Assembly: GCA_028288505.1 (NCBI GenBank)
Contig: JAQBNN010000224.1
Coordinates: 7,778 to 71,777 of the forward strand
DNA from: Segetibacter sp.
GTDB lineage: Bacteria > Bacteroidota > Bacteroidia > Chitinophagales > Chitinophagaceae
Direction of reading: 5' to 3'
Length of the DNA: 64,000 nt
The position numbers and the translations under genes were made by a program. Positions within the stretch are counted from its first letter, which is position 1, and each line of letters begins with the position of its first letter. Under the pieces are notes generated by a model. The model did no database searches. It saw only the letters and a program-made list of their open reading frames with translations, and had not been told where the DNA came from. Shown one piece after another: positions 1 to 64,000 of the stretch.

Positions 1-1
1 C

Positions 2-331
2 ATTTCATACATCTACAAATATGGCCCGTCCGTTAATAAAAGATGGCACACCTTCAGCCCCGGAAGCATTCTTGCAACACTGCTTACCATAGTCACCACT
101 TACGGCTTTTCCTTTTATGTTAATCATTTTGGAAACTATAATAAAATATATGGCTCCATTGGAACTGTATTAATTTTAATGCTTTTAATCTACCTTAACT
201 CACTCATACTTTTAATAGGATTTGAACTAAACGTAAGCATTACTTTTTTGAAAGCGGCAGCGGAAGAAAGAAGACAAAAAGAATTAAGTAGTTTAATCGA
301 AAAACAGGTTTTACCTAATTTATCGAAATAA
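2..331 (+). CDS. YihY/BrkB family inner membrane protein, 3' part (runs off the window start)
   Basis: Hand translation of frame 2 gives ...FSPGSILATLL...FYVNHFGNYNKIYGSIGTVLILMLLIYLNSLILLIGFELN..., the typical YihY C-terminal signature; TAA at 329-331. Not in the ORF track. Confidence 0.85.
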   Translation: MSYIYKYGPSVNKRWHTFSPGSILATLLTIVTTYGFSFYVNHFGNYNKIYGSIGTVLILMLLIYLNSLILLIGFELNVSITFLKAAAEERRQKELSSLIEKQVLPNLSK

Positions 332-340
332 AATCCAAGT

Positions 341-943
341 ATGAAGAAATTAATGGTGTTAGCAATAGCAGCTTTATTTGCCCTACAAACCTCTGCGCAA
401 ACCTTTACTCCAATTGCAATAGGCACTACTATCCCCATGGCTGAAACCAAAATGAAATCGATTAACGGAAAGGAATTTTCGATTAAAGATGCGGCTGGCA
501 AAAACGGCGTGCTGGTAATGTTTAGTTGCAATAAATGCCCCTACGTTGTTCGTTACCAAAAGCGCACACTTGAAGCCATAGAGAGCGCTAAGGCTAACGG
601 CTACGGTGTTATAATTATAAACAGTAATGATACCCAAAGTAACGATGATGATTCTTACACTGCTATGAAGGAATATGCACAAAAACAAGGCTATGGCAAT
701 GTGGCTTACGTGGTTGACGAAAAAAGTGCCATTGCTAATGCATTTGGTGCCACACGTACACCCGAGAGTTTCCTGTTTAATACAAAAGGCGTGTTAGTTT
801 ATCATGGCGCTATCGATGATAATCACATAGCAGACCAGGTAGCTAGAAAACACCTTCAAGTAGCTATGCAAGAAAATAAAAACGGCAAAATCGTCTCAGT
901 TAAGAAAACCGAATTTATCGGCTGTTCAATTAAGAGAAGTTAA
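341..943 (+). CDS. Exported thioredoxin-family (AhpC/TSA-like) redoxin
   Basis: Signal peptide, FSCNKCPYV CxxC motif, FGATRTPE and YHGAIDD, C-terminal GCSIK. Confidence 0.85.
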   Translation: MKKLMVLAIAALFALQTSAQTFTPIAIGTTIPMAETKMKSINGKEFSIKDAAGKNGVLVMFSCNKCPYVVRYQKRTLEAIESAKANGYGVIIINSNDTQSNDDDSYTAMKEYAQKQGYGNVAYVVDEKSAIANAFGATRTPESFLFNTKGVLVYHGAIDDNHIADQVARKHLQVAMQENKNGKIVSVKKTEFIGCSIKRS

Positions 944-962
944 CCTTACCTTTAGCTTTTTG

Positions 963-993
963 AAGGGGCACCCACTTGTTGGTTGCCCTTTTT
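963..993 (+). terminator. Intrinsic terminator of the redoxin gene
   Basis: Imperfect AAGGGGCACCCA/TGGTTGCCCTT hairpin followed by a T run. Confidence 0.6.
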
Positions 994-1004
994 ATTTTCA
1001 GCTG

Positions 1005-1065
1005 TTTTTTCTAATACCAGCTTTGGGTTTTCATAGCATCATCGTTGCGTCGCAATCACTTCATA
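1005..1065 (-). repeat. Dispersed intergenic element copy 1 (subtype A')
   Basis: Reverse complement reads GAAGTGATTGCGACGCAACGATGATGCTATGAAAACCCAAAGCTGGTATTAGAAAAAA. Confidence 0.9.
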
Positions 1066-1163
1066 AGCAAATCTTTGGGCAACAGATCGAGTAACAGCAA
1101 TCAGCCTTCCCAAAATAGAATAACTTTCCTACAATTTAGTTTAGCTCAATCTAATAACCATAA

Positions 1164-1221
1164 GTTGAAGGGTGCGACGCAAGTAAAGCTTAATAGTATT
1201 GAAAAAGCCGGCTACCAAAAA
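1164..1221 (+). repeat. Element copy 2 (subtype A)
   Basis: GAAGGGTGCGACGCAAGTAAAGCTTAATAGTATTGAAAAAGCCGGCTACCAAAAA. Confidence 0.85.
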
Positions 1222-1348
1222 CGCTATCGTTCACTAGAAGAATGACAATGAACAGTTGCTTCTTAAAAACTTACCGCACCCACCAACTATAAACTATTCG
1301 CCATTCAGCAAAACACTCTCCCGGCCCAACTTTTGAATATTCAACAGT

Positions 1349-1876
1349 ATGAAATTGCCATCTACATTTATTGAGGGAAGTGACGCATTGAATGCACTAA
1401 TAGAAACACCAAAAGGAAGCCGGAATAAATACGTATACGATGAAGATACCGGGGGCTTTAAGTTGAAAAAAGCGCTACCTGCAGGTATGGTTTTTCCTTT
1501 CGATTTTGGCTTCATTCCATATACTATTGCTGAAGATGGTGACCCACTAGATATTCTTGTACTAACCGATGCGCCTACTTTTCCAGGTTGTATTATTGAG
1601 GTAAATATCATCGGCATCATTAAAGTGCAGCAGGAAAAGAAAGGCAAAAATTTTCGCAACGACCGGGTTATAGGCGTTCAGGTAGATTCAAGACTTTATG
1701 GTTCAGTAGAAAAACTTGCCGACCTTGAAGATGGTTTGCTAAAAGAGATCATTCACTTTTTCGCATCGTACAACCAGGTAAGCGAAGACCAGTTTATTCC
1801 CTTAGGAAATGATGGATCAAAAGAGGCTTTGCGTATAATAAGAGAATCTATTAAAAAGGCTGAAGAAGTTGCTTAA
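1349..1876 (+). CDS. ppa: Inorganic pyrophosphatase (family I)
   Basis: IETPKGSRNKY, PFDFGFIPYTIAEDGDPLDILVL motifs. Confidence 0.9.
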   Translation: MKLPSTFIEGSDALNALIETPKGSRNKYVYDEDTGGFKLKKALPAGMVFPFDFGFIPYTIAEDGDPLDILVLTDAPTFPGCIIEVNIIGIIKVQQEKKGKNFRNDRVIGVQVDSRLYGSVEKLADLEDGLLKEIIHFFASYNQVSEDQFIPLGNDGSKEALRIIRESIKKAEEVA

Positions 1877-1891
1877 TAAAATTTGAGAGAA

Positions 1892-2143
1892 ATGGCACTT
1901 AGAGAAGAGTTGCAAAAAAAGCTGAAGAAATTATACGAACCATCAACAATGGTTGAAATGACATTTAAAGGTTACGACTTGTCTTTTAAAACCGATGAAA
2001 AAGGAAATGCGATCCTCCTATTTATTGGCAAGAAAACAGAACAGGGCAACATTAAAGGCGACCGCTACGGACGCACGTTAAAATACGACCGGGAAGGAAA
2101 TGTAATTAAAGATCATTGGGAGATGAAGGGGAAGGCTACTTAA
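1892..2143 (+). CDS. Hypothetical protein, probably co-transcribed with ppa
   Basis: 83-aa ORF starting 15 nt after the ppa stop and followed by a terminator; ATG at 1892 preferred over TTG at 1883. Confidence 0.65.
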   Translation: MALREELQKKLKKLYEPSTMVEMTFKGYDLSFKTDEKGNAILLFIGKKTEQGNIKGDRYGRTLKYDREGNVIKDHWEMKGKAT

Positions 2144-2164
2144 GTAGGCAAATTTACATAACAA

Positions 2165-2194
2165 AAGGAGCATAAGAATTGCCTTATGCTCCTT
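2165..2194. terminator. Bidirectional hairpin terminator
   Basis: 12-bp perfect stem AAGGAGCATAAG/CTTATGCTCCTT between convergent genes. Confidence 0.75.
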
Positions 2195-2212
2195 CGTTTT
2201 CATAGAGGGTTA

Positions 2213-2863
2213 TTAATATCTGCCTTCTTTTTTATCTTGTTTGCGACCAAGTACATAACCACCTGCTGCACCAACAATACCACCGATTACGGCACCTTTA
2301 CCTTTGTTTTTGCTAATGATTGCTCCAAGTACTGCACCAGAACCAGCACCTATTGCTGTTCCTTTTGCTGCTTTGCTCCAACCTTCTTTTTTAGCTGCCG
2401 GAACTTCAGCAGGTTCTGTTACAACCACTGGCTCACCAGCGCCTACACTAACACCAGTTTCTGCACCAGTTCCAGTTGAACCTGTGCCAGTAGATGGTCT
2501 TGAAGTTGAAGTACGGTTGCCGCTATAAACCGGCTTAGGAGATGAAGTACGTGCTACTGATCCTGTTCTTGCATTACGAACGGGAGCTTTAGCAACCCTG
2601 GTAGTTTTAGCAGGTAGATCACGATAGACAACTGTAGGAGCAACTTCACTTGCTGAAGTGCTGGTATTTTCAGAAAATTCTTCTACTCCCTGGCCTTCAA
2701 TTGTTGCAAGTTCCTCTTTTGATTTCTGAAAAGCCGCAAGGCCTGAAGTATCAGCGGTAGCTATTTCGTTGCTATTGTTTGTTAATTGTCCAACTGTTTT
2801 TGGATTGCTATTACAAGCTGCGAAAATGGCTGCGATTGCAATGCTAAGTATAGTTTTTTTCAT
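2213..2863 (-). CDS. Lipoprotein with C-terminal glycine-zipper (YMGG-like) domain
   Basis: Lipobox FAAC; low-complexity linker; GTAIGAGSGAVLGAII...GAVIGGIVGAAGGY. Confidence 0.85.
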   Translation of the reverse strand: MKKTILSIAIAAIFAACNSNPKTVGQLTNNSNEIATADTSGLAAFQKSKEELATIEGQGVEEFSENTSTSASEVAPTVVYRDLPAKTTRVAKAPVRNARTGSVARTSSPKPVYSGNRTSTSRPSTGTGSTGTGAETGVSVGAGEPVVVTEPAEVPAAKKEGWSKAAKGTAIGAGSGAVLGAIISKNKGKGAVIGGIVGAAGGYVLGRKQDKKEGRY

Positions 2864-3030
2864 AGTGTTCGCTTTTAAAGTTTTTGTCCTTTTATGGTAT
2901 TTAAGACAGCGAACAAAGAGCCAGGTTTAGCTGAATAAAGGGCTTTAACAATTGTTTCTTATATGATAATTTATAAGGATTGAAAGAATAAACGTTTAAT
3001 AATTGATCTGTAGTAGAAGCAAATACAACA

Positions 3031-3087
3031 GTACAAGAGTGCGACGCAACAGAGCGTAACAGAAGAACTTCTGCCGGTTACATAAAC
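3031..3087 (+). repeat. Element copy 3 (A)
   Basis: GTACAAGAGTGCGACGCAAC...CTGCCGGTTACATAAAC. Confidence 0.9.
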
Positions 3088-3090
3088 TTT

Positions 3091-3957
3091 TTACTTCTTA
3101 ATAATTTTAATTTCTACTCTCCTATTAACGGTTGCATCTGCTTCGTTTCTCTCCACTTGTATAATCGGATATTTATGACCGAAACCCTTGTAGCTCATTC
3201 GATTCTTTTTAATGCCTTTTTGCACAAGGTAGTCGTAGACAGCCTTGGCCCTGTTAACCGATAGAACAGGTTCACCTGTTTCCTCGTCCACACCGTCAAC
3301 ATCGCCAACCTGGCAACAGATATGGCCCTGTATTTCAATTTCGAGCGTAGGTATTTTCTGCATAACCTCTAATAGCTCCTGCAAGGGCGGATATGCCTGG
3401 GGTAGAAATACATGCCGTCCTCCGTAGAAGTTTATGTTTTTAAGTATAATATTTTCACCTGTTTTTGTTGCCGGATCTTTTATCTCATCAATGAGCTTTT
3501 CCATACGTTGAGGGCGAGATGCCGGAGGAGTAACAGGAGAGGAAGCTGAACTGGTAGTCGGTGCACCTGCCCCTTCGTAAACTGTAACAATTGTAACTCG
3601 CCTGTTAGCCATTCTTGATATTGAATCAAGATCGTTTATCGCTGGCTGGGTTTCACCTAAACCTTTTACAATAGTTATCCTGGCAGAGTCAATACCGCTA
3701 AGCACCATGTAATCTTTTACTGCAGTTGCTCTTTTTATTGAAAGCTGCTGGTTGTATTCGTCTGTTCCTAACTGGTCGGTATGGCCATAGATAGAAACGG
3801 TGGAAACCCTCTTGTTGAAAAAAATCTTGTTGATGGCCAACATAGCATCGGGAGTAAGTTCATGCTTGTTGAAGTCGAAATATATATTGGTCTCTTGCTG
3901 TGCAAAAGCGTTGAATGAAAGGCATACAAAAAGGATAAAAAAGAGTTTCTTCAGCAT
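3091..3957 (-). CDS. OmpA family protein with two OmpA-like peptidoglycan-binding domains
   Basis: Signal peptide; GHTD...NQQLSIKRA...NRRV and GHIC...LSVNRA...NRRVEI motifs. Confidence 0.85.
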   Translation of the reverse strand: MLKKLFFILFVCLSFNAFAQQETNIYFDFNKHELTPDAMLAINKIFFNKRVSTVSIYGHTDQLGTDEYNQQLSIKRATAVKDYMVLSGIDSARITIVKGLGETQPAINDLDSISRMANRRVTIVTVYEGAGAPTTSSASSPVTPPASRPQRMEKLIDEIKDPATKTGENIILKNINFYGGRHVFLPQAYPPLQELLEVMQKIPTLEIEIQGHICCQVGDVDGVDEETGEPVLSVNRAKAVYDYLVQKGIKKNRMSYKGFGHKYPIIQVERNEADATVNRRVEIKIIKK

Positions 3958-4099
3958 CGTGTATTTTTAGGTAAAGACTTTTAAAGGATAATATTAAGGC
4001 ATAAAATTATTGAAACGATTTCACCTAAAGCGTGAGTTGGTCATAACAATTTTAGAGAAGCTTTATTGATAGTGCAGGAAGGCTGAAGTGCGCACAAAA

Positions 4100-4156
4100 G
4101 TACAAGAGTGCGACGCAAGAATGCCTCATAGTAGTATGATAGATTGGTACATAAAA
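4100..4156 (+). repeat. Element copy 4 (A)
   Basis: GTACAAGAGTGCGACGCAAGAATG...GATTGGTACATAAAAA. Confidence 0.9.
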
Positions 4157-4253
4157 AAACGCCAACCTATTTACGTGCAAGACTAAAAAGAAGCGCCTTT
4201 TGCTTGTTTAAATGTGACGAGCGGCATTTACCCCGGGGGACAGATAAAGTATA

Positions 4254-5303
4254 TTGCAGTCTTGTAATACTTGCTTTAGTATGCACTGCCGTAGAAAACT
4301 GCTTAATATAATTACACTCATATTTTTAGCAGGCTGTACTATTGGCAGTATCGATTGTAAAGCAGCAGATGCAGATACGAAGATCACTTTCAATACAACA
4401 TCTTCCACTAATTCTTCCGTAGATACACTTGTTGCATACGATGAGCTGATGGCAAACAATGACACGGCTTCATGCATTATTCCATTTACGAAAGCCGGTA
4501 ACCTCATACTTCTTAAAGCAAGAGTAGATACGGTTGAGGGCAACTTTATTCTTGACACCGGTGCACCCTACCTGGTACTTAACATTACTTATTTCCGCCA
4601 CTATCCTACTACCTTCAACCTGAATGAAGAACAGGAAAGTATTACAGGAGTTAGTGCTGCTGTGGCTAAAACAACAGTAGGCAAACTTACTTTAGGCACA
4701 CTCGAGTATATACTTGCTAATGCCGACATGATTAACCTTGGACACATTGAAAACAGCAAAGGCGTTAAAATATTAGGTCTCCTGGGACTGCAACTTTTTA
4801 AGCAATGCGAAGTAATTATCGACTACGAAAAAAGTGTGATCCATCTTAGAAGGATAGGCAGGAAAGAACTTGCTGCCTTTAAGAGCGAGCAATTGAAAGA
4901 TGCCTCTGTTTACAAAACTTTGCCAATAGAAATATTGGATAACAGGATTGTAGCTGAAACAGAGATGGCGGGTAAAAAGTTGAAACTGGTGATTGATAGC
5001 GGTGCGGAAACAAATATTCTCGATAGCCGTTTGCCGAATAAAATTTTTGACAATGTTACTATAACTGGTCGTGTATTATTAAGCGGCTCAGGCAGTAAAA
5101 AAATAGAAGCACTTTCGGGAGATGCACGCAATATGAAGATGGGGAATGAGGACATGGGAACGTTTCCTGTAATAATAACGAACCTTGAAAAGTCGTGCTT
5201 TTCTTATGCAGGTTGTATAAACGGTGTGTTGGGTTTTGAATTTCTCTCGTTACATAAAATAGGGTTTAATTTTGTTAGTAATAAAATGTACCTATGGAAA
5301 TGA
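4254..5303 (+). CDS. Exported double-domain retropepsin-like aspartyl protease
   Basis: FILDTGA and LVIDSGA catalytic motifs, each followed by G-x-L/I-G motifs; start codon uncertain. Confidence 0.8.
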   Translation: MQSCNTCFSMHCRRKLLNIITLIFLAGCTIGSIDCKAADADTKITFNTTSSTNSSVDTLVAYDELMANNDTASCIIPFTKAGNLILLKARVDTVEGNFILDTGAPYLVLNITYFRHYPTTFNLNEEQESITGVSAAVAKTTVGKLTLGTLEYILANADMINLGHIENSKGVKILGLLGLQLFKQCEVIIDYEKSVIHLRRIGRKELAAFKSEQLKDASVYKTLPIEILDNRIVAETEMAGKKLKLVIDSGAETNILDSRLPNKIFDNVTITGRVLLSGSGSKKIEALSGDARNMKMGNEDMGTFPVIITNLEKSCFSYAGCINGVLGFEFLSLHKIGFNFVSNKMYLWK

Positions 5304-6742
5304 GGGATAGCAGGCAAAATATAGATGTATGGTTACACGCTTGCCTCTGTGTGTTCTTTTCTATTGGCCTTATCTTTCACTGCATAGCTCAAACTTATAC
5401 CCTGAAGAACGGCAAGATGCATATAGAATTAAGCAGGAACATTAAAGCGGCCGATCTTAATAATTTTATAAGCAAGTATAATTTAAGTGACATCGGCCTA
5501 ATGCAGCTGATTTTTAAGAACAAGCAAGATTCATTAAAAGACCTAGGATGGAACCTGTTGTCGATTGATAAAGTATATGTTATAACTAAACCAGTTTTCA
5601 GCTTCGATAACATAAATAATCCTGCAGAAAGAATCGTGTTTACAGAAAAGCCGGTGTCCGCCGGTTTAAATTTTTTTGGCGACCCAAGATCGCGTTATGG
5701 CTTTAATCGTTTTAGGAATAAATTTCCTTTCGCTGTGCATGAATCTACTGTTACATTTTTCCTTCGCAATAACACAAAGGCCGGCAAAATAGCACTGGCA
5801 GGAAGCTTTAATAACTGGGTTCCCGGTACCTGGTTAATGACTAAAACAGATAGCGGATGGATAGCTAACGTGAAACTTAAACCAGGAAAACACTGGTATA
5901 AGTTTATAGTAGACGGTAATTGGCGAATTGATGATGATAACTTACTTAAGGAAAATGATGGAAGGGGAAATACGAACTCGGTATTTTTCTTAACCAACAC
6001 CACCTTTACTCTACAAGGTTTTACTAATGCCAGGAACGTTTTTGTAGCAGGTAGCTTTAATAATTGGCGGCCAAGAGAATTGCAATTGCAGAAGTCAGCA
6101 AACGGGTGGAGACTCCCTATTTATCTTCCCGAGGGAACACATACGTACCGGTTTGTGGTAGATGGCGATTGGAGAGTGGACCCTGCTAACCCAAACAAGC
6201 TTCCCAACGAATTCAGCGATTTTAATTCAGTAATACGAATAGGCAAACCGCATTTGTTTAGATTAGCTGGCTACACAGAAGCAAGACGTGTGGTACTCTC
6301 AGGTACGTTTAACAACTGGCGTGAAGATGAGTTGCTAATGAATAAAACAGCTTCGGGATGGGAGCTTCCCTATGTTTTAGGGCCGGGTAACTATGAATAC
6401 AGGTTTAAGGTAGACAACAAGTGGATAACAGATCCTGCCAATCCTATTACTATAAACAACAGGAACTCTTACCTCATCGTTCAACCTAATTATACGTTTA
6501 GGTTAAAAGGTTATGCGCAAGCAAAAACAGTATACTTAGCAGTAGATTTTAATAGCTGGAGTCCTAATACACTCGCCATGAAGAAAGAAGGGGAAGAATG
6601 GACATTCAAGGTAAACCTTGCTCCTGGCAAACACCGTTACAAATTTTTCGTAGATGGAAAATGGATTGTAGATCCATCAAACAAACAGTGGGAACAAAAT
6701 GAATTTGGTACAGGAAACTCCGTCGTTTGGGTTGAAAATTAA
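5294..6742 (+). CDS. Exported protein with four tandem CBM48/AMPK-beta-like glycogen-binding domains
   Basis: Four repeats of type (A/S)G(S/T)FNNW...G.(H/Y).Y(K/R)F.VDG.W..D; hydrophobic N-terminal signal; overlaps the protease gene by 10 nt. Confidence 0.8.
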   Translation: MEMRDSRQNIDVWLHACLCVFFSIGLIFHCIAQTYTLKNGKMHIELSRNIKAADLNNFISKYNLSDIGLMQLIFKNKQDSLKDLGWNLLSIDKVYVITKPVFSFDNINNPAERIVFTEKPVSAGLNFFGDPRSRYGFNRFRNKFPFAVHESTVTFFLRNNTKAGKIALAGSFNNWVPGTWLMTKTDSGWIANVKLKPGKHWYKFIVDGNWRIDDDNLLKENDGRGNTNSVFFLTNTTFTLQGFTNARNVFVAGSFNNWRPRELQLQKSANGWRLPIYLPEGTHTYRFVVDGDWRVDPANPNKLPNEFSDFNSVIRIGKPHLFRLAGYTEARRVVLSGTFNNWREDELLMNKTASGWELPYVLGPGNYEYRFKVDNKWITDPANPITINNRNSYLIVQPNYTFRLKGYAQAKTVYLAVDFNSWSPNTLAMKKEGEEWTFKVNLAPGKHRYKFFVDGKWIVDPSNKQWEQNEFGTGNSVVWVEN

Positions 6743-6761
6743 TGCCGCTCTCAAAACGATT

Positions 6762-7934
6762 TTAGTAGAAAGACTTCACCCTAAAATCGTACAGGCTTGC
6801 AGAAGGACTTATTCTTTTAGCCCTTAAAAACCTGCTTAATTCATGCTTGTCGAAGTTTACAGCAGCCGAGTCCATACTGCTTGTGCGAACATAATTAGAC
6901 GCATGAATAAACTCCTTCCCTCCTATCCACATACCAACATGCACAACTCTTTCTGGCCTGCCTTCACTTGCCGGAGAACCGAAGAACAGAAGATCACCGG
7001 GCTTCATGTTATTCCAACCATTTTTAGTATCAACTAATTCACCAACGTGTACCTGCTGCGATGCATCTCGCGGAAGTACCAATCCGTTCATAAAGTAAAC
7101 CATCTTTGTAAAACCGCTGCAGTCTACGCCCTTGGCTGAAGTACCACCCCATAAGTATGGCAAGCCCATCAATTGCTTACCCGAGTTTACTAGATTTTGT
7201 TCTGTAGGGTTACGGGTTTGCATCCAGTCCTTGAGTAGTACAACGTCGTTCAAAGGAACATAAGCTATTCTTCCATCAGGAAAACGGGTTTCATAAAAGC
7301 CCTCCCTTTGTTTTACAATTTCAAGTACATCACCATACACCAGGTCCGATACTGTTAATCCCTTTACATCCGGAGATGCGTAAGCAAAACCGAAGGTTGA
7401 TGTATACACTATTTTACTTTGTTGCTGCCACCGTGCAAATGCTTCATTATCCATCAAAGCAATTCCTCCACCATCAACCCACGCAATATAATTATCCGGC
7501 GTTTGCACCAGGTACCAGCCCATTTGTTTTTTCAGAACCTGAAGAGGTGTACCCAACATAGCTTGTGTTGCTAATTCCGCAGCATGCTTTCCTTGTGTTC
7601 TTAAGTTTGCAACCGATACAGTAACCACTGCCTTTTGTTTACCCGCTAAATCGCTTGCCGGAAGTAGTTTGATGCTGTCAACATATGCAAGGTTCGCATT
7701 AGTGAGTCGCTGCAATAGGACCGCTTTCGCAGCAGGCAAATTCGTTTCTCCAACTAGTACTTTTTCCCTTGCAGTTACATCAAATAAAGCTGTTCGCTTA
7801 TCTGGTGCATATTCATTTAGGACCTCTGTTATATGAGATTGTAATGGAGAGTCACCCGCAGCTTTTTTAGTGCCAGAGCACGAGAAGAGCATTAAGATAC
7901 TTAGGAAATAACCAAAAAATTGCGACCTGATCAT
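6762..7934 (-). CDS. SH3 + NlpC/P60 lipoprotein (YkfC-like gamma-D-glutamyl peptidase)
   Basis: Lipobox LFSC; PYLWGGTSAKGVDCSGF, LPRDASQQ, HVG. Confidence 0.85.
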   Translation of the reverse strand: MIRSQFFGYFLSILMLFSCSGTKKAAGDSPLQSHITEVLNEYAPDKRTALFDVTAREKVLVGETNLPAAKAVLLQRLTNANLAYVDSIKLLPASDLAGKQKAVVTVSVANLRTQGKHAAELATQAMLGTPLQVLKKQMGWYLVQTPDNYIAWVDGGGIALMDNEAFARWQQQSKIVYTSTFGFAYASPDVKGLTVSDLVYGDVLEIVKQREGFYETRFPDGRIAYVPLNDVVLLKDWMQTRNPTEQNLVNSGKQLMGLPYLWGGTSAKGVDCSGFTKMVYFMNGLVLPRDASQQVHVGELVDTKNGWNNMKPGDLLFFGSPASEGRPERVVHVGMWIGGKEFIHASNYVRTSSMDSAAVNFDKHELSRFLRAKRISPSASLYDFRVKSFY

Positions 7935-8028
7935 AGTAAAGTTTGTAACGGCGGGTCAAGTTACTAATAATTCCTGTTGCAGATTTCCATCAGTTGATTC
8001 TCTGTCTGTCGATTAACATATTGTGAGT

Positions 8029-8086
8029 TTCTTTGGTAGCCAGCTAAGTGCTACTATTGATCTTTACTTGCGACGCTCCGTTCAGC
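8029..8086 (-). repeat. Element copy 5 (subtype C)
   Basis: Reverse complement reads GAACGGAGCGTCGCAAGTAAAGATCAATAGTAGCACTTAGCTGGCTACCAAAG. Confidence 0.8.
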
Positions 8087-8112
8087 AACAGCTTTTCATA
8101 GGAGCAAAAAAA

Positions 8113-8146
8113 AAGCAACAGCAAATGTTTCAATTTACTGTTGCTT
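8113..8146 (-). terminator. Intrinsic terminator of the small ORF at 8178-8336
   Basis: AAGCAACAGCAAAT/ATTTACTGTTGCTT stem with an adjacent A run (U run on the minus strand). Confidence 0.7.
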
Positions 8147-8177
8147 AAAAATTTCCTCCAACGAAGAATGCTCCTGC

Positions 8178-8336
8178 CTAAATAGGATTATCTGTACCTT
8201 CTACTTCAAGAGGTTCATTCGGATCAGTGAGACCTTTTAGCTCAGTAAGATTTGGATCAGTTTGTTGTTGTTTTGTTTCTGCTTCCTGTTCTTCGGTTGT
8301 CTTAATTCGCTCTTTAGGATCTGTTTGACTTTGCAT
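8178..8336 (-). CDS. Small acidic hydrophilic hypothetical protein (52 aa)
   Basis: MQSQTDPKER... with three TDP repeats; has its own terminator downstream. Confidence 0.55.
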   Translation of the reverse strand: MQSQTDPKERIKTTEEQEAETKQQQTDPNLTELKGLTDPNEPLEVEGTDNPI

Positions 8337-8620
8337 ATGATTAAGTTTTAAGAAATGAAATAATGAGGTAGTTGCAAGCAATAAACTTAAAAAAGTATAT
8401 GCTTATGAAAGCATCAATAACTCAGCCATGGCAACAAAGTAATATATAAGGAGTAGCGGAATAAAAATGCATTAAGCCTTCGCCACTAAAATTGCTATCA
8501 TTCTTTTTGTTTCTTTACCGTGTGTGGTTAGCTTTGCTTAACATTGCCATCGTTTAGATTATTGCATTCATAACAGTAGCAATAAAGCGATTACACAATA
8601 ACAAAAAAAGATTTAGAATT

Positions 8621-8836
8621 ATGGATATTGATAGCTTCAAAAAATTATCGTTAGAAGAAAAATTAGCGGAGATAAAATACAACGGAAACATTTTAGGATC
8701 ATACGAACGTAATAGTGAAGAAGGCAACGTAAAAGTGCCAGGCGATATTTACGAGCTTTACAACTTCTGGGTCTACTTAAGCGAGGATGAAAAAACAGTT
8801 GTTCCTTCAAGAAGAAACCCGCTACCAGAAGCATAA
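8621..8836 (+). CDS. Hypothetical protein (71 aa)
   Basis: AT-rich leader, protein-like composition, ends at a bidirectional terminator. Confidence 0.65.
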   Translation: MDIDSFKKLSLEEKLAEIKYNGNILGSYERNSEEGNVKVPGDIYELYNFWVYLSEDEKTVVPSRRNPLPEA

Positions 8837-8856
8837 TTATTTACACTTACTTACTA

Positions 8857-8891
8857 CCTCCATAGTTAGAATTGATTATTAACTATGGAGG
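8857..8891. terminator. Bidirectional hairpin terminator
   Basis: 12-bp stem CCTCCATAGTTA/TAACTATGGAGG between convergent genes. Confidence 0.7.
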
Positions 8892-8936
8892 CATTTTAGT
8901 TTTATTGTTCCAGTAGCAATTATTAATGTGGGACAG

Positions 8937-10130
8937 CTACCTCTTATTCCTGTTCGGCTTATTACTATCGTTTGATGGTTGTCTTCCCTTCTCGTTTTTT
9001 CCTTTAAAACTTGAGTTAGCTTTTTTTGCTGCAGGCCTTCCTGTTTGTGTTGCACCTTTTACGCCTCTTGTCTTAAAATTTGAAGCCGTCGTTTTTGCTG
9101 CAGGCCTTTCTGTTTTTGCTACAGCTTTCTTAGGAGGTCCTGGCTTTTCACCTTTTGCAGGTCGTCGTTTTTTTAGCGGTGCTTTATGCCCTTCTTTAAA
9201 GCTTTCTCCTTGTTCCTTACCCCTGCCCTTAGGCCTTTTATTATCGCTCCACCACTGATTTCCTACTGTCTTTTTCTTAGGACGGCTTACTTCTTCATAG
9301 TCTTCAATCGGTCCTAATGGTTCTTCCTCAACCTCTATATTTATTGGTTCTTTCTCTGGTTTGTTTTTTACACCGCGGTTTTTAGGAGGAGATTGATCCG
9401 TCTTGCTTGAATCAGTGATCATCTCATTCATCTTTTCAATTTCGGGTGCAGTAAAATAACGCCATTTGCCTACACCTAAATTGCCAAGGGAAATGTTCAT
9501 AATACGCACACGAGTTAAGCTGTGTACTTCGTAACCAAGGTACTCACACATGCGGCGGATTTGCCTGTTAAGTCCTTGCGTAAGCATTATGCGGAAACGC
9601 CTGGCGCCTTCAGCACGTACATAACATTTCTTTGTAACCTCATCAAGAATCGGGATGCCGTTGGACATCTTTCGTACGAATTCCTCATCAACTGGTTTAT
9701 CTACGGTAACTATATATTCTTTTTCATGGTTGTTACTTGCCCTGAGAATTTTATTAACTATGTCGCCATCATTCGTAAGAAAAATTAACCCGTCGGACTC
9801 CTTGTCCAACCGGCCAACAGGAAAAATTCTTTTTGGATAATCAATGTAATTTATAATGTTGCTCTTGTCTTTAGGGTCGGTTGTAGATGTAATGCCAGCA
9901 GGCTTATTAAAGGCAATGTAAACGGCAGCATTTTTCTTTACAGTCGTTATCTTTTCTCCGTCGATAGCGACTACATCTCCAGGCTTTACCCATGCGCCTT
10001 TGCGGGAAGTTTTATTATTGATAGTAACCCTACCTGCTTCAATTAGTTTATCAGCTTCCCGCCGGGAACAAAACCCTGAACCGCTCACCACTTTATTTAA
10101 ACTTACTAATTCTTCGTTCTCAGGATTCAT
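8937..10130 (-). CDS. rluF: 23S rRNA pseudouridine synthase F with long basic C-terminal tail
   Basis: S4 domain (CSRREADKLI), GRLDKESDGL catalytic motif, LNRQIRRMCEYLGY. Confidence 0.9.
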   Translation of the reverse strand: MNPENEELVSLNKVVSGSGFCSRREADKLIEAGRVTINNKTSRKGAWVKPGDVVAIDGEKITTVKKNAAVYIAFNKPAGITSTTDPKDKSNIINYIDYPKRIFPVGRLDKESDGLIFLTNDGDIVNKILRASNNHEKEYIVTVDKPVDEEFVRKMSNGIPILDEVTKKCYVRAEGARRFRIMLTQGLNRQIRRMCEYLGYEVHSLTRVRIMNISLGNLGVGKWRYFTAPEIEKMNEMITDSSKTDQSPPKNRGVKNKPEKEPINIEVEEEPLGPIEDYEEVSRPKKKTVGNQWWSDNKRPKGRGKEQGESFKEGHKAPLKKRRPAKGEKPGPPKKAVAKTERPAAKTTASNFKTRGVKGATQTGRPAAKKANSSFKGKNEKGRQPSNDSNKPNRNKR

Positions 10131-10271
10131 AGATATATACTTTTGATAGGCAAAGATAACCCTGTATGATTAGAAGATCGAAAGCTAGTGGGAACACCGG
10201 ATGTTACACTACAGCCTACAAAGAATATGGTAGGTAATTCAAGCACCAGGGATGCCATGAAAAAACCTAAT

Positions 10272-10328
10272 GTACAAGTGAGTGACACAACGATGAAGCC
10301 ATGAAAAACTACAGTCGGCAACAAAAAT
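10272..10328 (+). repeat. Element copy 6 (subtype B)
   Basis: GTACAAGTGAGTGACACAACGATG...GTCGGCAACAAAAAT. Confidence 0.9.
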
Positions 10329-10340
10329 ATTACTCAATTC

Positions 10341-12182
10341 TTACTCTTTATTCCTCGTGTTGAGTAAACCTACCGGCACTTTTAATTCCCCGGTAGCAAA
10401 ATCGATTATGCCATTGCGCTCCTCTTCAATATTGGTGGCCTGCGTGTACACATCACCGGCAATAGGACGGCTGCGCAGCTCTTGTTTAAATAATTTTATT
10501 TGCTCTGCCCTGGCTTCATCATCCTTTGGTCCACCATATTCCACAAAGCCGAAACCGCCCCACTCACTCACCAATAACGGCACTTGCCTACGATAGAAAA
10601 AGGGATCACCGACAACCAATGGAAACGCAGCTACGCCAACCATTTCGCCATTTACTAATTGGTCGAGCATTTGCTTCCAGCGCTGTAAGTCAGGAGTATA
10701 AAGATGCACCGTTAAAAGATCTGACTTCAGGCGGCCTTCGAACGAAATGTGCTGCCATCCATCGTTATCTACCACCAGGAATTGCGGATGGGCAATTTGC
10801 ATATAGTGGTAAGTATCAATAATGTATTTGCGGGTTTCTTCGTTAGTCGCAATATCCTGCGCACCCCAATCTTCATTATATAAACTCCAGATAACAACGG
10901 ATGGATGGGTTTCTATCAATGCAAGCATGCGATGCAATTCATCGTTATGATTTGCACGACTTTTATGATTAGAGCGGTGTGGACTAGGTACTTCCACCCA
11001 TAGCAGCAATCCAATTTTATCGGCAAGGTTATAAATGCGTGGATCAACACCAGCAATGTGAATGCGAACAAGGTTACAGCCTAACGCCTTCATCGCAATC
11101 ATGTGTCGCTTGATCTCTTCATAAGTTGCATTTCCCGGCTGGTATAATATTCCGTCGAGATAAACCGGTTTATTGTTTAGGTAAACACAACATCCCCTTG
11201 ATTCAATTTTGCGAAGGCCGAAGTAGGTTTCAATGTCAGCAACATAACCGTTTGCATCTATTAATTGTGCAACGAGGCGGTAAAGGTTTGGCTCTTCAGG
11301 GGTCCATAACTCTGCACCAGGAATTTCCATTACAAGACGCTGCCGCTTCTGCCCTGCCTCAAGGGTCAAGGGAAAATCGGACGTGGCGAGAGGTGCATCC
11401 TCCTTCTGTTTTCTTTTATACACATTAAGCCGAATAGTGTATGCGCCCGGGTCGTGAATGCGGGTGGTAAGGTTAAAACGAACAAGGTTATCCTCAACAA
11501 TTGAAACAACACCAACACGAGAACGAAGCCTGTTTCGATCAACCTGTTCAAGCCAAATGCTTCTTACGGCACCAGTATATGTTTGGTACCAAATACCACC
11601 TCGTTTATAAACGTGAGATTCCTGCTTGCCCCTGGGGATGTCAGCATCCATTGTATCAGAAATTCTAACGGTGAGGCGGTTGACAGGTTTTAAAAGATCT
11701 TGCGGCAGTTCAAAAGAAAAAGACGTGTACTCACCTACATGCACCGCCTCTCCTTCCACTGTCTGAAGAGGTAAACCATTAATCCAAACCCGAGTTTCGT
11801 ATCCGCACGCACCAAACGTTAGCTGCACCATAGCGTGTGGCGTTCCGTTCCCGTTTACTAATTCCGGCATTGGAAAATCCCTTTCATACCAAGCTACTAC
11901 TTTATCTGTCCAGGCATTGCCCGGCTCCTGTCCTTTTGCAGCTATTAGGTGATCTTCGATTGAACCAGGCCAGTTAGCAGTGTATTGATATTCATGTCCC
12001 AACTGCCAGCTTTCCTGTAGGCCTTTATCATCCGGATCCAGAGAGAAACGCCATTCTCCATCGAGCAATACAGGTGCGTGTGGACGAACTACTGCACGGG
12101 GTAAAGGGTTGGTAAACGGTTCATCATCAAATGCTTCTTCCTTACTTTTCGACGTGCTGTAATTGGGGTGATCTAGTACCAT
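10341..12182 (-). CDS. Glycoside hydrolase family 2 (no signal peptide)
   Basis: LDGEWRF, HVGEYTSF, FGLRKIE, VVIWSLYNEDWG (acid/base Asn-Glu), VSEWGG (nucleophile). Confidence 0.85.
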   Translation of the reverse strand: MVLDHPNYSTSKSKEEAFDDEPFTNPLPRAVVRPHAPVLLDGEWRFSLDPDDKGLQESWQLGHEYQYTANWPGSIEDHLIAAKGQEPGNAWTDKVVAWYERDFPMPELVNGNGTPHAMVQLTFGACGYETRVWINGLPLQTVEGEAVHVGEYTSFSFELPQDLLKPVNRLTVRISDTMDADIPRGKQESHVYKRGGIWYQTYTGAVRSIWLEQVDRNRLRSRVGVVSIVEDNLVRFNLTTRIHDPGAYTIRLNVYKRKQKEDAPLATSDFPLTLEAGQKRQRLVMEIPGAELWTPEEPNLYRLVAQLIDANGYVADIETYFGLRKIESRGCCVYLNNKPVYLDGILYQPGNATYEEIKRHMIAMKALGCNLVRIHIAGVDPRIYNLADKIGLLLWVEVPSPHRSNHKSRANHNDELHRMLALIETHPSVVIWSLYNEDWGAQDIATNEETRKYIIDTYHYMQIAHPQFLVVDNDGWQHISFEGRLKSDLLTVHLYTPDLQRWKQMLDQLVNGEMVGVAAFPLVVGDPFFYRRQVPLLVSEWGGFGFVEYGGPKDDEARAEQIKLFKQELRSRPIAGDVYTQATNIEEERNGIIDFATGELKVPVGLLNTRNKE

Positions 12183-12228
12183 ACTTTAATCGTTATACTT
12201 TTTGAAACGTTGATTCTTAAGGAAAGTT

Positions 12229-12284
12229 ATTTTTGTACCCGCATTTGTATTTTTATTAAGCATCGTTGTGTCACTCACTTATAC
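12229..12284 (-). repeat. Element copy 7 (B)
   Basis: Reverse complement reads GTATAAGTGAGTGACACAACGATGCTTAATAAAAATACAAATGCGGGTACAAAAAT. Confidence 0.9.
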
Positions 12285-12570
12285 AGTTGTTCGCTACGCA
12301 CCGCACCTGCTTACACATTAGCAAAACTAATTTGAAACTACTTTGTAACAAGGTGCAGTTCAAACCTGTAAAGATTAAGACCATAAGTGCTTTGACAAAG
12401 GGGGTGATTGCAATATTGATTCCAACTTTACAGAACACTTTTATAACGAATTAGTTAATTCTGCATTTGCAGTGATGAAGAAACTCTGGGTGACTAATAG
12501 TATTGGAAGGCCTGTTATGCAATTATACCTTGCACCCCATGTGCCAGGTGACTGAATAGAATCACCATCT

Positions 12571-12627
12571 GTACAAGAGTGCGACGCAACGATGCTGCTC
12601 CCTAGATTACAGTTTGGCCCAGAAATA
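12571..12627 (+). repeat. Element copy 8 (A)
   Basis: GTACAAGAGTGCGACGCAACGATG...TTTGGCCCAGAAAT. Confidence 0.9.
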
Positions 12628-12633
12628 CCTTCC

Positions 12634-13686
12634 TTATTGACTTGCCTTTTCAACTGCTTCAGTTTCCTCCTTTGCACTTGCTTTAGGGGTAGGTTGATTA
12701 ACTTTTAATTGCGGGGTAAACTGAAAATGGATAAACATTGGGAAATGGTCAGAACCGTTGTAAGGCATTTTTTTCATTGATATGAGCCCAAAATGGTTTG
12801 AGCAAAAAACATAGTCGAGCGGAAAGCGCATAAGCCAGTTTTTAGCGGAAAATGTACTGTAAAAGCCCCTGCCAATACGCGGATCGAGCAGTTCACTGGT
12901 TTTACGAAATAGAATGGTTACATGGCTCCATGCCACATCATTAAGATCGCCCATAACAATTACAGGCAAATCGCATTGCTTTGCTTTTAAGGCCACCTTC
13001 ATCAACTCCTTGTCTTTTGCTGTGGAATGGCTGTCCTCTCCCGGTACAGGAGGCTTAGGGTGAAGGCCCCATATCTTAACTTTTTGCCCACTTGGCAATG
13101 CTATCACAGCTTCAACAGAGGGTACGTCGTTCTCTACCAAAAAATTTACACTTCCTTCAATAATTTTATAACGGCTGTAGAATAGAAGACCATATGTATT
13201 TTCAAGCGGCTTTTTTAAATAGTAAGGATACTTATTAACCAACTGGTCCATCTCCTTTTCCCATTTTTTATTGGTTTCCAAAAGTAATATTACACCTGGG
13301 TCTGTTTCTTCAATTTGTTTTAGCATTTTTGAAAATTCGTTGTTATCCTGTAAAACGTTGGCGCTAAATAATTTTACCTGGTTCGATTTGTCGGTGCTCT
13401 CAACACGCCTCATTTCTTTGGCTGATACCAACGTATAAGGCCAAACCTTAACAGTTAAATAAATAACAGCAAGGCCAAGCAAGCAGGCTGTAACAAGGTG
13501 GAAGTTGTTTGTATGGTTGATTACAGTAACTAATGCTACCATTACAATACAACAGGCTACTAACTTTTGGTAACGTGGATATTCAAGAATGCGAAATATC
13601 CAATAGTCGTTTCTAACAAAAGGCAGACAAACAGCAATTATAAGTATCCAACTAAGAATTAATAATGCGGTGGTTAAAATAGTCAT
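12634..13686 (-). CDS. Membrane-anchored endonuclease/exonuclease/phosphatase (EEP) family protein
   Basis: Three N-terminal TM segments; SANV, MGDLND, LDYVF, GSDHFP motifs. Confidence 0.85.
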   Translation of the reverse strand: MTILTTALLILSWILIIAVCLPFVRNDYWIFRILEYPRYQKLVACCIVMVALVTVINHTNNFHLVTACLLGLAVIYLTVKVWPYTLVSAKEMRRVESTDKSNQVKLFSANVLQDNNEFSKMLKQIEETDPGVILLLETNKKWEKEMDQLVNKYPYYLKKPLENTYGLLFYSRYKIIEGSVNFLVENDVPSVEAVIALPSGQKVKIWGLHPKPPVPGEDSHSTAKDKELMKVALKAKQCDLPVIVMGDLNDVAWSHVTILFRKTSELLDPRIGRGFYSTFSAKNWLMRFPLDYVFCSNHFGLISMKKMPYNGSDHFPMFIHFQFTPQLKVNQPTPKASAKEETEAVEKASQ

Positions 13687-13987
13687 TTAAAATTGAAGAA
13701 TTAAATCAACAGATGTTTACATGGACATTGAAAGCGTGATCGAATATAGTAATCTTATTTTTTACAAAACATGCTTGCATAATGAGGAGACCCTTGCAAA
13801 ACACTTTTCATTTTTTGCTGATCTTTTTTACTGGTTATTAAGCACAAAGCTTTTAAAAATCAGGTCATATCTTGCAGGCCCTCCACAAGATTAGGCCCTG
13901 TATAATTTTTAATCTTACTGGCCCTCAAGTCAGGCCTCATTTTGGATTAGGAGAACTTATACAATAGTTAAAAAAAAGACTAATACA

Positions 13988-14545
13988 ATGGTGTTACTAG
14001 AACAGTTTGAACCGAAGGATTATGACCAGTTAATTGAATGGATTTCCGATGAAAAATTATTGACGAACTGGTCGGGCTCTTTGTTTAGTTACCCCCTATC
14101 GAGGGAAAGTTTAGATTGGTATCTTAAAGACACGAACGACCTGCAAAATTCAGATGCCCTTGTTTATAAGGCGGTTGATTCAAAAACCGGAACAGTTGTA
14201 GGCCATATTTCTTTGGGAAGTATCAGCAGAAAAAATAAGTCAGCAAGAATTAGCCGAGTACTGGTAGGTAGTAGTTGCGAACGAGGTAAGGGCACCTGCC
14301 AGGGAATGATAAAAGCTTTACTCAAAATAGGGTTTGAAGAGCTCGCATTGCACAGAATCAGCCTTGGGGTTTACTCCGATAACAAAGCGGCAATTCGCTG
14401 TTATGAAAAATGTGGTTTTGTTACTGAAGGCATTTCGCGTGATATTCTAAAAGTAGAAGATACATATTGGAGCATGTACGAAATGAGTATTTTGGAAACT
14501 GAATGGCAACTGTTGCAGGCTAAAGAACGGGTTCAAACGGCTTAG
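13988..14545 (+). CDS. GNAT (RimJ/RimL-like) acetyltransferase
   Basis: RGKG motif, LHRISLGV, NKAAIRCYEKCGF..EG. Confidence 0.85.
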   Translation: MVLLEQFEPKDYDQLIEWISDEKLLTNWSGSLFSYPLSRESLDWYLKDTNDLQNSDALVYKAVDSKTGTVVGHISLGSISRKNKSARISRVLVGSSCERGKGTCQGMIKALLKIGFEELALHRISLGVYSDNKAAIRCYEKCGFVTEGISRDILKVEDTYWSMYEMSILETEWQLLQAKERVQTA

Positions 14546-14802
14546 CTACACCTATTATAAATGCGGGAAACACTAAGCTTATAGAAGTAAAGCAGCTTTC
14601 ATATGCTGGCTAGCAGGGTAAGGTGCCTGTTTATTTACTTTCTAAACACTAAAAAAGTAAGAGGGCTGCAAAAAAGAACTTTCGCCTCCGGCAAATGAAA
14701 CCCAATAATCACCAAACTATCTCAATTAAACTCTTCTCTTACTTACTATTGCAATCAGCCTTTAGTGGTACAGTTTTAGGGTGAGATACTAAAAATTTTT
14801 TA

Positions 14803-15354
14803 ATGCTCTTCTTTATTGGCATTGTACCGCCTGAAAAAATCTATAGAGATATCCTTCACATTCAGCAGCAGTTTGGCGATAACAAAACAGAGCCACATAT
14901 AACAGTAAAGCCGCCTGTAGCGCTTACACAGCAGCACGAATGGCTACAGAGCGTTGAGATTGTAACAGCGGCCTTTCCACCTTTCGTTATAGAGCTTACA
15001 AAAACGGGCATGTTCGGCTCGAGGGTCTTGTTTATCGACCTGCAATCGCCTACAATAAATGAACTGTATAAGCAAATACAAACCGCCACAAAACCTTTTG
15101 AAAAGAACCACGCAAGCCTCCATAATACTTACAACCCTCATCTAACATTAGGAAGAAAATGGTGTGGTTTTACCAGCAGCGACTTTGTGCAAATGAAGCA
15201 GCTTGCACACGAACTCCTATCACACGGCCCACTTTCTTTCCCGGTGCTTTCATTACGCATTTATTATAAGCCCCAAAGCAATAATAAATATGTGCGGTTT
15301 AAAGATGTGAACTTTATGGGTAAAACTCGCAAAGATCACGAGCAGTGGATATAA
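14803..15354 (+). CDS. 2H phosphoesterase (2'-5' RNA ligase family)
   Basis: Two HxT motifs: PHITV and PHLTL. Confidence 0.85.
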   Translation: MLFFIGIVPPEKIYRDILHIQQQFGDNKTEPHITVKPPVALTQQHEWLQSVEIVTAAFPPFVIELTKTGMFGSRVLFIDLQSPTINELYKQIQTATKPFEKNHASLHNTYNPHLTLGRKWCGFTSSDFVQMKQLAHELLSHGPLSFPVLSLRIYYKPQSNNKYVRFKDVNFMGKTRKDHEQWI

Positions 15355-15407
15355 AATAATTTAGGCTAAGCCCATACAAACAAGCAAGCTATTATAAGGC
15401 TGTATTT

Positions 15408-15463
15408 CTTTTTGTGTGGGGCATTTGTTTTCAATTTAGCATCGTTGTGTCACTCACTTGTAC
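15408..15463 (-). repeat. Element copy 9 (B)
   Basis: Reverse complement reads GTACAAGTGAGTGACACAACGATGCTAAATTGAAAACAAATGCCCCACACAAAAAG. Confidence 0.9.
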
Positions 15464-15563
15464 ATTTCGATCTATTGGCAGCAATAAAACTTGTAAGCAT
15501 TAAAAGCTTTAGCCATCATCGGAAAACCAAATCTGCGCATTGCTGTTGCTGGGAGTAACAAAA

Positions 15564-15620
15564 GTACAAGAGTGCGACGCAACGATGATTAATAGTAGCA
15601 CATAGGCCTGCTACATAAAT
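15564..15620 (+). repeat. Element copy 10 (A)
   Basis: GTACAAGAGTGCGACGCAACGATGATTAATAGTAGC...GCCTGCTACATAAAT. Confidence 0.9.
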
Positions 15621-15662
15621 CTGCTTGAAATAACGGCTACCTTAGAAGAAGAACAGCAGTCT

Positions 15663-16757
15663 TTATTTGCGCCACTCAAAATTGAAAGTACTTCCAACCC
15701 CAGGATTAGATTCGGCCCAAATTTTTCCGCCTTGCTCTTCAACCAACATTTTTAAAATATTTAATCCTACACCTGTACTGCTATCTGTTGAAGATGAATT
15801 GCCTGCGATCTCAAAAAGTTGGAAGATTTTCTCGTTATCATCTTTGTTAATACCGGGTCCATTATCTTTTACAAAAAACTGGTAGAAATCGGGTTTATCA
15901 ATTACGCCAATCTCTATTGTAGCTTCAGCTTTATCATTGTACTTTATAGCATTGCTAATTAAGTTTTGAAACACCTGGTGTAACTTCTGTTTTCGGGTTG
16001 TAATAACAGGAAGGTCGTCTTGTATATGGAAGCGAATGTGTTTAGACGGAAACAGCAGGAAAATTATCTGGCTTATAAGTTCCTTTGTGTCGACCTCTTC
16101 AACTGTTTGCTCGGCATAACTTTGCTTACTGTATTCTAAGATAGAACTTATCATATCGCTTAAGTGGTTTGCCGCGATATAAATCATATCAACATTTTCA
16201 TTAAGGTAGTCATCAGCTTCTATTGCCTGATGCCTGCGTATTATTGAAAGCATGGTTACTATGGAAGCAAGCGGAGATTTAAGGTCATGCGAAACCATGT
16301 GTGTAAACCTTTCAAGCTGCTTATTTACGCGATCAATCTCTTCGAAAGAATGCTTAAGTTGTTGCTGCGAGAAGTATAATTTTTCGAAAACATTTACTTT
16401 AGCACGTGTAACATTTACATCAAGTGGCTTCTGCAAATAATCCACAGCACCTTCTTCAAAACCTTTTAAAACATACTGCTCTTCTTTATTAATAGCGGTT
16501 ACAAAAATGATAGATATATCTTTGGTTTTAGAGTTGCTTTTTAAAAACCGTGCTACTTCAAAGCCGTCCATTTCTGGCATTTGAACATCAAGCATTATTA
16601 AACCAATACTCTCGTTTTTTAAAGCAATTCTAAGGGCTTCATTACCTGATGCGGCATGTATAAAATGCCTGTATTCTTGTTCTAATATACTCTGCAGCGA
16701 AAACAAATTTTCAGGCCGATCGTCAACTAATAATATGTTGAATTCTTTTTTTATCAT
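15663..16757 (-). CDS. Receiver-histidine kinase hybrid (REC-HisKA-HATPase)
   Basis: ILLVDD...MLDVQMP receiver, SHDLKSPL H-box, NLISNAIKY, DNGPGI, GVGL; ATG at 16757 preferred. Confidence 0.9.
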   Translation of the reverse strand: MIKKEFNILLVDDRPENLFSLQSILEQEYRHFIHAASGNEALRIALKNESIGLIMLDVQMPEMDGFEVARFLKSNSKTKDISIIFVTAINKEEQYVLKGFEEGAVDYLQKPLDVNVTRAKVNVFEKLYFSQQQLKHSFEEIDRVNKQLERFTHMVSHDLKSPLASIVTMLSIIRRHQAIEADDYLNENVDMIYIAANHLSDMISSILEYSKQSYAEQTVEEVDTKELISQIIFLLFPSKHIRFHIQDDLPVITTRKQKLHQVFQNLISNAIKYNDKAEATIEIGVIDKPDFYQFFVKDNGPGINKDDNEKIFQLFEIAGNSSSTDSSTGVGLNILKMLVEEQGGKIWAESNPGVGSTFNFEWRK

Positions 16758-16773
16758 AGGAGATTGTGTAGGG

Positions 16774-17346
16774 TTACTGTTGTAAATCGGCAACAAATTT
16801 TGCTATCTCTATTGGTTTAAAAACAAGACTGCTTTTATTAGCAGCGATAGCGGCCATGGGCATTGCAGGATATGCTGCTGAAGTTGGATCTTGTACAATA
16901 GCCGTTCCCTTGTTTTCAATAATGGAGTGTAGGCCTTCAGTACCATCACTATTAGCGCCACTTAACAAAATGGCGCAAGCATTTTCTCCAAATACTCTTG
17001 CCACACTTTCAAAACTTACATCTATAGAAGGCCGGCTGTATTTTATTGCTTCCGAATAATCAAGCGAAAAAGTATGATCGTCCTCAATTAACAAATGATA
17101 GTTCTGAGGGGCAAGGTAAATACAGCCTGTTTTAATAGGTTCTTTATCATCGGGTTCAACTATAGGTTTGCGTTCATTAGCAATTGATAATACTGTGGCC
17201 ATTTCGCTAGACACATTTCGCTGACGATGAATTACAATTACAACAGTATGAGGGAATTTATCAGGGATAGCTTTCATTATCTCCAGTATAACGGGAACAC
17301 TTCCTGCCGACCCCCCTATCACTATCATTTTTGGCTGTACTCTCAT
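16774..17346 (-). CDS. cheB: Stand-alone CheB-type methylesterase (no receiver domain)
   Basis: GGSAGS, VIH, SRPSIDVSF, LSGANSDG (Ser-His-Asp triad). Confidence 0.85.
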   Translation of the reverse strand: MRVQPKMIVIGGSAGSVPVILEIMKAIPDKFPHTVVIVIHRQRNVSSEMATVLSIANERKPIVEPDDKEPIKTGCIYLAPQNYHLLIEDDHTFSLDYSEAIKYSRPSIDVSFESVARVFGENACAILLSGANSDGTEGLHSIIENKGTAIVQDPTSAAYPAMPMAAIAANKSSLVFKPIEIAKFVADLQQ

Positions 17347-17349
17347 AAC

Positions 17350-18180
17350 TTAAATAGAGCGTCTGAAAATCTTTTGATTTCTATTGATTACTTCAAACTT
17401 TGGTCTCATTTCGGAGAAAAGCAGGCTTTCTTTTACACCCAGCGCAAGGTATCCGAAAGACGAGAGGCTTTCATGGAATAATTTTATAACTCGGTTTTGC
17501 AGTTGGTGATTAAAATAAATCATCACATTCCTGCAGCAGATAAGTTGAAACTCGTTGAAGACTTCATCAGTAACAAGGTTATGCTGAGAAAAGAGAATGT
17601 TTTTTCTTAAGTCTAATGATATAATCGCGTTATCATACTTTGCGGTATAGTAATTAGCAAAATCATTTGTACCACCCATTTTAAAGTAATTTATTGTATA
17701 TTCCTTCATTACATCTAATGGGATAATAGCATGCTTTGCTTTTTCGAGGTTTAGTGGATTTATATCGGTAGCATATATTCTTGTTCTTTCCAATAAATTT
17801 GCCTCGTGCAACAGTATGCACATCGAAAAAACTTCTTCACCGGTAGAACATCCTGCGTGCCAGATTTTTATGATAGGATAAGAAGCAAGCATCGGTAGTA
17901 CCTGCTCTTTCATGGCCTTATAAAAGTCAGGATCCCTAAACATCTCCGTTACGTTAACTGTTATACGCTGAAGAAAGTAATTGAAAACCTCCGTACTATT
18001 TATTATTTGGTATTTCAGATCTCTAGCTGTACTGCAATTAATATCTTCCATATACTTAACAACCCTTCTGTGCATTGAGGCACGGGCATAAGCACTAAAG
18101 TCATAACCGTAAGTATCAAAAATAGAACACAGGATATCCTCTAGTTCATCATTAGTTATATCAGGAATTTGTTTGGCCAT
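17350..18180 (-). CDS. cheR: CheR-type methyltransferase
   Basis: NVTEMFRDP, IWHAGCSTGEE, ATDIN, LICCRNVMIYF. Confidence 0.9.
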   Translation of the reverse strand: MAKQIPDITNDELEDILCSIFDTYGYDFSAYARASMHRRVVKYMEDINCSTARDLKYQIINSTEVFNYFLQRITVNVTEMFRDPDFYKAMKEQVLPMLASYPIIKIWHAGCSTGEEVFSMCILLHEANLLERTRIYATDINPLNLEKAKHAIIPLDVMKEYTINYFKMGGTNDFANYYTAKYDNAIISLDLRKNILFSQHNLVTDEVFNEFQLICCRNVMIYFNHQLQNRVIKLFHESLSSFGYLALGVKESLLFSEMRPKFEVINRNQKIFRRSI

Positions 18181-18181
18181 A

Positions 18182-21100
18182 CTAGCTGAGCCAAACACGC
18201 ATTAATGATACCAGCTTTGCAGTGTTAACCGGTTTAGTGATATAATCTGATGCTCCCGCTTCCAGGCATTTCTCCCTATCACCGGCCATTGCTTTTGCGG
18301 TTAGTGCAATTATAGGAAGCTTTCCAAGCATCAACTCATTACGTATACGTTGCATCGCTTCATATCCATCCATCTCTGGCATCATTAGATCCATAAGAAC
18401 AATTTCGACTTGCGTATTTTGCTTTAAAACTTCCAGCGCATCTTTACCGTCGCTGGCGGTTATTACCTTCATTTTTTCCTGCTCAAGTGCAGCACTTAAA
18501 GCAAACACATTTCTCATATCGTCATCAACTACTAATACTGTTTTGTCTTCTAAGGAACCATCGTTGCCCGGATGCGAAATGTAGCTAATTTTTGACTGTT
18601 TGCGCTCCTGCTGTACCTTGTAAAGGAAAAGCTCTAATTCTTCAATTAACCGGTTTTGAGAAGTTTCACTCTTCCTTACAACTACACTGGAGATCTTTTT
18701 AATTTCGAGTTCACTATCAAAAGAAATATCTTTATCGAGGTATATAATTGTAGGAATTTTACCAGGTTTAAGTTCTTCATTTAATTGCTGCAATTCTTTA
18801 ATGCCCTGTTCTATACTTGTGCCTATGTCAGCAATTAAGCAATCAAATTTTGACGATTTCAATTTTGAAATCGCCTCAGCAAGATTTACTACTTGTTCAA
18901 ATTGAATATCGAAAACTTTCTTATCAAACAATGGTTTCAAGCCATCTACTCCTGCATTAATAGAAAAAACCATCACACGTTTTACTGACGAGTGGAGATA
19001 TTCTCCAATAAGAGTAAAAGCCTTTTCAAGATCCTCCTTTTCAACCGGCTTTTGCAGGTAGGCTAAAGCACCTATCGTGTTTATCTTTTCATCTTCTGCT
19101 GCCGAAATTATATGAACAGGAATATGTTTAAGATCTCTATCGTTTTTAAAGGCCTGAAGCAATGTCCAACCATCAATACCTGGTAAGTTCATGTCGAGGG
19201 TAATAACTGATGGTAGGAATTTCTTTGCACACATTAATCCTTCTTTTCCATTTGTAGCCACTATTGCTTTGTAGCCTCGCTCCTGGGCAAAGGCCTTTAC
19301 AAGCTTAGCGAAAAAAATATCGTCTTCTATAATCAACATTACTCTGTCCCCTTTATTAATCGCACCTCTGTCATCTGCTATTATATTTTGTTCGTCAAAT
19401 TCGTCCAACCAAATTTCTTCAACCCTTCTCTCTTCTATTACATTTACCTTTTCTTCAGTTAAAGCTAAGGCTGCAATTGGAATTATGATTTTAAAACTAC
19501 TTCCCTTTCCTTCTTCACTTGTAAGTTCAACCTTTCCTTTTAATAAACGCACAAGTTCTTTTGTAATAGAAAGGCCAAGGCCTGTCCCACCAAACCGTCT
19601 GCTAGTTGACATATCAGCCTGCTGAAACGCTTCAAATATTACTTTTTGTTTACTAGCAGGAATACCTATCCCAGTATCCGTAACAGAAAATGAAATCTCA
19701 TGGGGAGAATAGTTACTAATCATCAAACTAACTGTACCATCCTTTTTCGTAAACTTAAAAGCGTTGGATAACAAATTCTTTAAAACCTGCTCTACTTTTT
19801 GCTTGTCAGTTTTAATGGCTTTAGGAACTGCGCCATCAACTTCAGCTATAAAATGGATGTCTTTTTCATCTGCAACAACTGCAAAAAGTTGTTGCAGATC
19901 CCTGCAAATATTAGATACAGTAACCTCTTCAATATTCACTTCAACTTTACCTGCTTCGATTTTTGAAAGGTCAAGAATATCGTTTATCAAGTCAAGCAAA
20001 TCGCTGCCCGACTTGTAAATAATTCTTGCATGTGCTTTTTGTTTTTCTGTGAGGTTATTATCAGCATTATCTGCAAGAAGTTTAGCAAGAATTAATACAC
20101 TGTTTAAAGGAGTACGTAACTCGTGGGACATATTTGCCAAAAACTCCGACTTATATTTACTTGTTGCTTCAAGCTCCTTGGCTTTCATTGTTACTGCAGC
20201 TCTTGCACTTTCTATAGCCTGGTTCTTTTCCTCCAATTCTGCATTTATTTGCCGAAGTTCCTCTTCCTGCACACGTAACTCTTCCTCCGATGCCTGGAGT
20301 ACTTCTGCTTGCAAACTCAATTCCTCATTAGTCTGTCTCAGTTCTTCCTGCTGGTTCTCTAGTATTTCCTTTTGCTCCTGCACCTGCGAGAGTAACTGTA
20401 TTACCTTTTGATTACTTTCAACAGAATTAATAGCAACGGAAATATTATTTGCAGTAACCTTTAATAATTCTACCCGCTGTTCATCAAATTGTTCAAACGA
20501 CAATAATTCAATTACCGCCTTCAGCTCATCATCTATATACAAAGGCATGTAGCAGGCAACTGCAGGTGCAGCATTTACCGTTGCAGTTTCAAATACAATT
20601 TGCTCTCGGGTTAGTCCGGTAATTATTGTAGGCTCTTTCTTTGAAGCCGCTTCCCCAACAAGTCCCTCATGTAAGAGAAAGGATCTTTTAAAGTCGGAAG
20701 GAATAGCATAAGTAGCAGAAACAGAAAGTCTTTTGTCATTAGGATCATACAAGTAAACAGCCCCTGCCTGAACATTAAGATATCGAACGATTGTGTTTAA
20801 CAGACTTTGAGTAAGTTCACCTGAATTGTAAGCATTGTGCAAGCTATCATTCACTTTAGCTAAGCCCGCAAGTACCCAGTTTTTATTTGCCGTCTCCTGA
20901 TTTAAGCTTGTTTGCGATTTATTGCTTTTTTGAAGTTCATTTTCTGCCTTTCTTCTATTTCTAAACTCAACTAATATTAAATAGATTAACACTATTACAA
21001 TTAAGAGAATCAAAGCAATACCAACTGCTAATCCAACTATTGAATTTGTAACCGACCTTCTATTTTGCTTTATCTTATTATTAAGTAGTGCATTTTGAAG

Positions 21101-21580
21101 CGCCGTCATCTTATCAACGATACTCCTTATTGAGTCCATCTTCTGCTTCTCAAGAACCATTATTTCTGCAATTCGCTCTTTTGTATAACCACTTGCATTG
21201 GAACCAAGACTTACCCAAAAAGAAAGAATATCATCGATAGAGGCTTGAAGTTGATAAAAGTAAGATGACTGTACCTGGCTGTCTTTAACCGAAAGCTGCA
21301 ACTCCTGTAGTATGGGCCTTATTGATTGGAGGCCGTTAAAATAAGGCTCCAGAAAACGTTGGTCATTGGTACTTCTAAATCCGCGCCTTCCCGTCTCCAT
21401 ATCTATTAAAGCCTTTTGGCAGGTTTCCAAATGATTAAGCACCTCGTAGGCTTGCTTAATCATTGCAGCATCGTTATGTTGCTTACGAAAAGTTATTAGC
21501 GAAATAATACCTACGCCTAATACTAATACTATAGCAACGGTAAACCCAACATATAAACGAGTTCTAATGTTATTTTTCAT
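18182..21580 (-). CDS. Membrane hybrid sensor kinase: CHASE3-GAF-coiled coil-HisKA-HATPase-three REC
   Basis: Two TM segments around DMETGRRGF (CHASE3), FLANMSHELRTPL, DTGIGI, GGTGLGL, three receiver-like domains. Confidence 0.9.
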   Translation of the reverse strand: MKNNIRTRLYVGFTVAIVLVLGVGIISLITFRKQHNDAAMIKQAYEVLNHLETCQKALIDMETGRRGFRSTNDQRFLEPYFNGLQSIRPILQELQLSVKDSQVQSSYFYQLQASIDDILSFWVSLGSNASGYTKERIAEIMVLEKQKMDSIRSIVDKMTALQNALLNNKIKQNRRSVTNSIVGLAVGIALILLIVIVLIYLILVEFRNRRKAENELQKSNKSQTSLNQETANKNWVLAGLAKVNDSLHNAYNSGELTQSLLNTIVRYLNVQAGAVYLYDPNDKRLSVSATYAIPSDFKRSFLLHEGLVGEAASKKEPTIITGLTREQIVFETATVNAAPAVACYMPLYIDDELKAVIELLSFEQFDEQRVELLKVTANNISVAINSVESNQKVIQLLSQVQEQKEILENQQEELRQTNEELSLQAEVLQASEEELRVQEEELRQINAELEEKNQAIESARAAVTMKAKELEATSKYKSEFLANMSHELRTPLNSVLILAKLLADNADNNLTEKQKAHARIIYKSGSDLLDLINDILDLSKIEAGKVEVNIEEVTVSNICRDLQQLFAVVADEKDIHFIAEVDGAVPKAIKTDKQKVEQVLKNLLSNAFKFTKKDGTVSLMISNYSPHEISFSVTDTGIGIPASKQKVIFEAFQQADMSTSRRFGGTGLGLSITKELVRLLKGKVELTSEEGKGSSFKIIIPIAALALTEEKVNVIEERRVEEIWLDEFDEQNIIADDRGAINKGDRVMLIIEDDIFFAKLVKAFAQERGYKAIVATNGKEGLMCAKKFLPSVITLDMNLPGIDGWTLLQAFKNDRDLKHIPVHIISAAEDEKINTIGALAYLQKPVEKEDLEKAFTLIGEYLHSSVKRVMVFSINAGVDGLKPLFDKKVFDIQFEQVVNLAEAISKLKSSKFDCLIADIGTSIEQGIKELQQLNEELKPGKIPTIIYLDKDISFDSELEIKKISSVVVRKSETSQNRLIEELELFLYKVQQERKQSKISYISHPGNDGSLEDKTVLVVDDDMRNVFALSAALEQEKMKVITASDGKDALEVLKQNTQVEIVLMDLMMPEMDGYEAMQRIRNELMLGKLPIIALTAKAMAGDREKCLEAGASDYITKPVNTAKLVSLMRVWLS

Positions 21581-21750
21581 TGATATTTAATTCCAAAAAT
21601 TAATATTACACCCATTTTGTTTATAGTACTTAAAACAATGCAACATGCTAATTTTATTAAGTCATTTTTAATTGCTGGTTTTGGTACAAGTTCACTTTAA
21701 AAAACAACTTTGTACGATACAAACTTTTCTTTAATTCTACTTTAAAAAAT

Positions 21751-21808
21751 ATTTAGGATACAGAGGGTAGAATATCCATTAAGCATCTTTGCGTCGCATT
21801 TCGTTCAT
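21751..21808 (-). repeat. Element copy 11 (diverged A)
   Basis: Reverse complement reads GAACGAAATGCGACGCAAAGATGCTTAATGG... Confidence 0.7.
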
Positions 21809-21947
21809 CATTTGAAGGGCTATTTATCTTTTACTATGTTTTGTTTTACCAGCATAGATCTTTAATAGCGTACTTTCTACACAACAGTTAAATTTGAATA
21901 GAAAAGGGCACAGTAAATTACAAGCGAGCAGAGTAGAATTACTAAAA

Positions 21948-22005
21948 GCACAAGAGTGCCACGCAACATAAGGGTGAACCTACGCACAATGCCAAGACAA
22001 CAAAA
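21948..22005 (+). repeat. Element copy 12 (diverged A)
   Basis: GCACAAGAGTGCCACGCAAC...AATGCCAAGACAACAAAA. Confidence 0.75.
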
Positions 22006-22102
22006 CTACTTTAAGTTATAGCTTGCCTACAACCGATCAAGTATTAAAACAAAAAAAAGACCCTTTTGAGGTCCTTAATATAGTTAGAAGATATTGCAGC
22101 TA

Positions 22103-22672
22103 CTAGGCTACCAGGGCAGGTTCTTTCTTTTTGGTTTTACCTTGTAATACATTACGCAGTATTGCCTTAGCACGGGAAAATTGAGACTTGCTAGTACTTT
22201 CAGTAATACCAAGCTGGCTAGCTATTTCTTTATGCGAATAGCCTTCAACAGCGTATAAATGAAATACGGTTCGGTATCCATCGCTAAGATTCATCGAGGT
22301 TTTCATGAGGTCCTTTTGGTATAAATTATCGAGAGCATTCTTACAACGATCGGGTACCACGTTTTCTATCCCGTCACTTATGTCGGTGCTTAAATGTTTT
22401 TTGCGGATATGCTCAATTGCTGTATTAACGAATATACGACGTACCCATCCGTCAAAAGATCCCTCTCCTCTAAACCTGTGAAGATTATTAAAGAGTTTTA
22501 TAAATGCCTCCTGCAATATGTCTTCAGCATCCATCTGGTTTTTGGCATAGCGGAGACAAATTGCAAACATTTTAGATGCATACATATCGTACAACTGCTT
22601 CTGACCTATACGATCACCTTGTATGCAATTTTGTATCAGCGAATGTTCATTTTGAGTAAAAGTTGTAGTCAT
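22103..22672 (-). CDS. ECF-type RNA polymerase sigma-70 factor
   Basis: DAEDILQEAFIK, WVRRIFVN, GYSHKEIASQLGITESTSKSQ. Confidence 0.9.
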   Translation of the reverse strand: MTTTFTQNEHSLIQNCIQGDRIGQKQLYDMYASKMFAICLRYAKNQMDAEDILQEAFIKLFNNLHRFRGEGSFDGWVRRIFVNTAIEHIRKKHLSTDISDGIENVVPDRCKNALDNLYQKDLMKTSMNLSDGYRTVFHLYAVEGYSHKEIASQLGITESTSKSQFSRAKAILRNVLQGKTKKKEPALVA

Positions 22673-22838
22673 AGTAGTTAGTTTTATGTTGCTCTACCCC
22701 TTTTACTATATTGGTGCCAAATGATAATGTGCTGATTATCAATGTCAAACTAGCAAAAAATAGTAGTAAAAATCCTTGTTCCGGAAACAGCTTCCCAAAA
22801 CAGGACGGTCGCATTTTAAAAATATAACATTCTTTTGT

Positions 22839-23918
22839 TTAATCATAGGAAAAAGAAGATAAAATACCTAAACCCGGATAATCAGACGGCATAACAAAAC
22901 CATTTTTATAACTAATCCCGCTGGCCAAGTCTTCTGACAGCAGTAATGGCCCATCCATATCCACATAATCGAGTTGTGGTAAAAACTGCGCTATTGCGCC
23001 GCTTCCTATGCTGCTTTCATTCATGCAGCCCATCATTACTTTAAGGTTAAGTTCTCTTGCATAAGTAATCATACGTAGAGCCGGGGTAATACCGCTGCAC
23101 TTGGTAAGTTTTATATTTATCCCATGAAAGAATCCTACGCATTTCTCGACATCCTTCTCGAAAACACAACTTTCATCGGCGAATAATGGCAAAGTGGATT
23201 TCTCGTAAAGTTCCTTCATGCCACTCCAGTTATCCTTAGCTAGTGGCTGCTCTATAAACTCTACTCCTAATTTTGCAAGCACCGGAATTTTTTCAAGTGC
23301 TTCTTCTGTTGTCCAGCCTGCATTTGCGTCTACCCTAAATGTGGCATCTGTGTGTTTACGCAATGCCTGTACAATCTCGAGGTCGTTAGGCACGCCAAGT
23401 TTTATCTTATATATAGGCCATGGATTTTCTTTTATTTTCTTTACCATCCTTTCTACGGTATCAATTCCTATTGTATAATCGGTAATAGGAAGGTTGGTAA
23501 GAGTTGTATTCCAGATTTGGTACAAGGGCTTTCTTTTCATCTGGCCATACAAATCCCATCCTGCCATGTCGAGTGCGCAAACTAAGAATGGATTGTTTGG
23601 AAAAAGGTGGTGAAGGTAGTGCCAGTACCTTTCGGGCTCGGTAAAAGCAAACTTTTCAACGAACATCTTCTTCCTCTCGAGGTCTGCCATCATTTGCTCA
23701 ACGGTTATGTTGTAGTAAGTGATTGCAGGTGCTTCGCCATATCCAACATATGGACCTAGTTGTAGTTCTACTACTAAGGTAGGTTGGTGGGTTTTTGTTC
23801 CCTTTGAAATAGTGAACGGGTATTTAAAAGGCAGGTTGAAGGAACGATAACGAAGTTTCAAAGTGTAATGTTTAAACGAAATAGACTGCAAAGTAAAATT
23901 GTGACGCTTGTATTTCAA
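22839..23918 (-). CDS. L-Ala-D/L-Glu dipeptide epimerase (enolase superfamily, YkfB-like)
   Basis: KIKLG, DAN.GW, EQP, DES, NIKLTKC, DMDGP; the true start is probably about 20 codons downstream of the ORF start. Confidence 0.85.
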   Translation of the reverse strand: MKYKRHNFTLQSISFKHYTLKLRYRSFNLPFKYPFTISKGTKTHQPTLVVELQLGPYVGYGEAPAITYYNITVEQMMADLERKKMFVEKFAFTEPERYWHYLHHLFPNNPFLVCALDMAGWDLYGQMKRKPLYQIWNTTLTNLPITDYTIGIDTVERMVKKIKENPWPIYKIKLGVPNDLEIVQALRKHTDATFRVDANAGWTTEEALEKIPVLAKLGVEFIEQPLAKDNWSGMKELYEKSTLPLFADESCVFEKDVEKCVGFFHGINIKLTKCSGITPALRMITYARELNLKVMMGCMNESSIGSGAIAQFLPQLDYVDMDGPLLLSEDLASGISYKNGFVMPSDYPGLGILSSFSYD

Positions 23919-23966
23919 CCATATTTATTAATACCCTTAGGTGAATGGTTGAGTAAAGAATAAAAT

Positions 23967-24023
23967 GTACAAGAGTGCGACGCAAGTAAAGCTTAATAGT
24001 AAGTTTTAGTTGGGTCAATAAAA
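23967..24023 (+). repeat. Element copy 13 (A)
   Basis: GTACAAGAGTGCGACGCAAGTAAAGCTTAATAGT...GTTGGGTCAATAAAAA. Confidence 0.9.
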
Positions 24024-24032
24024 AAACTAGCG

Positions 24033-24078
24033 CGTTAACTTAATAAAGCCATTAAAAAATGGCTTTATTAAGTTAACG
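24033..24078 (-). terminator. 21-bp perfect inverted repeat overlapping the malQ stop (probable terminator)
   Basis: CGTTAACTTAATAAAGCCATT-AAAA-AATGGCTTTATTAAGTTAACG. Confidence 0.65.
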
Positions 24079-27000
24079 TCCGCTTCGTTGTACATAACCA
24101 TGTAACTCCTTATTAAATTCTTTTTCTTTTAAAAGATCTTCAAGGTTTAAATGCATGCGGTACCGCCAATAATGTTTAGGGTCTGCAGGAATGTTTATTC
24201 GTTCCTCGTGAGGATTCTCCCTTCTTATTTTACCATTAATCGACAGCAAATCCTGCAGCTGAAAAATACTCCACATAGCAGGCGAGTAAAGATGTTGCAA
24301 AACAATGTCGTGACAAATTTCCGGCTCGCAGAAATAAGGCGCATCGCCCCATTTTACCAACTGGGTATTGTAAAAATGCTGCGTAAGCTTCCTGTCCTCT
24401 TCCCACCAACCCCTGATGGTACTCATGTCGTGGGTAGATGGTGTAACTACACTTAAATACGGTGCATCGTTTGGATGAAAAAACTCCTTCTTCGGGTCTT
24501 TTGGCATGCGTTGAATTTCGAGACTGAGGATAGCGAGCCGTTTCATTACTCCAGGTACGCAGTCAGGAACCATTCCAAGGTCTTCTCCACAAATAAGCAT
24601 GTTTGTACTCCGCTTTAATTCAGGAAGCTTTCGCATAGCTTCTTTCTCCCAGAATTCATCCTGGCGCTTGAAGAAATAGTCAATACTTAATGCCCTTAGT
24701 TTTTCCTGCGTGTTATTATCCAGCTGCAGGAATGATGGCGTCTTTTCAAGCGCAATTCTAAAATGAAACTTATTTGAGCCTGGCTCGTCAGCTTCAAATA
24801 ATAAAACATTACTTATAAGATCGAAGAGACCTTGCTTTGTCGATCTGTTTAAAATGCTCGCTTCCTGCTCTTCAAAATGGGCTTCTACTTTTCTTTGCGT
24901 ATCAAACTCAGGTTTTAGCTGATACGTACCATCCCCAACAGGAACTAAAAATGTTGTAATAACGTTTTCAACTTCATTGTTGAACAAGTCCTGAAGAATA
25001 GCATCGTTAATAAATGGCTTGGTAAACCGTTCAGTATTGAAAGAGATTCCTCTCTCTTCAAATTCGGTTTTATTAACAGGAAGTGCGGGAACGAAATAAC
25101 CTAGTATGCCTTCAACTGCATGCATAGGGATACTCCAAATGCGGAAGAAACCAAGAATATGATCAATTCGGAAAGCATCAAAATAATAGCTCATTTGAGC
25201 AAAACGCTTCTTCCACCACTGGAATCCATCTTGCTGCATCTGCTGCCAGTTGTAGGTTGGGAAGCCCCAGTTCTGGCCCTTTACTGCAAAATCATCAGGA
25301 GGTGCACCGGCCTGCTTATCAATATGGTACAGTTGGGGTGCTTGCCATGCATCGCAACTATACCTGTAGATTCCTATTGGTATATCTCCTTTTACTATAA
25401 TACCATTTTCATGTGCATAGGCAGTAGCTTCTAACAGTTGAAGGTGCAGGTAATATTGGATAAAGTAATATACGCTTATTTCCTCTTTTACCTCCATAGG
25501 TTCAGAAGCTAATTGTTCAATTTCACCCGTATTATACACATTATATTCACGCCAGTTGCTAAAGTCTGCAGTTTGGTAAGTATCTCTTAAGAAGCTAAAG
25601 GCAGCGTAAGGAACCAGCCAGTGTTTGTTTTCCCTAAAGAAATCCAGGAAATCGTTGTCCTTAAAAGTATCTTTTTTCTGAAGAGGAAATATTTGCTTTA
25701 TAATGTCAAGCTTAGTTTTCATTACTGCTACATAATCTACTTCGCTCTTCGCATTTAACAGCTTCTGTTGCTCGTGGAGACTATCGAGCAGCTTACGATT
25801 TTTCTTGTTTACAACAGCGGGGAGGTGCAGGTATATAGGATGTAGCGCAAAAGCAGAGATTGCTGCATAAGGATAACTATCGGCAGTGGTATACGTTGCA
25901 GTAGTATCGTTTATAGGAAGGATTTGAACGAGCTTTAAACCTATAGTTTTTGCCCAATCTACTAGCAGCTTCAGGTCGTTAAACTCTCCTACACCTAAGC
26001 TCTCGTTACTCCGCAAGCTAAAAACCGGTATTGCAACCCCAGCACCTTTAAAGTTTCTATCTGAAATATTGATAAAGCCATCAGCAAGTACAGTGAAGTT
26101 ATCAGGAGTACTTTCGTGTTGTAACAATTCGCGGTCAGATCCTACTTCAAATTCTACAAATGCTTTTTTGTTTACATCATAAACGCCGTACTTGTATAAA
26201 ACAGGAAAAGCTGTCTTTGAAAGGTCAAGTTTTACTTCGAACCAATTTCCCTGTTTTTCCCTCGATAATAAGATAGGGTCAGTAGTATCCCAGTCTCTTA
26301 ATTCATAGGCTCCACCAAGTAAACATATTGTTTGACCTGCCGATAATAAAGGAGACTTGATCTTAAAATGGTGACTAACTTTTTTAGGTTCTTTTACTTT
26401 TACAGGCGTGTAATTTTCTTTAAGCAATACCTTTTTAAATGGTTCGGTGTAAAAAGTATTTTGATCGTAGCCGGCAAAATTCCATGTATCAACTATAGTA
26501 ATACTGGTTTGACTAATAGCAGAAAGATCAAGCAATTTATCTCCCCCGAACTCTTCAGCTACTGATTCATCTTCGTATACCAGCTTATACCGGTAGGCGA
26601 TTGGTTCAGTAACATCAGCAAGTGGAAATTCAACTTGAAGGAACCAAAAATCTTTGTTTAAATAGGTAAGTGCAACGGCATCTTTATTGCTGTTGTTACC
26701 AAGAAGAGCATGGTTTCCTGTAATAAAAAGACGTTGGCCGAATTTGGTGTGAAACCTTAGTTTAAACGTAACCTTCTTTAATGGCTTCTTTTCTGCAGAG
26801 AACTTCTGCTGAATAGTAGCCGGTTGAATTGGAGCGTGAAACTCTGAGCCATCGCTAGTTGAAGCACCTTTTTTATTGGTTGATTTTTCTTTCCTGTTAG
26901 CTGGTTTCTCATCTTTACCCTTCTTCTCTCCCTGTATTGTTGGAAGGTCAATCGTAATTTTATTGACAGCAGGCTGTACCTCTTTTCCGGGTTTCTTTAA

Positions 27001-27111
27001 CGGCTTCTTACTATCCCCAAGGCCTTGCGCTGCTTCTGTTAAAGCAATGTCATCTATTAGATTACTGCCGCTTGTATTAGTATCGTCTATGCTATTATTC
27101 TCGGTACTCAC
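24073..27111 (-). CDS. malQ: 4-alpha-glucanotransferase (DPE2-type: two CBM20 + GH77) with low-complexity N-terminal extension
   Basis: GAGVAIPVFSLRS, QILPINDT, GAPPDDF, FRIDHILGFFRIW, CGEDLG, WRYRMH. Confidence 0.92.
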   Translation of the reverse strand: MSTENNSIDDTNTSGSNLIDDIALTEAAQGLGDSKKPLKKPGKEVQPAVNKITIDLPTIQGEKKGKDEKPANRKEKSTNKKGASTSDGSEFHAPIQPATIQQKFSAEKKPLKKVTFKLRFHTKFGQRLFITGNHALLGNNSNKDAVALTYLNKDFWFLQVEFPLADVTEPIAYRYKLVYEDESVAEEFGGDKLLDLSAISQTSITIVDTWNFAGYDQNTFYTEPFKKVLLKENYTPVKVKEPKKVSHHFKIKSPLLSAGQTICLLGGAYELRDWDTTDPILLSREKQGNWFEVKLDLSKTAFPVLYKYGVYDVNKKAFVEFEVGSDRELLQHESTPDNFTVLADGFINISDRNFKGAGVAIPVFSLRSNESLGVGEFNDLKLLVDWAKTIGLKLVQILPINDTTATYTTADSYPYAAISAFALHPIYLHLPAVVNKKNRKLLDSLHEQQKLLNAKSEVDYVAVMKTKLDIIKQIFPLQKKDTFKDNDFLDFFRENKHWLVPYAAFSFLRDTYQTADFSNWREYNVYNTGEIEQLASEPMEVKEEISVYYFIQYYLHLQLLEATAYAHENGIIVKGDIPIGIYRYSCDAWQAPQLYHIDKQAGAPPDDFAVKGQNWGFPTYNWQQMQQDGFQWWKKRFAQMSYYFDAFRIDHILGFFRIWSIPMHAVEGILGYFVPALPVNKTEFEERGISFNTERFTKPFINDAILQDLFNNEVENVITTFLVPVGDGTYQLKPEFDTQRKVEAHFEEQEASILNRSTKQGLFDLISNVLLFEADEPGSNKFHFRIALEKTPSFLQLDNNTQEKLRALSIDYFFKRQDEFWEKEAMRKLPELKRSTNMLICGEDLGMVPDCVPGVMKRLAILSLEIQRMPKDPKKEFFHPNDAPYLSVVTPSTHDMSTIRGWWEEDRKLTQHFYNTQLVKWGDAPYFCEPEICHDIVLQHLYSPAMWSIFQLQDLLSINGKIRRENPHEERINIPADPKHYWRYRMHLNLEDLLKEKEFNKELHGYVQRSGR

Positions 27112-27213
27112 GTCTTAAATTTTAGTCAACAACTCTTTTCATCATGCAAAGAAACATGATTGTGATACAGCGTTATTTCAGCCGAAGAAACCAGGGATGA
27201 TCACTGATTTGCC

Positions 27214-27274
27214 CTTGAAGTGATTGCGACGCAACGATGATGCCATGAAAACCAGTGCTGGTATCAGAAAAAAT
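27214..27274 (+). repeat. Element copy 14 (A')
   Basis: GAAGTGATTGCGACGCAACGATGATGCCATGAAAACCAGTGCTGGTATCAGAAAAAAT. Confidence 0.9.
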
Positions 27275-27278
27275 ATTT

Positions 27279-27335
27279 CTTTTTTGACCCTAGCATTTAA
27301 TCTTTACTCATCATCGTTGTGTCACTCACTTGTAC
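27279..27335 (-). repeat. Element copy 15 (B)
   Basis: Reverse complement reads GTACAAGTGAGTGACACAACGATGATGAGTAAAGATTAAATGCTAGGGTCAAAAAAG. Confidence 0.9.
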
Positions 27336-27386
27336 TATAAAAACTTTATTCAGCAAGAAGCTGAAAAGGCGTATTGAAACATCTAG

Positions 27387-28439
27387 TTAAGCAACTCTAA
27401 CAAAACCGTCGGACAAGATGGTAAGCTTATCAGCACCTGATTCGTTTTGTAAAAGAATACGGTCGTCACCTGCCTCAAATTGTATTAATGTTTTCTCGTT
27501 TACATCGTACACGCCATATTTATAAAGCACAGGGAATTCAGCTTGAGAAAGATCAACATTGGCTTCAAAAAAATGGTTCTCCTTAGCTCTTAATAATACC
27601 GGTTTTGTTTCATCCCAGTTATTTAAAACATTCGTACCACCTAACAAACACACAGTTTGCCCGGTTTGAATAGATGGCCCTTTAATTAGAAATTTATGGG
27701 TGAAAGTTTTAGGCTCTTTCACTTTCACATCTGTTTCGTTATCATCAGCAGCATCTTCTTCGTGCTGGTAGCTTCCTGCAATATTCCAGTTATCAACTAT
27801 GGTAATTTCGGCTTGCTTAATGCCTGATAGATCTAATTCTTTCTCACCTCCATCCTCTTCAGCAAACGCACCGTTTTCCTGTTGTAGAAGGTAGCTATAA
27901 TTTATTTTACCAGAGGCTGCTACATTAGGGAAGTTTACTTCAGCCATCCAAAATTCGTGATTTATGTATTGTAAGGGCAAAGCCTTTTTTGGATCATTGT
28001 TTCCCAACACTTCGTGGTTACCAGTAATAAAAAGAGCCTGGCCATACTTGGTATGAAACCTAAGTTTGAAAGTTACTTTCTTAGTTCCTTTACTTGGGCC
28101 AGGTGTATTATTAGTAGATCCTTTAGCTTCACTTTGTTTAGCAGGTGCGGCCTTGGTTTCTGTTATGCTAGCTTTTGCTTTTTTTACAGGAGTTGCTTTC
28201 GGCTCTACAGCTTCTACGGAAGCTTTTGCAGCAGCTGGAACTTTTGCAGCTTTTGCTTTTTTAGGAGCAACAGTTTGCTTTGTTGCTACTGTTGGTGTTG
28301 CTACAGGCTCAGCAGCTTTTTTGGGTGCAGCTTTTTTAGGAGCGGCCTTTTTTGGTGCTCCTGTTTTTTGTTCAGCAGCTTTTTTGGGTGCAGTACTTTT
28401 ATTTGGCTTATTTTCCTCGGTGTTATTATTAGCGCTCAC
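27387..28439 (-). CDS. Non-catalytic protein: Lys/Ala-rich (histone H1-like) N-terminus plus two CBM20 domains paralogous to the MalQ N-terminus
   Basis: PKKAA repeats; KKVTFKLRFHTKYGQALFITGN versus MalQ KKVTFKLRFHTKFGQRLFITGN; ends at the position where GH77 begins in MalQ. Confidence 0.8.
   Translation of the reverse strand: MSANNNTEENKPNKSTAPKKAAEQKTGAPKKAAPKKAAPKKAAEPVATPTVATKQTVAPKKAKAAKVPAAAKASVEAVEPKATPVKKAKASITETKAAPAKQSEAKGSTNNTPGPSKGTKKVTFKLRFHTKYGQALFITGNHEVLGNNDPKKALPLQYINHEFWMAEVNFPNVAASGKINYSYLLQQENGAFAEEDGGEKELDLSGIKQAEITIVDNWNIAGSYQHEEDAADDNETDVKVKEPKTFTHKFLIKGPSIQTGQTVCLLGGTNVLNNWDETKPVLLRAKENHFFEANVDLSQAEFPVLYKYGVYDVNEKTLIQFEAGDDRILLQNESGADKLTILSDGFVRVA
28312..28392 (-). 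repeat. In-frame 15-bp tandem repeat encoding (A)PKKA(A)
   Basis: GCAGCTTTTTTGGGT / GCAGCTTTTTTAGGA / GCGGCCTTTTTTGGT units on the + strand. Confidence 0.8.
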
Positions 28440-28734
28440 AATTAATAGTTTTAAGTTCGGCGAAAATAGTCAAATCAATCAATATGTGTAAGAGATGCGC
28501 TAATTACAAAATAAATATTTGGACAAAATGTTTGACAGCGTAATTTTGCTGAAACTTATAACACATGGAAGCAACTAAATCAACATCGAAATATTGGGTG
28601 TATTTCTTTATATCTCTTGCAGTAATGATCCTTATGATGATTTTTGTGCCGCACTACTTCTGGACTGTGTTACCATTTGTAGTTACTTTTTTTGCCCAGG
28701 GAATGAACCTTTTTTAATTATTAGCTTATCATAA

Positions 28735-28773
28735 AAATGATAAAACCCTCTAAATCAGAGGGTTTTATCATTT
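28735..28773 (-). terminator. Intrinsic terminator of the YqaE-like gene
   Basis: 17-bp perfect stem AAATGATAAAACCCTCT/AGAGGGTTTTATCATTT. Confidence 0.75.
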
Positions 28774-28787
28774 AATAACTTGTAGTA

Positions 28788-29204
28788 TTAAGCACCACCA
28801 AGAATAACAATTAATGAATAAATTACACCAGGAACAAAGAACAATAGAGTAAGGACTAAGCTAATCCAAAACCTGTTGTTTATTTCGCCCTCGTGTAGAT
28901 ACACAGCTAAAGGTGGTATAAACAAAGCCAGAATAACTAACAACAAAGTATTAGTTGAAGGCGCAGCACCATTGCTCTTGTCCTCTTTAAATTGCTTAAT
29001 TGCTTTTTTAGCTTCTTTTACTTTTTCCCTTTTCTCACTTTTAGACATGCTGCCTAAAGTTTTCATTGCCTCCTGAATATTTACTGAAGGCTCAGTTGTA
29101 GTAGTTGTTGTCTCCGTTTTTTTAGAAACGCTAAATGCTGCAAATGAAGTTGTTGATGTTACCATCAAAACAAACAATAAACTCCATAAGGAAAATTTTT
29201 TCAT
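28788..29204 (-). CDS. YqaE/Pmp3 family membrane protein with exported N-terminal region
   Basis: LLLVILALFIPPLAVYL...LLFFVPGVIYSL Pmp3 signature. Confidence 0.85.
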   Translation of the reverse strand: MKKFSLWSLLFVLMVTSTTSFAAFSVSKKTETTTTTTEPSVNIQEAMKTLGSMSKSEKREKVKEAKKAIKQFKEDKSNGAAPSTNTLLLVILALFIPPLAVYLHEGEINNRFWISLVLTLLFFVPGVIYSLIVILGGA

Positions 29205-29317
29205 AACTGTAGATTTAAAATGATTTCGTTGATTTGTTAAAGAAAAACAAAAAAACTATGCCACACTCTAAGCACTTCAGTTATTCAGCTTGAAAGCCCT
29301 CAACAGAACCGGGCCAA

Positions 29318-29761
29318 TTATTTGTTTACTGCGTTCCACACCACATTTGGTACATCCAAAAGATATTTAAAATCACCTCTTAAAGCTTTTAATGCGTACT
29401 TCTCTTTATCAATCTCTGCTCTTGTTCTAAAGCCTAGTTTACGTAAAATGGGTAAAGGTCTTCCCCACCCTACAACAGAGCCTGTTAGCAGCACTAGTGA
29501 TGCGGCTAAAGGTAAAGCCAACCACTTCTTATGAACCCTTAGCCCGAGCACAGTTCCTACAATAGTTACTAATGCACCTTCTGTTTGTAATACCCTTTCT
29601 ATATCCCATTCATCATCCAGTTGCATTATTCGTACGTCTATTTCATCTCTATCGTTGTAATAATGATTTATGTTTTCCTGTATCTCCACTTCCGAGCTAT
29701 TCGAGCTTTCCAAAGATGCTTCGGTAATTGTTTCCCCATTTAAAGTTTCCAAATTTTCCAT
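29318..29761 (-). CDS. DUF2892/YgaP-like membrane protein
   Basis: EWDIER, two hydrophobic segments, LRKLGFRT.AEI..EKYALKALRGDF. Confidence 0.65.
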   Translation of the reverse strand: MENLETLNGETITEASLESSNSSEVEIQENINHYYNDRDEIDVRIMQLDDEWDIERVLQTEGALVTIVGTVLGLRVHKKWLALPLAASLVLLTGSVVGWGRPLPILRKLGFRTRAEIDKEKYALKALRGDFKYLLDVPNVVWNAVNK

Positions 29762-29840
29762 GACGATTATTTTGGTGAAACTCTTTCATAATTCGTACCA
29801 AGCGAATTTTTAGGAAGAATACTAAAATTAGTTGGAGTAT

Positions 29841-29895
29841 AGTTTGTTACAGGCATAGAAACTGAATTCAACATCGTTGTGTCACTCACTTGTAC
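29841..29895 (-). repeat. Element copy 16 (B), left of Uma2
   Basis: Reverse complement reads GTACAAGTGAGTGACACAACGATGTTGAATTCAGTTTCTATGCCTGTAACAAAC. Confidence 0.9.
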
Positions 29896-29978
29896 TATTT
29901 GTTCTTTATGCATCTTCTGCGCTACATTTTAATAATACGGTATTGGTGGGAACAACCCAAAAGTTGTAAATTGTAAGT

Positions 29979-30566
29979 ATGGAAGTAAGAGAACCTCTTG
30001 TAGCATACGGAAAGAAACTCTTCACGGTAGAAGAATATCTTGAAATGGAAGAAGCTGCTATAGAAAAAAGCGAATACTATAAGGGAGAGATCTTCGCAAT
30101 GTCTGGAGCAAAGTTGCACCATAATATTATAGCTTCAAATACATTTATTGCTTTAGGTGTCAAACTTAAAGGTCAATCCTGTCAACCTTTTGGTAGTGAC
30201 ATGCGAGTACATATTGCCAAGAACACACTCTTTACTTACCCTGATATTTCAGTTGTTTGTGGTGAACCTAAAACTTTGAATAATGATGATTTCAATTTGC
30301 TAAATCCTACAATCATTATTGAAATCCTTTCTCCATCAACAAAGAATTATGATCGAGGCGATAAGTTTAAGTGGTACAGAGACATAGAAACTTTGCAAGA
30401 GTATATTTTGATCGACAGTGAAAGCATTAGCATTGAAGCTTTCAGAATAAATAAAAGAGGCTTTTGGGAGTTGCAGGAATACACTATCATCAATCAGGAA
30501 CTTACATTTCCAACTCTTCAGGTATCAATACCTTTAAAAGAAATATATGATAGGGTAGAACTTTGA
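29979..30566 (+). CDS. Uma2 (DUF820) family PD-(D/E)xK endonuclease-like protein
   Basis: [57 protein letters not shown]. Confidence 0.9.
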
Positions 30567-30574
30567 ACACGAGA

Positions 30575-30663
30575 ATATGGAACACGGATTAGACGGATAA
30601 GCACGATTCTAATCCAAACAAATCTCCAAAAACCTTCCCATCCGTGTCATCCGTGTTCTATAT
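30575..30663. repeat. Long imperfect inverted repeat (CACGGAT/ATCCGTG hairpin), unrelated to the main element
   Basis: ATATGGAACACGGATTAGACGGAT (30575-30598) pairs with ATCCGTGTCATCCGTGTTCTATAT (30640-30663), with 3 mismatches. Confidence 0.8.
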
Positions 30664-30688
30664 CTTCCTGCTGAATAAAGCGATACAA

Positions 30689-30745
30689 GTACAAGGGAGT
30701 GACACAACGATGCTGAATAAATAACTAATGCTTGTTAACAAAAAA
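30689..30745 (+). repeat. Element copy 17 (B), right of Uma2
   Basis: GTACAAGGGAGTGACACAACGATGCTGAATAAATAACTAATGCTTGTTAACAAAAAA. Confidence 0.9.
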
Positions 30746-30769
30746 GCCCACCTCTTACGAGATGGGCTT
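30741..30769 (-). terminator. dnaK intrinsic terminator
   Basis: AAAAAGCCCACCTC-TTAC-GAGATGGGCTT hairpin. Confidence 0.7.
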
Positions 30770-30795
30770 CAACCTTTATATTCCTTATCAAATTC

Positions 30796-32709
30796 TTATT
30801 TCACTTCTTCAAACTCAGCATCGGTAACAGTTTCACCTGCACCAGCACCTTGACTTTGAGCACCTGCACCGCCTTGTGCATCAGCGCCAGGTTGACCAGC
30901 ACCGTCTTGAGTTGCTTTATACATGTCTTCGCTTGCAGCGGTCCATGCATTGTTCATCTCAGCAAGAGCCGCATCAATTTGTGCAAGATCTTGTGACTTG
31001 TGAGCATCTTTCAATTTAGTAAGAGCAGATTCGATAGGTGCTTTTTTATCAGCAGGTATCTTATCGCCATACTCTTTCAATTGCTTTTCGGTTTGGAAGA
31101 TTAAGCTATCGGCCTGGTTGATCTTCTCAACTTTTTCACGAGCTTCTTTGTCAGCAGCTTCGTTAGCTTTTGCTTCATTCTTCATTTTTTCAATCTCTTC
31201 TTTGCTTAAGCCGCTACCAGCTTCAATGCGAATGTTGTGAGATTTACCAGTGCCTTTATCTTTTGCAGTAACGTGTAAAATACCATTAGCATCAATATCA
31301 AAAGTTACTTCAACTTGAGGTACGCCTCTTGGTGCTGGTGGAATACCATCAAGGTTGAACATACCCAAGCTCTTATTTTGGTTAGACATCGGTCTTTCAC
31401 CTTGAAGAACATGGATTTGAACACCAGGTTGGTTATCACTTGCAGTAGAGAATACTTCTGTCTTCTTAGTTGGAATTGTTGTATTGCTCTCAATCAACTT
31501 CGTCATTACACCGCCCATTGTTTCAATACCAAGGCTTAAAGGAGTAACGTCAAGTAACAATACATCTTTAACCTCACCACTTAAAACACCACCTTGTATT
31601 GCAGCACCAATGGCAACAACTTCATCAGGGTTTACACCTCTGTTAGGCTTTTTATTAAAGAATTTTTCAACAATCTCTTGCACTTTAGGTATACGAGTAC
31701 TACCACCTACAAGAATGACTTCATCAATATCAGATGTATTATATCCTGCATCTTTTAAAGCAAGTTCACAAGGCTTTAAGCAACGTGCAAAAAGGTTGTC
31801 GGCAATTTGCTCAAATTTAGCACGGGTTAATTTTTTTACTAAGTGTTTAGGTACACCATCCCCCGCGGTTACATAAGGAAGGTTGATTTCAGTTTCTGAA
31901 GAAGAACTTAATTCAACTTTTGCTTTTTCAGCAGCTTCTTTCAAACGCTGCCAGCTCATTGGATCTTTGTGAAGATCAATTGCTTCATCTTTCTTAAACT
32001 CATCAGCTAACCAGTCCATGATCACTTTATCAAAGTCATCACCACCAAGGTGAGTATCACCATTAGTAGATTTTACTTCAAATACTCCTTCACCAAGCTC
32101 AAGAATTGAAATATCGAAAGTACCACCACCAAGGTCAAACACAGCAATCTTTTGGTCAGCATGTTTCTTATCAAGGCCATAAGCCAATGCCGCAGCAGTA
32201 GGCTCGTTTATAATTCTGCGAACATTTAAACCAGCAATTTCACCAGCTTCTTTAGTAGCCTGACGTTGTGCATCGTTAAAGTAAGCAGGTACAGTAATAA
32301 CTGCATCAGTTACTTCCTGGCCTAAGTAGTCTTCCGCAGTTTTTTTCATTTTCTGCAAAGTCATTGCACTTATCTCCTGTGGAGTATAGTGGCGGCCGTC
32401 TATGTCAATACGTACGGTATTATTGTCACCTTTAACCACTTTATAACTCCAGTGGCCAGCTTCAGTTGTTATTTCGTCAAAATTATGACCCATGAAACGC
32501 TTAACGCTCATGATAGTTTTGCCAGGGTTAGTAATAGCCTGACGCTTGGCAGGATCACCCACTTTACGCTCACCGTTGTTCAAAAAAGCTACAATACTCG
32601 GTGTCGTTCTCCTTCCCTCGTCATTAGCAATTACCACCGGCTCGTTACCTTCCATTACGGCCACGCAACTGTTGGTGGTACCAAGGTCAATTCCTATAAT
32701 CTTTCCCAT
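30796..32709 (-). CDS. dnaK: Chaperone DnaK (Hsp70)
   Basis: [33 protein letters not shown]-terminal DAEFEEVK. Confidence 0.98.
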
Positions 32710-32842
32710 ATACTTTCTTTTAGTGTTTTAATTAATTGTCATGCTCAACTTGTCAAGCATTATGCCAACGGGGTGTTAAGTGAAAAAATGGCAGACCAGC
32801 ATTTTCTAGCTGTCTTTTTTAAAATTTAGGACAAAGTAAAAG

Positions 32843-32898
32843 CACTAGGGAGCAAGCATTAGTTCTTGTTTCAGCATCGTTGTGTCACTCACTTGTAC
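32843..32898 (-). repeat. Element copy 18 (B)
   Basis: Reverse complement reads GTACAAGTGAGTGACACAACGATGCTGAAACAAGAACTAATGCTTGCTCCC. Confidence 0.9.
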
Positions 32899-33301
32899 TT
32901 ACATAACCCTTATGATCGGTTGAACTCCTGAATTTTAAATAAGCCAATTGTAATCCAAAACAGAAGAATTAATTCTCATTTCAGCATTATGGCCCCATTT
33001 TAAAATTCGCACGTTCTTTTGTAACACTACAAATTGTAAGACCACGCCTTAAACTAACCATTAGGCATTTACCGCAGCCGCCACTTAAAAGAATAGGCCT
33101 GAAAAAATGCCCTTGCATTTGTATATGTAAATTGTAGGCAAGACACAAACTGAAAGTATGCCACGCAAAAAAAAATTGTGGAATATTTCTTTACTTTTTA
33201 AATTCGAAAGGAATCACTACAGCCACAATACCTGTTGTCCTTCGTTTGCTTTTAGATCCAATTTAATTTTATTAATCACCAACAGGAGGTCTAAACCAAT
33301 A

Positions 33302-33451
33302 ATGGCCCCCTTGAAACATTTCTACTTAATGATAATTTATCAGTTGCAACGTTTTATAAAAAAGAAATATGGCAGACCGCTGGCTTTATTGATGAATGAC
33401 GATGTAATCAATGAAAACAAGTTGGAAGAGATCTATAGCTTAACTTCTTAG
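33302..33451 (+). CDS. Possible 49-aa small protein
   Basis: MAPLKHFYLMIIYQLQRFIKKKYGRPLALL...; preceded by AGGAGG; no family recognised. Confidence 0.3.
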   Translation: MAPLKHFYLMIIYQLQRFIKKKYGRPLALLMNDDVINENKLEEIYSLTS

Positions 33452-33570
33452 AAAGCGCCTACAACGCCTGTGCTTCATGAACGTTGTAAGGTGGCCGTTA
33501 ATATATTATAAAATGCAGCATTTTTTACAAGCTTACAAATAAACCCACAAAGAAAAATAGTAGTAAAACT

Positions 33571-33628
33571 TACGAACGGAGCGTCGCAAGAATGTATCAT
33601 GAGAGATACAAATGCTCGCTTCATAACC
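33571..33628 (+). repeat. Element copy 19 (C)
   Basis: GAACGGAGCGTCGCAAGAATGTATCATGAGAGATACAAATGCTCGCTTCATAACC. Confidence 0.8.
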
Positions 33629-33631
33629 TTC

Positions 33632-34129
33632 CTATTTCTGCAAAGTATGATGCTTTATCTTTTTCACTTTAAAAGTAAAATGCTTCTGGCTTAAGTAGCT
33701 AAAAGTGACCACAAAAACAGTAGTCATAATTTTTGAAAGAATCGGGTGTATGTGTAACTGCTCGATGAAGAACTTTAAGAACATATAATTAAGAGCGATA
33801 CAAGCCAGCACCATAGAAAAATACCTGATAAGCTGCACCCTTCCCCTAATTGTGCTTTCACTAAATACGAGGTAGCGACTGTAATAAAAGCCAATAGGAA
33901 ATGTAATGCAGAAAGCCGCTATCATTGCAGCAATGTGTGGAGTAATTGCGAAGTACTCGAAATGCATTATTCCATTTCGGTTAAACCTTTGCTCGAAAAT
34001 GCCAAAAAGTGTAATATCAAGTAATGTATTAGTTCCCCCACAGGCAGCATAACGGTAAGTCTGCAAAGGCATAAACCTTTTGAAAATCGGGTAAAACAAG
34101 TCTATTATCTTAAGAAGAAAATTGTTCAT
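33632..34129 (-). CDS. GtrA family membrane protein
   Basis: QTYRYAACGGTNTLLD, FYYSRYLVF, QKHFTF; ATG at 34129 avoids overlap with argS. Confidence 0.85.
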   Translation of the reverse strand: MNNFLLKIIDLFYPIFKRFMPLQTYRYAACGGTNTLLDITLFGIFEQRFNRNGIMHFEYFAITPHIAAMIAAFCITFPIGFYYSRYLVFSESTIRGRVQLIRYFSMVLACIALNYMFLKFFIEQLHIHPILSKIMTTVFVVTFSYLSQKHFTFKVKKIKHHTLQK

Positions 34130-34203
34130 TGTTCCAGTCTTACTTATAGGGCCGCGAAGATAAGAGTTGTAAATTGTACTTTTACTGCCCAAACAATTAA
34201 AGA

Positions 34204-36096
34204 ATGAGTGTTGTTGCCCAAATAAAGATCGCTGCTTCAAAAGTTATAAATGAACTATACCATGTTTCTCTTACCAAAAACGAAGTGCTGGTAAATGCTA
34301 CTAAACCAGAATTTGAAGGCGAGTATACTATTGTTTTATTCTCATTTGTAAAGCAATTAAAGAAATCGCCAGAGGCTTTAGGAAATGAAATTGGAAAGTT
34401 GCTGATCGAAAATAATCCTGGTTTATTAACCGGTTATAATGTAATTAAAGGTTTCTTAAACTTACTAATAGCCGAAGATTACTGGACGAACTTTTTGCAC
34501 GAGCAATTTTCAAACAGAGGTTTTGGCAGCAGTCCTAAAAATGGTAAGAGAGTGATGGTTGAATACTCCTCGCCTAATACCAACAAGCCTTTACACCTCG
34601 GGCATCTAAGAAATAATTTCCTTGGATGGAGTACGGGTCAAATCCTGGAGATGAACGGTTATGACGTAATTAAAACCTGCATCGTAAACGACCGAGGAAT
34701 TCATATTTGCAAAAGTATGATTGCATGGCAAAAACATGCCAACGGCGCAACACCAGAAAGTACCGGCAAAAAGGGCGATCATTTAGTAGGAGATTTTTAT
34801 GTACGGTTTGAAGAGGATTTGAAAGCTGAAGCAGCATACCTGTTAGACCAATTATTAAGCAGGCAGCTAGAAGGATTTACTGAAGCAGAAGAAACCAAAA
34901 TAATGGGTTTACTTGATGCTATGGACCATGCAAGCCATGCCCAGGATAAAGAAAAATACAACGGTATTCAAAATGAACTAAATGAAATAGCTCGGAACAA
35001 CACGCCTATTATGAAAGAAGCGAAACAAATGCTTCTGAAGTGGGAACAAGGCGATGAAGAAGTATTGAGCTTGTGGCGTAAAATGAATGCCTGGGTGTAC
35101 AAAGGTTTCGAGGAAACTTACAAACGGATCGGCAGCGATTTCCAAAAGACATACTACGAAAGCGATCTCTATCTTTTAGGAAAAGACATTGTAGAAGAGG
35201 GTTTACAAAAGGGTGTTCTATTTAAAAAGGAAGACGGAAGTGTTTGGATAGACCTTACAGCAGAAGGTCTTGATGAAAAGCTCGTTCTACGTAAGGACGG
35301 AACTTCTGTATATATTACGCAAGACCTTGGTTTAGCCCAATTAAAATTCGAAGAATTTAAGACAGACCAAAGTATTTATGTAATTGCCGACGAGCAGAAC
35401 TACCACATGAAGGTGCTTAAACTAATCATGCAAAAACTAGGAGCTCCTTATGCCGAAGGTATATTTCATTTAAGTTATGGAATGGTTGAACTGCCAAGTG
35501 GTAAAATGAAAAGCCGTGAGGGAACCGTGGTAGATGCAGATAACCTGGTAGATGAAATGCTGGCAATTGCCGAGGAAAAAACAAAAGAATTAGGTAAGGT
35601 TGACGACTTTGATGAACAAGAATTAAAAACGCTTTACAACACAATTGGCCTTGGCGCATTAAAATTCTTCCTGCTTAGGGTCGATCCAAAAAAGAGGATA
35701 ATATTTAACCCTGCTGAAAGTATCGAACTCCAGGGTTTCACTGGTCCTTTCATACAATATACGCATGCACGTATTAAAAGTATCTTACGAAAAGAGTACC
35801 CAAATGGAAGTGCTTTAACCGGTAATTTGTTGCCGGCAGAAAAAGATGTTTTAGTGCATTTAGAAACCTTTCCATTGGTGGTACAAGAAGCAGCAACAGA
35901 GCTTGATCCTTCAAAAATTGCTATCTATATTTTCAATTTGGCCCAGCTCTTTAATTCGTTTTATACCAAACATTCAATTGCCAACGCGGAGAGTGCGGAA
36001 AAGAAAGAGCTACGATTACAACTGGCGCAACTAACTGCACAAGCAATAAAAAATGGGATGTATTTACTCGGAGTTGCAGTGCCAGAAAGAATGTAA
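34204..36096 (+). CDS. argS: Arginyl-tRNA synthetase
   Basis: EYSSPNTNKPLHLGH (HIGH motif), KMKSREG, GPFIQYTHARI, C-terminal VPERM. Confidence 0.97.
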   Translation: MSVVAQIKIAASKVINELYHVSLTKNEVLVNATKPEFEGEYTIVLFSFVKQLKKSPEALGNEIGKLLIENNPGLLTGYNVIKGFLNLLIAEDYWTNFLHEQFSNRGFGSSPKNGKRVMVEYSSPNTNKPLHLGHLRNNFLGWSTGQILEMNGYDVIKTCIVNDRGIHICKSMIAWQKHANGATPESTGKKGDHLVGDFYVRFEEDLKAEAAYLLDQLLSRQLEGFTEAEETKIMGLLDAMDHASHAQDKEKYNGIQNELNEIARNNTPIMKEAKQMLLKWEQGDEEVLSLWRKMNAWVYKGFEETYKRIGSDFQKTYYESDLYLLGKDIVEEGLQKGVLFKKEDGSVWIDLTAEGLDEKLVLRKDGTSVYITQDLGLAQLKFEEFKTDQSIYVIADEQNYHMKVLKLIMQKLGAPYAEGIFHLSYGMVELPSGKMKSREGTVVDADNLVDEMLAIAEEKTKELGKVDDFDEQELKTLYNTIGLGALKFFLLRVDPKKRIIFNPAESIELQGFTGPFIQYTHARIKSILRKEYPNGSALTGNLLPAEKDVLVHLETFPLVVQEAATELDPSKIAIYIFNLAQLFNSFYTKHSIANAESAEKKELRLQLAQLTAQAIKNGMYLLGVAVPERM

Positions 36097-36154
36097 ATTT
36101 TTCGGGAACCCGCATTTGTATTTCATGCGTCATCGTTGTGTCACTCACTTGTAC
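36097..36154 (-). repeat. Element copy 20 (B); abuts the argS stop and lies left of the Uma2 pseudogene
   Basis: Reverse complement reads GTACAAGTGAGTGACACAACGATGACGCATGAAATACAAATGCGGGTTCCCGAAAAAT. Confidence 0.9.
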
Positions 36155-36247
36155 ATTTAATTCTAATGGCAGCTGGTCGCAGTCCTTTTACCTGGTTACT
36201 AAAGCTCAGCTTGCTTTAGGTTCTTGCTAATATTAGTAACTTTAATT

Positions 36248-36833
36248 ATGGAAGTAAAAGAACCCGAGCCGCTATACCAAAAGCAACAGTATACCATACA
36301 GGAACACCTGCAATTGGAAAAAGACTCGTTGCAAAAACATGAATATTACAAAGGAGAAATCTTTGCCATGGCGGGTGCGTGGCCGAGGCATAATATTATT
36401 TTTAAAACCTTTACCGAGATATCGCTTATCTCTTGAAAGGTCACCCTTGCCAACCCTATGGCAGTAACATACGCATCAATATACCTGAAAACACTTTATT
36501 TACTTACCCTGATTTATCTATTATTTGTGGTGATATTAATCCATCTGATGCAGATGAAGATACAGCTGTACGTCCCTCTGTTTTAATTGAGATACTTTCA
36601 AAGTCTACCAAGGATTATTACCGTGCGGAAAGTTTATATTGTACCGTGCTATCCCTACGCTAAAAGAATAAATTTTAGTTGATTCTGAGGTAGTCCACCT
36701 TGAGTATTGGTCTTTAAATAAAGAAAATTTTTCGCAATTACAGGAGTTTAAAGATAAACAGCAACGGTTCACGATTGCAACTGTTGGATTGCAATTGAAG
36801 CTGCAGGACATATACGAAGGCACGAAGCTGTAA
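36248..36833 (+). pseudogene. Uma2 family endonuclease pseudogene
   Basis: Homologous to 29979-30566 along its length. One-base frameshifts near 36404-36407 and about 36630, plus an in-frame TAA at E*ILVD. The last frame ends ...LQDIYEGTKL* at 36833. Confidence 0.85.
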
Positions 36834-36863
36834 GGTTTTTTTTCGGTGACTAAAGTGCTACAA

Positions 36864-36920
36864 GTACAAGAGTGCGACGCAACAATGATGAAGTATTTCT
36901 AATGCTGGAACACAAAAAAT
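36864..36920 (+). repeat. Element copy 21 (A), right of the Uma2 pseudogene
   Basis: GTACAAGAGTGCGACGCAACAATGATG...AATGCTGGAACACAAAAAAT. Confidence 0.9.
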
Positions 36921-36930
36921 ATTATCAATA

Positions 36931-36962
36931 AAAAAGGCGACTGAATAATCAGTCGCCTTTTC
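36931..36962 (-). terminator. Intrinsic terminator of the TPR gene
   Basis: AAAAAGGCGACTGA-ATAA-TCAGTCGCCTTTTT. Confidence 0.8.
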
Positions 36963-36982
36963 GTTTTAGTTATTTGTCTTAT

Positions 36983-38005
36983 TTAGAATGAAGATTTTAC
37001 TGTTTTTAACTGGGCGAGGTTTGGATCCATTTTAATAGCTTGCTCACACAATGCAATCCCTTTATTCTTATCACCCTTCTTTTGATATGCAAGACCGCAC
37101 ATGTATAACGCCTTGCTGTTCATGTTGTCATTCTTAAAAATCTCCTGGTATGTATTTGCAGCATCCTGGAACTTGTTGAGCTTAAAGTAAGCCTGCGCAA
37201 TTTGGAATAAGATAGGTGCATTTCCAGGCTTATTTTCCAAAACCTTATTCAAGGTTTCAATACCTTTCTTCATGTCGAAGCCAAGGTAAGCAAGGCCTAA
37301 ATTTTCGTAATAGGCCATATCAGTTTTATACCCTTTTGCAGCAGCCTGTTCCCAATATTTCACAGCTTCTTTTTCATCGTTCATGGTATAGTACAATAAA
37401 CCAAGCTCGTAAATAAGGTCTTTATCGTTAGGAGATAATTCTAAAGTTTGTTTGTATACAGCAATAGCCTGGTTGTAATTGCTAAGGTCGATGTAAGTTT
37501 TACCTAATAAAGTAACTGCTTTAAGATTTTGTGGTTCAGCTTTTACAACTTCGTTTAAAAACTTTTGGGCAGTACCGTAATTTTCGATCTCGTAATACGA
37601 CTTGCCAAGCATGAACTTCAGCTCATTATCAGCCTTATTCTTAGCCAGCTTGTTTCCGTAGACGATCACGTCATTCCACCTGCGAAGATGGAAGCTTAAC
37701 TGCGTCATTTTAGTAAGAGCCAGAACATGATTAAGATTCTTTTCCAGCACCTTTCCTAATTGCTCAACTGCAGGAAAATATTTTCTTTGCTCTACTAGGT
37801 AGTTCACATATTCAAGCCTGATATTGTCGTTCAGCGGGTTGAAAGTTATCGCCTTCTGAAAACTCTTATCTGCTTCCCAAACTTTCCTGGCCTGGTTTAA
37901 CTCTTTTGCCCTTGAAAAATAATAACCTGAACTATCTGCCGCGTTACTCGAAAAAGCACAAAGTGAAGAAGCTACCAACACGTTTACAAGGAGGAATTTT
38001 TTCAT
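36983..38005 (-). CDS. Exported tetratricopeptide repeat protein
   Basis: Signal peptide; multiple TPR consensus units (LG..Y....Y..A). Confidence 0.85.
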   Translation of the reverse strand: MKKFLLVNVLVASSLCAFSSNAADSSGYYFSRAKELNQARKVWEADKSFQKAITFNPLNDNIRLEYVNYLVEQRKYFPAVEQLGKVLEKNLNHVLALTKMTQLSFHLRRWNDVIVYGNKLAKNKADNELKFMLGKSYYEIENYGTAQKFLNEVVKAEPQNLKAVTLLGKTYIDLSNYNQAIAVYKQTLELSPNDKDLIYELGLLYYTMNDEKEAVKYWEQAAAKGYKTDMAYYENLGLAYLGFDMKKGIETLNKVLENKPGNAPILFQIAQAYFKLNKFQDAANTYQEIFKNDNMNSKALYMCGLAYQKKGDKNKGIALCEQAIKMDPNLAQLKTVKSSF

Positions 38006-38080
38006 TAGGACGAATGAATTTGGAGGTGTCTAAATCTGGTACTGAATTTGAAATTCGTCCCAATTTGAGACTAAAATTCC

Positions 38081-40036
38081 TCATTTCAAAATTATAGCTC
38101 CTAATGGCGGTAAATTTAATGACAGTTTAATAGAACCTTCATTTTTATCTACTTCTTCAACAGCTATTTCAGGATTATAAACGTGGCCGCTTCCGAAATA
38201 TTTTTTGTCATCACTATTAAAAATCTCTTTCCACTTTGTTTTGCCTTTTACGGTCAAGTGAAAATCCAGCCGGGGCACAGTCGTCATATTTAGAATGATT
38301 ACAAGGTCGTCTTTTGGCTTTAAACCCATACGTTTAAATATTATAATGCTTTCATTTCTACGGTTCAGATCAACCCATTCGAAACCGCCCTTTTCAAACT
38401 GCTTCTCGTATAATGCCGGTTCGCCCCGGTACAACTTGTTCAGGTCTTTTATACACTGCTGCATACCCAGGTGCGATGGAAACTTCAGCAATTCCCATTG
38501 CAATTCACTTTTGTAATTCCATTCCTGTGTTTGTCCAAATTCGCATCCCATAAAAAGCAATTTTGCCCCGGGATGAGAAAACATATAACTATATAACAAA
38601 CGCAGGTTGGCAAACTTCTGCCACTCATCACCCGGCATCTTATACAGCATTGGGCTTTTGCCATGCACTACTTCATCATGACTTAAAGGCAACATGAAAT
38701 TTTCGTCATAGAAATACATCATGCTGAACGTGAACTTGTCCTGGTGGAATTTGCGGAACCACGGGTCCATTTTGTAATAGTCAAGGGTATCATGCATCCA
38801 ACCCATCATCCACTTCATCCCAAAACCTAACCCTCCCATGTGTATAGGCTTGCTTATACCAGGCCAATCAGTGGATTCCTCGGCAATCGTTTGCACATCA
38901 GGAAAGTCTCTATAAATGGTGAGGTTTAAATCTTTAATAAAGGAAATAGCTTCGATATTTCCGTTACCGCCAAATTCGTTTGGTTCCCACTCCCCTTCTT
39001 CGCGGCTATAATCCAACCGGAGCATAGAGGAAACTGCATCAACCCTAATACCGTCGATATGCAATTTTTCGAACCAAAACCTTGCACTACTTATTAAAAA
39101 CGATTTTACTTCTCCTCTTTTGTAATTGAAAATGTAAGAGTTCCAATCAGGATGGAAACCCTTGCGCATGTCAGCATACTCGTATGTATGTGTACCGTCA
39201 AACATAAAAAGCCCGTGCGAATCGTATGGAAAATGAGAAGGCACCCAATCAAGAATAACACCTACACCTGCTTGGTGAAAAGCATCAACCAAAGCCGCAA
39301 AATCTTGTGGCGTACCAAAGCGGCTGGTGGTAGCAAAATAACCGGTTCCCTGGTAGCCCCAACTTCCATCGAAAGGATGTTCCATTACCGGCATAAATTC
39401 TACGTGTGTAAAGCCCATAAACTTTACATACGGCACCATCAACTCTATCATCTGCTGATAAGTGTTGTAACTCTCCTCATTATGTTTATCAGGACGCATC
39501 CAGCTAGCAAGGTGAACTTCGTAAACGGAGTAAGGAGCATCAAGCGAATTATGCTTTTTCCTGGTCTTCATCCACTTTTCATCCTTCCATTTATAATTTA
39601 CATCCCAGGTTATTGAAGCAGTGTAAGGACGCTTTTCCCAATAGTGTGCATAAGGATCGCCCTTATCTACTTTAACTCCCTGGAAGCCTTCTATATGATA
39701 CTTGTACGCTTCTCCTGCAATCACGCCGGGGATAAAACCTTCCCAAATGCCTGAGTGATCTAATCGAACAAACAGCGCATGGGCATCAAACGCCCATTTA
39801 TTAAAATGACCGATGACAGAAACAGCAGTAGCATTAGGCGCCCAAACCGCAAAATAAGTTCCAGCTGTATTTAAAACAGTCAATTGCTTATTCCCAAGCA
39901 AGTCATACATCCGATAATTGCTCCCATTCTGAAAGTTGCGAACCTGCTCTTCGTCAAAAAGCGAATAATTCCAAACAGGTTTTGTAGTATCTACAAAATG
40001 GATCTCCTCGTATTTTTTTGTTTCTTGTTTCTCCAC
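38081..40036 (-). CDS. glgB: 1,4-alpha-glucan branching enzyme
   Basis: FAVWAPNA, YEVHLASW, SWGYQ, DWVPSHFP, RVDAVSSM, AEEST, LSHDEVVHGK. Confidence 0.96.
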   Translation of the reverse strand: MEKQETKKYEEIHFVDTTKPVWNYSLFDEEQVRNFQNGSNYRMYDLLGNKQLTVLNTAGTYFAVWAPNATAVSVIGHFNKWAFDAHALFVRLDHSGIWEGFIPGVIAGEAYKYHIEGFQGVKVDKGDPYAHYWEKRPYTASITWDVNYKWKDEKWMKTRKKHNSLDAPYSVYEVHLASWMRPDKHNEESYNTYQQMIELMVPYVKFMGFTHVEFMPVMEHPFDGSWGYQGTGYFATTSRFGTPQDFAALVDAFHQAGVGVILDWVPSHFPYDSHGLFMFDGTHTYEYADMRKGFHPDWNSYIFNYKRGEVKSFLISSARFWFEKLHIDGIRVDAVSSMLRLDYSREEGEWEPNEFGGNGNIEAISFIKDLNLTIYRDFPDVQTIAEESTDWPGISKPIHMGGLGFGMKWMMGWMHDTLDYYKMDPWFRKFHQDKFTFSMMYFYDENFMLPLSHDEVVHGKSPMLYKMPGDEWQKFANLRLLYSYMFSHPGAKLLFMGCEFGQTQEWNYKSELQWELLKFPSHLGMQQCIKDLNKLYRGEPALYEKQFEKGGFEWVDLNRRNESIIIFKRMGLKPKDDLVIILNMTTVPRLDFHLTVKGKTKWKEIFNSDDKKYFGSGHVYNPEIAVEEVDKNEGSIKLSLNLPPLGAIILK

Positions 40037-40402
40037 AGTAGTATTTGTAAGCGATGAAATAACATTGGTAATCTTCTTTACAATATTGCCAGCACCAGTC
40101 CCGTCTAAAGGCTAATTAAACGGGTTACCTGGCTTTTTTACTTTGTATTATCAATTAGTAAGGCCCGGAAAACGAAACTCTTTCACTTTTATCACTTCCC
40201 GCGGTATCACTTTTTGTCTCTTTGTTGTCCATTCCAACAGAATTCTTTATTACGCTACCTGCAGAAGCTTTTTTCTTTCGGGCATAAGAATATCGGTTTT
40301 TATAAAGATACTGAATGAACTTAACTCTTGCTCAGTATCCAGGTCAATGAAAAGTATTCAAGGAATTGAAAGATAAAATGCAGGCCAACACTGCTTAAAA
40401 AG

Positions 40403-40460
40403 ATTTTTGTTACCAGCAACAGGTCAAAGATTATCCTTTCGTTGCGTCGCACTCTTGTAC
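40403..40460 (-). repeat. Element copy 22 (A)
   Basis: Reverse complement reads GTACAAGAGTGCGACGCAACGAAAGG...TTGCTGGTAACAAAAAT. Confidence 0.9.
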
Positions 40461-40538
40461 AGTTAAAGCTTTATTCAACAAATAAAACACATTAATTCAA
40501 ATACCTATCATGCCCTCCCGTTTTTTAGACGACAAACA

Positions 40539-40567
40539 AAAAGGGTTTCACTAAATGAAACCCTTTT
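40539..40567 (-). terminator. Intrinsic terminator of the GH13/MFS operon
   Basis: AAAAGGGTTTCA-CTAAA-TGAAACCCTTTT. Confidence 0.75.
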
Positions 40568-40570
40568 AAA

Positions 40571-42421
40571 CTATTTCGACAGCTCAATTACCCACATTCG
40601 TTTTGCAGGTATTGTAAGCTTTTTATTTGTGCCAAACCTTGCACCAGTAACTACATTTCGTGCCTGTTTAAATCCTTCCGTTCTTTCCGCAAACTGAGTA
40701 AAATCAATATCTCTTTCTTTATCGCTTGTATTCATCATGCACATTACTGTTTGGTTATTATCATACCTAAAGTAAACATATAGACCGTTGTCAGGAGCAT
40801 ACTGCATCATCTTACCAGTTTTTATAGCCGAAGATGATTTACGGAAGTTAGCAAGCTTCATTGTCCAATCGTGTACTTCATTCTCCTGCTCGGTCCTGCC
40901 TTCTTTAGTAAACTTGCTCATCTTATCTTCCTGCCAGCCGCCTTTAAAATCCAACCTTACCCAACCGTCAGGGTTCGAAACTCCCTTCATTGAAATTTCG
41001 GTTCCATAATACAACTGTGGTATCCCACGGCAGGTAAGCAACCACGCAATTCCTGTTTTATGCTTTTCAACGTCGTCGTTCACTTGCGATAAAAACCGGC
41101 TCATGTCATGGTTATCTAAAAAGATGACATGGTTCATAGGGTTTGTATAAACAAAGTCTTGCGACAAAGTTTGGTACAATTTATTTACCCCTTCTGTCCA
41201 ACCAAAGTTCTGGTTCATGGCCGGAACAATTCCATAAAGGTTAGTTTGAAAATCGGTTACTCCCTTAAGGTTGCTTTTGAAGGGAATATCAAATTTATTC
41301 TCCGTAAAATAAGCCTGGCTTGGTGTGCCGTGTACCCATGTTTCGCCAAACATTGTTATAGAAGGATACTCATCCAGCAAGGCTTTGTTACAATGATTCA
41401 TAAACGCAAGGTCGTTGTAGATATAGGTATCTATACGCCATCCGTCTACCCCAAATTCTTCTACGCTCCAAATAGCATGTTGAATAAGGTAGTTAGCTAC
41501 ATAAGGGTTGCTATGATTTAGGTCGGGCATTTGGGTAGTAAACCACCCATTGCTGGTTATTCTCCTGTCACTCTTCGAGGCATATGGATCGATTAAAGGC
41601 TGGTCTTTATAGGAGGTTTGAGTAAACTTAGGCCACACGTGCAACCAATCCTTCATTGGCTTATCAAGAACTGTAAAGTGATAACTACCCACATGGTTAT
41701 AAACAGCATCCTGTATTAGTTTCATTCCTTTTGCATGCAGTGCATCACTCAGTTTTTTATAGGCCGTTTCACCTCCAAATCTTGGTTCTATTTTGTAGTG
41801 ATTAGTGAAAGCATAACCATGTTCTGTACGGTTAGGCATATCATTTTCGAGTACAGGTGTCAGCCATACTGTTGTAACACCTAAATTTTGTAAATAATCC
41901 AAATGGTTGATCACGCCCTGCAGGTCACCACCATGCCTGTGATAAATCGAATCCCTGTTTAAGGTTTGATCTCTCATTCCACTTACGCGATCATTTGTAG
42001 GATCGCCGTTGCTGAAACGATCAGGCATTAAGAGGTAGACAAAATCAGCAGAAGTAACACCTTGCGCAAACTTTGTTCCCTTCCCCGGCCTCCTGTTCTT
42101 TAAAGGAAAGTCGACTATAATGGGGGCACCACTCCTTTTTAAATTAATTTTTACATTGCCTGCCTTTGCGGTTCCCGATATAGTTACGTCAACAAACAAG
42201 TAGTTTTCGTTTTCTACTTTGTGTACTTTTTGAACTTTTACCCCCGGATAATTTATTGATACATCGGTAACTCCTTTAGCTATCCCGTTAGCATGGAGCA
42301 TTAACTGTAGTTTAGGTTCCTTCATTCCAACCCACCAATTGGTAGGATAAACAGAGGGTGCCTGCCCAAAAACAGAAAACGAACTAACAAAGGCTACTAT
42401 GACTAAAAAACTTTTTATCAT
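40571..42421 (-). CDS. Exported GH13 neopullulanase/cyclomaltodextrinase (SusA-like)
   Basis: Signal peptide; YLLMPDRFSNGD, GGDLQG, DAVYNH, RIDT, GETW, FLDNHD. Confidence 0.88.
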   Translation of the reverse strand: MIKSFLVIVAFVSSFSVFGQAPSVYPTNWWVGMKEPKLQLMLHANGIAKGVTDVSINYPGVKVQKVHKVENENYLFVDVTISGTAKAGNVKINLKRSGAPIIVDFPLKNRRPGKGTKFAQGVTSADFVYLLMPDRFSNGDPTNDRVSGMRDQTLNRDSIYHRHGGDLQGVINHLDYLQNLGVTTVWLTPVLENDMPNRTEHGYAFTNHYKIEPRFGGETAYKKLSDALHAKGMKLIQDAVYNHVGSYHFTVLDKPMKDWLHVWPKFTQTSYKDQPLIDPYASKSDRRITSNGWFTTQMPDLNHSNPYVANYLIQHAIWSVEEFGVDGWRIDTYIYNDLAFMNHCNKALLDEYPSITMFGETWVHGTPSQAYFTENKFDIPFKSNLKGVTDFQTNLYGIVPAMNQNFGWTEGVNKLYQTLSQDFVYTNPMNHVIFLDNHDMSRFLSQVNDDVEKHKTGIAWLLTCRGIPQLYYGTEISMKGVSNPDGWVRLDFKGGWQEDKMSKFTKEGRTEQENEVHDWTMKLANFRKSSSAIKTGKMMQYAPDNGLYVYFRYDNNQTVMCMMNTSDKERDIDFTQFAERTEGFKQARNVVTGARFGTNKKLTIPAKRMWVIELSK

Positions 42422-42447
42422 TAATAATAATATTAGATGATTAGGAA

Positions 42448-43794
42448 TTACTCATCAGCATCTTTAACCAACAGGTTTAGGAAACCTGCTATAACCATTG
42501 AAACACCTCCTACTACCAACGCATAAATACTTTCGCTGTTAAATAAGATTCTTACAAAAAACCCGAGAATTGCCGCTGCTAATATTTGAGGAATTACAAC
42601 AAAAAAATTAAAGACACCCATATAGAAACCCATTTTATTAGCAGGTAATGCGCCGGCCAATATAGCATAGGGCATTGTGAGAGTGGAAGCCCATGCAAGA
42701 CCCACGCCAACCATTGGTAATAAAAGCATGTTCTTATCCTTGATGTACAGCATTGAAATAAGACCCACTCCACCTATAATTAGAGCTACCATATGAGTAC
42801 AGCGGCGCCCGATCTTTTTAGCGAGGAAGGGTAACATGAAAGCAGCTATCGCTGACACCCCGTTATACACCATAAACATTACACCCACCCAATCTCCTGC
42901 ATCCTGGTACGCTTTGGTAGTAGTATCGGTTGAACCGAAAGCATTTTGAGCTACGCCTGATGTTGTATAAATCCACATGGAAAAGAAAGCAAGCCATGTA
43001 AAAAATTGAACAATGGCCAGCTGCAACATTGTTTTAGGCATTGTTACTATTCCTTTTCCAATTGCAATAATCCCTTTTGTGAACCCTTTTGTTTGCTCCT
43101 TTTCTTCTTCGAAACTTTTCAGATCTTCTGGAGGGAGCTCTTTGGTGGAAACGATTGTCCACAACACCGCTAAAAAAAATACCACACCTCCTATATAAAA
43201 TGAGTACTTAACAGAATCAGGAATTACTCCATCTTCGGCAGTATTACTTATGCCCAAAACATTCGTGAAAAAATAAGGCAATAGGCTGGCAACTACTGCA
43301 CCTATACCTATAAAAAAGGTTTGCATTGCAAAGCCAGTAGTTCGTTGGTTTGAAGCTAATTTATCGCCAACAAAAGCCCTAAAAGGCTCCATTGAAATAT
43401 TGATAGAAGCATCGAGCACCCAAAGCATAATAGCAGCCATCCATAAAGCAGTGGAATTAGGCATTAGAAATAAAGCAATGGAAGATAGTACAGCGCCAAG
43501 GAAAAAGAAAGGTCTCCTTCTGCCCCAGGTTGAGTGCCAGGTGCGATCACTTAAATAACCAATAATGGGCTGAACCAATAAACCGGTGAGAGGAGCAGCA
43601 ATCCAAAGGATGGGAATTTCCTCAATCTCGGCGCCAAGGGTTTGAAAAATACGGCTAACATTCGCGTTTTGCAATGCAAACCCAAACTGAATTCCGAGAA
43701 AACCGAAACTCATGTTGAAGATCTGCAGCAGTGATAACTTTTTCTTATTCCCAGAAGATGAGGGGACGTTTGGATCAATAGTTACAAGGGCCAT
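42448..43794 (-). CDS. MFS transporter of the sucrose/maltose GPH (SLC45-like) type
   Basis: FLGIQFGFALQ, IGYLSDRTW..WGRRRPF, NISMEPFRA; ATG at 43794 preferred. Confidence 0.85.
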   Translation of the reverse strand: MALVTIDPNVPSSSGNKKKLSLLQIFNMSFGFLGIQFGFALQNANVSRIFQTLGAEIEEIPILWIAAPLTGLLVQPIIGYLSDRTWHSTWGRRRPFFFLGAVLSSIALFLMPNSTALWMAAIMLWVLDASINISMEPFRAFVGDKLASNQRTTGFAMQTFFIGIGAVVASLLPYFFTNVLGISNTAEDGVIPDSVKYSFYIGGVVFFLAVLWTIVSTKELPPEDLKSFEEEKEQTKGFTKGIIAIGKGIVTMPKTMLQLAIVQFFTWLAFFSMWIYTTSGVAQNAFGSTDTTTKAYQDAGDWVGVMFMVYNGVSAIAAFMLPFLAKKIGRRCTHMVALIIGGVGLISMLYIKDKNMLLLPMVGVGLAWASTLTMPYAILAGALPANKMGFYMGVFNFFVVIPQILAAAILGFFVRILFNSESIYALVVGGVSMVIAGFLNLLVKDADE

Positions 43795-43980
43795 AGTTAA
43801 GCAATCGTTTGTTAGTAATGTGTAAGTTTTACATGAACTAAAGTAATACAAAAAAACATCCTACGAGGGGATGTTGGAAAACAATCAGATATAATAATAG
43901 TTTTTATAGCATTAGCAAAAGTGTAACTAATATTTTGCTGTGTAAGTATAATTAGCCTGAAGCATAATAGTAGCACAACC

Positions 43981-44040
43981 GATGAAAGGATTGCGACGCA
44001 ACAATGATGCTATGTAATACAAATGCCGGTACCAAAAAAT
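43981..44040 (+). repeat. Element copy 23 (A'); abuts the glgC stop
   Basis: GAAAGGATTGCGACGCAACAATGATGCTATGTAATACAAATGCCGGTACCAAAAAAT. Confidence 0.9.
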
Positions 44041-44041
44041 T

Positions 44042-45328
44042 TTACTGTATTACAAAACCATCAGGTAAAATAGCATTCTTTTTTACTACAACTATGTCGT
44101 CTTTAATGGTATATAAAGCGTTGTCTGTTTCGGCCATTCCTGTGCCGCCAACAATTCTTACATCGTTGCCGATTCTGCAGTTTTTATCAACGATGGCGTG
44201 CTTAATATAGCAACGTTCGCCAATGCCAATCCTAGGGATTCCATTTCTAAGGTTACTTTCCATTTGCTCTAAAGTCTCAAACGTGTCGTTACCCATTAAA
44301 TAGCTGCTGACAACGGTGGTTCCAAAACCTATACGTGACCTTATACCAATTACACTATTTTCTATGCGGCTCGCATTAATGAACGAACCTTCTGCAATCA
44401 TGGTGCGTTCTAATGTTGTTCCACTTATTTTAGCAGGTGGAAGCATACGCGGCCTGGTAAAAATGGTGTGTATATTGTCGTACAAATTAAATGGTGGCAA
44501 CTCGTTTGTAAGCGCAAGATTAGCTTCGAAAAACGAAGAAATCTGCCCAATATCTTCCCAGTAACCTTCGTATTGATAACTGTAAACTTTATGTGTTCCA
44601 ATTGATTTTGGAATGATGTCTTTACCAAAATCTTTATCCTCGGGATAAACTTTTAATAACAGGTCAATTAATAGCTGCCTGTTGAAAATATAAATACCCA
44701 TAGAAGCAAGGTATTCCTTACCAATGTTCTTCATAGCTGGCCCTGTATCGCTAGTCCAATCTCCTAAAAGATCTTGCGAAGGTTTTTCTATAAACGATGT
44801 TACAAAATGGTTTTCATCCGTTTTTAAAATACCGAAGTCAGAAGCTTCCTTACCCGCTACAGGAATAGTAGCAAGTGTAATATCTGCGCCACTGCTTGCG
44901 TGTTCTGAAACCATTGCTTCGAAGTCCATTTGGTAAAGCTGGTCGCCACTAAGAATGAGAATATATTCGAATTCGAAGTTGAAAATATGTTTGAAGGATT
45001 GGCGTACAGCATCGGCAGTTCCCTGGAACCAGTTAGAGTTATCGGGCGTTTGTTCTGCTGCCAGTATATCTACAAATCCTTTGCTGAAGCCGCTAAAGTT
45101 GTATGTGTTTTTTATATGCCTGTTAAGTGAAGCAGAGTTGTATTGAGTAAGCACAAACATCCGGTTGATATTGCTGTTAATACAGTTACTAATAGGGATG
45201 TCTACTAAACGGTATTTACCCGCAATAGGCACAGCTGGTTTGCTGCGGCTAGCCGTTAAAGGGTGCAGCCTTGTACCAGCACCCCCACCCAAAATAACGG
45301 CCAATGCGGACTTCTGATAATTGAGCAT
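44042..45328 (-). CDS. glgC: Glucose-1-phosphate adenylyltransferase
   Basis: ILGGGAGTRLHPLT, KPAVPIAGKYRL, WFQGTADAV, LASMGIY, YWEDIG. Confidence 0.96.
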   Translation of the reverse strand: MLNYQKSALAVILGGGAGTRLHPLTASRSKPAVPIAGKYRLVDIPISNCINSNINRMFVLTQYNSASLNRHIKNTYNFSGFSKGFVDILAAEQTPDNSNWFQGTADAVRQSFKHIFNFEFEYILILSGDQLYQMDFEAMVSEHASSGADITLATIPVAGKEASDFGILKTDENHFVTSFIEKPSQDLLGDWTSDTGPAMKNIGKEYLASMGIYIFNRQLLIDLLLKVYPEDKDFGKDIIPKSIGTHKVYSYQYEGYWEDIGQISSFFEANLALTNELPPFNLYDNIHTIFTRPRMLPPAKISGTTLERTMIAEGSFINASRIENSVIGIRSRIGFGTTVVSSYLMGNDTFETLEQMESNLRNGIPRIGIGERCYIKHAIVDKNCRIGNDVRIVGGTGMAETDNALYTIKDDIVVVKKNAILPDGFVIQ

Positions 45329-45407
45329 AGTTTATTCTTTTAAATGTTACTATTATAAATCCTCTTGTCTTCTGATTTTACTTTTATGCACGCCATCTTA
45401 GTGAGTT

Positions 45408-45462
45408 GGTTGTGGTACGAGCATTCTTTTTTCTTCAACTTCGTTGTGTCACTCACTTGTAC
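45408..45462 (-). repeat. Element copy 24 (B)
   Basis: Reverse complement reads GTACAAGTGAGTGACACAACGAAG...AATGCTCGTACCAC. Confidence 0.85.
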
Positions 45463-45518
45463 CACATCCCTCTATTCTTCTTTGCCGCCCTAACTAAAAC
45501 ACTTAATATTCGTTCCAC

Positions 45519-46943
45519 CTATTGGGTCCACTTCAACCATCTGTAAACCTGTATGTATTCGGCGGCGCTTTTATCCCAGCTATTATCAATCTTCATCATC
45601 TGCCTTCTCATTTGTGAAAGCTTTACTTTGTTGGCATAAACTTCAATTGCCCTGCCAACAGAATAATTAATATCCCAAACGCTTGCATGGTTAAACCTAA
45701 GGCCATAGCCACCCTTATCACCCATATCAACAACAGTATCTTGTAAGCCGCCTGTACTTCTCACCATTGGTACAGTGCCGTACCGCATTGCATACATTTG
45801 GTTTAGTCCGCATGGTTCTACCCTGCTCGGCATCAACAAAAAGTCTGCGCCAGCATACATCTGGTGACTTAATTTCTCATTATATCCTATTACAGCATTG
45901 TATCTACCTGCGAACTCATGCACCATTGTTCCAAGCTCCCATTCAACATGTGGTTCGCCGCTACCAAGAATAAGAAAGTTTACGTCGTTGCCATAGTCAT
46001 GAAAACACGAGCGGATAGCCGATGGTAAAATATCTGCAGCTTTTTCTCCAACCAATCTTCCTATAAAAACGATCAAAGGTTTATCAATGTCGAGATTAAA
46101 TTCTTTGCACAAAACCCGTTTGTTGGCCAGCTTACCTTCCTTGGTATTTTTAGACGAGAAGTTTTTAGCTAACAACGGATCGGTTGCAGGGTCCCAAACG
46201 TCATTGTCTATACCGTTGAGTATGCCAAGGCATTTGCCTTTTTCATACTCGAAAAGATTTTCTAAACCGTTTGCTTCAATACGCAACTCTTCTAAATAAC
46301 TCCAGCTAACGGTTGTTACCCTGTCAGCACATTTGATAGCCGAAGCCAAAGGATTGATGGTGTTTTTCCAATCAAGCATTCCCCACTTGTAAGGGTCCCA
46401 TGCAGGAAGATAATGAGATTTGTCCCATCCCATCCATCCCTGGTATTGTGCATTATGAATGGTAAGAACGGTTGGAACATGTGACAGTCCCTGGAATTGG
46501 TAACAATACTTCATCATAAACGGGATAAGGCCGCTATGGTAGTCGTGGCAATGCACTACATCTGGTTTATAGTGCCACTGGTTTATCCAGTCAACTACTG
46601 CCATCTGAAAAGCTGTAAATCTTTCTACATCATCGCTGTAGCCATAAATCTTTTCGCGATCAAGGAGACTGTATATGTCAACAAGATAAAGGTCAAATCC
46701 TAATTTACTAGTTGCTTCTTTTATTATGGTGTAATGAAGAAACTGGCTACCTAAATAAATGTGGCCCTTGTAATCAACAACCCATTCGTTGTCAGCCAGG
46801 AACTTCGTCCTGTACATGGGCAAAACAACTTTAGCATTATTACCAATAGAGTTTTGGTATTTAGGTAAAGCACCTACAACATCTCCCAATCCGCCAGCTT
46901 TTGCAACAGGATAACATTCTGCACTTACATGTAATATTTCCAT
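45519..46943 (-). CDS. glgA: Glycogen synthase
   Basis: KAGGLGDV, HCHDYH, TIHNAQYQG, PSRVEPCGLNQM. Confidence 0.95.
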   Translation of the reverse strand: MEILHVSAECYPVAKAGGLGDVVGALPKYQNSIGNNAKVVLPMYRTKFLADNEWVVDYKGHIYLGSQFLHYTIIKEATSKLGFDLYLVDIYSLLDREKIYGYSDDVERFTAFQMAVVDWINQWHYKPDVVHCHDYHSGLIPFMMKYCYQFQGLSHVPTVLTIHNAQYQGWMGWDKSHYLPAWDPYKWGMLDWKNTINPLASAIKCADRVTTVSWSYLEELRIEANGLENLFEYEKGKCLGILNGIDNDVWDPATDPLLAKNFSSKNTKEGKLANKRVLCKEFNLDIDKPLIVFIGRLVGEKAADILPSAIRSCFHDYGNDVNFLILGSGEPHVEWELGTMVHEFAGRYNAVIGYNEKLSHQMYAGADFLLMPSRVEPCGLNQMYAMRYGTVPMVRSTGGLQDTVVDMGDKGGYGLRFNHASVWDINYSVGRAIEVYANKVKLSQMRRQMMKIDNSWDKSAAEYIQVYRWLKWTQ

Positions 46944-47128
46944 AGTTCCGGTTCCGTTAGTAAAAATACGAATTCAAGTTATGAAGCTTTTTTAATTCTT
47001 TTAAGAATAAGTGAAGTACATATTTTTTGGAAAGTAATAAAAGTAGAACGATGAAAAATTTTTAGCCCTCGAATACAAAAACACTTTTACTTTGATAACA
47101 TTACAACAAACTGCAAAAATCTTGCTAT

Positions 47129-48598
47129 ATGAATCAATCGACGAGATGGCCACAAATGATCACTCTTATTTCTGTATTCTTTTTCTGGGGCTTTGTTGCT
47201 GCAAGTAACGACATCCTTATCCCGGTTTTTAAAGAGGAGCTTAACCTTGAGCAATGGCAATCACAAATGATTTCATTTGCTTTTTATGTAGCTTATACGG
47301 TTGGTTCCATTGTTTACTTTCTATTATCAAGAGCTTTTGGGGCTGACATATTGAATAGGATCGGGTATAAGAATGGTATTGCTTTGGGCCTGGTGATTTC
47401 TGCAATTGGTACTTTATTGTTTTACCCTGCTGCAGAAAGTGCATCCTTCTATTTAATGATTACAGGTTTATTTATCGTTGGACTTGGCTTCTCATTACAA
47501 CAGACAGCAGCAAACCCCTTAGCCATTGTAATGGGTGATCCTAAAAAGGGTTCACAGCGTTTAAGTTTGGCCGGTGGTATAAACAACCTTGGTACCACCA
47601 TCGGACCAGTCCTTGTAAGTTTTGCCATCTTCGGTTCTATATCCGTGGGAGGAACAGCCAATGTCGCAAGCATAGAAGCTGTTAAAACACCATACTTAAT
47701 ATTAGGTGCTTTCTTTTTATTAGTAGCTATAATTTTCAAATTTTCTTCTCTACCCAATAAGATAGAACTTGACCAGGAAGAAGTAAAAGACACAACAGCT
47801 ACCACACTTACTCAACCTGCTTCAAAAAAATCAGCGCTTAATTATACACAACTTGTAATGGGTATGATAGGAATATTTGTATATGTGGGGGTAGAGGTTT
47901 CCACAGCAAGTAACCTTCCTGAATTCATGAAACAAGAGTTACAAACTTCTACAGAAAGTGTTGCACCTTTCGTTTCTCTTTACTGGGCTAGTCTTATGAT
48001 TGGTAGGTGGACTGCATCTATCGGTGCCTTTGATCTTTCCAAAAGAACAAGACAAATACTTGGCTTTATAATGCCTTACCTCGCTTTTGCAGTTTTCTTA
48101 TTGATTAATAAAATGGCTAACCACGATCTTACTCCTTTTTATGTGTATGCCATTTGTATTGTCGCCTTGGTAATTGCTGATTTCGCCAGTAAAGGAAACC
48201 CTGCCCGGCAGTTATTAATTTTCTCTACTATGGGAATTATTGCTCTTTTTATAGGTATGCTTTCTTCAGGAATGGTTAGTGTTTACGCCTTTATAAGCGT
48301 AGGTCTATTCTGCTCAACACTGTGGCCTTGTATTTTTACCTTAGCCATTGCTGGACTGGGCAAGCACACAAATGAAGGGGCAAGCTTTTTAATTATGATG
48401 ATCATGGGAGGCGGTGTAATAAGCCTTCTTCAAGGTTATTTAGCGAAAGACGAATTGCTCGGAATTCAATGGTCTTACCTTGTAGGTGTTGCATGTTTTG
48501 CATACCTCGCATTTTATGCCATAAGGGCTAAGGCGATATTAAAAGCACAGGGAATAGATTATGATATGCCTACAACAGGTGCATCTGATCCTCATTAA
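47129..48598 (+). CDS. FucP/GluP-type sugar MFS transporter
   Basis: FFWGF...NDILIP, LQQTAANP, FVYVGVEV, GLFCSTLWP. Confidence 0.85.
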   Translation: MNQSTRWPQMITLISVFFFWGFVAASNDILIPVFKEELNLEQWQSQMISFAFYVAYTVGSIVYFLLSRAFGADILNRIGYKNGIALGLVISAIGTLLFYPAAESASFYLMITGLFIVGLGFSLQQTAANPLAIVMGDPKKGSQRLSLAGGINNLGTTIGPVLVSFAIFGSISVGGTANVASIEAVKTPYLILGAFFLLVAIIFKFSSLPNKIELDQEEVKDTTATTLTQPASKKSALNYTQLVMGMIGIFVYVGVEVSTASNLPEFMKQELQTSTESVAPFVSLYWASLMIGRWTASIGAFDLSKRTRQILGFIMPYLAFAVFLLINKMANHDLTPFYVYAICIVALVIADFASKGNPARQLLIFSTMGIIALFIGMLSSGMVSVYAFISVGLFCSTLWPCIFTLAIAGLGKHTNEGASFLIMMIMGGGVISLLQGYLAKDELLGIQWSYLVGVACFAYLAFYAIRAKAILKAQGIDYDMPTTGASDPH

Positions 48599-48620
48599 TT
48601 GTAACACATAAACCATTGTT

Positions 48621-49598
48621 ATGGCTTTACCACTTCAAGATAAATTAGCTATAGGAATAGACATCGGCGGCACATCTACCAAAATCGGAATTGTAGATTC
48701 CGAAGGAGATATAAAATTCAGAACAGAATTGTCAAGTACAGATAACAATTCTATAGAGGAGTTTATTGACCAGCTTTACGATAAGCTTTACCCGATAATA
48801 GAGCAACATGGCGGTAATGACTTAATCCATGGTATAGGTATTGGTGCGCCTAATGGGAACTACTATACAGGTACTATTGATTATGCTCCTAACCTTAAGT
48901 GGAAAGGTATTATCCCACTTGCTTTCCTTATCAATAAAAGATTCAACCTTCCCGCTATTTTAACCAACGATGCTAATGCTGCAGCTGTTGGAGAAATGAT
49001 TTATGGAGCTGCAAAGGGAATGAAAGACTTTATTATGATCACCCTAGGAACTGGTGTGGGAAGCGGCATTGTTGCAAATGGCCAATTAATTTACGGCCAT
49101 GATGGCTTTGCCGGTGAACTGGGCCATACCACCATAATTCCAAACGGCAGGTTTCATCCTGGTACTAATATGTATGGAACGTTAGAAGTATATGCCTCAG
49201 CTACCGGCGTAAGACGTACTGCTATAGAGCTAATAGCTAGTTCAAACGAAGAAAGTTTGCTTCGTGCAATACCTGAAGATAAAATAGACAGCAAGGCAGT
49301 ATACGATTGCGCTATAAAAGGTGACGCAATTGCAAAAGAGGTTTTTAGATTCACCGGCGAAGTTTTAGGAAAAGCACTTGCCAATTTTGTAATGTTCTCG
49401 AGCCCGGAAGCAATTATCTTGTTTGGTGGAGTTACCAAAGCAGGAGACCTGATAATTAACCCAACAAGGGAACATATGGAAGCAAATGTGTTACCCATTT
49501 TCAGGAATAAAGTAAAGCTGATCTTCAGTCAACTAAAGGAAGCTGACGCTGCTATTTTAGGAGCAAGCGCCTTAGTGTGGGGGACAGAAATTAAATAA
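48621..49598 (+). CDS. ROK family sugar kinase (probable glucokinase)
   Basis: GIDIGGT, NDANAAA.GE, TLGTGVGSG, AGELGH; the usual ROK zinc Cys motif is absent. Confidence 0.85.
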   Translation: MALPLQDKLAIGIDIGGTSTKIGIVDSEGDIKFRTELSSTDNNSIEEFIDQLYDKLYPIIEQHGGNDLIHGIGIGAPNGNYYTGTIDYAPNLKWKGIIPLAFLINKRFNLPAILTNDANAAAVGEMIYGAAKGMKDFIMITLGTGVGSGIVANGQLIYGHDGFAGELGHTTIIPNGRFHPGTNMYGTLEVYASATGVRRTAIELIASSNEESLLRAIPEDKIDSKAVYDCAIKGDAIAKEVFRFTGEVLGKALANFVMFSSPEAIILFGGVTKAGDLIINPTREHMEANVLPIFRNKVKLIFSQLKEADAAILGASALVWGTEIK

Positions 49599-49599
49599 A

Positions 49600-49627
49600 A
49601 AAAGGGATGGCTTACACCATCCCTTTT
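49600..49627. terminator. Bidirectional terminator
   Basis: AAAAGGGATGG-CTTACA-CCATCCCTTTT. Confidence 0.8.
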
Positions 49628-49645
49628 AAGTATTTCTAATTCTTA

Positions 49646-50158
49646 TTACTGCAATTTTAAAACAGGATTTAGTACAAAGCCGGCGTTCTTATCAGAAGAC
49701 GACGATACCCTTGGATCAAAACTTATAACTACCTTCTCTTCACTTAAATTAAGTTTCCTGCCTACTTTAATAGTCATGTTCTTCTCATAATTTGCTACAA
49801 GGCTTAAAGGATAAGTAATCTCACCAATCGTAATTGTACTTCTATTGCCCAAAACAAAACGTACTTCACTAACAATTGAAGTTGCAGCAACAGGCCCTGA
49901 GGCCACCGCCGTATCAACACCATGGCCGTAGTTGGCTAAATTATAAAGCGCTTTCTTTGTCGGCAATACCTTCCACGATGTATCCTTCGAAGTTTTAATT
50001 CTCACTTCTTCAATGTCAATATTTACTTGCTGCACAATTTCGCCACCATTCGCTAATCTTACCTGGAATGTACTGTTGACTTCGTACACAAGTTTGCCGC
50101 ATCCAAAACTTATAAGCACTATACAAATAGTAGAAAACAGGATTGTACTTTTCTTCAT
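49646..50158 (-). CDS. Lipoprotein, DUF4382-like
   Basis: Lipobox SFGC; VNIDIEEVRI, VSEVRFVLG, LNPVLK. Confidence 0.6.
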   Translation of the reverse strand: MKKSTILFSTICIVLISFGCGKLVYEVNSTFQVRLANGGEIVQQVNIDIEEVRIKTSKDTSWKVLPTKKALYNLANYGHGVDTAVASGPVAATSIVSEVRFVLGNRSTITIGEITYPLSLVANYEKNMTIKVGRKLNLSEEKVVISFDPRVSSSSDKNAGFVLNPVLKLQ

Positions 50159-50218
50159 TATATAATATTAAACTTATATCCAATCTTATACACACAAACA
50201 AAGTGATTGTGAACAGTT

Positions 50219-50276
50219 TTGTTTTGGACCCAATCTTATTAACACTACTTTACATCGTTGCGTCGCACTCTTCAGC
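50219..50276 (-). repeat. Element copy 25 (A)
   Basis: Reverse complement reads GAAGAGTGCGACGCAACGATGTAAAGTAGTG...ATTGGGTCCAAAAC. Confidence 0.85.
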
Positions 50277-50376
50277 TTGTGTAATTTTATTGGGCGCATT
50301 CAAAAGATTGCTGTTCCTTATTAGCATAACGCTACAAATATTAATATAACTATCTAAATACTTTATTAAACCCTAT

Positions 50377-51387
50377 TTAATTTCTCTTAATTATAAATAC
50401 TGCAGGCACAGCCCGCTCTCCTTCTTTATCACTTGGTAAAATAGTTTCTTTACCATTTACAAGCATACAACTACTGCCACCACCGTCAAAATTTAAAGCT
50501 TCCCAACAACTAAGGTCTTTTAAAATGTTTGCTTCCTGCACAAGTGTGGCACCTTCTGCTTTGCCAGCAACCCGTCCTTGTATAACCAAAATTATAAGTC
50601 TGCCATCTTTTGTATAACCCATTGCTGTTCTGGGATGCTTATCGCTGATCCCTTTGCCTACAAATTTTCTTTCTTCATTGTTCGTTATGCGTACAGCGCC
50701 ATCGTGTAGCAAAACGGGACCTCCACCTATAGCTGTCTGCATTTTCCAGCTTTCATCAATTCCCAATCTTCTTTTTCTGGTAGGATAATGGTGCAAGGAC
50801 GGAGCATAGGTGTACTTGCTTGACTTCGGCAAAGGGTCTGTTATAACTTTTGGATTCTTTTCAAACGCAACAGCATACTTCCTTGCTGAATCAGTAAAGA
50901 GCCATCCAACATCTGCTTTTCTTTTTTTTGTTATTCCTAACGCACTACCTGATATGTGATGATACGTAAAAGTATCCTTGCCTTTTGCGGGAATGTCATT
51001 TACATTATAGCTCACCATTTTGCCTTCTTTAATAACGATGTTCAAATTCTGGTTCGTGGCAAATGAAAAGAATGTTCCGTTTACTACCAGCAATGGATTA
51101 TCGTTTTTAGTGTAAAAAGCTTTTGGCGTAAGTCGTCTTTTGTAGGTAGTATCTGTTTTAAATTCTAAATGCCTACTCTTCAGTTTCGCTTCAACATAAT
51201 AGGCAATGTTGGGCTTGCCATCTAATGTGTCGTTTGAATAATAAACATGAAAGTCTTTAGGCAAAAGACCAAACAAAGAATCGACGTTCGTCCACTTAAG
51301 TTGGGCTGAACTTATAATTGGCAGAAGGAAAATAATTGAAAGAACGTTTTTCATATTGATGGATGGAATGATTCGTGAGAGCCTCAT
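50377..51387 (-). CDS. Exported phosphodiester glycosidase (NAGPA-like) protein
   Basis: VNGTFF, AIGGGPVL, HPRTAMG, ALNFDGGGSS; the start may be the downstream MKN. Confidence 0.8.
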   Translation of the reverse strand: MRLSRIIPSINMKNVLSIIFLLPIISSAQLKWTNVDSLFGLLPKDFHVYYSNDTLDGKPNIAYYVEAKLKSRHLEFKTDTTYKRRLTPKAFYTKNDNPLLVVNGTFFSFATNQNLNIVIKEGKMVSYNVNDIPAKGKDTFTYHHISGSALGITKKRKADVGWLFTDSARKYAVAFEKNPKVITDPLPKSSKYTYAPSLHHYPTRKRRLGIDESWKMQTAIGGGPVLLHDGAVRITNNEERKFVGKGISDKHPRTAMGYTKDGRLIILVIQGRVAGKAEGATLVQEANILKDLSCWEALNFDGGGSSCMLVNGKETILPSDKEGERAVPAVFIIKRN

Positions 51388-51423
51388 TGTTTTGGTATTT
51401 AAGAGCTGCGTGAAGATCTAAAA

Positions 51424-51478
51424 GTACAAGTGAGTGACACAACGATGTTGAAAGTAGTTTATTAGTTGGTAACCAAAT
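51424..51478 (+). repeat. Element copy 26 (B)
   Basis: GTACAAGTGAGTGACACAACGATG...AGTTGGTAACCAAAT. Confidence 0.9.
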
Positions 51479-51483
51479 CTTCC

Positions 51484-51525
51484 TATAAAAAGAATGGCTG
51501 CCCGAGGACAGCCATTCTTTTTATA
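51484..51525 (-). terminator. lipA terminator overlapping the stop codon
   Basis: 17-bp stem TATAAAAAGAATGGCTG/CAGCCATTCTTTTTATA. Confidence 0.8.
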
Positions 51526-52456
51526 CTAACATCATTTCTTTTTCTGCTTGCCATTTCTCGCGGCCGTAACCTTTAATCACGTGTCGTTCACTGTGGTAAG
51601 AGGAACGAACTAACGGACCACTCTCCACGTAATCAAAACCCAGTTCGTATCCAATGTCTCTCAACTCTGCAAATTCATTGGGGTGTACAAAGCGATGAAC
51701 CGGTAAATGTTTTTTTGTTGGCTGCAAGTACTGACCCAAGGTAAGCACATCAACGCCAACTGCTACAAGGTCTTCCATAGCCTGAACTACTTCTTCCTTT
51801 TTTTCGCCAAGACCAAGCATGATGCCGGTTTTGGTACGCATGCCGCCTTCTTTTAAAGTACGCAACACTTCAAGGCTGCGGCGATATTTTGCCTGTATGC
51901 GAACCTGCTTCGATAGTCTTTCAACCGTTTCCATATTGTGACTTACCACTTCAGGTGCTGCATCAATAATACGTTGTACCTGGTCAGTATAACCTTTAAA
52001 ATCGGGTATTAAAGTTTCTAAAGTAGTGTCGGGGTTTAAAGCTTTAACTGCTTTGATGGTATTGTACCAAATGATTGAGCCGCCATCTTTTAATTCATCG
52101 CGATCAACGCTAGTAAGTACTGCGTGCTTTACACGCATTAGGTTTATAGCTTCGGCTACGCGTTGTGGCTCGTCCCAATCAACAGGATCAGGGCGACCGG
52201 TAGCTACGGCACAAAAGCCGCAACTGCGGGTGCAGGTGTTACCGAGTATCATAAAGGTTGCAGTTCCTTCGCCCCAGCATTCGCCCATGTTAGGGCAGTT
52301 GCCACTCTCGCAAATTGTATGCAACTTATGCGTATCAACTAAACCACGAACGTGCTTATAACTCTCACCAATTGGAAGTTTTACCCTTAGCCAATCTGGT
52401 TTTTTTATTTTTGAAGTGCTCTCGTCTATCTTAGCCACTACAGGTAATTCTATCAT
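51521..52456 (-). CDS. lipA: Lipoyl synthase
   Basis: [12 protein letters not shown] (CX4CX5C), CTRSCGFC radical SAM motif, GPLVRSSYH. Confidence 0.97.
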
Positions 52457-52589
52457 TACGCTACCGCTTTGTTAATTGAAAAATTTTGATGGACAGGTTG
52501 TTTTGGTTGTTACTCTCGCTGTAAATACACTAACGGTAATTGCGGGAAAGGAACAAGTTGCTTAAGAAGCGCAGCGTAAAGAACCCTTA

Positions 52590-52646
52590 GTACAAGAGTG
52601 CGACGCAACGGAAGCTAAATAAGCATTTACAGCCGGGGCCAAAAAT
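52590..52646 (+). repeat. Element copy 27 (A)
   Basis: GTACAAGAGTGCGACGCAACGGAAG...CAGCCGGGGCCAAAAAT. Confidence 0.9.
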
Positions 52647-52649
52647 ACA

Positions 52650-53450
52650 CTACTTTCTTTTACCGAAGACAATGGCGGCATAAGCATTAAAAAACAATTG
52701 CTTTTCCTTATTTAAAAGTAGTATGGGCATTTTTTGAGAGTAGAACTCGGCACCTAATCCAACTTCGATTGCACTTACCACTTCGTTGTAGCGACCGTAA
52801 TCGAAACGAAGGGCGGTTTTTGCAAACCCACCAGGAACAAATTTAATTTCGTTAAACCCTTTGCCAAACCCTGAAGCACCAATAATGTCGGTAGCGGACA
52901 AGAAAACAGCATTGTTGTTGTTGTATTTAATTTGCTCCTGTTCGTTTCGTGCATTATTTACAGTTATGTAGTATGGTTTTAATAACCCTGCACTAAAACC
53001 TCCGCCGTAAAGCGCTGAAACAGCAACGCCATTTTTATTACCTTTTACGCCCAGCAAACGCTGCTGCCCGTAGCCAAGTTTAGTAAAATAAAAATTATTG
53101 ATTTTGCCGTAAATAAATGGGTTGCCAACTGCAAAACCCAAAACTCCCCTCGATAATTTGTCTTCTTTAGGGTGCTTGCGCTCACCAATTTCTAGGCTGT
53201 AAAGTGATGTTTTTACTGGAGTCTTCAATATGCCGAGTTCGTAAAAAGCACTGTACCCATCGCTGTAAAGCCTTACGCCAAAGGCGTTTTGCTTATGAAA
53301 AATCATTGCTCCTTCTTCTTCCTGCTTTTGCAATAATTGTATTTTTTCCTTCCTATCTTCTTTCTTTTGGTTCCGGGTTTCTTTGCGTTGCTGCGAAAAA
53401 GCTGAGGTAGCAACCAATGCGCAAAACGTTACAAAAACGACTTTCTTCAC
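52650..53450 (-). CDS. Exported hypothetical protein, possibly an outer-membrane beta-barrel
   Basis: Signal peptide from GTG at 53450 (MKKVVF...AFSQ); alternating beta-strand pattern and an aromatic-rich C-terminus. Confidence 0.7.
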   Translation of the reverse strand: MKKVVFVTFCALVATSAFSQQRKETRNQKKEDRKEKIQLLQKQEEEGAMIFHKQNAFGVRLYSDGYSAFYELGILKTPVKTSLYSLEIGERKHPKEDKLSRGVLGFAVGNPFIYGKINNFYFTKLGYGQQRLLGVKGNKNGVAVSALYGGGFSAGLLKPYYITVNNARNEQEQIKYNNNNAVFLSATDIIGASGFGKGFNEIKFVPGGFAKTALRFDYGRYNEVVSAIEVGLGAEFYSQKMPILLLNKEKQLFFNAYAAIVFGKRK

Positions 53451-53494
53451 GTTGATTTGATTTGATACTTGTAAATTTAGGCAAAAACAATTCA

Positions 53495-53899
53495 ATGACA
53501 GCACAGATAATATATAAAGGAAACTTAAGAACATCGGCCACACACTTGCAAAGCGGAACGGAGATAGAAACGGATGCGCCGGTTGACAACCAAGGCCAAG
53601 GTGAACGCTTTTCGCCCACTGATTTGGTAGCTACTGCTCTCGGAAATTGTATGCTCACCATTATGGGTATTAAAGCAAGGGATTTGAATGTTGACCTAAG
53701 CGGAACGACTGTAGAGGTTACTAAAGTAATGGTAGCCGAGCCCAGACGGATAGGCGAAATAAAAGTGACTTTCACATTCCCAGAAGGTTTTGAGGCCGAT
53801 GATAAACAAAAAACCATTTTGGAAAGAGCTGCAATGACGTGTCCTGTTATTGAAAGCCTGCACCCAAACATTAAGAAAGATGTAACTTTTAACTGGTAG
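53495..53899 (+). CDS. OsmC/Ohr family protein
   Basis: TDAP.DN.G.G..FSPTDL.ATALGNC and TCPV conserved cysteines. Confidence 0.88.
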   Translation: MTAQIIYKGNLRTSATHLQSGTEIETDAPVDNQGQGERFSPTDLVATALGNCMLTIMGIKARDLNVDLSGTTVEVTKVMVAEPRRIGEIKVTFTFPEGFEADDKQKTILERAAMTCPVIESLHPNIKKDVTFNW

Positions 53900-53958
53900 T
53901 TTTTTGGGTTTCCAGCGGTGGTTTTTCATAGCATCATCGTTGTGTCACTCACTTGTAC
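53900..53958 (-). repeat. Element copy 28 (B); abuts the OsmC stop
   Basis: Reverse complement reads GTACAAGTGAGTGACACAACGATGATGCTATGAAAAACCACCGCTGGAAACCCAAAAAA. Confidence 0.9.
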
Positions 53959-54050
53959 TATTGGTTCACTTTTCAGCCGAGCCTGGAATGTGCCGGCACC
54001 AGAACCGTTTATGTTGCCCTAGACTATGGCTCGCACTCTTTATTCTGCGT

Positions 54051-55367
54051 TTAAAGTTTAAATCCCTCCGATTTATTTGCAACAGCACTTAAGGGCGGAG
54101 GAGATTTAAGCAATGAAATGCCAACGGAACAATCAAGACATTTAATATGATCGCAATAGTTATTCTTAAGCTCAATAAGTCCCTGGCTCTCAAGTGCATT
54201 AGTGGATAGTACTTTGTACTTACTCCAGTTTATAGTTATGCTGTTCTTTTCGGCTGGCAATTTTTCTAACCACGTTAAAGCCTTTTCTTTTAGGGCCTCA
54301 TCTTTGTTCTGCAAACCATAAGCAAACAAAACAGGTACAATCGTATTGCTGATAATATTATCAATCATCGTTTGCCCTAATGGTTTTGGTTTGAAAACGG
54401 TTGCTTTGTCGAGCATGTAGTGGTAATGCCAGTAGTCGTTAGGTGTTACATCCAGCAGCTCCCTTACCTTCTCAATTTCTTCTATCTCTTTTATTTTAGA
54501 AAACAGGTGGGACGATGTATGAATAAGCATGGCTAATTGAGCGAGCCGTATTGTTGGGAAGTTAGCAGGACGCATCCGTAAGAAAAAGGGCTTAACGGTT
54601 GACTGTACCAGCTTGTATTTCTTTTGCAGGAACCGGTATTCGCGCTGCAGCAATAAAGGATAATCTTCTTCAAACTTTGCCTCGAGGAATCCTGCCTGGC
54701 CAAAAAGTAAAGCTTCTATTTGCTGTATTTGATTCTTATGTCGTGCTAATATATTTATTGATATGCTTTTTGCGATTGTTTCAAAAACATCTGCATTTAC
54801 TTTAATGCCGAAATTCTTTGCAAGTGCCCACCAAAAAACTTCTTCCCAATGGTTGTTGGCCAGCTTTACATTTTCTAAAACAGTTGCTGCTTTCCGTTGT
54901 AAACGTTCAACTGCTACTCTCTCTTTCCATGCTACCCAGTTCACTTCGTTAAGAACTGGGAGGTGAGGTTGACACGGAACAAAGCCTTTATATAATTTAA
55001 GCGCATCAAACTTTGCAATAACGTGAAATGGAACTTTGTCTTCGAGAACTAAAGTGGGTAATGATTGACTATTTGAATCAAGGATTTCTTCGTTGTGCTG
55101 CCACACAACATGAAGAATGATATTATGATAGTTCTTATCAATAGAGTGATTATGCAATCGCCAGTCAGAGGAAATGACATGCAATTCAATATTGCCGGCC
55201 CAGGTTGTATTATTTATAAGAATGCGTGCATTAAGAAAGTCGGGGCCCTGGTTGTGGTTTAATGTTCCCGGGTGAATCACTTGTAACGGCTCTCCACTTG
55301 ACAGTGCTAATCCCGAATGGTTAAACTGTTGAAAGCGCCACAAATATTGCAGGAACTTTTCCGTCAT
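54051..55367 (-). CDS. DUF2851 family protein
   Basis: GPDF.NA, GNIELH..SSDW..H.H..D.NY, MRPANFPTIRLAQ, C-terminal CxxxxCxxC. Confidence 0.85.
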   Translation of the reverse strand: MTEKFLQYLWRFQQFNHSGLALSSGEPLQVIHPGTLNHNQGPDFLNARILINNTTWAGNIELHVISSDWRLHNHSIDKNYHNIILHVVWQHNEEILDSNSQSLPTLVLEDKVPFHVIAKFDALKLYKGFVPCQPHLPVLNEVNWVAWKERVAVERLQRKAATVLENVKLANNHWEEVFWWALAKNFGIKVNADVFETIAKSISINILARHKNQIQQIEALLFGQAGFLEAKFEEDYPLLLQREYRFLQKKYKLVQSTVKPFFLRMRPANFPTIRLAQLAMLIHTSSHLFSKIKEIEEIEKVRELLDVTPNDYWHYHYMLDKATVFKPKPLGQTMIDNIISNTIVPVLFAYGLQNKDEALKEKALTWLEKLPAEKNSITINWSKYKVLSTNALESQGLIELKNNYCDHIKCLDCSVGISLLKSPPPLSAVANKSEGFKL

Positions 55368-55436
55368 ACACTGATGATTAATGAAACAACGTCATTAATA
55401 TAAGTAATGTTAGGAGCGACGAATAAAGATATAAAA

Positions 55437-55492
55437 GTACAAGTGAGTGACACAACGATGATGCTATGAAGACTACTGTACGTTCCCAAAAT
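55437..55492 (+). repeat. Element copy 29 (B)
   Basis: GTACAAGTGAGTGACACAACGATGATGCTATGAAG...GTACGTTCCCAAAAT. Confidence 0.9.
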
Positions 55493-55594
55493 AAATTAGG
55501 AAGGACTAGAGATTCGCCGCTACTTAAAACTTCTACAAATAATATTGCTGAATAATTTCATATTAAATTAGAATAATTTTAAGTAACGAGCCTT

Positions 55595-56182
55595 TTAATC
55601 CTGCATTTTCTGAAGTTCCTGCACTACCCGACTGATAGGCAAGCCCATTACATTATAAAAATCTCCTTTAATGCTTTTTATACCGATAACGCCTATCCAT
55701 TCTTGAATGGCGTACGCACCGGCTTTGTCGTAGGGCTTATACTTGTCAACGTAGAACTCTATCTGGTCGTCGTTTAACTCATGAAATTCCACTTCGGTAA
55801 TCTCGCTAAAGCAGTTTTCGCTGGTGTCTGTAAGTATTACAACGCCAGTAATAACACGATGAGATTTACCGGAAAGACTTTTTAAAATGCTTATAGCGTC
55901 GGCCCTGTTTTCGGGTTTATTAATAATAGTACCGGCGAGAACTACAACGGTATCCGCAGCAAGAATAGTGTTGTTGCTAAACTCACTATGAAAAGCTTTA
56001 TCGAGATGTTTATTTACTTCTGCAGCTTTCTGCCTTGCAATGTATACGGGCACCTCCTCAATAGGTAGTTCTGCTGGCCAGGTTTCCTCAATGCTTTTAA
56101 TAACAACCTGGAAGGAAATTTCTGCCCATTCAAGCAGTTGCCTTCTACGTGGAGATTGAGATGCAAGTATAATATTGTTCAT
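55595..56182 (-). CDS. maf: Maf family nucleotide pyrophosphatase
   Basis: ILASQSPRRRQLL, ADTVV, DKAGAYAIQ, NVMGLP. Confidence 0.92.
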   Translation of the reverse strand: MNNIILASQSPRRRQLLEWAEISFQVVIKSIEETWPAELPIEEVPVYIARQKAAEVNKHLDKAFHSEFSNNTILAADTVVVLAGTIINKPENRADAISILKSLSGKSHRVITGVVILTDTSENCFSEITEVEFHELNDDQIEFYVDKYKPYDKAGAYAIQEWIGVIGIKSIKGDFYNVMGLPISRVVQELQKMQD

Positions 56183-56221
56183 ATATTAAAACGTATGGCA
56201 GTAGTCTTTCAAAAATGATTC

Positions 56222-57163
56222 CTATAAATAAATACGGAAAAAGATCATAGACAAGATTCCTGTAAACATGGTGAGTTTAATAAGCGTACTTAGTTTGTGG
56301 TATTCTTTACTTGTACCTGCTTGATAAAGTTTCTTAAAAATATAAAGGAGTGGGATAATGATGAAGAGGATGCAGTAAGCAGCGCTCCACCACCACTTAA
56401 ACTGGAGCACATAAAACTGTACAATGCTTAGTGCGGCTGTTAAAACCACCAACCATACTGCTACAAATACTTTGGTGGCGTTTATTCCCCAGGCTATTGG
56501 CATGGTGAAGCAACCGTACTTCCGGTCGCCTTCAATATCTTCCGCATCTTTTACAACTTCGCGTATTAGTGATATTACAAAAGCAAAACCTGCATATAAA
56601 AAAGTAATACGGGTAATTTTTTGGGTATATAAATTTCTAAGGGTAGAATGATTGATAAGGTTAGAAGATTCGCAATAGGTAACAACAAGAATTACCCAAG
56701 CCGTTAGCAACGATATAACTACATTGCCTGAAAGCAACCTCTTTTTTAAGGAAATGGAATAAAGAAACAAGAGAAGAACGCACCCTATATTAGCGAAACC
56801 TAAAAACCTTACGTTGGTTTTCCAATCAATATAGAAGCCGAGGACGATACCGAGGAAACTTAGAAACAGGTGCCAGAAGATAACCCACCGCCGGCTGATA
56901 ATCTTGTCTACTACCAGTTTTGTTGGCTTATTAACAAGGTCAATGTTAAGGTCGAAATAATCGTTGATGATGTAGCCGGCAGCAGCAATAAATACAGAGG
57001 AGGCTACAAGCAGTATGAAATATATTCCATAAGTATTTGGAAGAACACCAGCATCACGAAAGATCGGGTGTACAATACTGTACACAAAAAGCAACTGGGT
57101 GATGGCTATAAAAACCAGGTTGGGCCACCTAACCAGTCGAAAAAATGCCGGCAGTAGTTTCAA
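56222..57163 (-). CDS. UbiA prenyltransferase family (DGGGP synthase-like)
   Basis: GYIINDYFDLNIDLVNKP, REVVKDAEDIEGD Asp-rich motifs, multiple TM segments. Confidence 0.88.
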   Translation of the reverse strand: MKLLPAFFRLVRWPNLVFIAITQLLFVYSIVHPIFRDAGVLPNTYGIYFILLVASSVFIAAAGYIINDYFDLNIDLVNKPTKLVVDKIISRRWVIFWHLFLSFLGIVLGFYIDWKTNVRFLGFANIGCVLLLFLYSISLKKRLLSGNVVISLLTAWVILVVTYCESSNLINHSTLRNLYTQKITRITFLYAGFAFVISLIREVVKDAEDIEGDRKYGCFTMPIAWGINATKVFVAVWLVVLTAALSIVQFYVLQFKWWWSAAYCILFIIIPLLYIFKKLYQAGTSKEYHKLSTLIKLTMFTGILSMIFFRIYL

Positions 57164-57207
57164 GTAATTATTTTAATGGAAGTTATTAAATAAACCTTAT
57201 GCCACTG

Positions 57208-57729
57208 TTATGCAGAGGGGATGTGTGTATCCTCGTTCCAGTCTCCTCGTAGCTTCAATACTTTTTCAATTACATCTCTTCCACAACCAAAACCGCCATT
57301 TTTTGGTGATATATATTTAGCGATCTCTTTTATTTCTTCCACAGCGTCAGCAGGGCAGCAGGCTAGTCCAACCTTTTGCATTACTTCCAAGTCAGGAATG
57401 TCATCACCGATATACAAAGTCTCTTGCCAGGATAAGCCTTTGGTGGATAAATATTTGCTCAGTACGCTCACCTTATCTTTCACTCCCATATATACTGCAG
57501 AAACTCCCAGGCGGCTTAACCTTGTTTCTACATCTTCAGATATTCCGCCCGAAATAATCACCAAGTTATATCCTTTCTTAACGGCCAGTTGCAACGCATA
57601 GCCATCCTTTACGTTCATGGTCCTGGCCATTACGCCGCCGGGAAGCACGATAAGCGTGCCGTTAGTAAGAACGCCGTCCACGTCAAAAACCAACGTTGTG
57701 ATGTTTTTAAATTGCTCAAGAAGATTCAT
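57208..57729 (-). CDS. KdsC-like HAD phosphatase
   Basis: FDVDGVLTNG, DGYALQLA, YIGDDIPD, GGFGCGRDVIEKV. Confidence 0.85.
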   Translation of the reverse strand: MNLLEQFKNITTLVFDVDGVLTNGTLIVLPGGVMARTMNVKDGYALQLAVKKGYNLVIISGGISEDVETRLSRLGVSAVYMGVKDKVSVLSKYLSTKGLSWQETLYIGDDIPDLEVMQKVGLACCPADAVEEIKEIAKYISPKNGGFGCGRDVIEKVLKLRGDWNEDTHIPSA

Positions 57730-57739
57730 ATGAGTAAAC

Positions 57740-57979
57740 TTATTTCTGGCCATCACGCCATTCGTACACCCACGAACTTTGTATCATTTCAAGGTGTCCT
57801 TCGTTGCTTTCTTCACGTGTACCCACAAAGCCCGGAATTTGCAGCACCCTTTCAAGAAGGTCGGTAAAACGAATTCTATAAATTTTCCCTTCATTAAAGT
57901 CGTCGCCGTACTTCTCATACAGTTTCAAAGCGATGTCTTCGTAATCATTCCAATGAATAGGTGGTTCGTATTGAGCCAT
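57740..57979 (-). CDS. iscX: Fe-S cluster assembly protein IscX
   Basis: W.DYEDIA.KLY, IRFTDL, HLE.IQ..W..E. Confidence 0.88.
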   Translation of the reverse strand: MAQYEPPIHWNDYEDIALKLYEKYGDDFNEGKIYRIRFTDLLERVLQIPGFVGTREESNEGHLEMIQSSWVYEWRDGQK

Positions 57980-58006
57980 TGTAAAAAAGTTTGAAAGTTA
58001 GTGTTC

Positions 58007-58342
58007 TTATTCTCCTAAAAATTGTGTCTGATCGGGCAAAGTAACTTCTATTTCTCCACCTTCATCAAGCAGAACACATTGGCAACCCAAGCGAGAATTA
58101 AGTCGCGGATTAATCGCCCGATCTATAAAATCTTCTTCCTTATCCGTTAATTCCTCTACCAGGTCTTCACCCTTTTCAATATATAAATGACAAGTACTAC
58201 ACGCACAAACACCTCCACAATTATGATGAAGCTCAATATTATTTTTCAGTGCCACTTCAAGAATGCTCTGGTCAGGCTCTATATTATTAAGGGTAATAGG
58301 TGCAAGCCCTTTTTGTTCAAACTTAAACTTGATCGTATACAT
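58007..58342 (-). CDS. fdx: [2Fe-2S] ferredoxin, ISC/adrenodoxin type
   Basis: CGGVCACSTCH...SRLGCQ. Confidence 0.92.
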   Translation of the reverse strand: MYTIKFKFEQKGLAPITLNNIEPDQSILEVALKNNIELHHNCGGVCACSTCHLYIEKGEDLVEELTDKEEDFIDRAINPRLNSRLGCQCVLLDEGGEIEVTLPDQTQFLGE

Positions 58343-58458
58343 GATGCCACAATTTTGCTGCAAAAGTATCGATTAACAACCTTAAAACTCAAGAGAGATA
58401 GAACTATGAATTAAAAGAGCCTTTTTTTAGCGCCGAAACTTTGAAATTGTAAGTAAGA

Positions 58459-58514
58459 ATTATTCTACCAGCAGAAAGTTTACATAGCATCATTGTTGTG
58501 TCACTCACTTATAC
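58459..58514 (-). repeat. Element copy 30 (B)
   Basis: Reverse complement reads GTATAAGTGAGTGACACAACAATGATGCTATGTAAACTTTCTGCTGGTAGAAT. Confidence 0.9.
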
Positions 58515-58551
58515 TGTTTTTTAGGTAGCAGCAATAAAAGCACTAGTATTC

Positions 58552-59316
58552 TTAAATAAGAGGATCATTTAATATACTATTCGTCAGCGTGTTATACAGA
58601 AATTTCAGTTTGGGGTGCTGTTCTAGAATCTTTAGGTGTTTTTCTATTGTCAGGACATCCTTTCGCACGGCCGGTCCGGTTTGCAAGGCTGATGGGCGGG
58701 CTCCTTTCATTCTTACTATTGTTTCTTCAATTATTGGGTATAACGTATTGAAGTTTAAGTGTTCTAGCTCACAAAACTCCACGGATTTTGCATAAAGGTA
58801 GTTGGTAAAATTGTTTGCGAAAACTGCAGCAATATGTGTTTTTAATCTATCCTCATCGTTTGCAACAGTAACAGAATCAGCCCAATCAGAAGCGAACTGC
58901 TGCAGTGTTTCAATAGTCTGAGGACTGTCGCCATCAATTAGAACAGGTATGGCCGGAAGCCGCTGCTGCTCCTTCTTTAACGACTGTAAGGGGTATAAAA
59001 CGCCATACATTCTACCGGACTGGGCCAGCACATCTTTGGTAATAGCCCCGGCAGTATGTACAACTACTCCTTTTTCGACCCGCAAATTTTCACAAATAGT
59101 AGAGATTAACTCATCGGGTACGGAAACTATTGCAATTTCAGCTTCTGTGCTGATTTCTAGTATGTTACAAGATGTTGATGCTTTTAAAAGATGAGCTAAA
59201 GAAGATGCTTTTTCCTGGCTGCGCCCTATAACCTGGAGAATGTCGTGACCAGCTAATTTGATTTTCCTCCCTAAAACCGTCGCCACATTTCCGGTTCCTA
59301 TAATAACAACTTTCAT
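58552..59316 (-). CDS. Rossmann-like + DUF2520 protein
   Basis: IIGTGNVA, VVHTAG, LYPLQS, HIAAVFANNF, QTGPAVR.D. Confidence 0.88.
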   Translation of the reverse strand: MKVVIIGTGNVATVLGRKIKLAGHDILQVIGRSQEKASSLAHLLKASTSCNILEISTEAEIAIVSVPDELISTICENLRVEKGVVVHTAGAITKDVLAQSGRMYGVLYPLQSLKKEQQRLPAIPVLIDGDSPQTIETLQQFASDWADSVTVANDEDRLKTHIAAVFANNFTNYLYAKSVEFCELEHLNFNTLYPIIEETIVRMKGARPSALQTGPAVRKDVLTIEKHLKILEQHPKLKFLYNTLTNSILNDPLI

Positions 59317-59341
59317 TTACTTTTGAATTAAGATTAGATTG

Positions 59342-60247
59342 ATGAAATTAGCACAAAGAGTTGTTTTAAGTTATTACTACAATAAATTAAAAATCATAGC
59401 ATTAGTATCCCCACGAGCCGCCGCTTTGCAAGCCTTCAAATTATTTTGCACTCCCTACAGCAGGCGAAAGGCCCAGAAAGCTCCTCCAATTTTTGAAAAG
59501 GCGACAACCGTGGTTTTTGATTTTGCGGGCTTTAAGATTAAGGGCTTTCAATGGAAAACAGAAGATCTAAGTAAGCATAAAGTGCTGATTGTTCATGGGT
59601 TCGATAGCCAATCCTACAAATTTGATCGATATGTTTCTCTTTTAATTAATGAAGGTTTTGAAGTTTTAGCTTTTGATGCTCCTGCTCACGGACTTAGTTC
59701 TGGCAAAACTATAACTGTTGATGTGTACCGCGATCTTATAATGGAAATACACCATCGCTTTGGAAAACTTTCGGGAATAATGGCGCACTCATTAGGGGCA
59801 TTGGCTGCATCGTTAGCAGCAGATAAAATGAAAGGTGAATTGTGTAACAAGTTGATCCTCATATCGCCTTCTACAGAAACCACTCATGCTATTAATGTTT
59901 TTTTCAATTACCTGCCGCTTCCTCAAAAGGTTAGAGATGGGTTTGAAAAAATAATTTTGGAGAAAGGAGGGCATCCTTCAAACTGGTATTCGGTTGCCAG
60001 GGCTGTTCAAAATTTTACTACTCCTACCCTTTGGATACATGACAGCGGAGATACCGTTACACCTTTCTCAGATATGTCATTTTTGATTGATAAGAATTTA
60101 CCTCATCTACAATTTCTGGTTACAGAAGGGCTAGGACATAGCCCTTATAAAGACGAGGAGGTCGCAAGAATAATCATCAGATCGTTTACCGAACTTGCTG
60201 AACCTGCGGTAAAGAGTTCAATTTCTACTTCAAATATTTCCTTATAA
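59342..60247 (+). CDS. Alpha/beta hydrolase
   Basis: VHGF, FDAPAHG.S, AHSLG nucleophile elbow, HDSGD, GLGH. Confidence 0.88.
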   Translation: MKLAQRVVLSYYYNKLKIIALVSPRAAALQAFKLFCTPYSRRKAQKAPPIFEKATTVVFDFAGFKIKGFQWKTEDLSKHKVLIVHGFDSQSYKFDRYVSLLINEGFEVLAFDAPAHGLSSGKTITVDVYRDLIMEIHHRFGKLSGIMAHSLGALAASLAADKMKGELCNKLILISPSTETTHAINVFFNYLPLPQKVRDGFEKIILEKGGHPSNWYSVARAVQNFTTPTLWIHDSGDTVTPFSDMSFLIDKNLPHLQFLVTEGLGHSPYKDEEVARIIIRSFTELAEPAVKSSISTSNISL

Positions 60248-60445
60248 AAAGTTTCGTTTTGATTAATGGGATGCTTCAGGGTGCTAACAGATACCCTTGT
60301 GTGAAGGAATAATCTCGACACCTGTAGAAGCTGAAAAATTTTGCTATTTGCTGTTATGCTGTAATATTGCAGCAGTTCATTCTACATTTTTAAAAGCCGG
60401 GGTATCGTATAAACACATCGTCGTTTGCCGAATGTTGGGCAAAAA

Positions 60446-60505
60446 GTACAAGAGTGCGACGCAAGAGAAGCTACATCGTAGCAATGTTGATCGGCTCAAT
60501 AAAAT
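60446..60505 (+). repeat. Element copy 31 (A)
   Basis: GTACAAGAGTGCGACGCAAGAGAAG...GATCGGCTCAATAAAAT. Confidence 0.88.
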
Positions 60506-60618
60506 ACCTAAAACTTTGTTGAGTACATATATAATATAGTGTAGTATTGAATTGTTAGAAATTTACTGTTACCTTGAACCTGACCGGACCTAGAACCGGC
60601 TAAACCCATAGATCCAGG

Positions 60619-63189
60619 ATGAGTAAGAATTTATTAATAGTTGAGTCTCCGGCAAAAGCCCGAACGATAGAAAAAATACTTGGCAGCGACTTCGAGGTAA
60701 AGAGCTGTTACGGCCACATTCGAGATCTTGAGAAAGACGACATGGGGATCGACTTGAACAACCACTACAAACCACGATATAAGGTTCCTGACGAAAAACA
60801 AAAGGTTGTAAAGGAACTGAAACAGCTCGCAAAAAAAGCCAAAGAGGTTTGGCTGGCCTCCGATGAGGACCGCGAGGGAGAAAGCATTAGCTGGCACCTT
60901 GCGGAAGAATTAGGCCTTGACCCAAAAGTGACCAAGCGCATTGTTTTCCACGAAATAACAGCACCGGCTATTAAAAAAGCGGTACAGAATCCACGTACTA
61001 TAAATATGGACCTGGTGAATGCTCAACAGGCCCGCCGAGTACTCGACAGGCTCGTTGGCTTTGAACTTAGCCCGGTTTTGTGGAGAAAGATTGGAATGCA
61101 GGGAGGACTTAGCGCCGGCAGGGTACAAAGTGTTGCAGTGAGGCTGATTGTGGAGAGGGAAAGAGAGATCAACAACTTTAAGGCGGAAAGCAATTACAGG
61201 ATTGAAGCATTTTTTATTGCAAAAGATATAAATGGCAGGCCGGTAACATTTAAAGCTGAAAGCCCAACGAGGATCACAGTTCAGGAATCAGCACAGCAAT
61301 TTTTAGAAAGTTGTAGAGGGGCTGATTATACTGTGGTAGATATTACGGTAAAACCAGCTAAGCGATCACCCGCTGCACCTTTTACAACATCAACACTACA
61401 GCAGGAAGCAAGTCGTAAATTGGGTTATGGTGTTAGCAAAACAATGTTGCTTGCCCAAAAGCTATACGAAAGCGGTAAGATCACTTATATGCGTACGGAT
61501 AGCATTAACCTGAGCGAAACGGCTATGGACGGTATTACAAAAGAAATCCGCGCTAGCTACGGCGAAAAATACCTTCAGCCAAGAAAGTACAAGAACAAGA
61601 ACGAAAATGCGCAGGAAGCCCACGAGGCTATCCGTCCAACTTACATGGATAAGCATACGGACACTGACGAGGAAGTGCGCCGTTTATACGAACTGATCTG
61701 GAAGCGTACCATCGCTTCACAGATGAGTGATGCAGAATTTGAGAAGACGACAGCTAAGATCAATATTTCTACCAACAAAGAAAACCTTAATGCACTGGGC
61801 GAGGTTTTGAAGTTTGATGGCTTCTTAAAAGTATATAACGAAGGCAAGGATGAAGAAGAGGATGAAGACGGAGAAGATGTACTTCCACCTTTGGCGGTAA
61901 ATCAGAAACTGGAGTTTAAGGAAATGAGGGCTTCTGAAAGATTCACGAGACCAGCTCCTAGATACACCGAAGCATCGCTGGTTAAGAAATTAGAAGAACT
62001 CGGCATTGGACGGCCGTCGACTTATGCGCCTACGATTACTACAATTATAAAGCGTAATTATGTAGAGAAGCGCGACAAGGAAGGCGTAAAACGTAACCTG
62101 AACGTGCTCCGCTTAAAAAATGACAATAACCTTGAGAAAACGATTGTAACTGAAAATACAGGTGCTGAGAAATCTAAACTATTTCCTACAGATCTGGGAA
62201 TGGTGGTGACTGACTTTTTAAAATTGCATTTTCAAAAGGTGATGGATTATGGCTTTACCGCAAAGATTGAAGAAGAGTTTGATGAAATCGCCGGTGGTAA
62301 GATGAAATGGGACACCATGATCGACTCCTTTTACAAACCTTTCCATAGCAATATTGAACTTACCCTTGAAACTGCAGAAAGAGCCAAAGGTGAAAGGGAA
62401 TTAGGGATGGATCCGGTAACTGGCAAGAAGGTTATTGCACGGATGGGCCGTTATGGTCCAATGGTGCAGATAGGGCATGCGGAGGAAGAAGAAAAGCCAC
62501 GATTTGCCAAATTAAAGCCAACACAAAGCATCGAAACAATCTCTTTCGACGAGGCAATGGACCTTTTTAAAATGCCTTTAACTTTGGGTGAATACGAGGG
62601 AAAAGAAGTAGCTGTAAACATGGGCCGCTTCGGCCCTTACGTACGCTGGGGTGAAGACTTTGTTTCCTTGCCACGAGGTGAAGACCCTATGACGGTTGAC
62701 ATGGAAAGAGCGATAGCCTTAATTAACGAAAAGCAAACGGCCGATGCACCCATTGCTGTGGTTGAAGATAAGCCGGTAACAAAAGGCAAAGGAAGATTTG
62801 GCCCGTTTATAAAATGGAACGAACTATTTATAAATGTGCCTCGTGCTTACAATTATGACACGCTTACTCAAAAAGAGTGTGAAGAGCTGATTGAAAAGAA
62901 AGTTCATAAAGAAGCCAACAGGTTTATACAACAATGGCCAAGCGAAAAGATAGCAATTGAAAATGGTCGCTGGGGCCCATTTATCCGCTTCGGAAAAAAG
63001 ATGTTGAAATTATTAAACAAAGGAGAAAAGCAAAAGTATACACCAGAAGAACTTGCACAAATTCCTTTAGATGAAGTAAAAAAAATGATAGAGACACAGG
63101 AACCTGGTGCATTTGCAAAAAAAACACCAGCAAAAAAAGCAGCAGCAAAGAAAGCAGCAGCAAAGAAAGTAAAAAAGCAAGTTAGTTAA
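60619..63189 (+). CDS. topA: DNA topoisomerase I with a Lys/Ala-rich C-terminal tail
   Basis: LIVESPAKA, ASDEDREGE, SAGRVQS, ITYMRTDS, GIGRPSTYA. Confidence 0.97.
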   Translation: MSKNLLIVESPAKARTIEKILGSDFEVKSCYGHIRDLEKDDMGIDLNNHYKPRYKVPDEKQKVVKELKQLAKKAKEVWLASDEDREGESISWHLAEELGLDPKVTKRIVFHEITAPAIKKAVQNPRTINMDLVNAQQARRVLDRLVGFELSPVLWRKIGMQGGLSAGRVQSVAVRLIVEREREINNFKAESNYRIEAFFIAKDINGRPVTFKAESPTRITVQESAQQFLESCRGADYTVVDITVKPAKRSPAAPFTTSTLQQEASRKLGYGVSKTMLLAQKLYESGKITYMRTDSINLSETAMDGITKEIRASYGEKYLQPRKYKNKNENAQEAHEAIRPTYMDKHTDTDEEVRRLYELIWKRTIASQMSDAEFEKTTAKINISTNKENLNALGEVLKFDGFLKVYNEGKDEEEDEDGEDVLPPLAVNQKLEFKEMRASERFTRPAPRYTEASLVKKLEELGIGRPSTYAPTITTIIKRNYVEKRDKEGVKRNLNVLRLKNDNNLEKTIVTENTGAEKSKLFPTDLGMVVTDFLKLHFQKVMDYGFTAKIEEEFDEIAGGKMKWDTMIDSFYKPFHSNIELTLETAERAKGERELGMDPVTGKKVIARMGRYGPMVQIGHAEEEEKPRFAKLKPTQSIETISFDEAMDLFKMPLTLGEYEGKEVAVNMGRFGPYVRWGEDFVSLPRGEDPMTVDMERAIALINEKQTADAPIAVVEDKPVTKGKGRFGPFIKWNELFINVPRAYNYDTLTQKECEELIEKKVHKEANRFIQQWPSEKIAIENGRWGPFIRFGKKMLKLLNKGEKQKYTPEELAQIPLDEVKKMIETQEPGAFAKKTPAKKAAAKKAAAKKVKKQVS

Positions 63190-63209
63190 TCTAAAAAGAT
63201 AGCGTTTAT

Positions 63210-63243
63210 AAAAAGACCTGTTGTAATTACATCAGGTCTTTTT
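63210..63243 (+). terminator. topA intrinsic terminator
   Basis: AAAAAGACCTG...CAGGTCTTTTT. Confidence 0.8.
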
Positions 63244-63269
63244 ATTTATTCTCACTTTATAAATTAGTC

Positions 63270-63327
63270 ATTTTTCCAACCATAGTGCACACTACTATTA
63301 AGCTTTAGTTGCGTCGCACTCGTGTAC
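63270..63327 (-). repeat. Element copy 32 (A)
   Basis: Reverse complement reads GTACACGAGTGCGACGCAACTAAAGCTTAATAGTAG...TGGTTGGAAAAAT. Confidence 0.88.
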
Positions 63328-63454
63328 TTTTTGTTCTCCATTCATCAGAGTGATAACTGGTTGTCGGGCTTGTAAACTTCAATTATGCTTTTCTCTTCTT
63401 GGTTTTCATTTTACATTGTGCCTTTTGCATATGCCCGCTCACTCCTGATTAACT

Positions 63455-63512
63455 GTACAAGAGTGCAACGTAACATGCGCTAATAGTAGCAAAAATAATC
63501 GCTAAACAAAAT
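63455..63512 (+). repeat. Element copy 33 (diverged A)
   Basis: GTACAAGAGTGCAACGTAACATGCGCTAATAGTAGC...CGCTAAACAAAAT. Confidence 0.78.
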
Positions 63513-63689
63513 CTCAGAAAAGGCACAATTTTTATTCGAACAATATAAGGGCTTTTAGAAAATGCGGCTAGTACTTTATTAAAAAGTAATTAACAATACT
63601 GGATAAGTTGTAGTATGACCTTACCTAAAAAATTACGTAGTTTGAAGAGTGATGTTATAAGAATGGAGAATGGACTAAAACTTTGACGT

Positions 63690-64000
63690 ATGCAGGAGAC
63701 AAGAGAAATATCAGCACTGTTTAACCTGATTGACGACCCCGACGAGGAAGTGTTTGATACCGTAAGCAACAGGATTGTAGATTTTGGCAGGGGTATTATT
63801 CCAAACCTAGAAAACCTTTGGGAAAACTCCCCTACTGAAGATGTGCAGGAAAGAATTGAGATGCTGATACACAAACTGCACTACAACGACCTGACCAGAG
63901 ACTTTATTGATTGGAAAAGCAACCCATACCACGATCTGCTATTTGGGTCGCTGCTGGTTGCTAAGTTCCAGTACCCCGAACTGATGACCGCCCCCGTACT
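63690..64000 (+). CDS. Transglutaminase-like (SirB1-type) protein, 5' part (runs off the window end)
   Basis: Hand translation gives MQETREISALFNLIDDPDEEVF...LENLWE...ERIEMLIH...LLVAKFQYP, resembling a Bacteroidota N-terminus I recall for this family; not in the ORF track. Confidence 0.6.
   Translation, partial: MQETREISALFNLIDDPDEEVFDTVSNRIVDFGRGIIPNLENLWENSPTEDVQERIEMLIHKLHYNDLTRDFIDWKSNPYHDLLFGSLLVAKFQYPELMTAPV

Follow-up and report, generated by a model that had tools for sequence, protein, structure and literature searches.

A probably REP-like, polar dispersed repeat with a conserved core in Segetibacter and other Chitinophagaceae

What is the short sequence that recurs between the genes of this 64-kb stretch of Segetibacter DNA (the window), and why is one part of it so much better conserved than the rest? 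The repeat may move as a mobile element, serve as a site of recombination or act as an array for protein binding. Our analyses partly support the interpretation given in a preliminary description of the window. We show below that the sequence is very probably a dispersed repeat of REP-like kind, the core of which is under constraint. The evidence leans, by a modest degree, towards a fuller statement: a Chitinophagaceae-specific, REP-like, non-autonomous and polar dispersed repeat, the core of which is the recognition site of a conserved factor. The mechanism that we suggest for the repeat as a whole is more tentative.

The repeat unit and its copies in the window

The unit is about 85-90 nt long and consists, in order, of an upstream box, a core of 20-24 nt, a semi-conserved spacer and an A-rich tail box. 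Pairwise alignments among copies stop at about -25 and +63, which are the limits of the unit. The core exists in several 'dialects' (A, A2, B, A', C, D and E). Core A is GTACAAGAGTGCGACGCAAC and core B is GTACAAGTGAGTGACACAACGATG; the cores of subtypes D (GTTGCAGTGTGCGACGCAAC) and E (GATGAACGWAATGCGACGCAAC) come from a genome-wide search. The first bases are GTAC in A and B, GAAG in A' and GAAC in C. Subtype A' is conserved over its full length and is young.

In line with the preliminary description, the family is dispersed and its conserved boxes keep a fixed spacing. The weaker upstream box has the consensus G.TG.A.AAA.A at -19 to -8. The 3' box likewise exists as a consensus (gcTGG.aaCAAAAA, +42 to +58 counted from the core start), although the literal pattern is looser, with only 8 sites at <=2 mismatches. 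The spacer had been taken to vary freely, but it has a consensus (GATG.T.AAT.G.A...) and contains recurring modules, e.g. GATGATGCTATGAAAA and GCTTAATAGTAG, that are paired with different cores.

The sole dyad of the unit, 7-11 nt long, lies in the core and can be read directly in the sequences as GCGACGC (A), GTGACAC (B) and GCGTCGC (C). Its pattern is G-Y-G-A-C-R-C; subtypes differ by a compensatory change from C:G to T:A, and subtype C has the dyad in inverted form. As the centre of this dyad is just 1 nt, hairpin formation is impossible. Fold energies equal those of shuffled sequences on both strands (60 copies per subtype), with no hairpin signal, which agrees with the earlier remark that the GTAG-plus-hairpin layout is lacking. 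There is no consistent base pairing among copies either, and the proposal of a structured RNA is therefore not supported. Terminal inverted repeats are absent from the unit profile. Nor is there a target duplication, as direct repeats on either side of a copy do not exceed in length those obtained when the flanks of different copies are paired.

The window contains 32 cores, including subtypes A' and C; the 33 intergenic copies reported earlier are thus real, apart from the count. None of the 32 lies in a long ORF, and none is expected by chance. Core A (<=3 mismatches) and core B have 13 matches each in the window and no match in dinucleotide shuffles of it. A whole-unit profile search finds 28 of the 32 copies and the remaining four are degenerate. 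The copies are as follows.

1004..1093 (-), A', core 1044-1062
1144..1223 (+), A/C-like core GAAGGGTGCGACGCAAG (1167-1183), head-to-head with copy 1004..1093
3021..3098 (+), A, core 3031-3050, tail abuts stop of ORF 3091-3957 (-)
4081..4174 (+), A, core 4100-4119
8020..8105 (-), approximate limits, C, core 8067-8083, GAACGGAGCGTCGCAAG
10260..10341 (+), B, tail abuts stop of GH2-like gene 10341-12182 (-)
12212..12308 (-), B, tail towards start of GH2-like gene
12552..12632 (+), A, tail abuts stop of ORF 12634-13686 (-)
15404..15497 (-), B, left of a head-to-head pair, convergent genes around
15533..15629 (+), A, right-hand partner of copy 15404..15497, head-to-head
21925..22010 (+), approximate limits, degenerate A, core 21948-21967, 2 mismatches
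23934..24029 (+), A
27211..27282 (+), A', tail-to-tail with copy 27275..27367
27275..27367 (-), B
29826..29922 (-), B, head towards Uma2 gene 29979-30566
30658..30748 (+), B, A-run doubles as T-run of dnaK terminator
32846..32926 (-), B, end about 55 nt upstream of conserved dnaK promoter region
33550..33635 (+), approximate limits, C, core 33574-33590, tail abuts gtrA-like stop
36088..36176 (-), B, tail towards argS stop
36839..36929 (+), A, then terminator of ORF 36983-38005 (-)
40388..40484 (-), A, sole exact match to the 3' box as first described
43972..44046 (+), A'
45401..45471 (-), B
50212..50296 (-), A-like core GCTGAAGAGTGCGACGCAAC
51400..51489 (+), B, then terminator hairpin
52570..52664 (+), A
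53876..53980 (-), B
55417..55497 (+), B
58444..58534 (-), B, 2 mismatches
60422..60514 (+), A
63291..63349 (-), A, left of a head-to-head pair
63435..63515 (+), approximate limits, degenerate A, core 63455-63474, right-hand partner of copy 63291..63349

Abundance, turnover and the conserved core

The whole genome (4 Mb) carries about 1,700-1,800 copies between genes, or about one per 2.3 kb, a copy number far above chance. A pattern search finds 1,639 cores, to which nhmmer adds 162, including subtypes D and E, and profile matches span 143,610 bases (3.5% of the genome). Copies are confined to non-essential intergenic DNA, with just 15 of 1,604 inside ORFs.

The family is present across the Chitinophagaceae, e.g. 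in Ferruginibacter, Segetibacter, Niabella, Lacibacter and Flavihumibacter. Of 301 genomes, 155 carry cores A/B, as do 92 of the 151 genera sampled; copy numbers per genome range from 0 to about 2,050, and many genera have none or nearly none. Core B is found in all 24 same-genus genomes (1 to 729 copies); neither core A nor core B was found in 16 sister families. The window has no Rfam match at gathering thresholds and the searchable literature holds no description matching the repeat, so the family is apparently undescribed so far.

Locus occupancy differs between species. Some orthologous GH2 loci have a copy and some do not, 77 of 80 dnaK loci of relatives have none (flanks examined up to 3 kb on each side), and one relative without copies keeps the argS-gtrA-dnaK synteny. 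As the orthologous loci of relatives are mostly empty, copies evidently come and go. The comparison of empty and filled loci suggested at the outset gave no clean pair with exact boundaries because the relatives are too distant (about 70% DNA identity). This counts against our preferred reading.

Whole units have been multiplied by copying in particular lineages, as is evident from the homologous flanks among copies. In this genome even the closest copies are mismatched at about 10 of the 40 positions past the core (about 25%). Perfect cores nevertheless make up about two thirds of the total (454 of 724 for B and 436 of 641 for A), which argues that the core is maintained in place. A strain-variant pair (C176 and C227) has identical cores and a spacer plus tail that are about 84% identical, while no alignment is possible over the 68 nt on the head side. 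This genome has no near-identical full-length copies and so gives no sign of current mobility. The data are consistent with an element that once spread by copying and that is now maintained where it sits.

Conservation of the core is even along its length and the core is identical across 92 genera. This would equally fit a housekeeping factor or base-pairing recognition. Such an evenly conserved site is unusual for a selfish transposase, and this weighs against our preferred reading.

How might the core be kept? We tentatively suggest that it is a putative double-stranded recognition site for a conserved trans-acting factor. This factor would first have moved the element and the same factor may now, or also, give intact copies an advantage, one possibility being a role at the boundaries of transcription units. 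Such a role has been put forward for gyrase- or IHF-binding REP/BIME elements. Against this reading, we found no mobilising or binding protein for the repeat. The window, as already noted in the preliminary description, encodes no mobilising enzyme.

Orientation of the copies and rival explanations

The A-rich tail is placed against the nearest gene end, either past the terminator or stop codon or upstream of the promoter. Tails lie at a median of 38-42 nt from a stop codon and about 100 nt from a start codon, against 140-177 nt for the head side. The tail points at a gene 3' end in 844 of 1,376 copies (61%), while 39% face 5' ends, and there are 0.82 copies per convergent intergenic region, 0.47 per tandem and 0.42 per divergent region. 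A good example is the dnaK transcription unit, which is bracketed by copies exactly outside its terminator and promoter. Copy orientation has no replication-strand bias.

Copies are also oriented with respect to each other. Neighbours with no gene between them are head-to-head in 312 cases, tail-to-tail in 49 and tandem in just 5, and tandem neighbours are depleted even at distances of 4 or more genes. New copies might arise inverted beside their parent, or direct repeats might be deleted. Among close pairs, 265 of 302 are head-to-head. The DNA between partners is not conserved and partner subtypes combine at random. C103/C129 is the one exception, which is explained by exchange between cores. 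The CGTC-tagged hairpin repeats found between pairs are a separate family.

Could the repeat be a portable promoter-like element? The upstream box would provide a -33 TTG and the core sequence TACAAGWG a -7 box at N19 spacing, with transcription running from head to tail into the adjoining gene. The strict polarity is in keeping with this, as is the fact that some copies have a suitably placed TTG. However, no more than about 17-24% of A and B copies have TTG at N18-N19, and TACAAGWG has just one of the three Ts in the Bacteroidota -7 motif, TAnnTTTG, which is not enriched in exact form at any fixed place in or beside the unit. Moreover, the copy upstream of dnaK is followed by that gene's own conserved promoter region, and the copies at gene 3' ends would yield antisense RNA. 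We consider a promoter improbable, and we think much the same of an RNA-level 3'-UTR element, the reverse complement of which would act in the mRNA of the upstream gene as a binding, processing or termination signal. The majority of copies do lie just past a stop codon in antisense, and of the 359 that start <=30 nt from the stop only about 10% are followed by a canonical terminator in the next 200 nt. Yet among copies >30 nt from the stop, 34% lie behind a canonical terminator, as at dnaK, and the copies that face 5' ends would place the core in the opposite sense in RNA reading as the adjoining gene. The lack of a fold signal on either strand and a dyad incapable of forming a hairpin also argue against this.

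An uptake-sequence-like drive, in which preferential uptake and recombination of core-bearing DNA keep the core intact, has precedents in the DUS of Neisseria and the USS of Pasteurellaceae. These share with the repeat an invariant short core with dialects, family-wide conservation and a density of about one per 1-2 kb genome-wide. They also have weaker A/T-rich flanking boxes at fixed spacing, and the USS layout of a core with A-rich boxes resembles our unit; the contrast between an invariant core and decaying flanks suits such a drive too. Nevertheless, it is very improbable. The repeat is strictly intergenic and much longer, nothing in DUS or USS corresponds to its orientation rules towards genes and neighbouring copies, and many genera of the family have next to no copies. 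A motif of 20-24 nt cannot come from point mutation, and the homologous flanks point to whole-unit copying. To our knowledge, natural competence is undescribed in these bacteria. We give just as little credence to a classical REPIN/RAYT system, in which a Y1 (HUH) transposase moves head-to-head doublets as the unit of replication. The predominance of head-to-head pairs is what it predicts, and a degraded Y1 gene (on C56) sits between two inverted copies. But the units are not palindromic, inter-partner DNA and subtype pairing are unconstrained, there is no strand bias, and both Y1 genes of this high-copy genome are broken. Across 26 genomes Y1/RAYT genes do not correlate with copy number; genomes in which the element is scarce or absent have them just as often, and so do families without the element. 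The RAYT/TnpA(Y1) partner suspected initially is thus not supported.

Known repeats and visiting insertion sequences

The closest likeness is to the REP/BIME/REPIN elements of Enterobacteria and Pseudomonas (PMC3733652), which are also short, non-coding intergenic repeats with hundreds to thousands of copies, with copy numbers that vary strongly between related species and with an enrichment at gene 3' ends and between convergent genes. In the GTAG and CGTC REP families, head-to-head is likewise the commonest arrangement and tandem is negligible (PMC3733652), and CGTC REPs too are without a dedicated transposase. The differences are nonetheless clear. REPs are imperfect palindromes of 20-40 bp that form a stem-loop, whereas our unit has no palindrome or hairpin, bears no unpaired GTAG or CGTC end tag, and is longer and polar, with an invariant core and two A-rich boxes. 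In addition, REP sequences differ between species, while the same core is kept in about 90 genera here, and the DNA between dimer partners, conserved in the REPIN doublet, is not conserved here.

Other small, non-autonomous intergenic repeats, i.e. MITEs, ERIC, Correia/NEMIS, RUP, BOX and BrickBuilt (Porphyromonas), share lineage-specific expansion and subfamilies with recombining modules. Unlike MITEs, the repeat has neither terminal inverted repeats nor target-site duplication. No related autonomous element with the same ends was found in this draft assembly, which lacks large repeats. Furthermore, one internal block is far better conserved than the ends. Among other classes, integron attC sites do not match, as there is no single-strand fold signal and copies are dispersed in alternating orientation rather than in a one-way array. 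Judged from sequence features, neither does the Bacteroidota sigma-A promoter (-33 TTTG, -7 TAnnTTTG, 19-21 nt). Uma2 nuclease genes flanked by head-to-head copies show no excess over background.

A further likeness to REPs is that specific insertion sequences use the repeat as a target. IS1397 and ISKpn1 (IS3 family) and IS621-type elements insert specifically into REPs, and IS481-like elements, from a different IS family, likewise insert into these cores in three genera (genomes G000, G244 and G120). This lineage has a DDE/rve transposase and makes a 5-bp duplication. We found 12 half-junctions in cores of G000, and all three copies in G244 lie inside a core, with the duplication GGAGC. The insertion point varies by genus (GCAAC, GGAGC or inside GTCGCAC). 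The ends of the IS481-like element are unrelated to the repeat, and it is parasitic on the repeat and distinct from it. In a fourth genus, the same lineage lies inside a CGTC-type hairpin repeat.

The repeat unit and its copies in the genome

Our analysis of the window recovers a family of short repeats, each composed of an upstream box, a core, a spacer and an A-rich tail box; hereafter the head is the side of the upstream box and the tail is the A-rich side. The two main cores proposed in a preliminary description, A and B, are both present, with 13 window matches each (≤3 mismatches) and no match for either in dinucleotide shuffles of the window. Adding the subtypes A' and C brings the total to 32, so the family and its intergenic placement stand, while the count is 32 rather than the 33 first reported. 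A whole-unit profile finds 28 of these 32 cores and none of them lies in a long ORF.

The genome containing the window (G000) is a draft of 4.07 Mb in 307 contigs with 39.7% G+C, a fragmented bin from which large repeats are missing. The genome-wide scan suggested in the preliminary description identified 1,639 cores at ≤3 mismatches (B 742, A 653, A' 195 and C 49), far above chance. A profile search found 1,710 units, 162 of them new, including subtypes D and E and a B variant carrying a deletion. The units span 143,610 bases, or 3.5% of the genome, and long ORFs hold just 15 of the 1,604 scored copies. Some contig pairs are 88-92% identical (C176:73789-74464 and C227:4369-5042; C116:3-1164 and C286:110-1272; C212 and C217). 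Their probable source is another strain or species related to the first; they permit a few orthologous comparisons, but they also make the assembly a mixture.

An alignment of all genomic copies yields an upstream box, G.TG.A.AAA.A at -19 to -8, and a tail consensus, gcTGG.aaCAAAAA at +42 to +58. The 3' box noted earlier therefore has a clear consensus, although the pattern as first written is looser than described (8 matches at ≤2 mismatches). The spacer, which had been called freely varying, has a weak consensus and recurring modules that are combined with different cores. Pairwise alignments between copies start about -5 to -25 and stop about +43 to +63 from the core start, which gives a unit length of approximately 85-90 nt. 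The unit profile has no terminal inverted repeats. Target-site duplications were not found either, the direct repeats beside copies being no longer than those in cross-pairings between copies.

The core hosts a dyad whose centre is one base. Its sequences in A, B and C are GCGACGC, GTGACAC and GCGTCGC, respectively, and in A' it is longer (TTGCGACGCAA). The change from A to B is compensatory (C:G to T:A). A centre of 1 nt excludes a hairpin, and the dyad may thus be a mark of double-stranded DNA recognition. A structured RNA was considered and rejected: neither strand of the unit folds better than shuffled sequence, the unit has no match in Rfam and an RNA-structure check found no tRNA-like genes.

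Distribution, placement and orientation of copies

Core B is found in all 24 same-genus species representatives, in 1 to 729 copies. Across the Chitinophagaceae, cores A or B occur in 155 of 301 genomes and 92 of 151 genera, with 0 to ~2,050 copies each, and in some members the repeat accounts for several per cent of all DNA. Named hosts include Ferruginibacter, Segetibacter, Lacibacter, Niabella, Flavihumibacter, Foetidibacter and Deminuibacter. No cores were found in 16 further families of the order. An association with phages was rejected, as the core is on only 31 viral contigs.

The preliminary description proposed a comparison of orthologous loci, and the GH2, dnaK and argS-gtrA-dnaK loci of relatives do differ in the presence of copies. 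The copies flanking GH2 gene orthologues vary in presence and place, hence the position of the repeat is not conserved. Among metagenomic dnaK loci (79-93% protein identity), 77 of 80 are without a copy in the fetched flanks (≤3 kb per side). The argS-gtrA-dnaK order and orientation are intact in a relative that lacks copies, which indicates that copies were added without gene rearrangement. These comparisons yielded no exact pairs of filled and empty sites: species representatives are only ~70% identical in genes, and the intergenic DNA of the metagenomic dnaK loci (≤93% protein identity) is not alignable with that of the window. A public contig that encodes an identical window protein stops near the flanking copies on both sides.

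Placement was counted on a crude ORF set made for this analysis. The tail faces the nearest gene end; the median gap is 38-42 nt where that end is a stop codon and ~100 nt where it is a start codon. Between head and gene the median gap is wider, at 140-177 nt. Convergent intergenic regions carry 0.82 copies each, tandem regions 0.47 and divergent regions 0.42. At dnaK the downstream copy starts exactly at the T-run of the terminator, and ~55 nt separate the end of the upstream copy from a promoter region conserved among relatives. Both copies therefore sit just outside the functional unit. A rule that the tail is always docked on a terminator was rejected, since it is true for only about one-third of copies >30 nt from a stop codon: a canonical terminator precedes 34% of the copies that face a stop codon from >30 nt. 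For copies ≤30 nt from the stop codon, a canonical terminator lies beyond the copy in only ~10%. The canonical promoter motif is not enriched.

Upstream of dnaK the window also carries the motif CTGCCATTTTTTCAC-N10-12-TTGGCATAA-N3-TTGAC (32710-32800, ~95 nt before the dnaK start). It is conserved in relatives with 90-93% DnaK identity (loci L176-L179) and is probably a heat-shock regulatory or promoter region.

Relative orientation of neighbouring copies, grouped by how many genes separate them
No gene: head-to-head 312, tail-to-tail 49, tandem 5
One gene: head-to-head 170, tail-to-tail 184, tandem 63
Two genes: head-to-head 75, tail-to-tail 151, tandem 92
Four or more genes: head-to-head 18, tail-to-tail 60, tandem 49

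Tandem neighbours are depleted at all distances, more weakly as distance grows, and tails point inward across gene blocks. The orientation of copies has no GC-skew or replication-strand bias. The neighbour rule could arise if new copies are inverted beside their parent, or if direct repeats are lost by deletion. In head-to-head pairs the subtypes combine randomly, with no preference for pairing A with B. The 75-140 nt that separate the partners are not conserved, and for this reason we reject a mobile unit made of the pair and its intervening DNA; the long pair-to-pair alignments are accounted for by the two cores or by hairpin repeats of other families.

The GTAG and CGTC families of REPs have the same neighbour order as our repeat, with head-to-head exceeding tail-to-tail and tandem negligible, and the CGTC REPs are without a dedicated transposase (Di Nocera et al., PMC3733652).

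Genome-wide, other GC-rich hairpin repeats fill the head-side DNA between pairs, e.g. at window 30575-30663 and C186:12300-12450. One of them, CGTCATTGCGAGGAGGAACGACGAAGCAATC...GATTGCTTCGTCGTTCCTCCTCGCAATGACG, is found in 57 flanks and carries a CGTC tag, as in the REP superfamily (PMC3733652). Further GC-rich families between pairs are TTTGAACCACAGAGGCACGGAG..., CACGCAAAGGCGCAAAGGAAGCAAAG... and GCCACTAAGACACAAAGGCACAAAG....

Candidate partner proteins and insertions into cores

A RAYT partner, for which a search had been proposed, is rejected. The genome has two Y1/RAYT genes only, both degraded, and across 26 genomes the number of Y1 genes has no relation to the copy number of the repeat. 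The window contains two paralogous Uma2-family (PF05685) nuclease genes, at 29979-30566 and ~36200-36640, the second of them broken; both are flanked by head-to-head copies at similar spacing. Genome-wide, three of six Uma2 genes lie between head-to-head copies and two have no copy nearby, while 136 other head-to-head intervals contain unrelated ordinary genes with no recurring family. Given these counts, we reject Uma2 in the role of a RAYT-like partner.

The cores are themselves targets of an IS481-like element. In G000, 12 contig-end junctions link the terminus TGTAAGTGTTTATTAATTCGG... to a core, always at GCAAC (core positions 16-20) and with both flank types (contigs C23, C93, C98, C109, C138, C157, C174, C189, C200, C201, C260 and C298), so at least 12 cores are hit. 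The ORF of the element begins MNKTAFGDTTLERERIKYYLA. Neither the G000 assembly nor plasmids contain its body, and at the DNA level 25 relatives also lack it. Protein comparison did find relatives in other genera (loci L270-L278); these are ~330 aa long and have IS481 as their best-matching family, with a score of 207 bits that falls short of the cut-off of 224. A MITE derivative of 100 nt is located at C93 ~13,530-13,625.

Insertions of IS481-like elements in G000 and in genomes of other genera (G244, G120, G101)
G000: 12 half-junctions, in cores at GCAAC; target duplication unseen, no complete copy being assembled
G244: 3 of 3 copies in cores of subtype C; target duplication GGAGC (5 bp)
G120: 1 copy in a core of subtype A
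G101: 3 of 3 copies in a CGTC-type hairpin repeat; target duplication GCAAT (5 bp)

These insertions show that the core is a recognisable and tolerated target. They parallel IS1397 and ISKpn1, which are REP-specific insertion elements.

A possible second insertion at the same core junction is a non-coding, helix-rich repeat of ~560-650 nt (loci L256-L258), with at least six copies in G000 at 80-92% identity. Close to its 5' end lies a covarying hairpin, and it has neither a long ORF nor an Rfam match.

Copies of the ~560-650-nt repeat in G000
C116:8345-9045
C235:21543-22206
C251:23788-24349
C77:526-1064
C5:1-510
C101:4246-4540

In at least two copies, those on C116 and C235, the repeat is placed precisely between core position 20 (GCAAG|) and a module of spacer plus tail, with no duplication at the junction. 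It could have inserted into the element or could represent a longer version of it.

Core retention and possible function

Outside the core, the closest of ~700 copies still differs at ~10 of 40 positions. By our own arithmetic, ~12% neutral drift in each of two nearest relatives would leave ~4% of 24-mers intact; the perfect cores in G000 number 454 of 724 for B (24-mers) and 436 of 641 for A. The young subtype A' is conserved over its full length, which shows that units are copied whole and that the flanks decay later. The strain-variant contigs C176 and C227 have the same core and ~84% identity in spacer and tail, while 68 nt on the head side are unalignable even though the adjoining gene is ~90% identical. 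Together with the perfect cores amid diverged flanks, this indicates that the core is maintained after insertion, as is the remainder of the unit, though less strictly. Selection or some form of conversion could be the cause.

In two head-to-head pairs at different loci, C103:10464-10769 and C129:20086-20406, the DNA from core to core, which contains a long hairpin, has 90% identity, while on one side the spacers and tails are unrelated. This likeness is best explained by inter-locus exchange, with identical cores serving as homology arms.

In each genomic habit tested the repeat resembles REPs and BIMEs, but without palindrome, tag or RAYT it falls outside their structural definition, and without inverted termini or duplication it is not a MITE. 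We found no description of it in Rfam or the searchable literature, and file it as a new variant among dispersed intergenic repeats, outside the named families. The habits of REPs, namely intergenic placement, head-to-head dimers, copy numbers that differ greatly among related species and dedicated insertion sequences, are thus possible without a palindromic unit or a RAYT.

A 20-base core that is intact at >1,000 sites and the same in ~90 genera points to a conserved, putative DNA-recognising factor, which would belong to a large group of soil and water bacteria. The likeliest account is that a trans-acting factor recognises the dyad-bearing core as double-stranded DNA and copies the unit, intact cores then being retained. 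An evenly conserved core that is identical in ~90 genera is as compatible with a housekeeping factor or base-pairing recognition as with a transposase. Readings as promoters, 3'-UTR RNAs, uptake sequences or a REPIN/RAYT system each cover part of the data, and each conflicts with a tested feature. Retained cores may have a boundary or topological role, as proposed for BIMEs, which fits both the inward tails and the excess of copies at 3' ends and between convergent genes. A stronger version, which we regard as improbable, is that the repeats have been domesticated as boundary elements with an orientation. The invariant core would be occupied by a factor conserved in the Chitinophagaceae, either a protein or a nucleic-acid-guided complex. 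Transcription units would be enclosed by copies whose tails point inward, neighbours being tail-to-tail when a gene block separates them and head-to-head when they share an intergenic region. Such copies would insulate topology or transcription and would be the bacterial equivalent of oriented sites that serve as insulators or loop anchors. If true, this would explain the constraint at ~1,700 sites, the same core in ~90 genera, the enrichment at convergent ends and the small number of genes with a copy at one end only.

Regardless of function, the cores can be used as a family-specific marker and as known intergenic positions at which genetic tools could be inserted. Numerous copies sit close to contig ends, hence the cores probably break short-read assemblies.

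Follow-up and report, generated by a model that had tools for sequence, protein, structure and literature searches.

In a 64-kb window of the 4.07-Mb genome of Segetibacter sp., a soil-type bacterium ('the window' denotes the whole stretch of DNA analysed), copies of a short element recur on alternating strands, and the question that this locus raises is whether that alternation belongs to the elements themselves, to the genes around them, or to larger units that they might delimit. The genome harbors about 1,740 copies, in three subfamilies (A, B and C), of an element that is approximately 78 bp long, polar, unstructured and intergenic. Its information content is concentrated in a core of 24-25 bp; the 24 bp common to all subfamilies read GTACAAG-N-G-N-G-Y-GAC-R-CAACGATG and include a small central dyad. 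Copies are oriented here as GCTG..GTACAAG-core-CAACGATG..GCTGGTA..CAAAAA, the GCTG end being termed the tail and the CAAAAA end the head, and plus- and minus-strand copies are written '>' and '<'; doublets that an earlier note on this DNA had called 'head-to-head' are tail-to-tail ('<>') in this notation. The cores are approximately 97% identical, yet no pair of copies reaches at least 95% identity over 80 nt. Folding of single copies revealed no hairpin or other single-strand structure, comparison with Rfam matched no family, and a search for plasmid or phage matches returned none, which indicates that the sites are chromosomal.

Within the window, the A/B core (GTACAAGNGNGYGACRCAAC) was matched 27 times at three or fewer mismatches, versus 0.08 matches expected from shuffles. 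Together with three C-type copies (anchored at 1045-, 27234+ and 44001+) and two degenerate copies (21789- and 33589+), the total is 32 (Table 1), one fewer than the 33 counted previously. Neighbouring copies switch strand in 23 of 31 pairs (binomial p = 0.011), and the alternation described in the earlier note (25 of 32, p = 0.002) is borne out across the genome, where nhmmer identified 1,744 copies and strand changes in 1,170 of the 1,444 pairs of neighbours (81%, p = 7e-132). The gene-free doublets that the note had named were all recovered as '<' followed by '>', and their spacers are, as it had judged, mutually unrelated.

Table 1. Element copies and '<>' pairs in the window.
Feature	Position	Strand	Basis
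Subtype C (core TTGCGACGCAA), left half of doublet 1005-1225	1005..1083	-	nhmmer 70.6 bits; core seen
Subtype A, 3 core mismatches, right half of doublet 1005-1225	1152..1225	+	nhmmer, core match
Subtype A; head abuts stop codon of ORF 3091-3957(-)	3015..3095	+	nhmmer, core match
Subtype A	4089..4160	+	nhmmer, core match
Subtype B; head abuts stop of 10341-12182(-)	10260..10336	+	nhmmer, core match
Subtype B, left half of doublet 12220-12627	12220..12292	-	nhmmer, core match
Subtype A, right half of doublet 12220-12627	12557..12627	+	nhmmer, core match
Subtype B, left half of doublet 15404-15622	15404..15483	-	nhmmer, core match
Subtype A, right half of doublet 15404-15622	15545..15622	+	nhmmer, core match
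Degenerate A-like (ATGCGACGCAA), left half of doublet	21751..21827	-	below nhmmer threshold
Degenerate A, 2 core mismatches, right half of doublet	21928..22005	+	core match
Subtype A, 3' of malQ-like gene 24073-27111(-)	23948..24028	+	nhmmer, core match
Subtype C; rare head-to-head '><' pair with 27279..27355	27196..27279	+	nhmmer
Subtype B, partner of 27196..27279 in '><' pair	27279..27355	-	core match
Subtype B, tail towards Uma2 gene; site empty in G007, G015, G035	29838..29914	-	nhmmer
Subtype B, between Uma2 and dnaK terminator	30669..30750	+	nhmmer
Subtype B, upstream of dnaK	32847..32910	-	nhmmer, core match
Degenerate copy (GAGCGTCGCAAGAATG...ACAAATGCTCG)	33551..33628	+	read by eye; nhmmer missed it
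Subtype B, 3' of argS; tail towards Uma2 pseudogene	36092..36173	-	nhmmer
Subtype A, tail towards Uma2 pseudogene	36845..36925	+	nhmmer
Subtype A	40396..40480	-	nhmmer, core match
Subtype C, between glgC stop and glgC terminator	43967..44047	+	nhmmer
Subtype B, upstream of glgC	45402..45465	-	nhmmer
Subtype A, 3 core mismatches	50214..50294	-	nhmmer, core match
Subtype B	51405..51486	+	nhmmer, core match
Subtype A	52576..52656	+	nhmmer, core match
Subtype B	53896..53977	-	nhmmer, core match
Subtype B	55420..55497	+	nhmmer, core match
Subtype B	58453..58524	-	nhmmer, core match
Subtype A, upstream of topA	60426..60511	+	nhmmer, core match
Subtype A, 3' of topA, left half of doublet 63271-63512	63271..63347	-	nhmmer, core match
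Degenerate A, 2 core mismatches, right half of doublet 63271-63512	63436..63512	+	core match
'<>' doublet anchors	1045-/1182+		
'<>' doublet anchors	12266-/12589+		
'<>' doublet anchors	15445-/15582+		
'<>' doublet anchors, both copies degenerate	21789-/21966+		
'<>' doublet anchors, right copy degenerate	63309-/63473+		
Longer '<>' pair, anchors, right copy degenerate	32880-/33589+		

The genome-wide data demonstrate a nearest-neighbour orientation rule, under which parallel neighbours are almost absent below 600 bp and their avoidance weakens with distance until it reaches chance level at about 5-10 kb. Among the 342 pairs that share one intergenic region, 302 are '<>', 38 are '><' and 2 lie on the same strand; switching reaches 99-100% below 600 bp and decays smoothly over successive distance classes (0.99, 1.00, 0.91, 0.86, 0.82, 0.77, 0.73, 0.65, 0.64 and 0.60), ending near 60% past 5 kb. 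Alternation is just as strong between singletons of adjacent intergenic regions (257 inverted versus 31 direct) as it is within doublets, and both '> genes <' and '< genes >' intervals are enriched. Strand differs in 35% of copies two steps apart and in 59% of those three steps apart, as for a first-order chain, and the alternation is thus a chain rather than a series of units with two ends; the inverted 'doublets' are no more than those antiparallel neighbours that lie closest together. The rule resides in the elements, independent of gene strand, gene-end docking, subfamily, sequence identity and present core integrity. The earlier note had asked that the strands of neighbouring genes be controlled for, and the corresponding null gave a switching frequency of 0.497 +/- 0.013 versus 0.810 observed. 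Switching was likewise independent of subfamily and of identical-run length, and the direct (parallel) fraction was 0.22-0.23 in all core-integrity classes, from intact to decayed; because the rule holds equally for decayed and intact copies, the pattern appears to have been set at establishment and to be inherited now.

The reading that we favor, with a probability of roughly 0.4, is that neighbouring copies are dealt with two at a time, in cis, by a candidate protein that binds the core and accepts none but antiparallel neighbours. The conserved core would be the putative site of a protein that acts on two copies at once, neighbouring copies would communicate in cis via looping or tracking along the DNA, and only antiparallel neighbours would be installed or retained, such that parallel ones would fail to become established or would be eliminated at an early stage. 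Doublet spacing displayed no helical phasing, which counts against rigid short-range looping. We infer the pairwise step by elimination, and another cause, itself alternating along the chromosome, is possible.

The pdif (XerC/D) modules of Acinetobacter plasmids are bracketed by asymmetric protein-binding sites in strict alternation, each 28 bp long and made up of two arms of 11 bp plus a 6-bp spacer, and are exchanged between replicons; the present sites similarly bracket genes in alternating orientation, but are without the arm and spacer architecture, are chromosomal, and surround ordinary core genes. Type III restriction enzymes require inversely oriented sites, and vertebrate loop anchors follow a convergent/divergent CTCF rule. 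The likeness to both (relative orientation of polar sites mattering over kilobases, with short divergent boundary pairs and long convergent pairs around enclosed DNA) is one of functional analogy rather than membership; the scale here is gene-sized and no homologous protein or site is known.

An alternative that we consider unlikely is that recombination between parallel neighbours (homologous, by slippage, or through an element-specific recombinase) deletes the intervening DNA, leaving antiparallel neighbours, which at most invert it, to accumulate. Such a purge would fit the scarcity of same-strand pairs in gene-free spacers (2/342) and the decay of avoidance as distance and the count of enclosed genes increase (direct fractions of 0.9%, 15%, 29%, 28% and 42% for 0, 1, 2, 3 and 4 genes), and removing direct pairs row-wise reproduces the head-at-5' row of the transcription-unit counts given below. 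However, the independence of switching from subfamily and identical-run length argues against homologous recombination or slippage, intact and decayed cores have equal direct fractions, and tail-tail pairs exceed the purge-only prediction (0.42 versus about 0.32). Moreover, 30 profiled genes, out of 65 enclosed singly by direct pairs, are ordinary accessory genes (for example those for TonB-dependent receptors, glycosidases and dehydrogenases, with one tRNA synthetase), so that indispensable DNA is not over-represented among the survivors. Strand was not randomised in units delimited by inverted pairs, such that frequent recombination between copies is not evident. As candidate causes, homologous recombination, deletion sparing essential genes, and frequent inversion each failed a test.

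The doublets also invite comparison with REPIN-RAYT systems (Bertels & Rainey 2011, PMC3116915), with which they share short spacers, long vertical persistence, and a Y1 transposase relic lying between two inverted copies. If the tail-to-tail doublet were a mobile unit moved by a Y1 (RAYT) transposase, and singletons were decayed doublets, perfect alternation would follow automatically, since a '<>' unit is unchanged by inversion, and no copy-copy interaction would be needed. Both RAYT (Y1_Tnp) relics in the genome lie between a '<' and a '>' copy, and the doublet statistics fit those of REP dimers, among which inverted arrangements are common and head-to-tail ones absent (PMC3733652). This reading is nonetheless already disfavoured, and we regard it as quite improbable. 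Doublets fold no better than shuffled sequence and single copies form no hairpin; with unrelated spacers and no near-identical copies, the doublet is not a conserved replicating unit; and the relics are flanked by hairpins of their own (CAAGGTG..CACCTTG, with just two occurrences in the genome), hairpins of this kind also flanking RAYT orthologues in relatives, whereas A, B and C copies do not. Independent doublet decay predicts 50% mixed singletons around a gene, as opposed to the 31/288 seen, and one-copy intergenic regions are approximately 150 bp shorter than two-copy regions, which argues that singletons are not simply decayed doublets. Doublet birth as the origin of alternation failed its test. 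The earlier description of REPIN-like doublets therefore stands insofar as the inverted doublets are real and statistically REP/BIME-like, but not in the strict sense, given the missing hairpin and the relics' own repeat.

The resemblance to REP/BIME elements extends to hundreds or thousands of short intergenic copies, mostly 3' of coding regions and between convergent or co-directional genes, to the near absence of head-to-tail dimers alongside common inverted ones, to coexisting subtypes whose heterodimers are not disfavoured, and to copy numbers that differ widely among related species; E. coli BIMEs offer a further comparison. To our knowledge, kilobase-distance alternation across whole genes has not been described for REPs. 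REPs, including the GTAG- and CGTC-tagged superfamilies (Di Nocera et al. 2013, PMC3733652), form hairpins of 20-40 bp that have stems of 5-13 bp and carry either a GTAG or a CGTC tag, whereas the present element, at its greater length, is polar and has no usable stem, only a 7-11-bp dyad.

It is very improbable that the pattern is a by-product of gene arrangement, in which each head turns to whichever gene end is closest or most 'attractive' and such ends alternate without any copy-copy interaction. Placement is indeed ordered with respect to genes: 98% of the 1,744 nhmmer copies are intergenic (with genes called by a crude, home-made ORF picker, not a trained gene finder), and copies lie in gaps between transcription units, directly 3' of stop codons, beside terminators, or upstream of promoters. 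The CAAAAA head usually faces the closer gene, with 74% of copies genome-wide having the head rather than the tail closer to a gene, the left copy of two in one intergenic region points left and the right one right, and the distance from core to stop codon has a hard limit at 38 nt. However, a null preserving gene strands and the nearer gene side predicts 0.52 switching versus 0.81 observed (0.51 versus 0.75 for pairs in different intergenic regions). At the ends of transcription units, there are 267 head-head pairs where 202 would be expected, 193 tail-tail pairs where 103 would be, and 38 and 84 pairs in the two mixed classes (106 and 195 expected), and the probability of a head at the 3' end is 0.18 given a tail at the 5' end versus 0.48 with an empty 5' side; these values reject models of 'attractive genes' and docking. 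An attractor model fitted to the marginals over-predicts mixed pairs and under-predicts tail-tail pairs, each about two-fold. Transcription polarity as the cause of alternation failed its test.

Least credible is the earlier note's proposal that A and B are two non-identical ends of cassette-like units whose variable cargo, ranging from junk up to entire genes, can be gained, lost or inverted: although B-left/A-right pairs recur in the window (B 9/13 minus, A 11/15 plus), both full Uma2 loci (one intact, one a pseudogene) and both RAYT relics lie inside '<>' pairs, and the share of heads that face 3' gene ends is slightly higher for A than for B (64.5% versus 56.8%, p = 0.015), the strand bias vanishes genome-wide (B 395+/371-, A 360+/327-), subtypes assort near-randomly across genes and in doublets (AA 45, AB 48, BA 59, BB 44; 91 same-type versus 111.5 expected), and the alternation is chain-like. 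The enclosed DNA consists of ordinary chromosomal genes, single-copy housekeeping or otherwise, with normal codon usage and no paralogue enrichment (among them those for what we take, from reading their sequences, to be EF-Ts, AccD, TrxB and KdsA), and gene order around glgC is unchanged in relatives that are without the elements, which argues for insertion of copies one at a time, at the boundaries of genes. Elements flank Uma2 nuclease genes with unusual frequency; next to a distant Uma2-like paralogue on C23, just one side carries a copy with its tail facing the gene.

Comparison with relatives extends both the rule and the element well beyond this genome. Of 61 genera sampled, 31 contain the core, and its forward and reverse occurrences are about equally numerous. 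Across 8-kb stretches of many other Chitinophagaceae genomes, strand changes in 68 of 83 neighbour pairs, and in G053, a genome from a different genus, all 8 of the listed pairs less than 600 bp apart are '<>'. The copy 3' of glgC recurs, with the same subtype and position, in G015 and G016 and is absent in G014, G007 and G017, while the copy upstream of glgC had no detectable counterpart at that locus in the ten relatives scanned; the copy between Uma2 and the dnaK terminator has an orthologue in G007 and G015 and a decayed form in G035. Orthologous copies beside dnaK and glgC have thus been kept across species though their flanks can no longer be aligned. The element family is old and Chitinophagaceae-wide, and its conserved core and retained orthologous copies provide sequence-based evidence for constraint and for a putative protein site.

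Profile HMMs built from exact-core copies were run against the whole of the Segetibacter sp. assembly (4.07 Mb in 307 contigs, 39.7% GC, the window being C176:7778-71777), with genes called by our own ORF picker (ORFs of at least 90 aa, greedy selection, 83% coding). This search recovered 1,744 copies of the repeat (687 of subtype A, 766 of B and 291 of C; 886 on the plus strand and 858 on the minus), 98% of which lie outside ORFs of at least 90 aa. The element accounts for approximately 3% of the genome, and the most frequent 12-mers of the genome are its own. Neighbouring copies switch strand in 1,170 of 1,444 pairs (81%; p = 7e-132; pairs across contig ends are lost from these counts in so fragmented an assembly), which extends to the entire genome the alternation that an earlier note had tallied by hand in the window. 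In the window itself, 23 of 31 neighbouring pairs switch (p = 0.011). That note had counted 33 window copies; the recount gives 32, composed of 27 matches to the A/B core pattern GTACAAGNGNGYGACRCAAC at three or fewer mismatches (0.08 expected from shuffles), three C-type copies with the fully palindromic core TTGCGACGCAA, and two further degenerate copies.

Each copy is oriented in the order GCTGAATAAAG, approximately 10 nt, AAAGTACAAG, the core, CAACGATG, a variable stretch and GCTGGTA(A/C)CAAAAA; its GCTG end is termed the tail and its CAAAAA end the head, and plus-strand and minus-strand copies are written '>' and '<', respectively. In this notation the doublets named in the earlier note, which it called head-to-head, are tail-to-tail, and each of them is present as '<' followed by '>'. 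Within single intergenic regions of the genome, 302 pairs are tail-to-tail ('<>'), 38 are head-to-head ('><') and two are on the same strand; helical phasing was sought in the spacing of the doublets and was not found. The frequency of switching falls with distance, from 0.99 (below 300 bp) through 1.00, 0.91, 0.86, 0.82, 0.77, 0.73, 0.65, 0.64 and 0.60 to 0.59 (7-10 kb). Copies two, three and four steps apart differ in strand in 35%, 59% and 44% of cases, which is the prediction of a first-order chain with 0.81 switching and argues against a series of independent two-ended units.

The alternation is not explained by the orientation of neighbouring genes, for which the earlier note had requested a control. 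A null that incorporates the strands of flanking genes gives 0.497 +/- 0.013 switching, against 0.810 observed, and one that adds the nearer gene gives 0.523 +/- 0.013, with no simulation above 0.56; pairs that lie in different intergenic regions switch in 75% of cases, where 0.50-0.51 is expected. Genes with a copy on either side have both heads inward in 155 cases, both tails inward in 156 and a mixed arrangement in 59 (odds ratio 46, p = 7e-46), and where each flanking region holds a single copy the corresponding counts are 103, 154 and 31. Across transcription units, the probability of finding a head at the 3' end is 0.56 when a head lies at the 5' end, 0.48 when the 5' end is empty, and 0.18 when a tail lies there. 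Models of 'attractive' genes or of competitive docking fail on the 3x3 table of such arrangements; when the attractor model is fitted to the marginal frequencies, mixed pairs are over-predicted approximately two-fold. Since an attractor of this kind cannot yield the contrast of 0.48 with 0.18, and since the gene-based nulls fail, the rule acts from copy to copy and not from copy to gene. Models in which the element is a polar terminator or promoter would have copies arrayed in one orientation within clusters of co-directional genes, yet such arrays are the rarest class (pair counts normalised to gene direction are 186 for '>','<', 175 for '<','>', 52 for '<','<' and 13 for '>','>').

A weaker and separate rule does relate copies to genes. 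In 74% of copies a gene lies closer to the head than to the tail; heads facing a 3' gene end number 989 and those facing a 5' end 652. The distance from core to stop codon has a sharp limit at 38 nt, at which the head abuts the stop. Copies whose head is turned to a gene start have promoter-like TAnnTTTG motifs between head and start codon, and so lie outside the 5' UTR, on the upstream side of the promoter.

The earlier note had further proposed that subtypes A and B form the left and right ends of units carrying variable cargo. That proposal is contradicted by the doublets, in which all combinations occur (45 AA, 48 AB, 59 BA and 44 BB, plus those involving C). Same-type pairs are slightly below expectation among doublets (91 versus 111.5) and number 212 across genes, versus 193 expected. 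The subtype bias in strand that had been noticed in the window (9 of 13 B copies on the minus strand, 11 of 15 A copies on the plus) was reproduced there but disappears genome-wide, and arises because most window genes are on the minus strand; the subtype difference that remains is that heads of A copies face 3' ends in 64.5% of cases and those of B copies in 56.8% (p = 0.015). The enclosed genes do not behave as mobile cargo, being single-copy and chromosomal with neither paralogue enrichment nor a codon-usage anomaly, and they include what we take, from our own reading of the sequences, to be EF-Ts, AccD, thioredoxin reductase and KdsA. The spacers of the doublets are mutually unrelated.

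Conservation of the element spans approximately -38 to +38 around an anchor set at the final A of the core's ..CAA, and its information lies almost entirely within a core of 24-25 bp. The sole dyad of that core is G-Y-G-A-C-R-C, subtype C carrying TTGCGACGCAA. The Y and R of the dyad (positions 12 and 16 of GTACAAGNGNGYGACRCAAC) co-vary, giving GCGACGC or GTGACAC, and mixed forms such as GTGACGC are rare among the matches listed, which come from many genera; an intermediate core type, GTACAAGTGTGCGACGCAAC, is common in some genera. The tail (GCTGAATAAAG..) and the head (..GCTGGTAACAAAAA) are not inverted repeats of one another, and the ends do not pair when copies are folded. When nine copies or strands were folded as DNA, single copies showed no hairpin (z of -0.69 to +1.01 versus shuffles), and the z-scores of doublets, -1.15 and -0.61, likewise show no folding beyond that of shuffled sequence. 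The family is old: the alignment of a copy with its closest match covers a median of 41 nt, and no pair reaches 95% identity over 80 nt. The cores are nevertheless nearly identical. No source in a known RNA family, plasmid or phage was found: Rfam returned no family at its gathering threshold anywhere in the window and, for 1.8 kb containing two copies, no hit at E <= 1 that overlapped a copy (the lone hit, E = 0.65, is a chance microRNA match within a gene), and the element is unmatched in 72,556 plasmids and 50,697 phages.

Among relatives, the exact 24-mer occurs in genomes of Ferruginibacter, Segetibacter, Flavihumibacter, Ilyomonas and Polluticaenibacter, and the core is present in 31 of 61 genera of Chitinophagaceae, at 1 to 922 per genome, with forward and reverse counts about equal and none for a reversed control pattern. 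A, B and intermediate types coexist in several other genera. Alternation likewise extends beyond this genome: in 112 eight-kb stretches drawn from many others, 68 of 83 neighbouring pairs switch (p = 3e-9). In one genome of another genus (G053), the eight listed pairs at less than 600 bp all run '-' then '+', and 55 of 89 listed neighbour pairs of exact-core copies switch, exact cores alone giving 61% in the present genome. The nearest metagenome relatives have 92-93% DnaK identity, and no contig encodes an identical DnaK. At orthologous sites, the B copy between a Uma2 gene and the dnaK terminator is shared with G007 and G015 and has decayed in G035, and the C copy between the glgC stop codon and its terminator is common to G015 and G016 and absent from G014, G007 and G017, where the same terminator comes almost immediately after the stop. 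The glgC copy is consequently transcribed as part of the 3' UTR. The terminator hairpin at glgC (AAACATCC..GGATGTTTTTTT) is conserved across the genus; the dnaK copy lies beyond its terminator, and position relative to terminators is not fixed.

The resemblance to REPINs that the earlier note had proposed is partial. As with REP dimers, inverted pairs are common and head-to-tail pairs rare. A REP unit, however, is a short imperfect palindrome that forms a hairpin in single-stranded DNA, whereas copies of this element form none, and a REPIN is a replicating doublet with a conserved spacer that occurs in near-identical clusters, whereas here the spacers are unrelated and near-identical copies are lacking. 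REPIN-RAYT repeats also directly flank their cognate RAYT in inverted orientation across genomes, and no such RAYT was found for this element. Two Y1_Tnp relics occur in the genome, both pseudogenes as assembled and each between a '<' and a '>' copy; their HUH motif (SNHIHFLV) is intact and a YFHNNP motif is also present, yet they carry frameshifts or stop codons. The direct flanks of the relic on contig C56 are its own hairpin, CAAGGTG..CACCTTG, of which the genome has just two occurrences; G007, G014, G006 and G001 have intact RAYT orthologues accompanied by similar hairpins, and 27 of 29 related Y1-transposase loci in relatives, including all close orthologues, have no A, B or C copy. On the strength of these separate hairpins and copy-free loci, RAYT was rejected as the cognate enzyme.

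Other known systems differ in additional respects. MITEs have terminal inverted repeats at each copy, which this element lacks; filled and empty glgC sites show insertion, in relatives too diverged for a target-site duplication to be read, and no transposase gene bearing the element's ends was found. A pdif/Xer site consists of two arms and a spacer and an integron attC is folded, and neither architecture is visible in the core; pdif and integron modules move between replicons, whereas this element encloses single-copy chromosomal genes, and attC sites would be co-oriented, which these copies are not. The density and equal strand use resemble those of DUS/USS, but the latter are uptake cores of 9-12 bp, whereas this element is approximately 78 bp long, with full-length shared ancestry and an intergenic location.

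A preference of copies for the neighbourhood of a gene family was seen in one case only, that of Uma2 (PF05685), whose nuclease genes are unusually often flanked by copies, always with the tail inward. In addition to the two window genes (see the table), a distant paralogue on contig C23 has a tail-inward copy on one side only; two other weak Uma2-like matches in the genome have no copy nearby. In similar sets of congeneric genomes, 98 kb of Uma2 loci contain 11 copies, versus 2 in 98 kb of RAYT loci, and of the 13 copies that we tallied at up to 250 nt from a Uma2 gene, every one turns its tail to the gene, where the general tail-facing fraction is approximately 0.4. Persistence of the copies does not require Uma2, since dozens are present in two genomes (G008 and G017) in which no such gene was detected. 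Uma2 may be a cognate protein, or these may be selfish genes that simply land in doublet spacers; the literature searched reports no function for Uma2/DUF820. In G007 and G015 the tail lies within a few bases of the Uma2 stop codon. A sequence immediately 5' of the minus-strand gene at 29318-29761, GC(T)TGGTACGAATT, is conserved in G015 and G035 (upstream regions of L129 and L131); it is similar to the head box GCTGGTAC and, from that similarity, may be the remnant of a much older copy.

Positions of features in the window, elsewhere in the genome (contigs C56 and C167) and in relatives (L, loci in related genomes)
Feature	Position	Strand	Remark
Rare head-to-head ('><') pair, C then B	27196-27355		heads abutting; between malQ-like gene and CBM20 gene
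GC(T)TGGTACGAATT sequence	29762-29790		immediately 5' of start codon of gene 29318-29761 (-)
Uma2 gene, intact	29979-30566	+	copy on both sides
Hairpin-forming insert, ~89 nt (GGAACACGGAT...ATCCGTGTTC)	30575-30663		separates Uma2 stop from element tail
Uma2 pseudogene	~36248-36830	+	copy on both sides
glgC terminator comparison	43800-44041		compared with L117, L118, L121
Y1_Tnp relic, IS200/RAYT-like	C56:2637-3655		outside window
Y1_Tnp relic, IS200/RAYT-like	C167:3493-4647		outside window
Uma2 loci beside tail-facing copies	L128, L129, L131, L139, L140, L144, L150-L152		relatives, including element-poor ones

The reading that we favour, at a probability of roughly 0.4, is that neighbouring copies are handled pairwise in cis, in an orientation-sensitive manner that is set when a copy is established. 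Such handling would be performed by a putative protein, which may be an enzyme that mobilises copies or an architectural factor of the host. Its principal rival is a purge by deletion, in which parallel pairs are removed and are spared only around indispensable DNA. The fraction of direct pairs does climb as more genes are enclosed (0.9%, 15%, 29%, 28% and 42%), as such a purge would have it, but 30 sampled enclosed genes proved to be ordinary accessory ones (TonB-dependent receptors, glycosidases, dehydrogenases and others), with one tRNA synthetase among them. A constraint still in force and dependent on intact cores was rejected, the direct fraction being 0.22-0.23 at any degree of core decay, so that the pattern is a historical one that no current activity maintains. 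Neither homologous recombination nor slippage between parallel copies accounts for it, since switching is independent both of subtype match and of the length of identical runs. Frequent inversion between antiparallel copies would randomise the strands of enclosed genes, which is not observed: co-orientation with outside neighbours is 0.57-0.60 for units bounded by antiparallel copies versus 0.62-0.65 for those bounded by parallel ones, and the glgC unit has the same orientation here as in G014 and G007. Three further candidates were rejected: local duplicative origin (best relative on the same contig in 11 cases versus 8.8 expected, with same-subtype neighbours not enriched), birth as doublets followed by independent decay (singletons alternate too), and an RNA or DNA stem between neighbours (no subtype matching, inverted identity no higher than direct, and doublet folds not significant).

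A far more speculative extension of pairwise handling in cis, which we consider improbable, is that the copies are polar binding sites of a Chitinophagaceae-specific system of chromosome organisation, with communication in cis over gene-sized domains. Neighbouring sites would communicate by tracking or loop formation, only antiparallel sites being compatible; short divergent pairs would serve as domain boundaries and long convergent pairs would surround genes, and a Uma2-family PD-(D/E)XK protein may be the partner that recognises the sites. Eukaryotic insulator sites follow a convergent/divergent rule, of which such a system, if true, would be a bacterial counterpart.

Few parts of bacterial genomes are as poorly understood as their dispersed intergenic repeats, such as REP, BIME, ERIC and MITEs. 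The present family is non-palindromic and polar, and obeys a quantitative rule of neighbour orientation that spans whole genes and is unexplained by their orientation; a rule of this type is characteristic of sites read pairwise along DNA, as by recombination, looping or tracking enzymes. The family offers an experimental handle on that question, in the form of a defined 24-bp core, thousands of natural antiparallel and parallel pairs, and a candidate partner family in Uma2/DUF820. An architectural cause would make the rule a new principle in the organisation of bacterial chromosomes; should the rule instead be a property of a mobile element, the Bacteroidota would have a new class of REP-like elements that lack hairpins.

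What the first reader, a model, noticed from the sequence alone, without database searches (positions are those of the whole stretch)
10272..12595. Compensatory base change in the element's core palindrome
Seen: aligned on the central base, subtype A reads G-C-G-[A]-C-G-C and subtype B reads G-T-G-[A]-C-A-C (for example copy 8 at 12571 versus copy 6 at 10272). The -2/+2 pair switches from C:G to T:A and keeps dyad symmetry. Subtype C keeps GCG-[T]-CGC, and A' extends the dyad to TTGCG-A-CGCAA. Inference: symmetry itself is under selection, either as a dimeric-protein operator or as a single-strand mini-hairpin with a GAC loop, like the ssDNA hairpins read by HUH/Y1 transposases.
Basis: partly seen in the sequence, partly recalled or inferred. 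Interest (0 to 1): 0.62.

Follow-up and report, generated by a model that had tools for sequence, protein, structure and literature searches.

The report
Two haplotypes of an abundant intergenic repeat
The paired C:G-to-T:A switch is real, but it is one inherited difference between the two main versions of a ~90-nt repeat present about 1,500 times in this Chitinophagaceae genome, so it does not show that the small palindrome is selected for its symmetry.

Summary
At 10272 the core reads GTACAAGTGAGTGACACAACGATG (B). At 12571 it reads GTACAAGAGTGCGACGCAACGATG (A). Genome-wide there are about 1,450-1,650 copies. The -2/+2 pair is C:G in 653 copies, T:A in 732 and unpaired in about 45, and it has the highest mutual information in the element.

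The inference is only partly supported:
- A and B are two old haplotypes that co-occur in 33 of 150 sampled genera, so this is one event.
- The switch travels as a block with a -4 change that destroys a flanking pair.
- Both changes are CpG transitions.
- Uncompensated single variants at +/-2 are as frequent as variants at unpaired core positions.
- Only two dyad pairs (11-17, 12-16) are complementary in all 22 haplotypes.
- The mini-hairpin folds no better than shuffled sequence.
- No Y1/RAYT partner or replication-strand bias was found.

Two further results matter. Copies in the same intergenic region of related species keep 23-24 of 24 core bases while their tails are unalignable, so the core is constrained in place. 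Three minor haplotypes show perfect Watson-Crick covariation between positions 8 and 15, a different register, which I cannot explain.

My reading is an undescribed REP/MITE-like repeat whose asymmetric 24-nt core is a recognition site, with A and B interchangeable.

The parts
10272..10295 (+). The dyad GTGACAC is at 10282-10288. The tail runs to about 10337 and abuts the stop of the convergent GH2-like gene (10341..12182, -).
12261..12284 (-). Core of a second type B copy (GTATAAGTGAGTGACACAACGATG) upstream of the GH2-like gene. It forms a head-to-head pair with the copy at 12571.
12571..12594 (+). The dyad GCGACGC is at 12581-12587. The tail ends at the stop of the convergent gene 12634..13686 (-).
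27226..27232 (+). 7-mer GCGACGC of an A' copy (TGAAGTGATTGCGACGCAACGATG), with the extended dyad TTGCG-A-CGCAA. It pairs head-to-head with the B copy at 27312-27335 (-).
43993..43999 (+). 7-mer of an A' copy with the rare AAGGATT head, in the intergenic region between genes 44042..45328 and 42448..43851. A copy sits in the same place and orientation in six species of the genus.
33581..33587 (+). 7-mer GCGTCGC of a type C copy (GAACGGAGCGTCGCAAG), with a central T.
8070..8076 (-). 7-mer of a second type C copy (GAACGGAGCGTCGCAAGTAAAG on the minus strand).
52590..52613 (+). Type A copy docked on the stop of gene 52650..53543. The same intergenic region and orientation holds type A in G015 and type B in G022, G016 and G041.
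53935..53958 (-). Type B copy between genes 54051..55367 and 52650..53543. The same place in G015, G022 and G016 holds a copy with 23 of 24 core bases identical and an unalignable tail.
15440..15587 (.). Typical head-to-head doublet: B (-) at 15440-15463 and A (+) at 15564-15587. The tails point at the two convergent genes.

Best explanation
The two copies belong to an apparently undescribed, very abundant dispersed repeat found in part of the Chitinophagaceae. A unit is about 90 nt: a weak head (ttGCTGAATAAAG..aAaA), a nearly invariant asymmetric 24-nt core, and a degenerate tail of about 42 nt ending in GCTGG..CAAAAA. It sits between genes. The tail usually points at the nearest gene, most often just after a convergent stop codon, and two units often lie head to head. 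Shown: A (GCGACGC) and B (GTGACAC) are two old haplotypes of the same core. They differ as a linked block at positions 10, 12 and 16. They occupy the same kinds of site, and they replace one another in the same intergenic region of related species. Shown: the core is constrained in place, because copies at the same site in other species keep it while their tails diverge beyond alignment. Inferred: the core is the recognition site of a sequence-specific trans-acting factor, most likely a DNA-binding protein, either the mobilising enzyme or a host factor that has adopted the repeat. That factor accepts both haplotypes. Inferred: the +/-2 switch arose as two CpG transitions fixed in one founder sequence and spread by copying or gene conversion. 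It was not produced by repeated selection for symmetry. The part of the dyad that is always complementary is only two base pairs per arm around a variable three-base centre.
For: Abundance and architecture: 1,345-1,550 copies by three detection methods, and more than 93% lie outside ORF calls. Head-to-head pairs within 400 nt number 183, tail-to-tail pairs 24 and tandem pairs 6. The tail faces a 3' end in 747 copies and a 5' end in 491, with a sharp onset 40 nt from the core. Haplotype block: (T,C,G) 646 against (A,T,A) 722 at positions 10, 12 and 16. Age and spread: both haplotypes occur in every species tested in the genus and in 33 of 150 genera of the family, at 1 to more than 1,000 copies. 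Core constraint: with detection independent of the inner 11 nt, 568 copies have 0 mismatches, 28 have 1, 4 have 2 and 1 has 3. Copies at the same site in species with about 60-70% protein identity keep 23-24 of 24 core bases while their tails are unalignable. Equivalence of A and B: same context and distances, and A in G000 and G015 against B in G022, G016 and G041 in one intergenic region. Mutational origin: CpG transitions are the commonest single variants of the A 7-mer (GCGATGC 6, GCAACGC 6, GTGACGC 3). Sequence rather than structure: mean folding z-scores are about 0 for core, tail, head and whole unit.
Against: No trans-acting factor was identified. No empty or filled site was found, so mobility is inferred only from the patchy distribution and lineage-specific gains. 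Pairs 11-17 and 12-16 are complementary in all 22 haplotypes. Haplotypes C, F and E show perfect Watson-Crick covariation between positions 8 and 15: 51 of 51 in this genome and 149 of 150 listed matches in other species. That points to some base-pairing constraint which a plain double-stranded protein-site model does not predict. Concerted evolution by gene conversion could imitate purifying selection on the core.
Confidence: 0.5

Rival explanations
1. The dyad is a symmetric operator read by a dimeric double-stranded-DNA-binding protein, and symmetry is selected.
For: The 7-mer plus AA is the only segment shared by all subfamilies. 11-17 is G:C in 22 of 22 haplotypes, and 12-16 is C:G or T:A in 22 of 22. 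Type C flips the centre from A to T, which a symmetric reader would not notice.
Against: The half-sites would be only 2 bp. The +/-1 pair is broken in haplotypes F and E (GCGTAGC, GCGTGGC) and in GCGATGC. The +/-4 pair is lost in B, C, E and F. The asymmetric positions 9, 18, 19 and 20 are as invariant as the dyad. There is one event, and CpG transitions explain it. A symmetric reader that tolerates Y/R should also tolerate the hybrids, and these are no commoner than other single variants.
Confidence: 0.15
2. The core folds as a single-strand mini-hairpin (stem GC/GC or GT/AC, three-base loop) and is read by an HUH/Y1-type enzyme, as at REP or IS200/IS605 ends.
For: Stem positions covary or are invariant while the three loop bases vary among haplotypes. 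Head-to-head dimers predominate as in REP families (PMC3733652). Positions 8 and 15 covary in Watson-Crick fashion in C, F and E. A GTAC tetranucleotide lies 5' of the core, where REPs carry GTAG.
Against: Hairpin energies are -0.8 (A) and -1.9 (A') kcal/mol, the dyad is not the minimum-energy fold in B, and z-scores run from +0.8 to -0.45. The 8-15 register is incompatible with the dyad stem, and its folds are also weak. This genome has only degenerate Y1 genes. RAYT genes in the family carry their own classical long-stem REPs, and the ones flanked by this element do not form a clade. Presence of Y1 or RAYT genes does not track the element. Orientation shows no bias against GC skew, 54% versus 51%.
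Confidence: 0.1
3. The unit acts as RNA. Its reverse complement is transcribed as the first part of 3' UTRs, and the core is bound by an RNA-binding protein or affects termination or stability.
For: The tail docks on convergent stop codons. In the conserved 44042/43851 intergenic region the unit lies between the stop and a conserved intrinsic terminator hairpin, so it is inside the 3' UTR. Orientation is biased about 70:30 next to 3' ends. The proposed 7-9/14-16 stem of C, F and E includes a G-T pair, which would be a legal G-U pair on one strand only.
Against: About 40% of copies point at a 5' end, and about 30% of those near 3' ends are in the other orientation. There is no excess structure and no Rfam match.
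Confidence: 0.15
4. The core is an uptake-signal-like sequence, as DUS and USS are in Neisseriaceae and Pasteurellaceae. It is kept intact at each locus by biased DNA uptake and recombination, and A and B are dialects.
For: Density is about 1 per 2.5 kb. It occurs in both orientations and often as inverted pairs after genes. It is shared across a family with variable copy number. The short core is conserved in place while the flanks drift. It is rare in viral contigs: 35 stretches among 2.9 million contigs.
Against: It is almost absent from coding sequence. 24 nt is long for an uptake signal. Two dialects coexist in one genome at similar numbers. Competence in these bacteria was not tested here.
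Confidence: 0.05

Closest known systems
REP/REPIN elements with RAYT transposases (GTAG-tagged REPs)
   Same: Hundreds to thousands of short intergenic copies. Head-to-head dimers predominate and tandem pairs are negligible. Inheritance is lineage-restricted, persistent and largely vertical. A conserved tetranucleotide (here GTAC) lies 5' of a dyad.
   Different: There is no 5-13 bp stem-loop, only 2-4 bp arms and no folding signal. No cognate RAYT was found, and RAYTs in this family flank themselves with other, classical REP hairpins. The unit is about 90 nt with an asymmetric 24-nt core.
CGTC-tagged REPs (Di Nocera et al. 2013, PMC3733652)
   Same: Abundant palindromic repeats with head-to-head dimers for which no dedicated transposase has been found. 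The paper reports them in Bacteroidetes among other phyla. The reverse complement of the core contains CGTC.
   Different: CGTC REPs have 8-9 bp stems, 4-5 nt loops and a CCA tail. None of these is present here.
Orphan MITE-like repeats such as Correia elements of Neisseria (from my own knowledge)
   Same: Units of about 100-150 nt at gene boundaries, no known transposase, and influence on neighbouring transcripts proposed.
   Different: Correia elements have 26-bp terminal inverted repeats and a TA target duplication. Here most copies are single units without an inverted partner, and no target duplication could be assessed.
IS200/IS605 ends and their miniature derivatives
   Same: The 8-15 covariation is reminiscent of this.
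   Different: No intact TnpA was found in this genome. There is no strand bias relative to replication and there are no subterminal hairpins.
DNA uptake sequences (DUS/USS)
   Same: High density, conservation of a short core in place, family-level dialects, and inverted pairs after genes.
   Different: This element is restricted to intergenic DNA, has a much longer core, and its two dialects coexist in one genome.

Membership tests
REP/REPIN-RAYT | Imperfect palindrome forming a stable stem-loop (stem 5-13 bp) | tested here: not met
   Core hairpin energies are -0.8 to -1.9 kcal/mol with z-scores from +0.8 to -0.45. Mean z is about 0 for core, tail, head and whole unit over 250 copies.
REP/REPIN-RAYT | A RAYT gene flanked by the same repeats and co-inherited with them | tested here: not met
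   The closest relatives of this genome's RAYT-like pseudogene are not flanked by the element. RAYTs in the family are flanked within 50-200 nt by their own long-stem REPs. The ones flanked by this element are scattered over the tree, needing 7 changes against 7.7 for shuffled labels. G090 has at least 32 copies and no NF047646 match.
REP/REPIN-RAYT | Head-to-head dimers predominate and tandem pairs are negligible | tested here: met
   183 head-to-head, 24 tail-to-tail and 6 tandem pairs within 400 nt. Compare Table 1 of PMC3733652.
IS200/IS605-type single-strand transposition | Orientation bias relative to the direction of replication | tested here: not met
   54% of copies are on the + strand where GC skew is positive and 51% where it is negative (1,229 copies).
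IS200/IS605-type single-strand transposition | Presence of an intact Y1 transposase (PF01797) | tested here: not met
   This genome has only a three-stop pseudogene and a truncated RAYT-like ORF. PF01797 occurs in 90 of 151 family genomes with no relation to the element.
MITE | Terminal inverted repeats on each unit and an autonomous IS with the same ends | tested here: not met
   About 75% of copies are single units. Self-BLAST of the assembly found no long repeat carrying the core. Assemblies do collapse IS copies, so this part is weak.
MITE | Target-site duplication, with filled and empty sites | not testable with these tools
   No strain-level relative was found. The best metagenome relatives are 81% identical at protein level, and only 3 units occur in 535 kb of them.
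Dimeric-protein operator | Dyad symmetry maintained across variants at all contacted positions | tested here: inconclusive
   11-17 and 12-16 pair in 22 of 22 haplotypes, 13-15 in 20 of 22 (19 G:C, 1 G:T), 10-18 in 12 of 22, and 9-19 in 4 of 22.
Known RNA families (Rfam 15) | Match at gathering score | tested here: not met
   0 matches in the 64-kb window.
DNA uptake sequence | Over-representation in coding as well as non-coding DNA, and a competence receptor | tested here: not met
   98 of 1,462 copies lie inside crude ORF calls. Competence genes were not tested.

The most novel reading that the evidence does not exclude
The core is a signal kept by selection at about 1,600 gene boundaries and read through a single-stranded step (RNA or ssDNA) by an unknown factor. 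Two independent sets of Watson-Crick covariation, 12:16 in A/B and 8:15 in C/F/E, would be its footprint. That would be either a new kind of 3'-UTR or boundary element in Bacteroidota, or a single-strand mobilisation system that does not use a Y1 transposase.
Probability: 0.15. Interest if true: 0.75.

Novelty: new variant of a known kind. Interest (0 to 1): 0.4.

Why it matters
Small dispersed repeats are among the least understood parts of bacterial genomes, and almost everything known comes from Proteobacteria. This Bacteroidota family has a density rivalling the richest REP genomes, yet it has no hairpin and no transposase. Its core also stays intact at the same site across species. That makes it a good system for asking whether such repeats persist as parasites, through gene conversion, or because the host uses them. 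For the specific claim, the lesson is methodological: covariation among copies of a repeat counts founders, not events.

Tried and rejected
- Tail hairpin: by eye the tails seemed to hold a variable hairpin. RNAalifold found none and folding z-scores are about 0, so I rejected it.
- RAYT partner: flanking in this genome and in G050, G061 and G047 looked promising. Those RAYTs carry their own REP hairpins closer in and do not form a clade, so I rejected it.
- IS200-like TnpA as partner: presence does not track the element.
- Replication-strand bias: a visual impression from G090 was not borne out in G000.
- Mini-ORFs after the ATG motifs: there is no consistent frame (read directly).
- Promoter readings (sigma-70-like TTGCTG-N16-TACAAG; Bacteroidetes -33/-7): poor matches and the wrong orientation for 60% of copies. 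I did not pursue them.
- Autonomous parent element: self-BLAST found none.
- Empty sites: the exact-protein look-up gave one 2.9-kb contig that ends at the repeat. The metagenome scan gave relatives at 81% protein identity or less, with 3 units in 535 kb. The GH2 gene is not syntenic in the genus.
- Literature: no paper holds the core sequences or describes such a repeat in these genera.
- Broken-dyad argument: I first took the dyads of haplotypes E and F as evidence against any pairing. The 8-15 covariation made me withdraw that argument.
Full report
**The observation.** The sequence is as described. The copy at 10272-10295 (+) reads GTACAAGTGAGTGACACAACGATG. The copy at 12571-12594 (+) reads GTACAAGAGTGCGACGCAACGATG. 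A further B copy lies at 12261-12284 (-). The window has 21 matches to the degenerate 24-mer with up to 3 mismatches, against none in 100 shuffles. Aligned base for base, A and B differ at core positions 8, 10, 12 and 16.

**What the element is.** The window's genome (4.07 Mb, 307 contigs, 39.7% G+C) holds 1,345 to 1,550 copies, depending on the detector. That rises to about 1,650 when minor subfamilies are added.
- A unit is about 90 nt. Information content is high over a 24-nt core and low over a roughly 22-nt head (ttGCTGAATAAAG...aAaA) and a roughly 42-nt tail ending in GCTGG/GCCGG..CAAAAA.
- More than 93% of copies lie outside crude ORF calls.
- Neighbouring copies alternate in orientation. 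There are 183 head-to-head pairs within 400 nt (peak 70-140 nt between cores), 24 tail-to-tail pairs and 6 tandem pairs.
- The tail faces the 3' end of a gene in 747 copies and a 5' end in 491. The distance from core to a convergent stop has a sharp onset at 40 nt, so the tail often touches the stop codon.
- Rfam has no match.

**Distribution.** Every species tested in the genus has the element, from 4 to more than 1,000 copies. So do 33 of 150 sampled genera of the family. Public records name the carriers Ferruginibacter, Segetibacter, Flavihumibacter, Ilyomonas, Polluticaenibacter and unclassified Chitinophagaceae. Other families of the order lack it. With the ten central bases left free, only A-type and B-type cores and rare single variants appear in these genomes. 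A and B are therefore two old founder sequences that travel together.

**The compensatory claim.**
- Genome-wide the pair is C:G in 653 copies, T:A in 732, T:G in 9, C:A in 3 and other combinations in about 35.
- A mutual-information scan over 1,262 intergenic copies puts 12-16 first (MIp 0.76, 98% Watson-Crick). Pairs 10-16 and 10-12 follow at 0.63 and 0.62 and are not complementary.
- The three positions form a block: (T,C,G) 646 against (A,T,A) 722. The change at position 10 turns the T:A pair with position 18 into A:A.
- Within each subfamily, deviations at positions 12 and 16 (8 and 3 in A; 4 and 2 in B) fall in the same range as at the other inner positions, paired or not (1 to 12).
- With the 7-mer left free, all rare variants are single changes and none is compensated.
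However, at about 0.6% deviation per site, only about 0.05 double variants would be expected in 1,400 copies. The within-subfamily data have no power either way.
- What remains is one event. That event consists of C12-to-T and G16-to-A, the outer members of the two CpGs of GCGACGC. CpG transitions are the commonest single variants of the A 7-mer (GCGATGC 6, GCAACGC 6, GTGACGC 3).
- Given two CpG transitions, 2 of the 6 possible combinations are symmetric and complementary. A mutational origin is enough to explain the event.

**Haplotype-level view.** I aligned 22 distinct haplotypes: those with at least 5 copies here, the minor types, and two seen in relatives.
- 11-17 is G:C in 22 of 22.
- 12-16 is C:G in 17 and T:A in 5, with none unpaired.
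- 13-15 pairs in 20 (19 G:C, 1 G:T).
- 10-18 pairs in 12.
- 9-19 pairs in 4.

The part of the dyad that is always complementary is two pairs around a variable three-base centre (GAC, GTC, GTA, GTG, GAT). A triloop hairpin would give that pattern. So would a protein that contacts positions 11, 12, 16 and 17.

**Structure and the HUH analogy.**
- As single-stranded DNA the dyad hairpin is worth -0.8 kcal/mol in A and -1.9 in A'. It is not the minimum-energy fold in B. None beats shuffled sequence.
- Over 250 copies the mean folding z-score is about 0 for core, tail, head and whole unit.
- This genome has only a Y1 pseudogene with three stops and a truncated RAYT-like ORF.
- RAYT genes (NCBIfam NF047646) are common in the family, but they are flanked at 50-200 nt by their own long-stem REP hairpins.
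- The RAYTs that happen to sit between two of these units are scattered over the RAYT tree.
- Presence of Y1 or RAYT genes does not follow the element.
- Orientation shows no relation to GC skew.
- The organisation into head-to-head dimers does resemble REP families, including the CGTC type for which no transposase is known (PMC3733652).

**Conservation in place.** Two gene clusters of the window are syntenic in other species of the genus, with proteins about 60-80% identical.
- Between genes 44042..45328 and 42448..43851, a unit lies just after the upstream stop and before a conserved terminator hairpin. It has the same orientation in G000, G015, G041, G022, G045 and G016, and is absent in G006 and G008. 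G000, G041 and G016 share a rare head variant (AAGGATT), which argues for common descent.
- Between 54051..55367 and 52650..53543, G000, G015, G022 and G016 each have a B copy. The cores are 23 of 24 bases identical and the tails cannot be aligned.
- Other intergenic regions show units present only in G000.
- With detection independent of the inner core, 568 copies have no mismatch in its 11 bases, 28 have one, 4 have two and 1 has three.

The core is therefore held constant locus by locus, by selection or by gene conversion, while units are also gained over time.

**A and B are interchangeable.** They have the same distribution over context classes and the same distances to genes. They combine freely in doublets. 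The intergenic region after gene 52650..53543 holds an A copy in G000 and G015 and a B copy in G022, G016 and G041, in the same orientation. The G015 copy differs from B at exactly positions 10, 12 and 16.

**An unexplained second covariation.** Three minor haplotypes read GAAC-G-GAGCGT-C-GCAA (C), GAAC-T-GAGCGT-A-GCAA (F) and GAAC-C-GAGCGT-G-GCAA (E). In this genome the two variable positions (core positions 8 and 15) are G/C 19, T/A 23 and C/G 9, with no other combination. Among 150 listed matches from five other species, 149 are complementary. Given three different bases at each site, the chance of a fully complementary assignment is about 1 in 24. The implied stem (7-16, 8-15, 9-14) clashes with the dyad stem, is absent from A and B, and is energetically marginal. 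I first took the broken 13-15 pair of F and E as evidence against any pairing, and I withdraw that. Some base-pairing constraint may act in this region, but the data do not give one consistent structure.

**Verdict.** The inference that symmetry itself is selected is neither shown nor excluded. A founder haplotype produced by two CpG transitions explains the +/-2 switch. The HUH comparison fails every test I could run. The underlying repeat family appears undescribed in the literature I could search. It is the more interesting object: a non-palindromic element with no known transposase and a core that is conserved in place.

**Limits.** I had no expression data, no strain-level comparison, crude gene calls, and a fragmented assembly.

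Noticed in passing
G000 genome-wide; genus genomes G041, G014, G017, G018, G008: Minor haplotypes GAAC-N-GAGCGT-N'-GCAA occur only as G/C, T/A and C/G. That is 51 of 51 copies here and 149 of 150 listed matches in other species. It is Watson-Crick covariation in a register that differs from the dyad.
   Followed up: partly
window 43853-43900 (minus-strand gene direction), and the same intergenic region in 8 genus genomes (L340-L347): A hairpin plus T-run followed by TTTGCTACTTTTA..AATTATGTAA (AACATCC....GGATGTTTTTTTGCTACTTTTA) is conserved upstream of gene 42448..43851 in all nine species. It is probably the terminator of the upstream gene fused to a Bacteroidetes-type promoter. It is present whether or not the repeat is.
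   Followed up: no
L189-L238 (RAYT loci of other Chitinophagaceae genera): Most NF047646 RAYT genes in this family are flanked within 50-200 nt by inverted copies of classical long-stem REP hairpins. Examples are GGTCTAAGCG-TCT-CGCTTAGACC and TTGTTGGTG-n5-CACCAACAA. Several distinct REP/RAYT systems therefore exist in the family.
   Followed up: partly
G000:C56:2778-3251 (-) and G000:C167:3829-4143 (-): The only Y1-type genes in the window's genome are a RAYT-like ORF with an upstream in-frame stop and an IS200-like pseudogene with three stops.
   Followed up: partly
L259 (Logan contig SRR13312975_2758761): The only other public contig that encodes the exact 183-aa protein of 14803..15354 ends about 100 nt after the gene, just before the repeat doublet begins. 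The repeat probably breaks short-read assemblies, which would explain the 307 contigs of this genome.
   Followed up: no
Viral contigs, L354-L388: Only 35 stretches among 2.9 million viral contigs carry the core, with 1-3 copies per contig. That is far below the host density of about one per 2.5 kb.
   Followed up: no
G000 contigs C116, C251, C235, C77, C5: A segment of about 520 nt is present in at least five copies at 80-92% identity. It is unrelated to the repeat studied here and I did not identify it.
   Followed up: no
G007:C41:15768-24101: Three RAYT-like genes (72-77% identical to the G000 fragment) lie in tandem about 4 kb apart. That is unusual for a gene family that is normally single-copy.
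   Followed up: no
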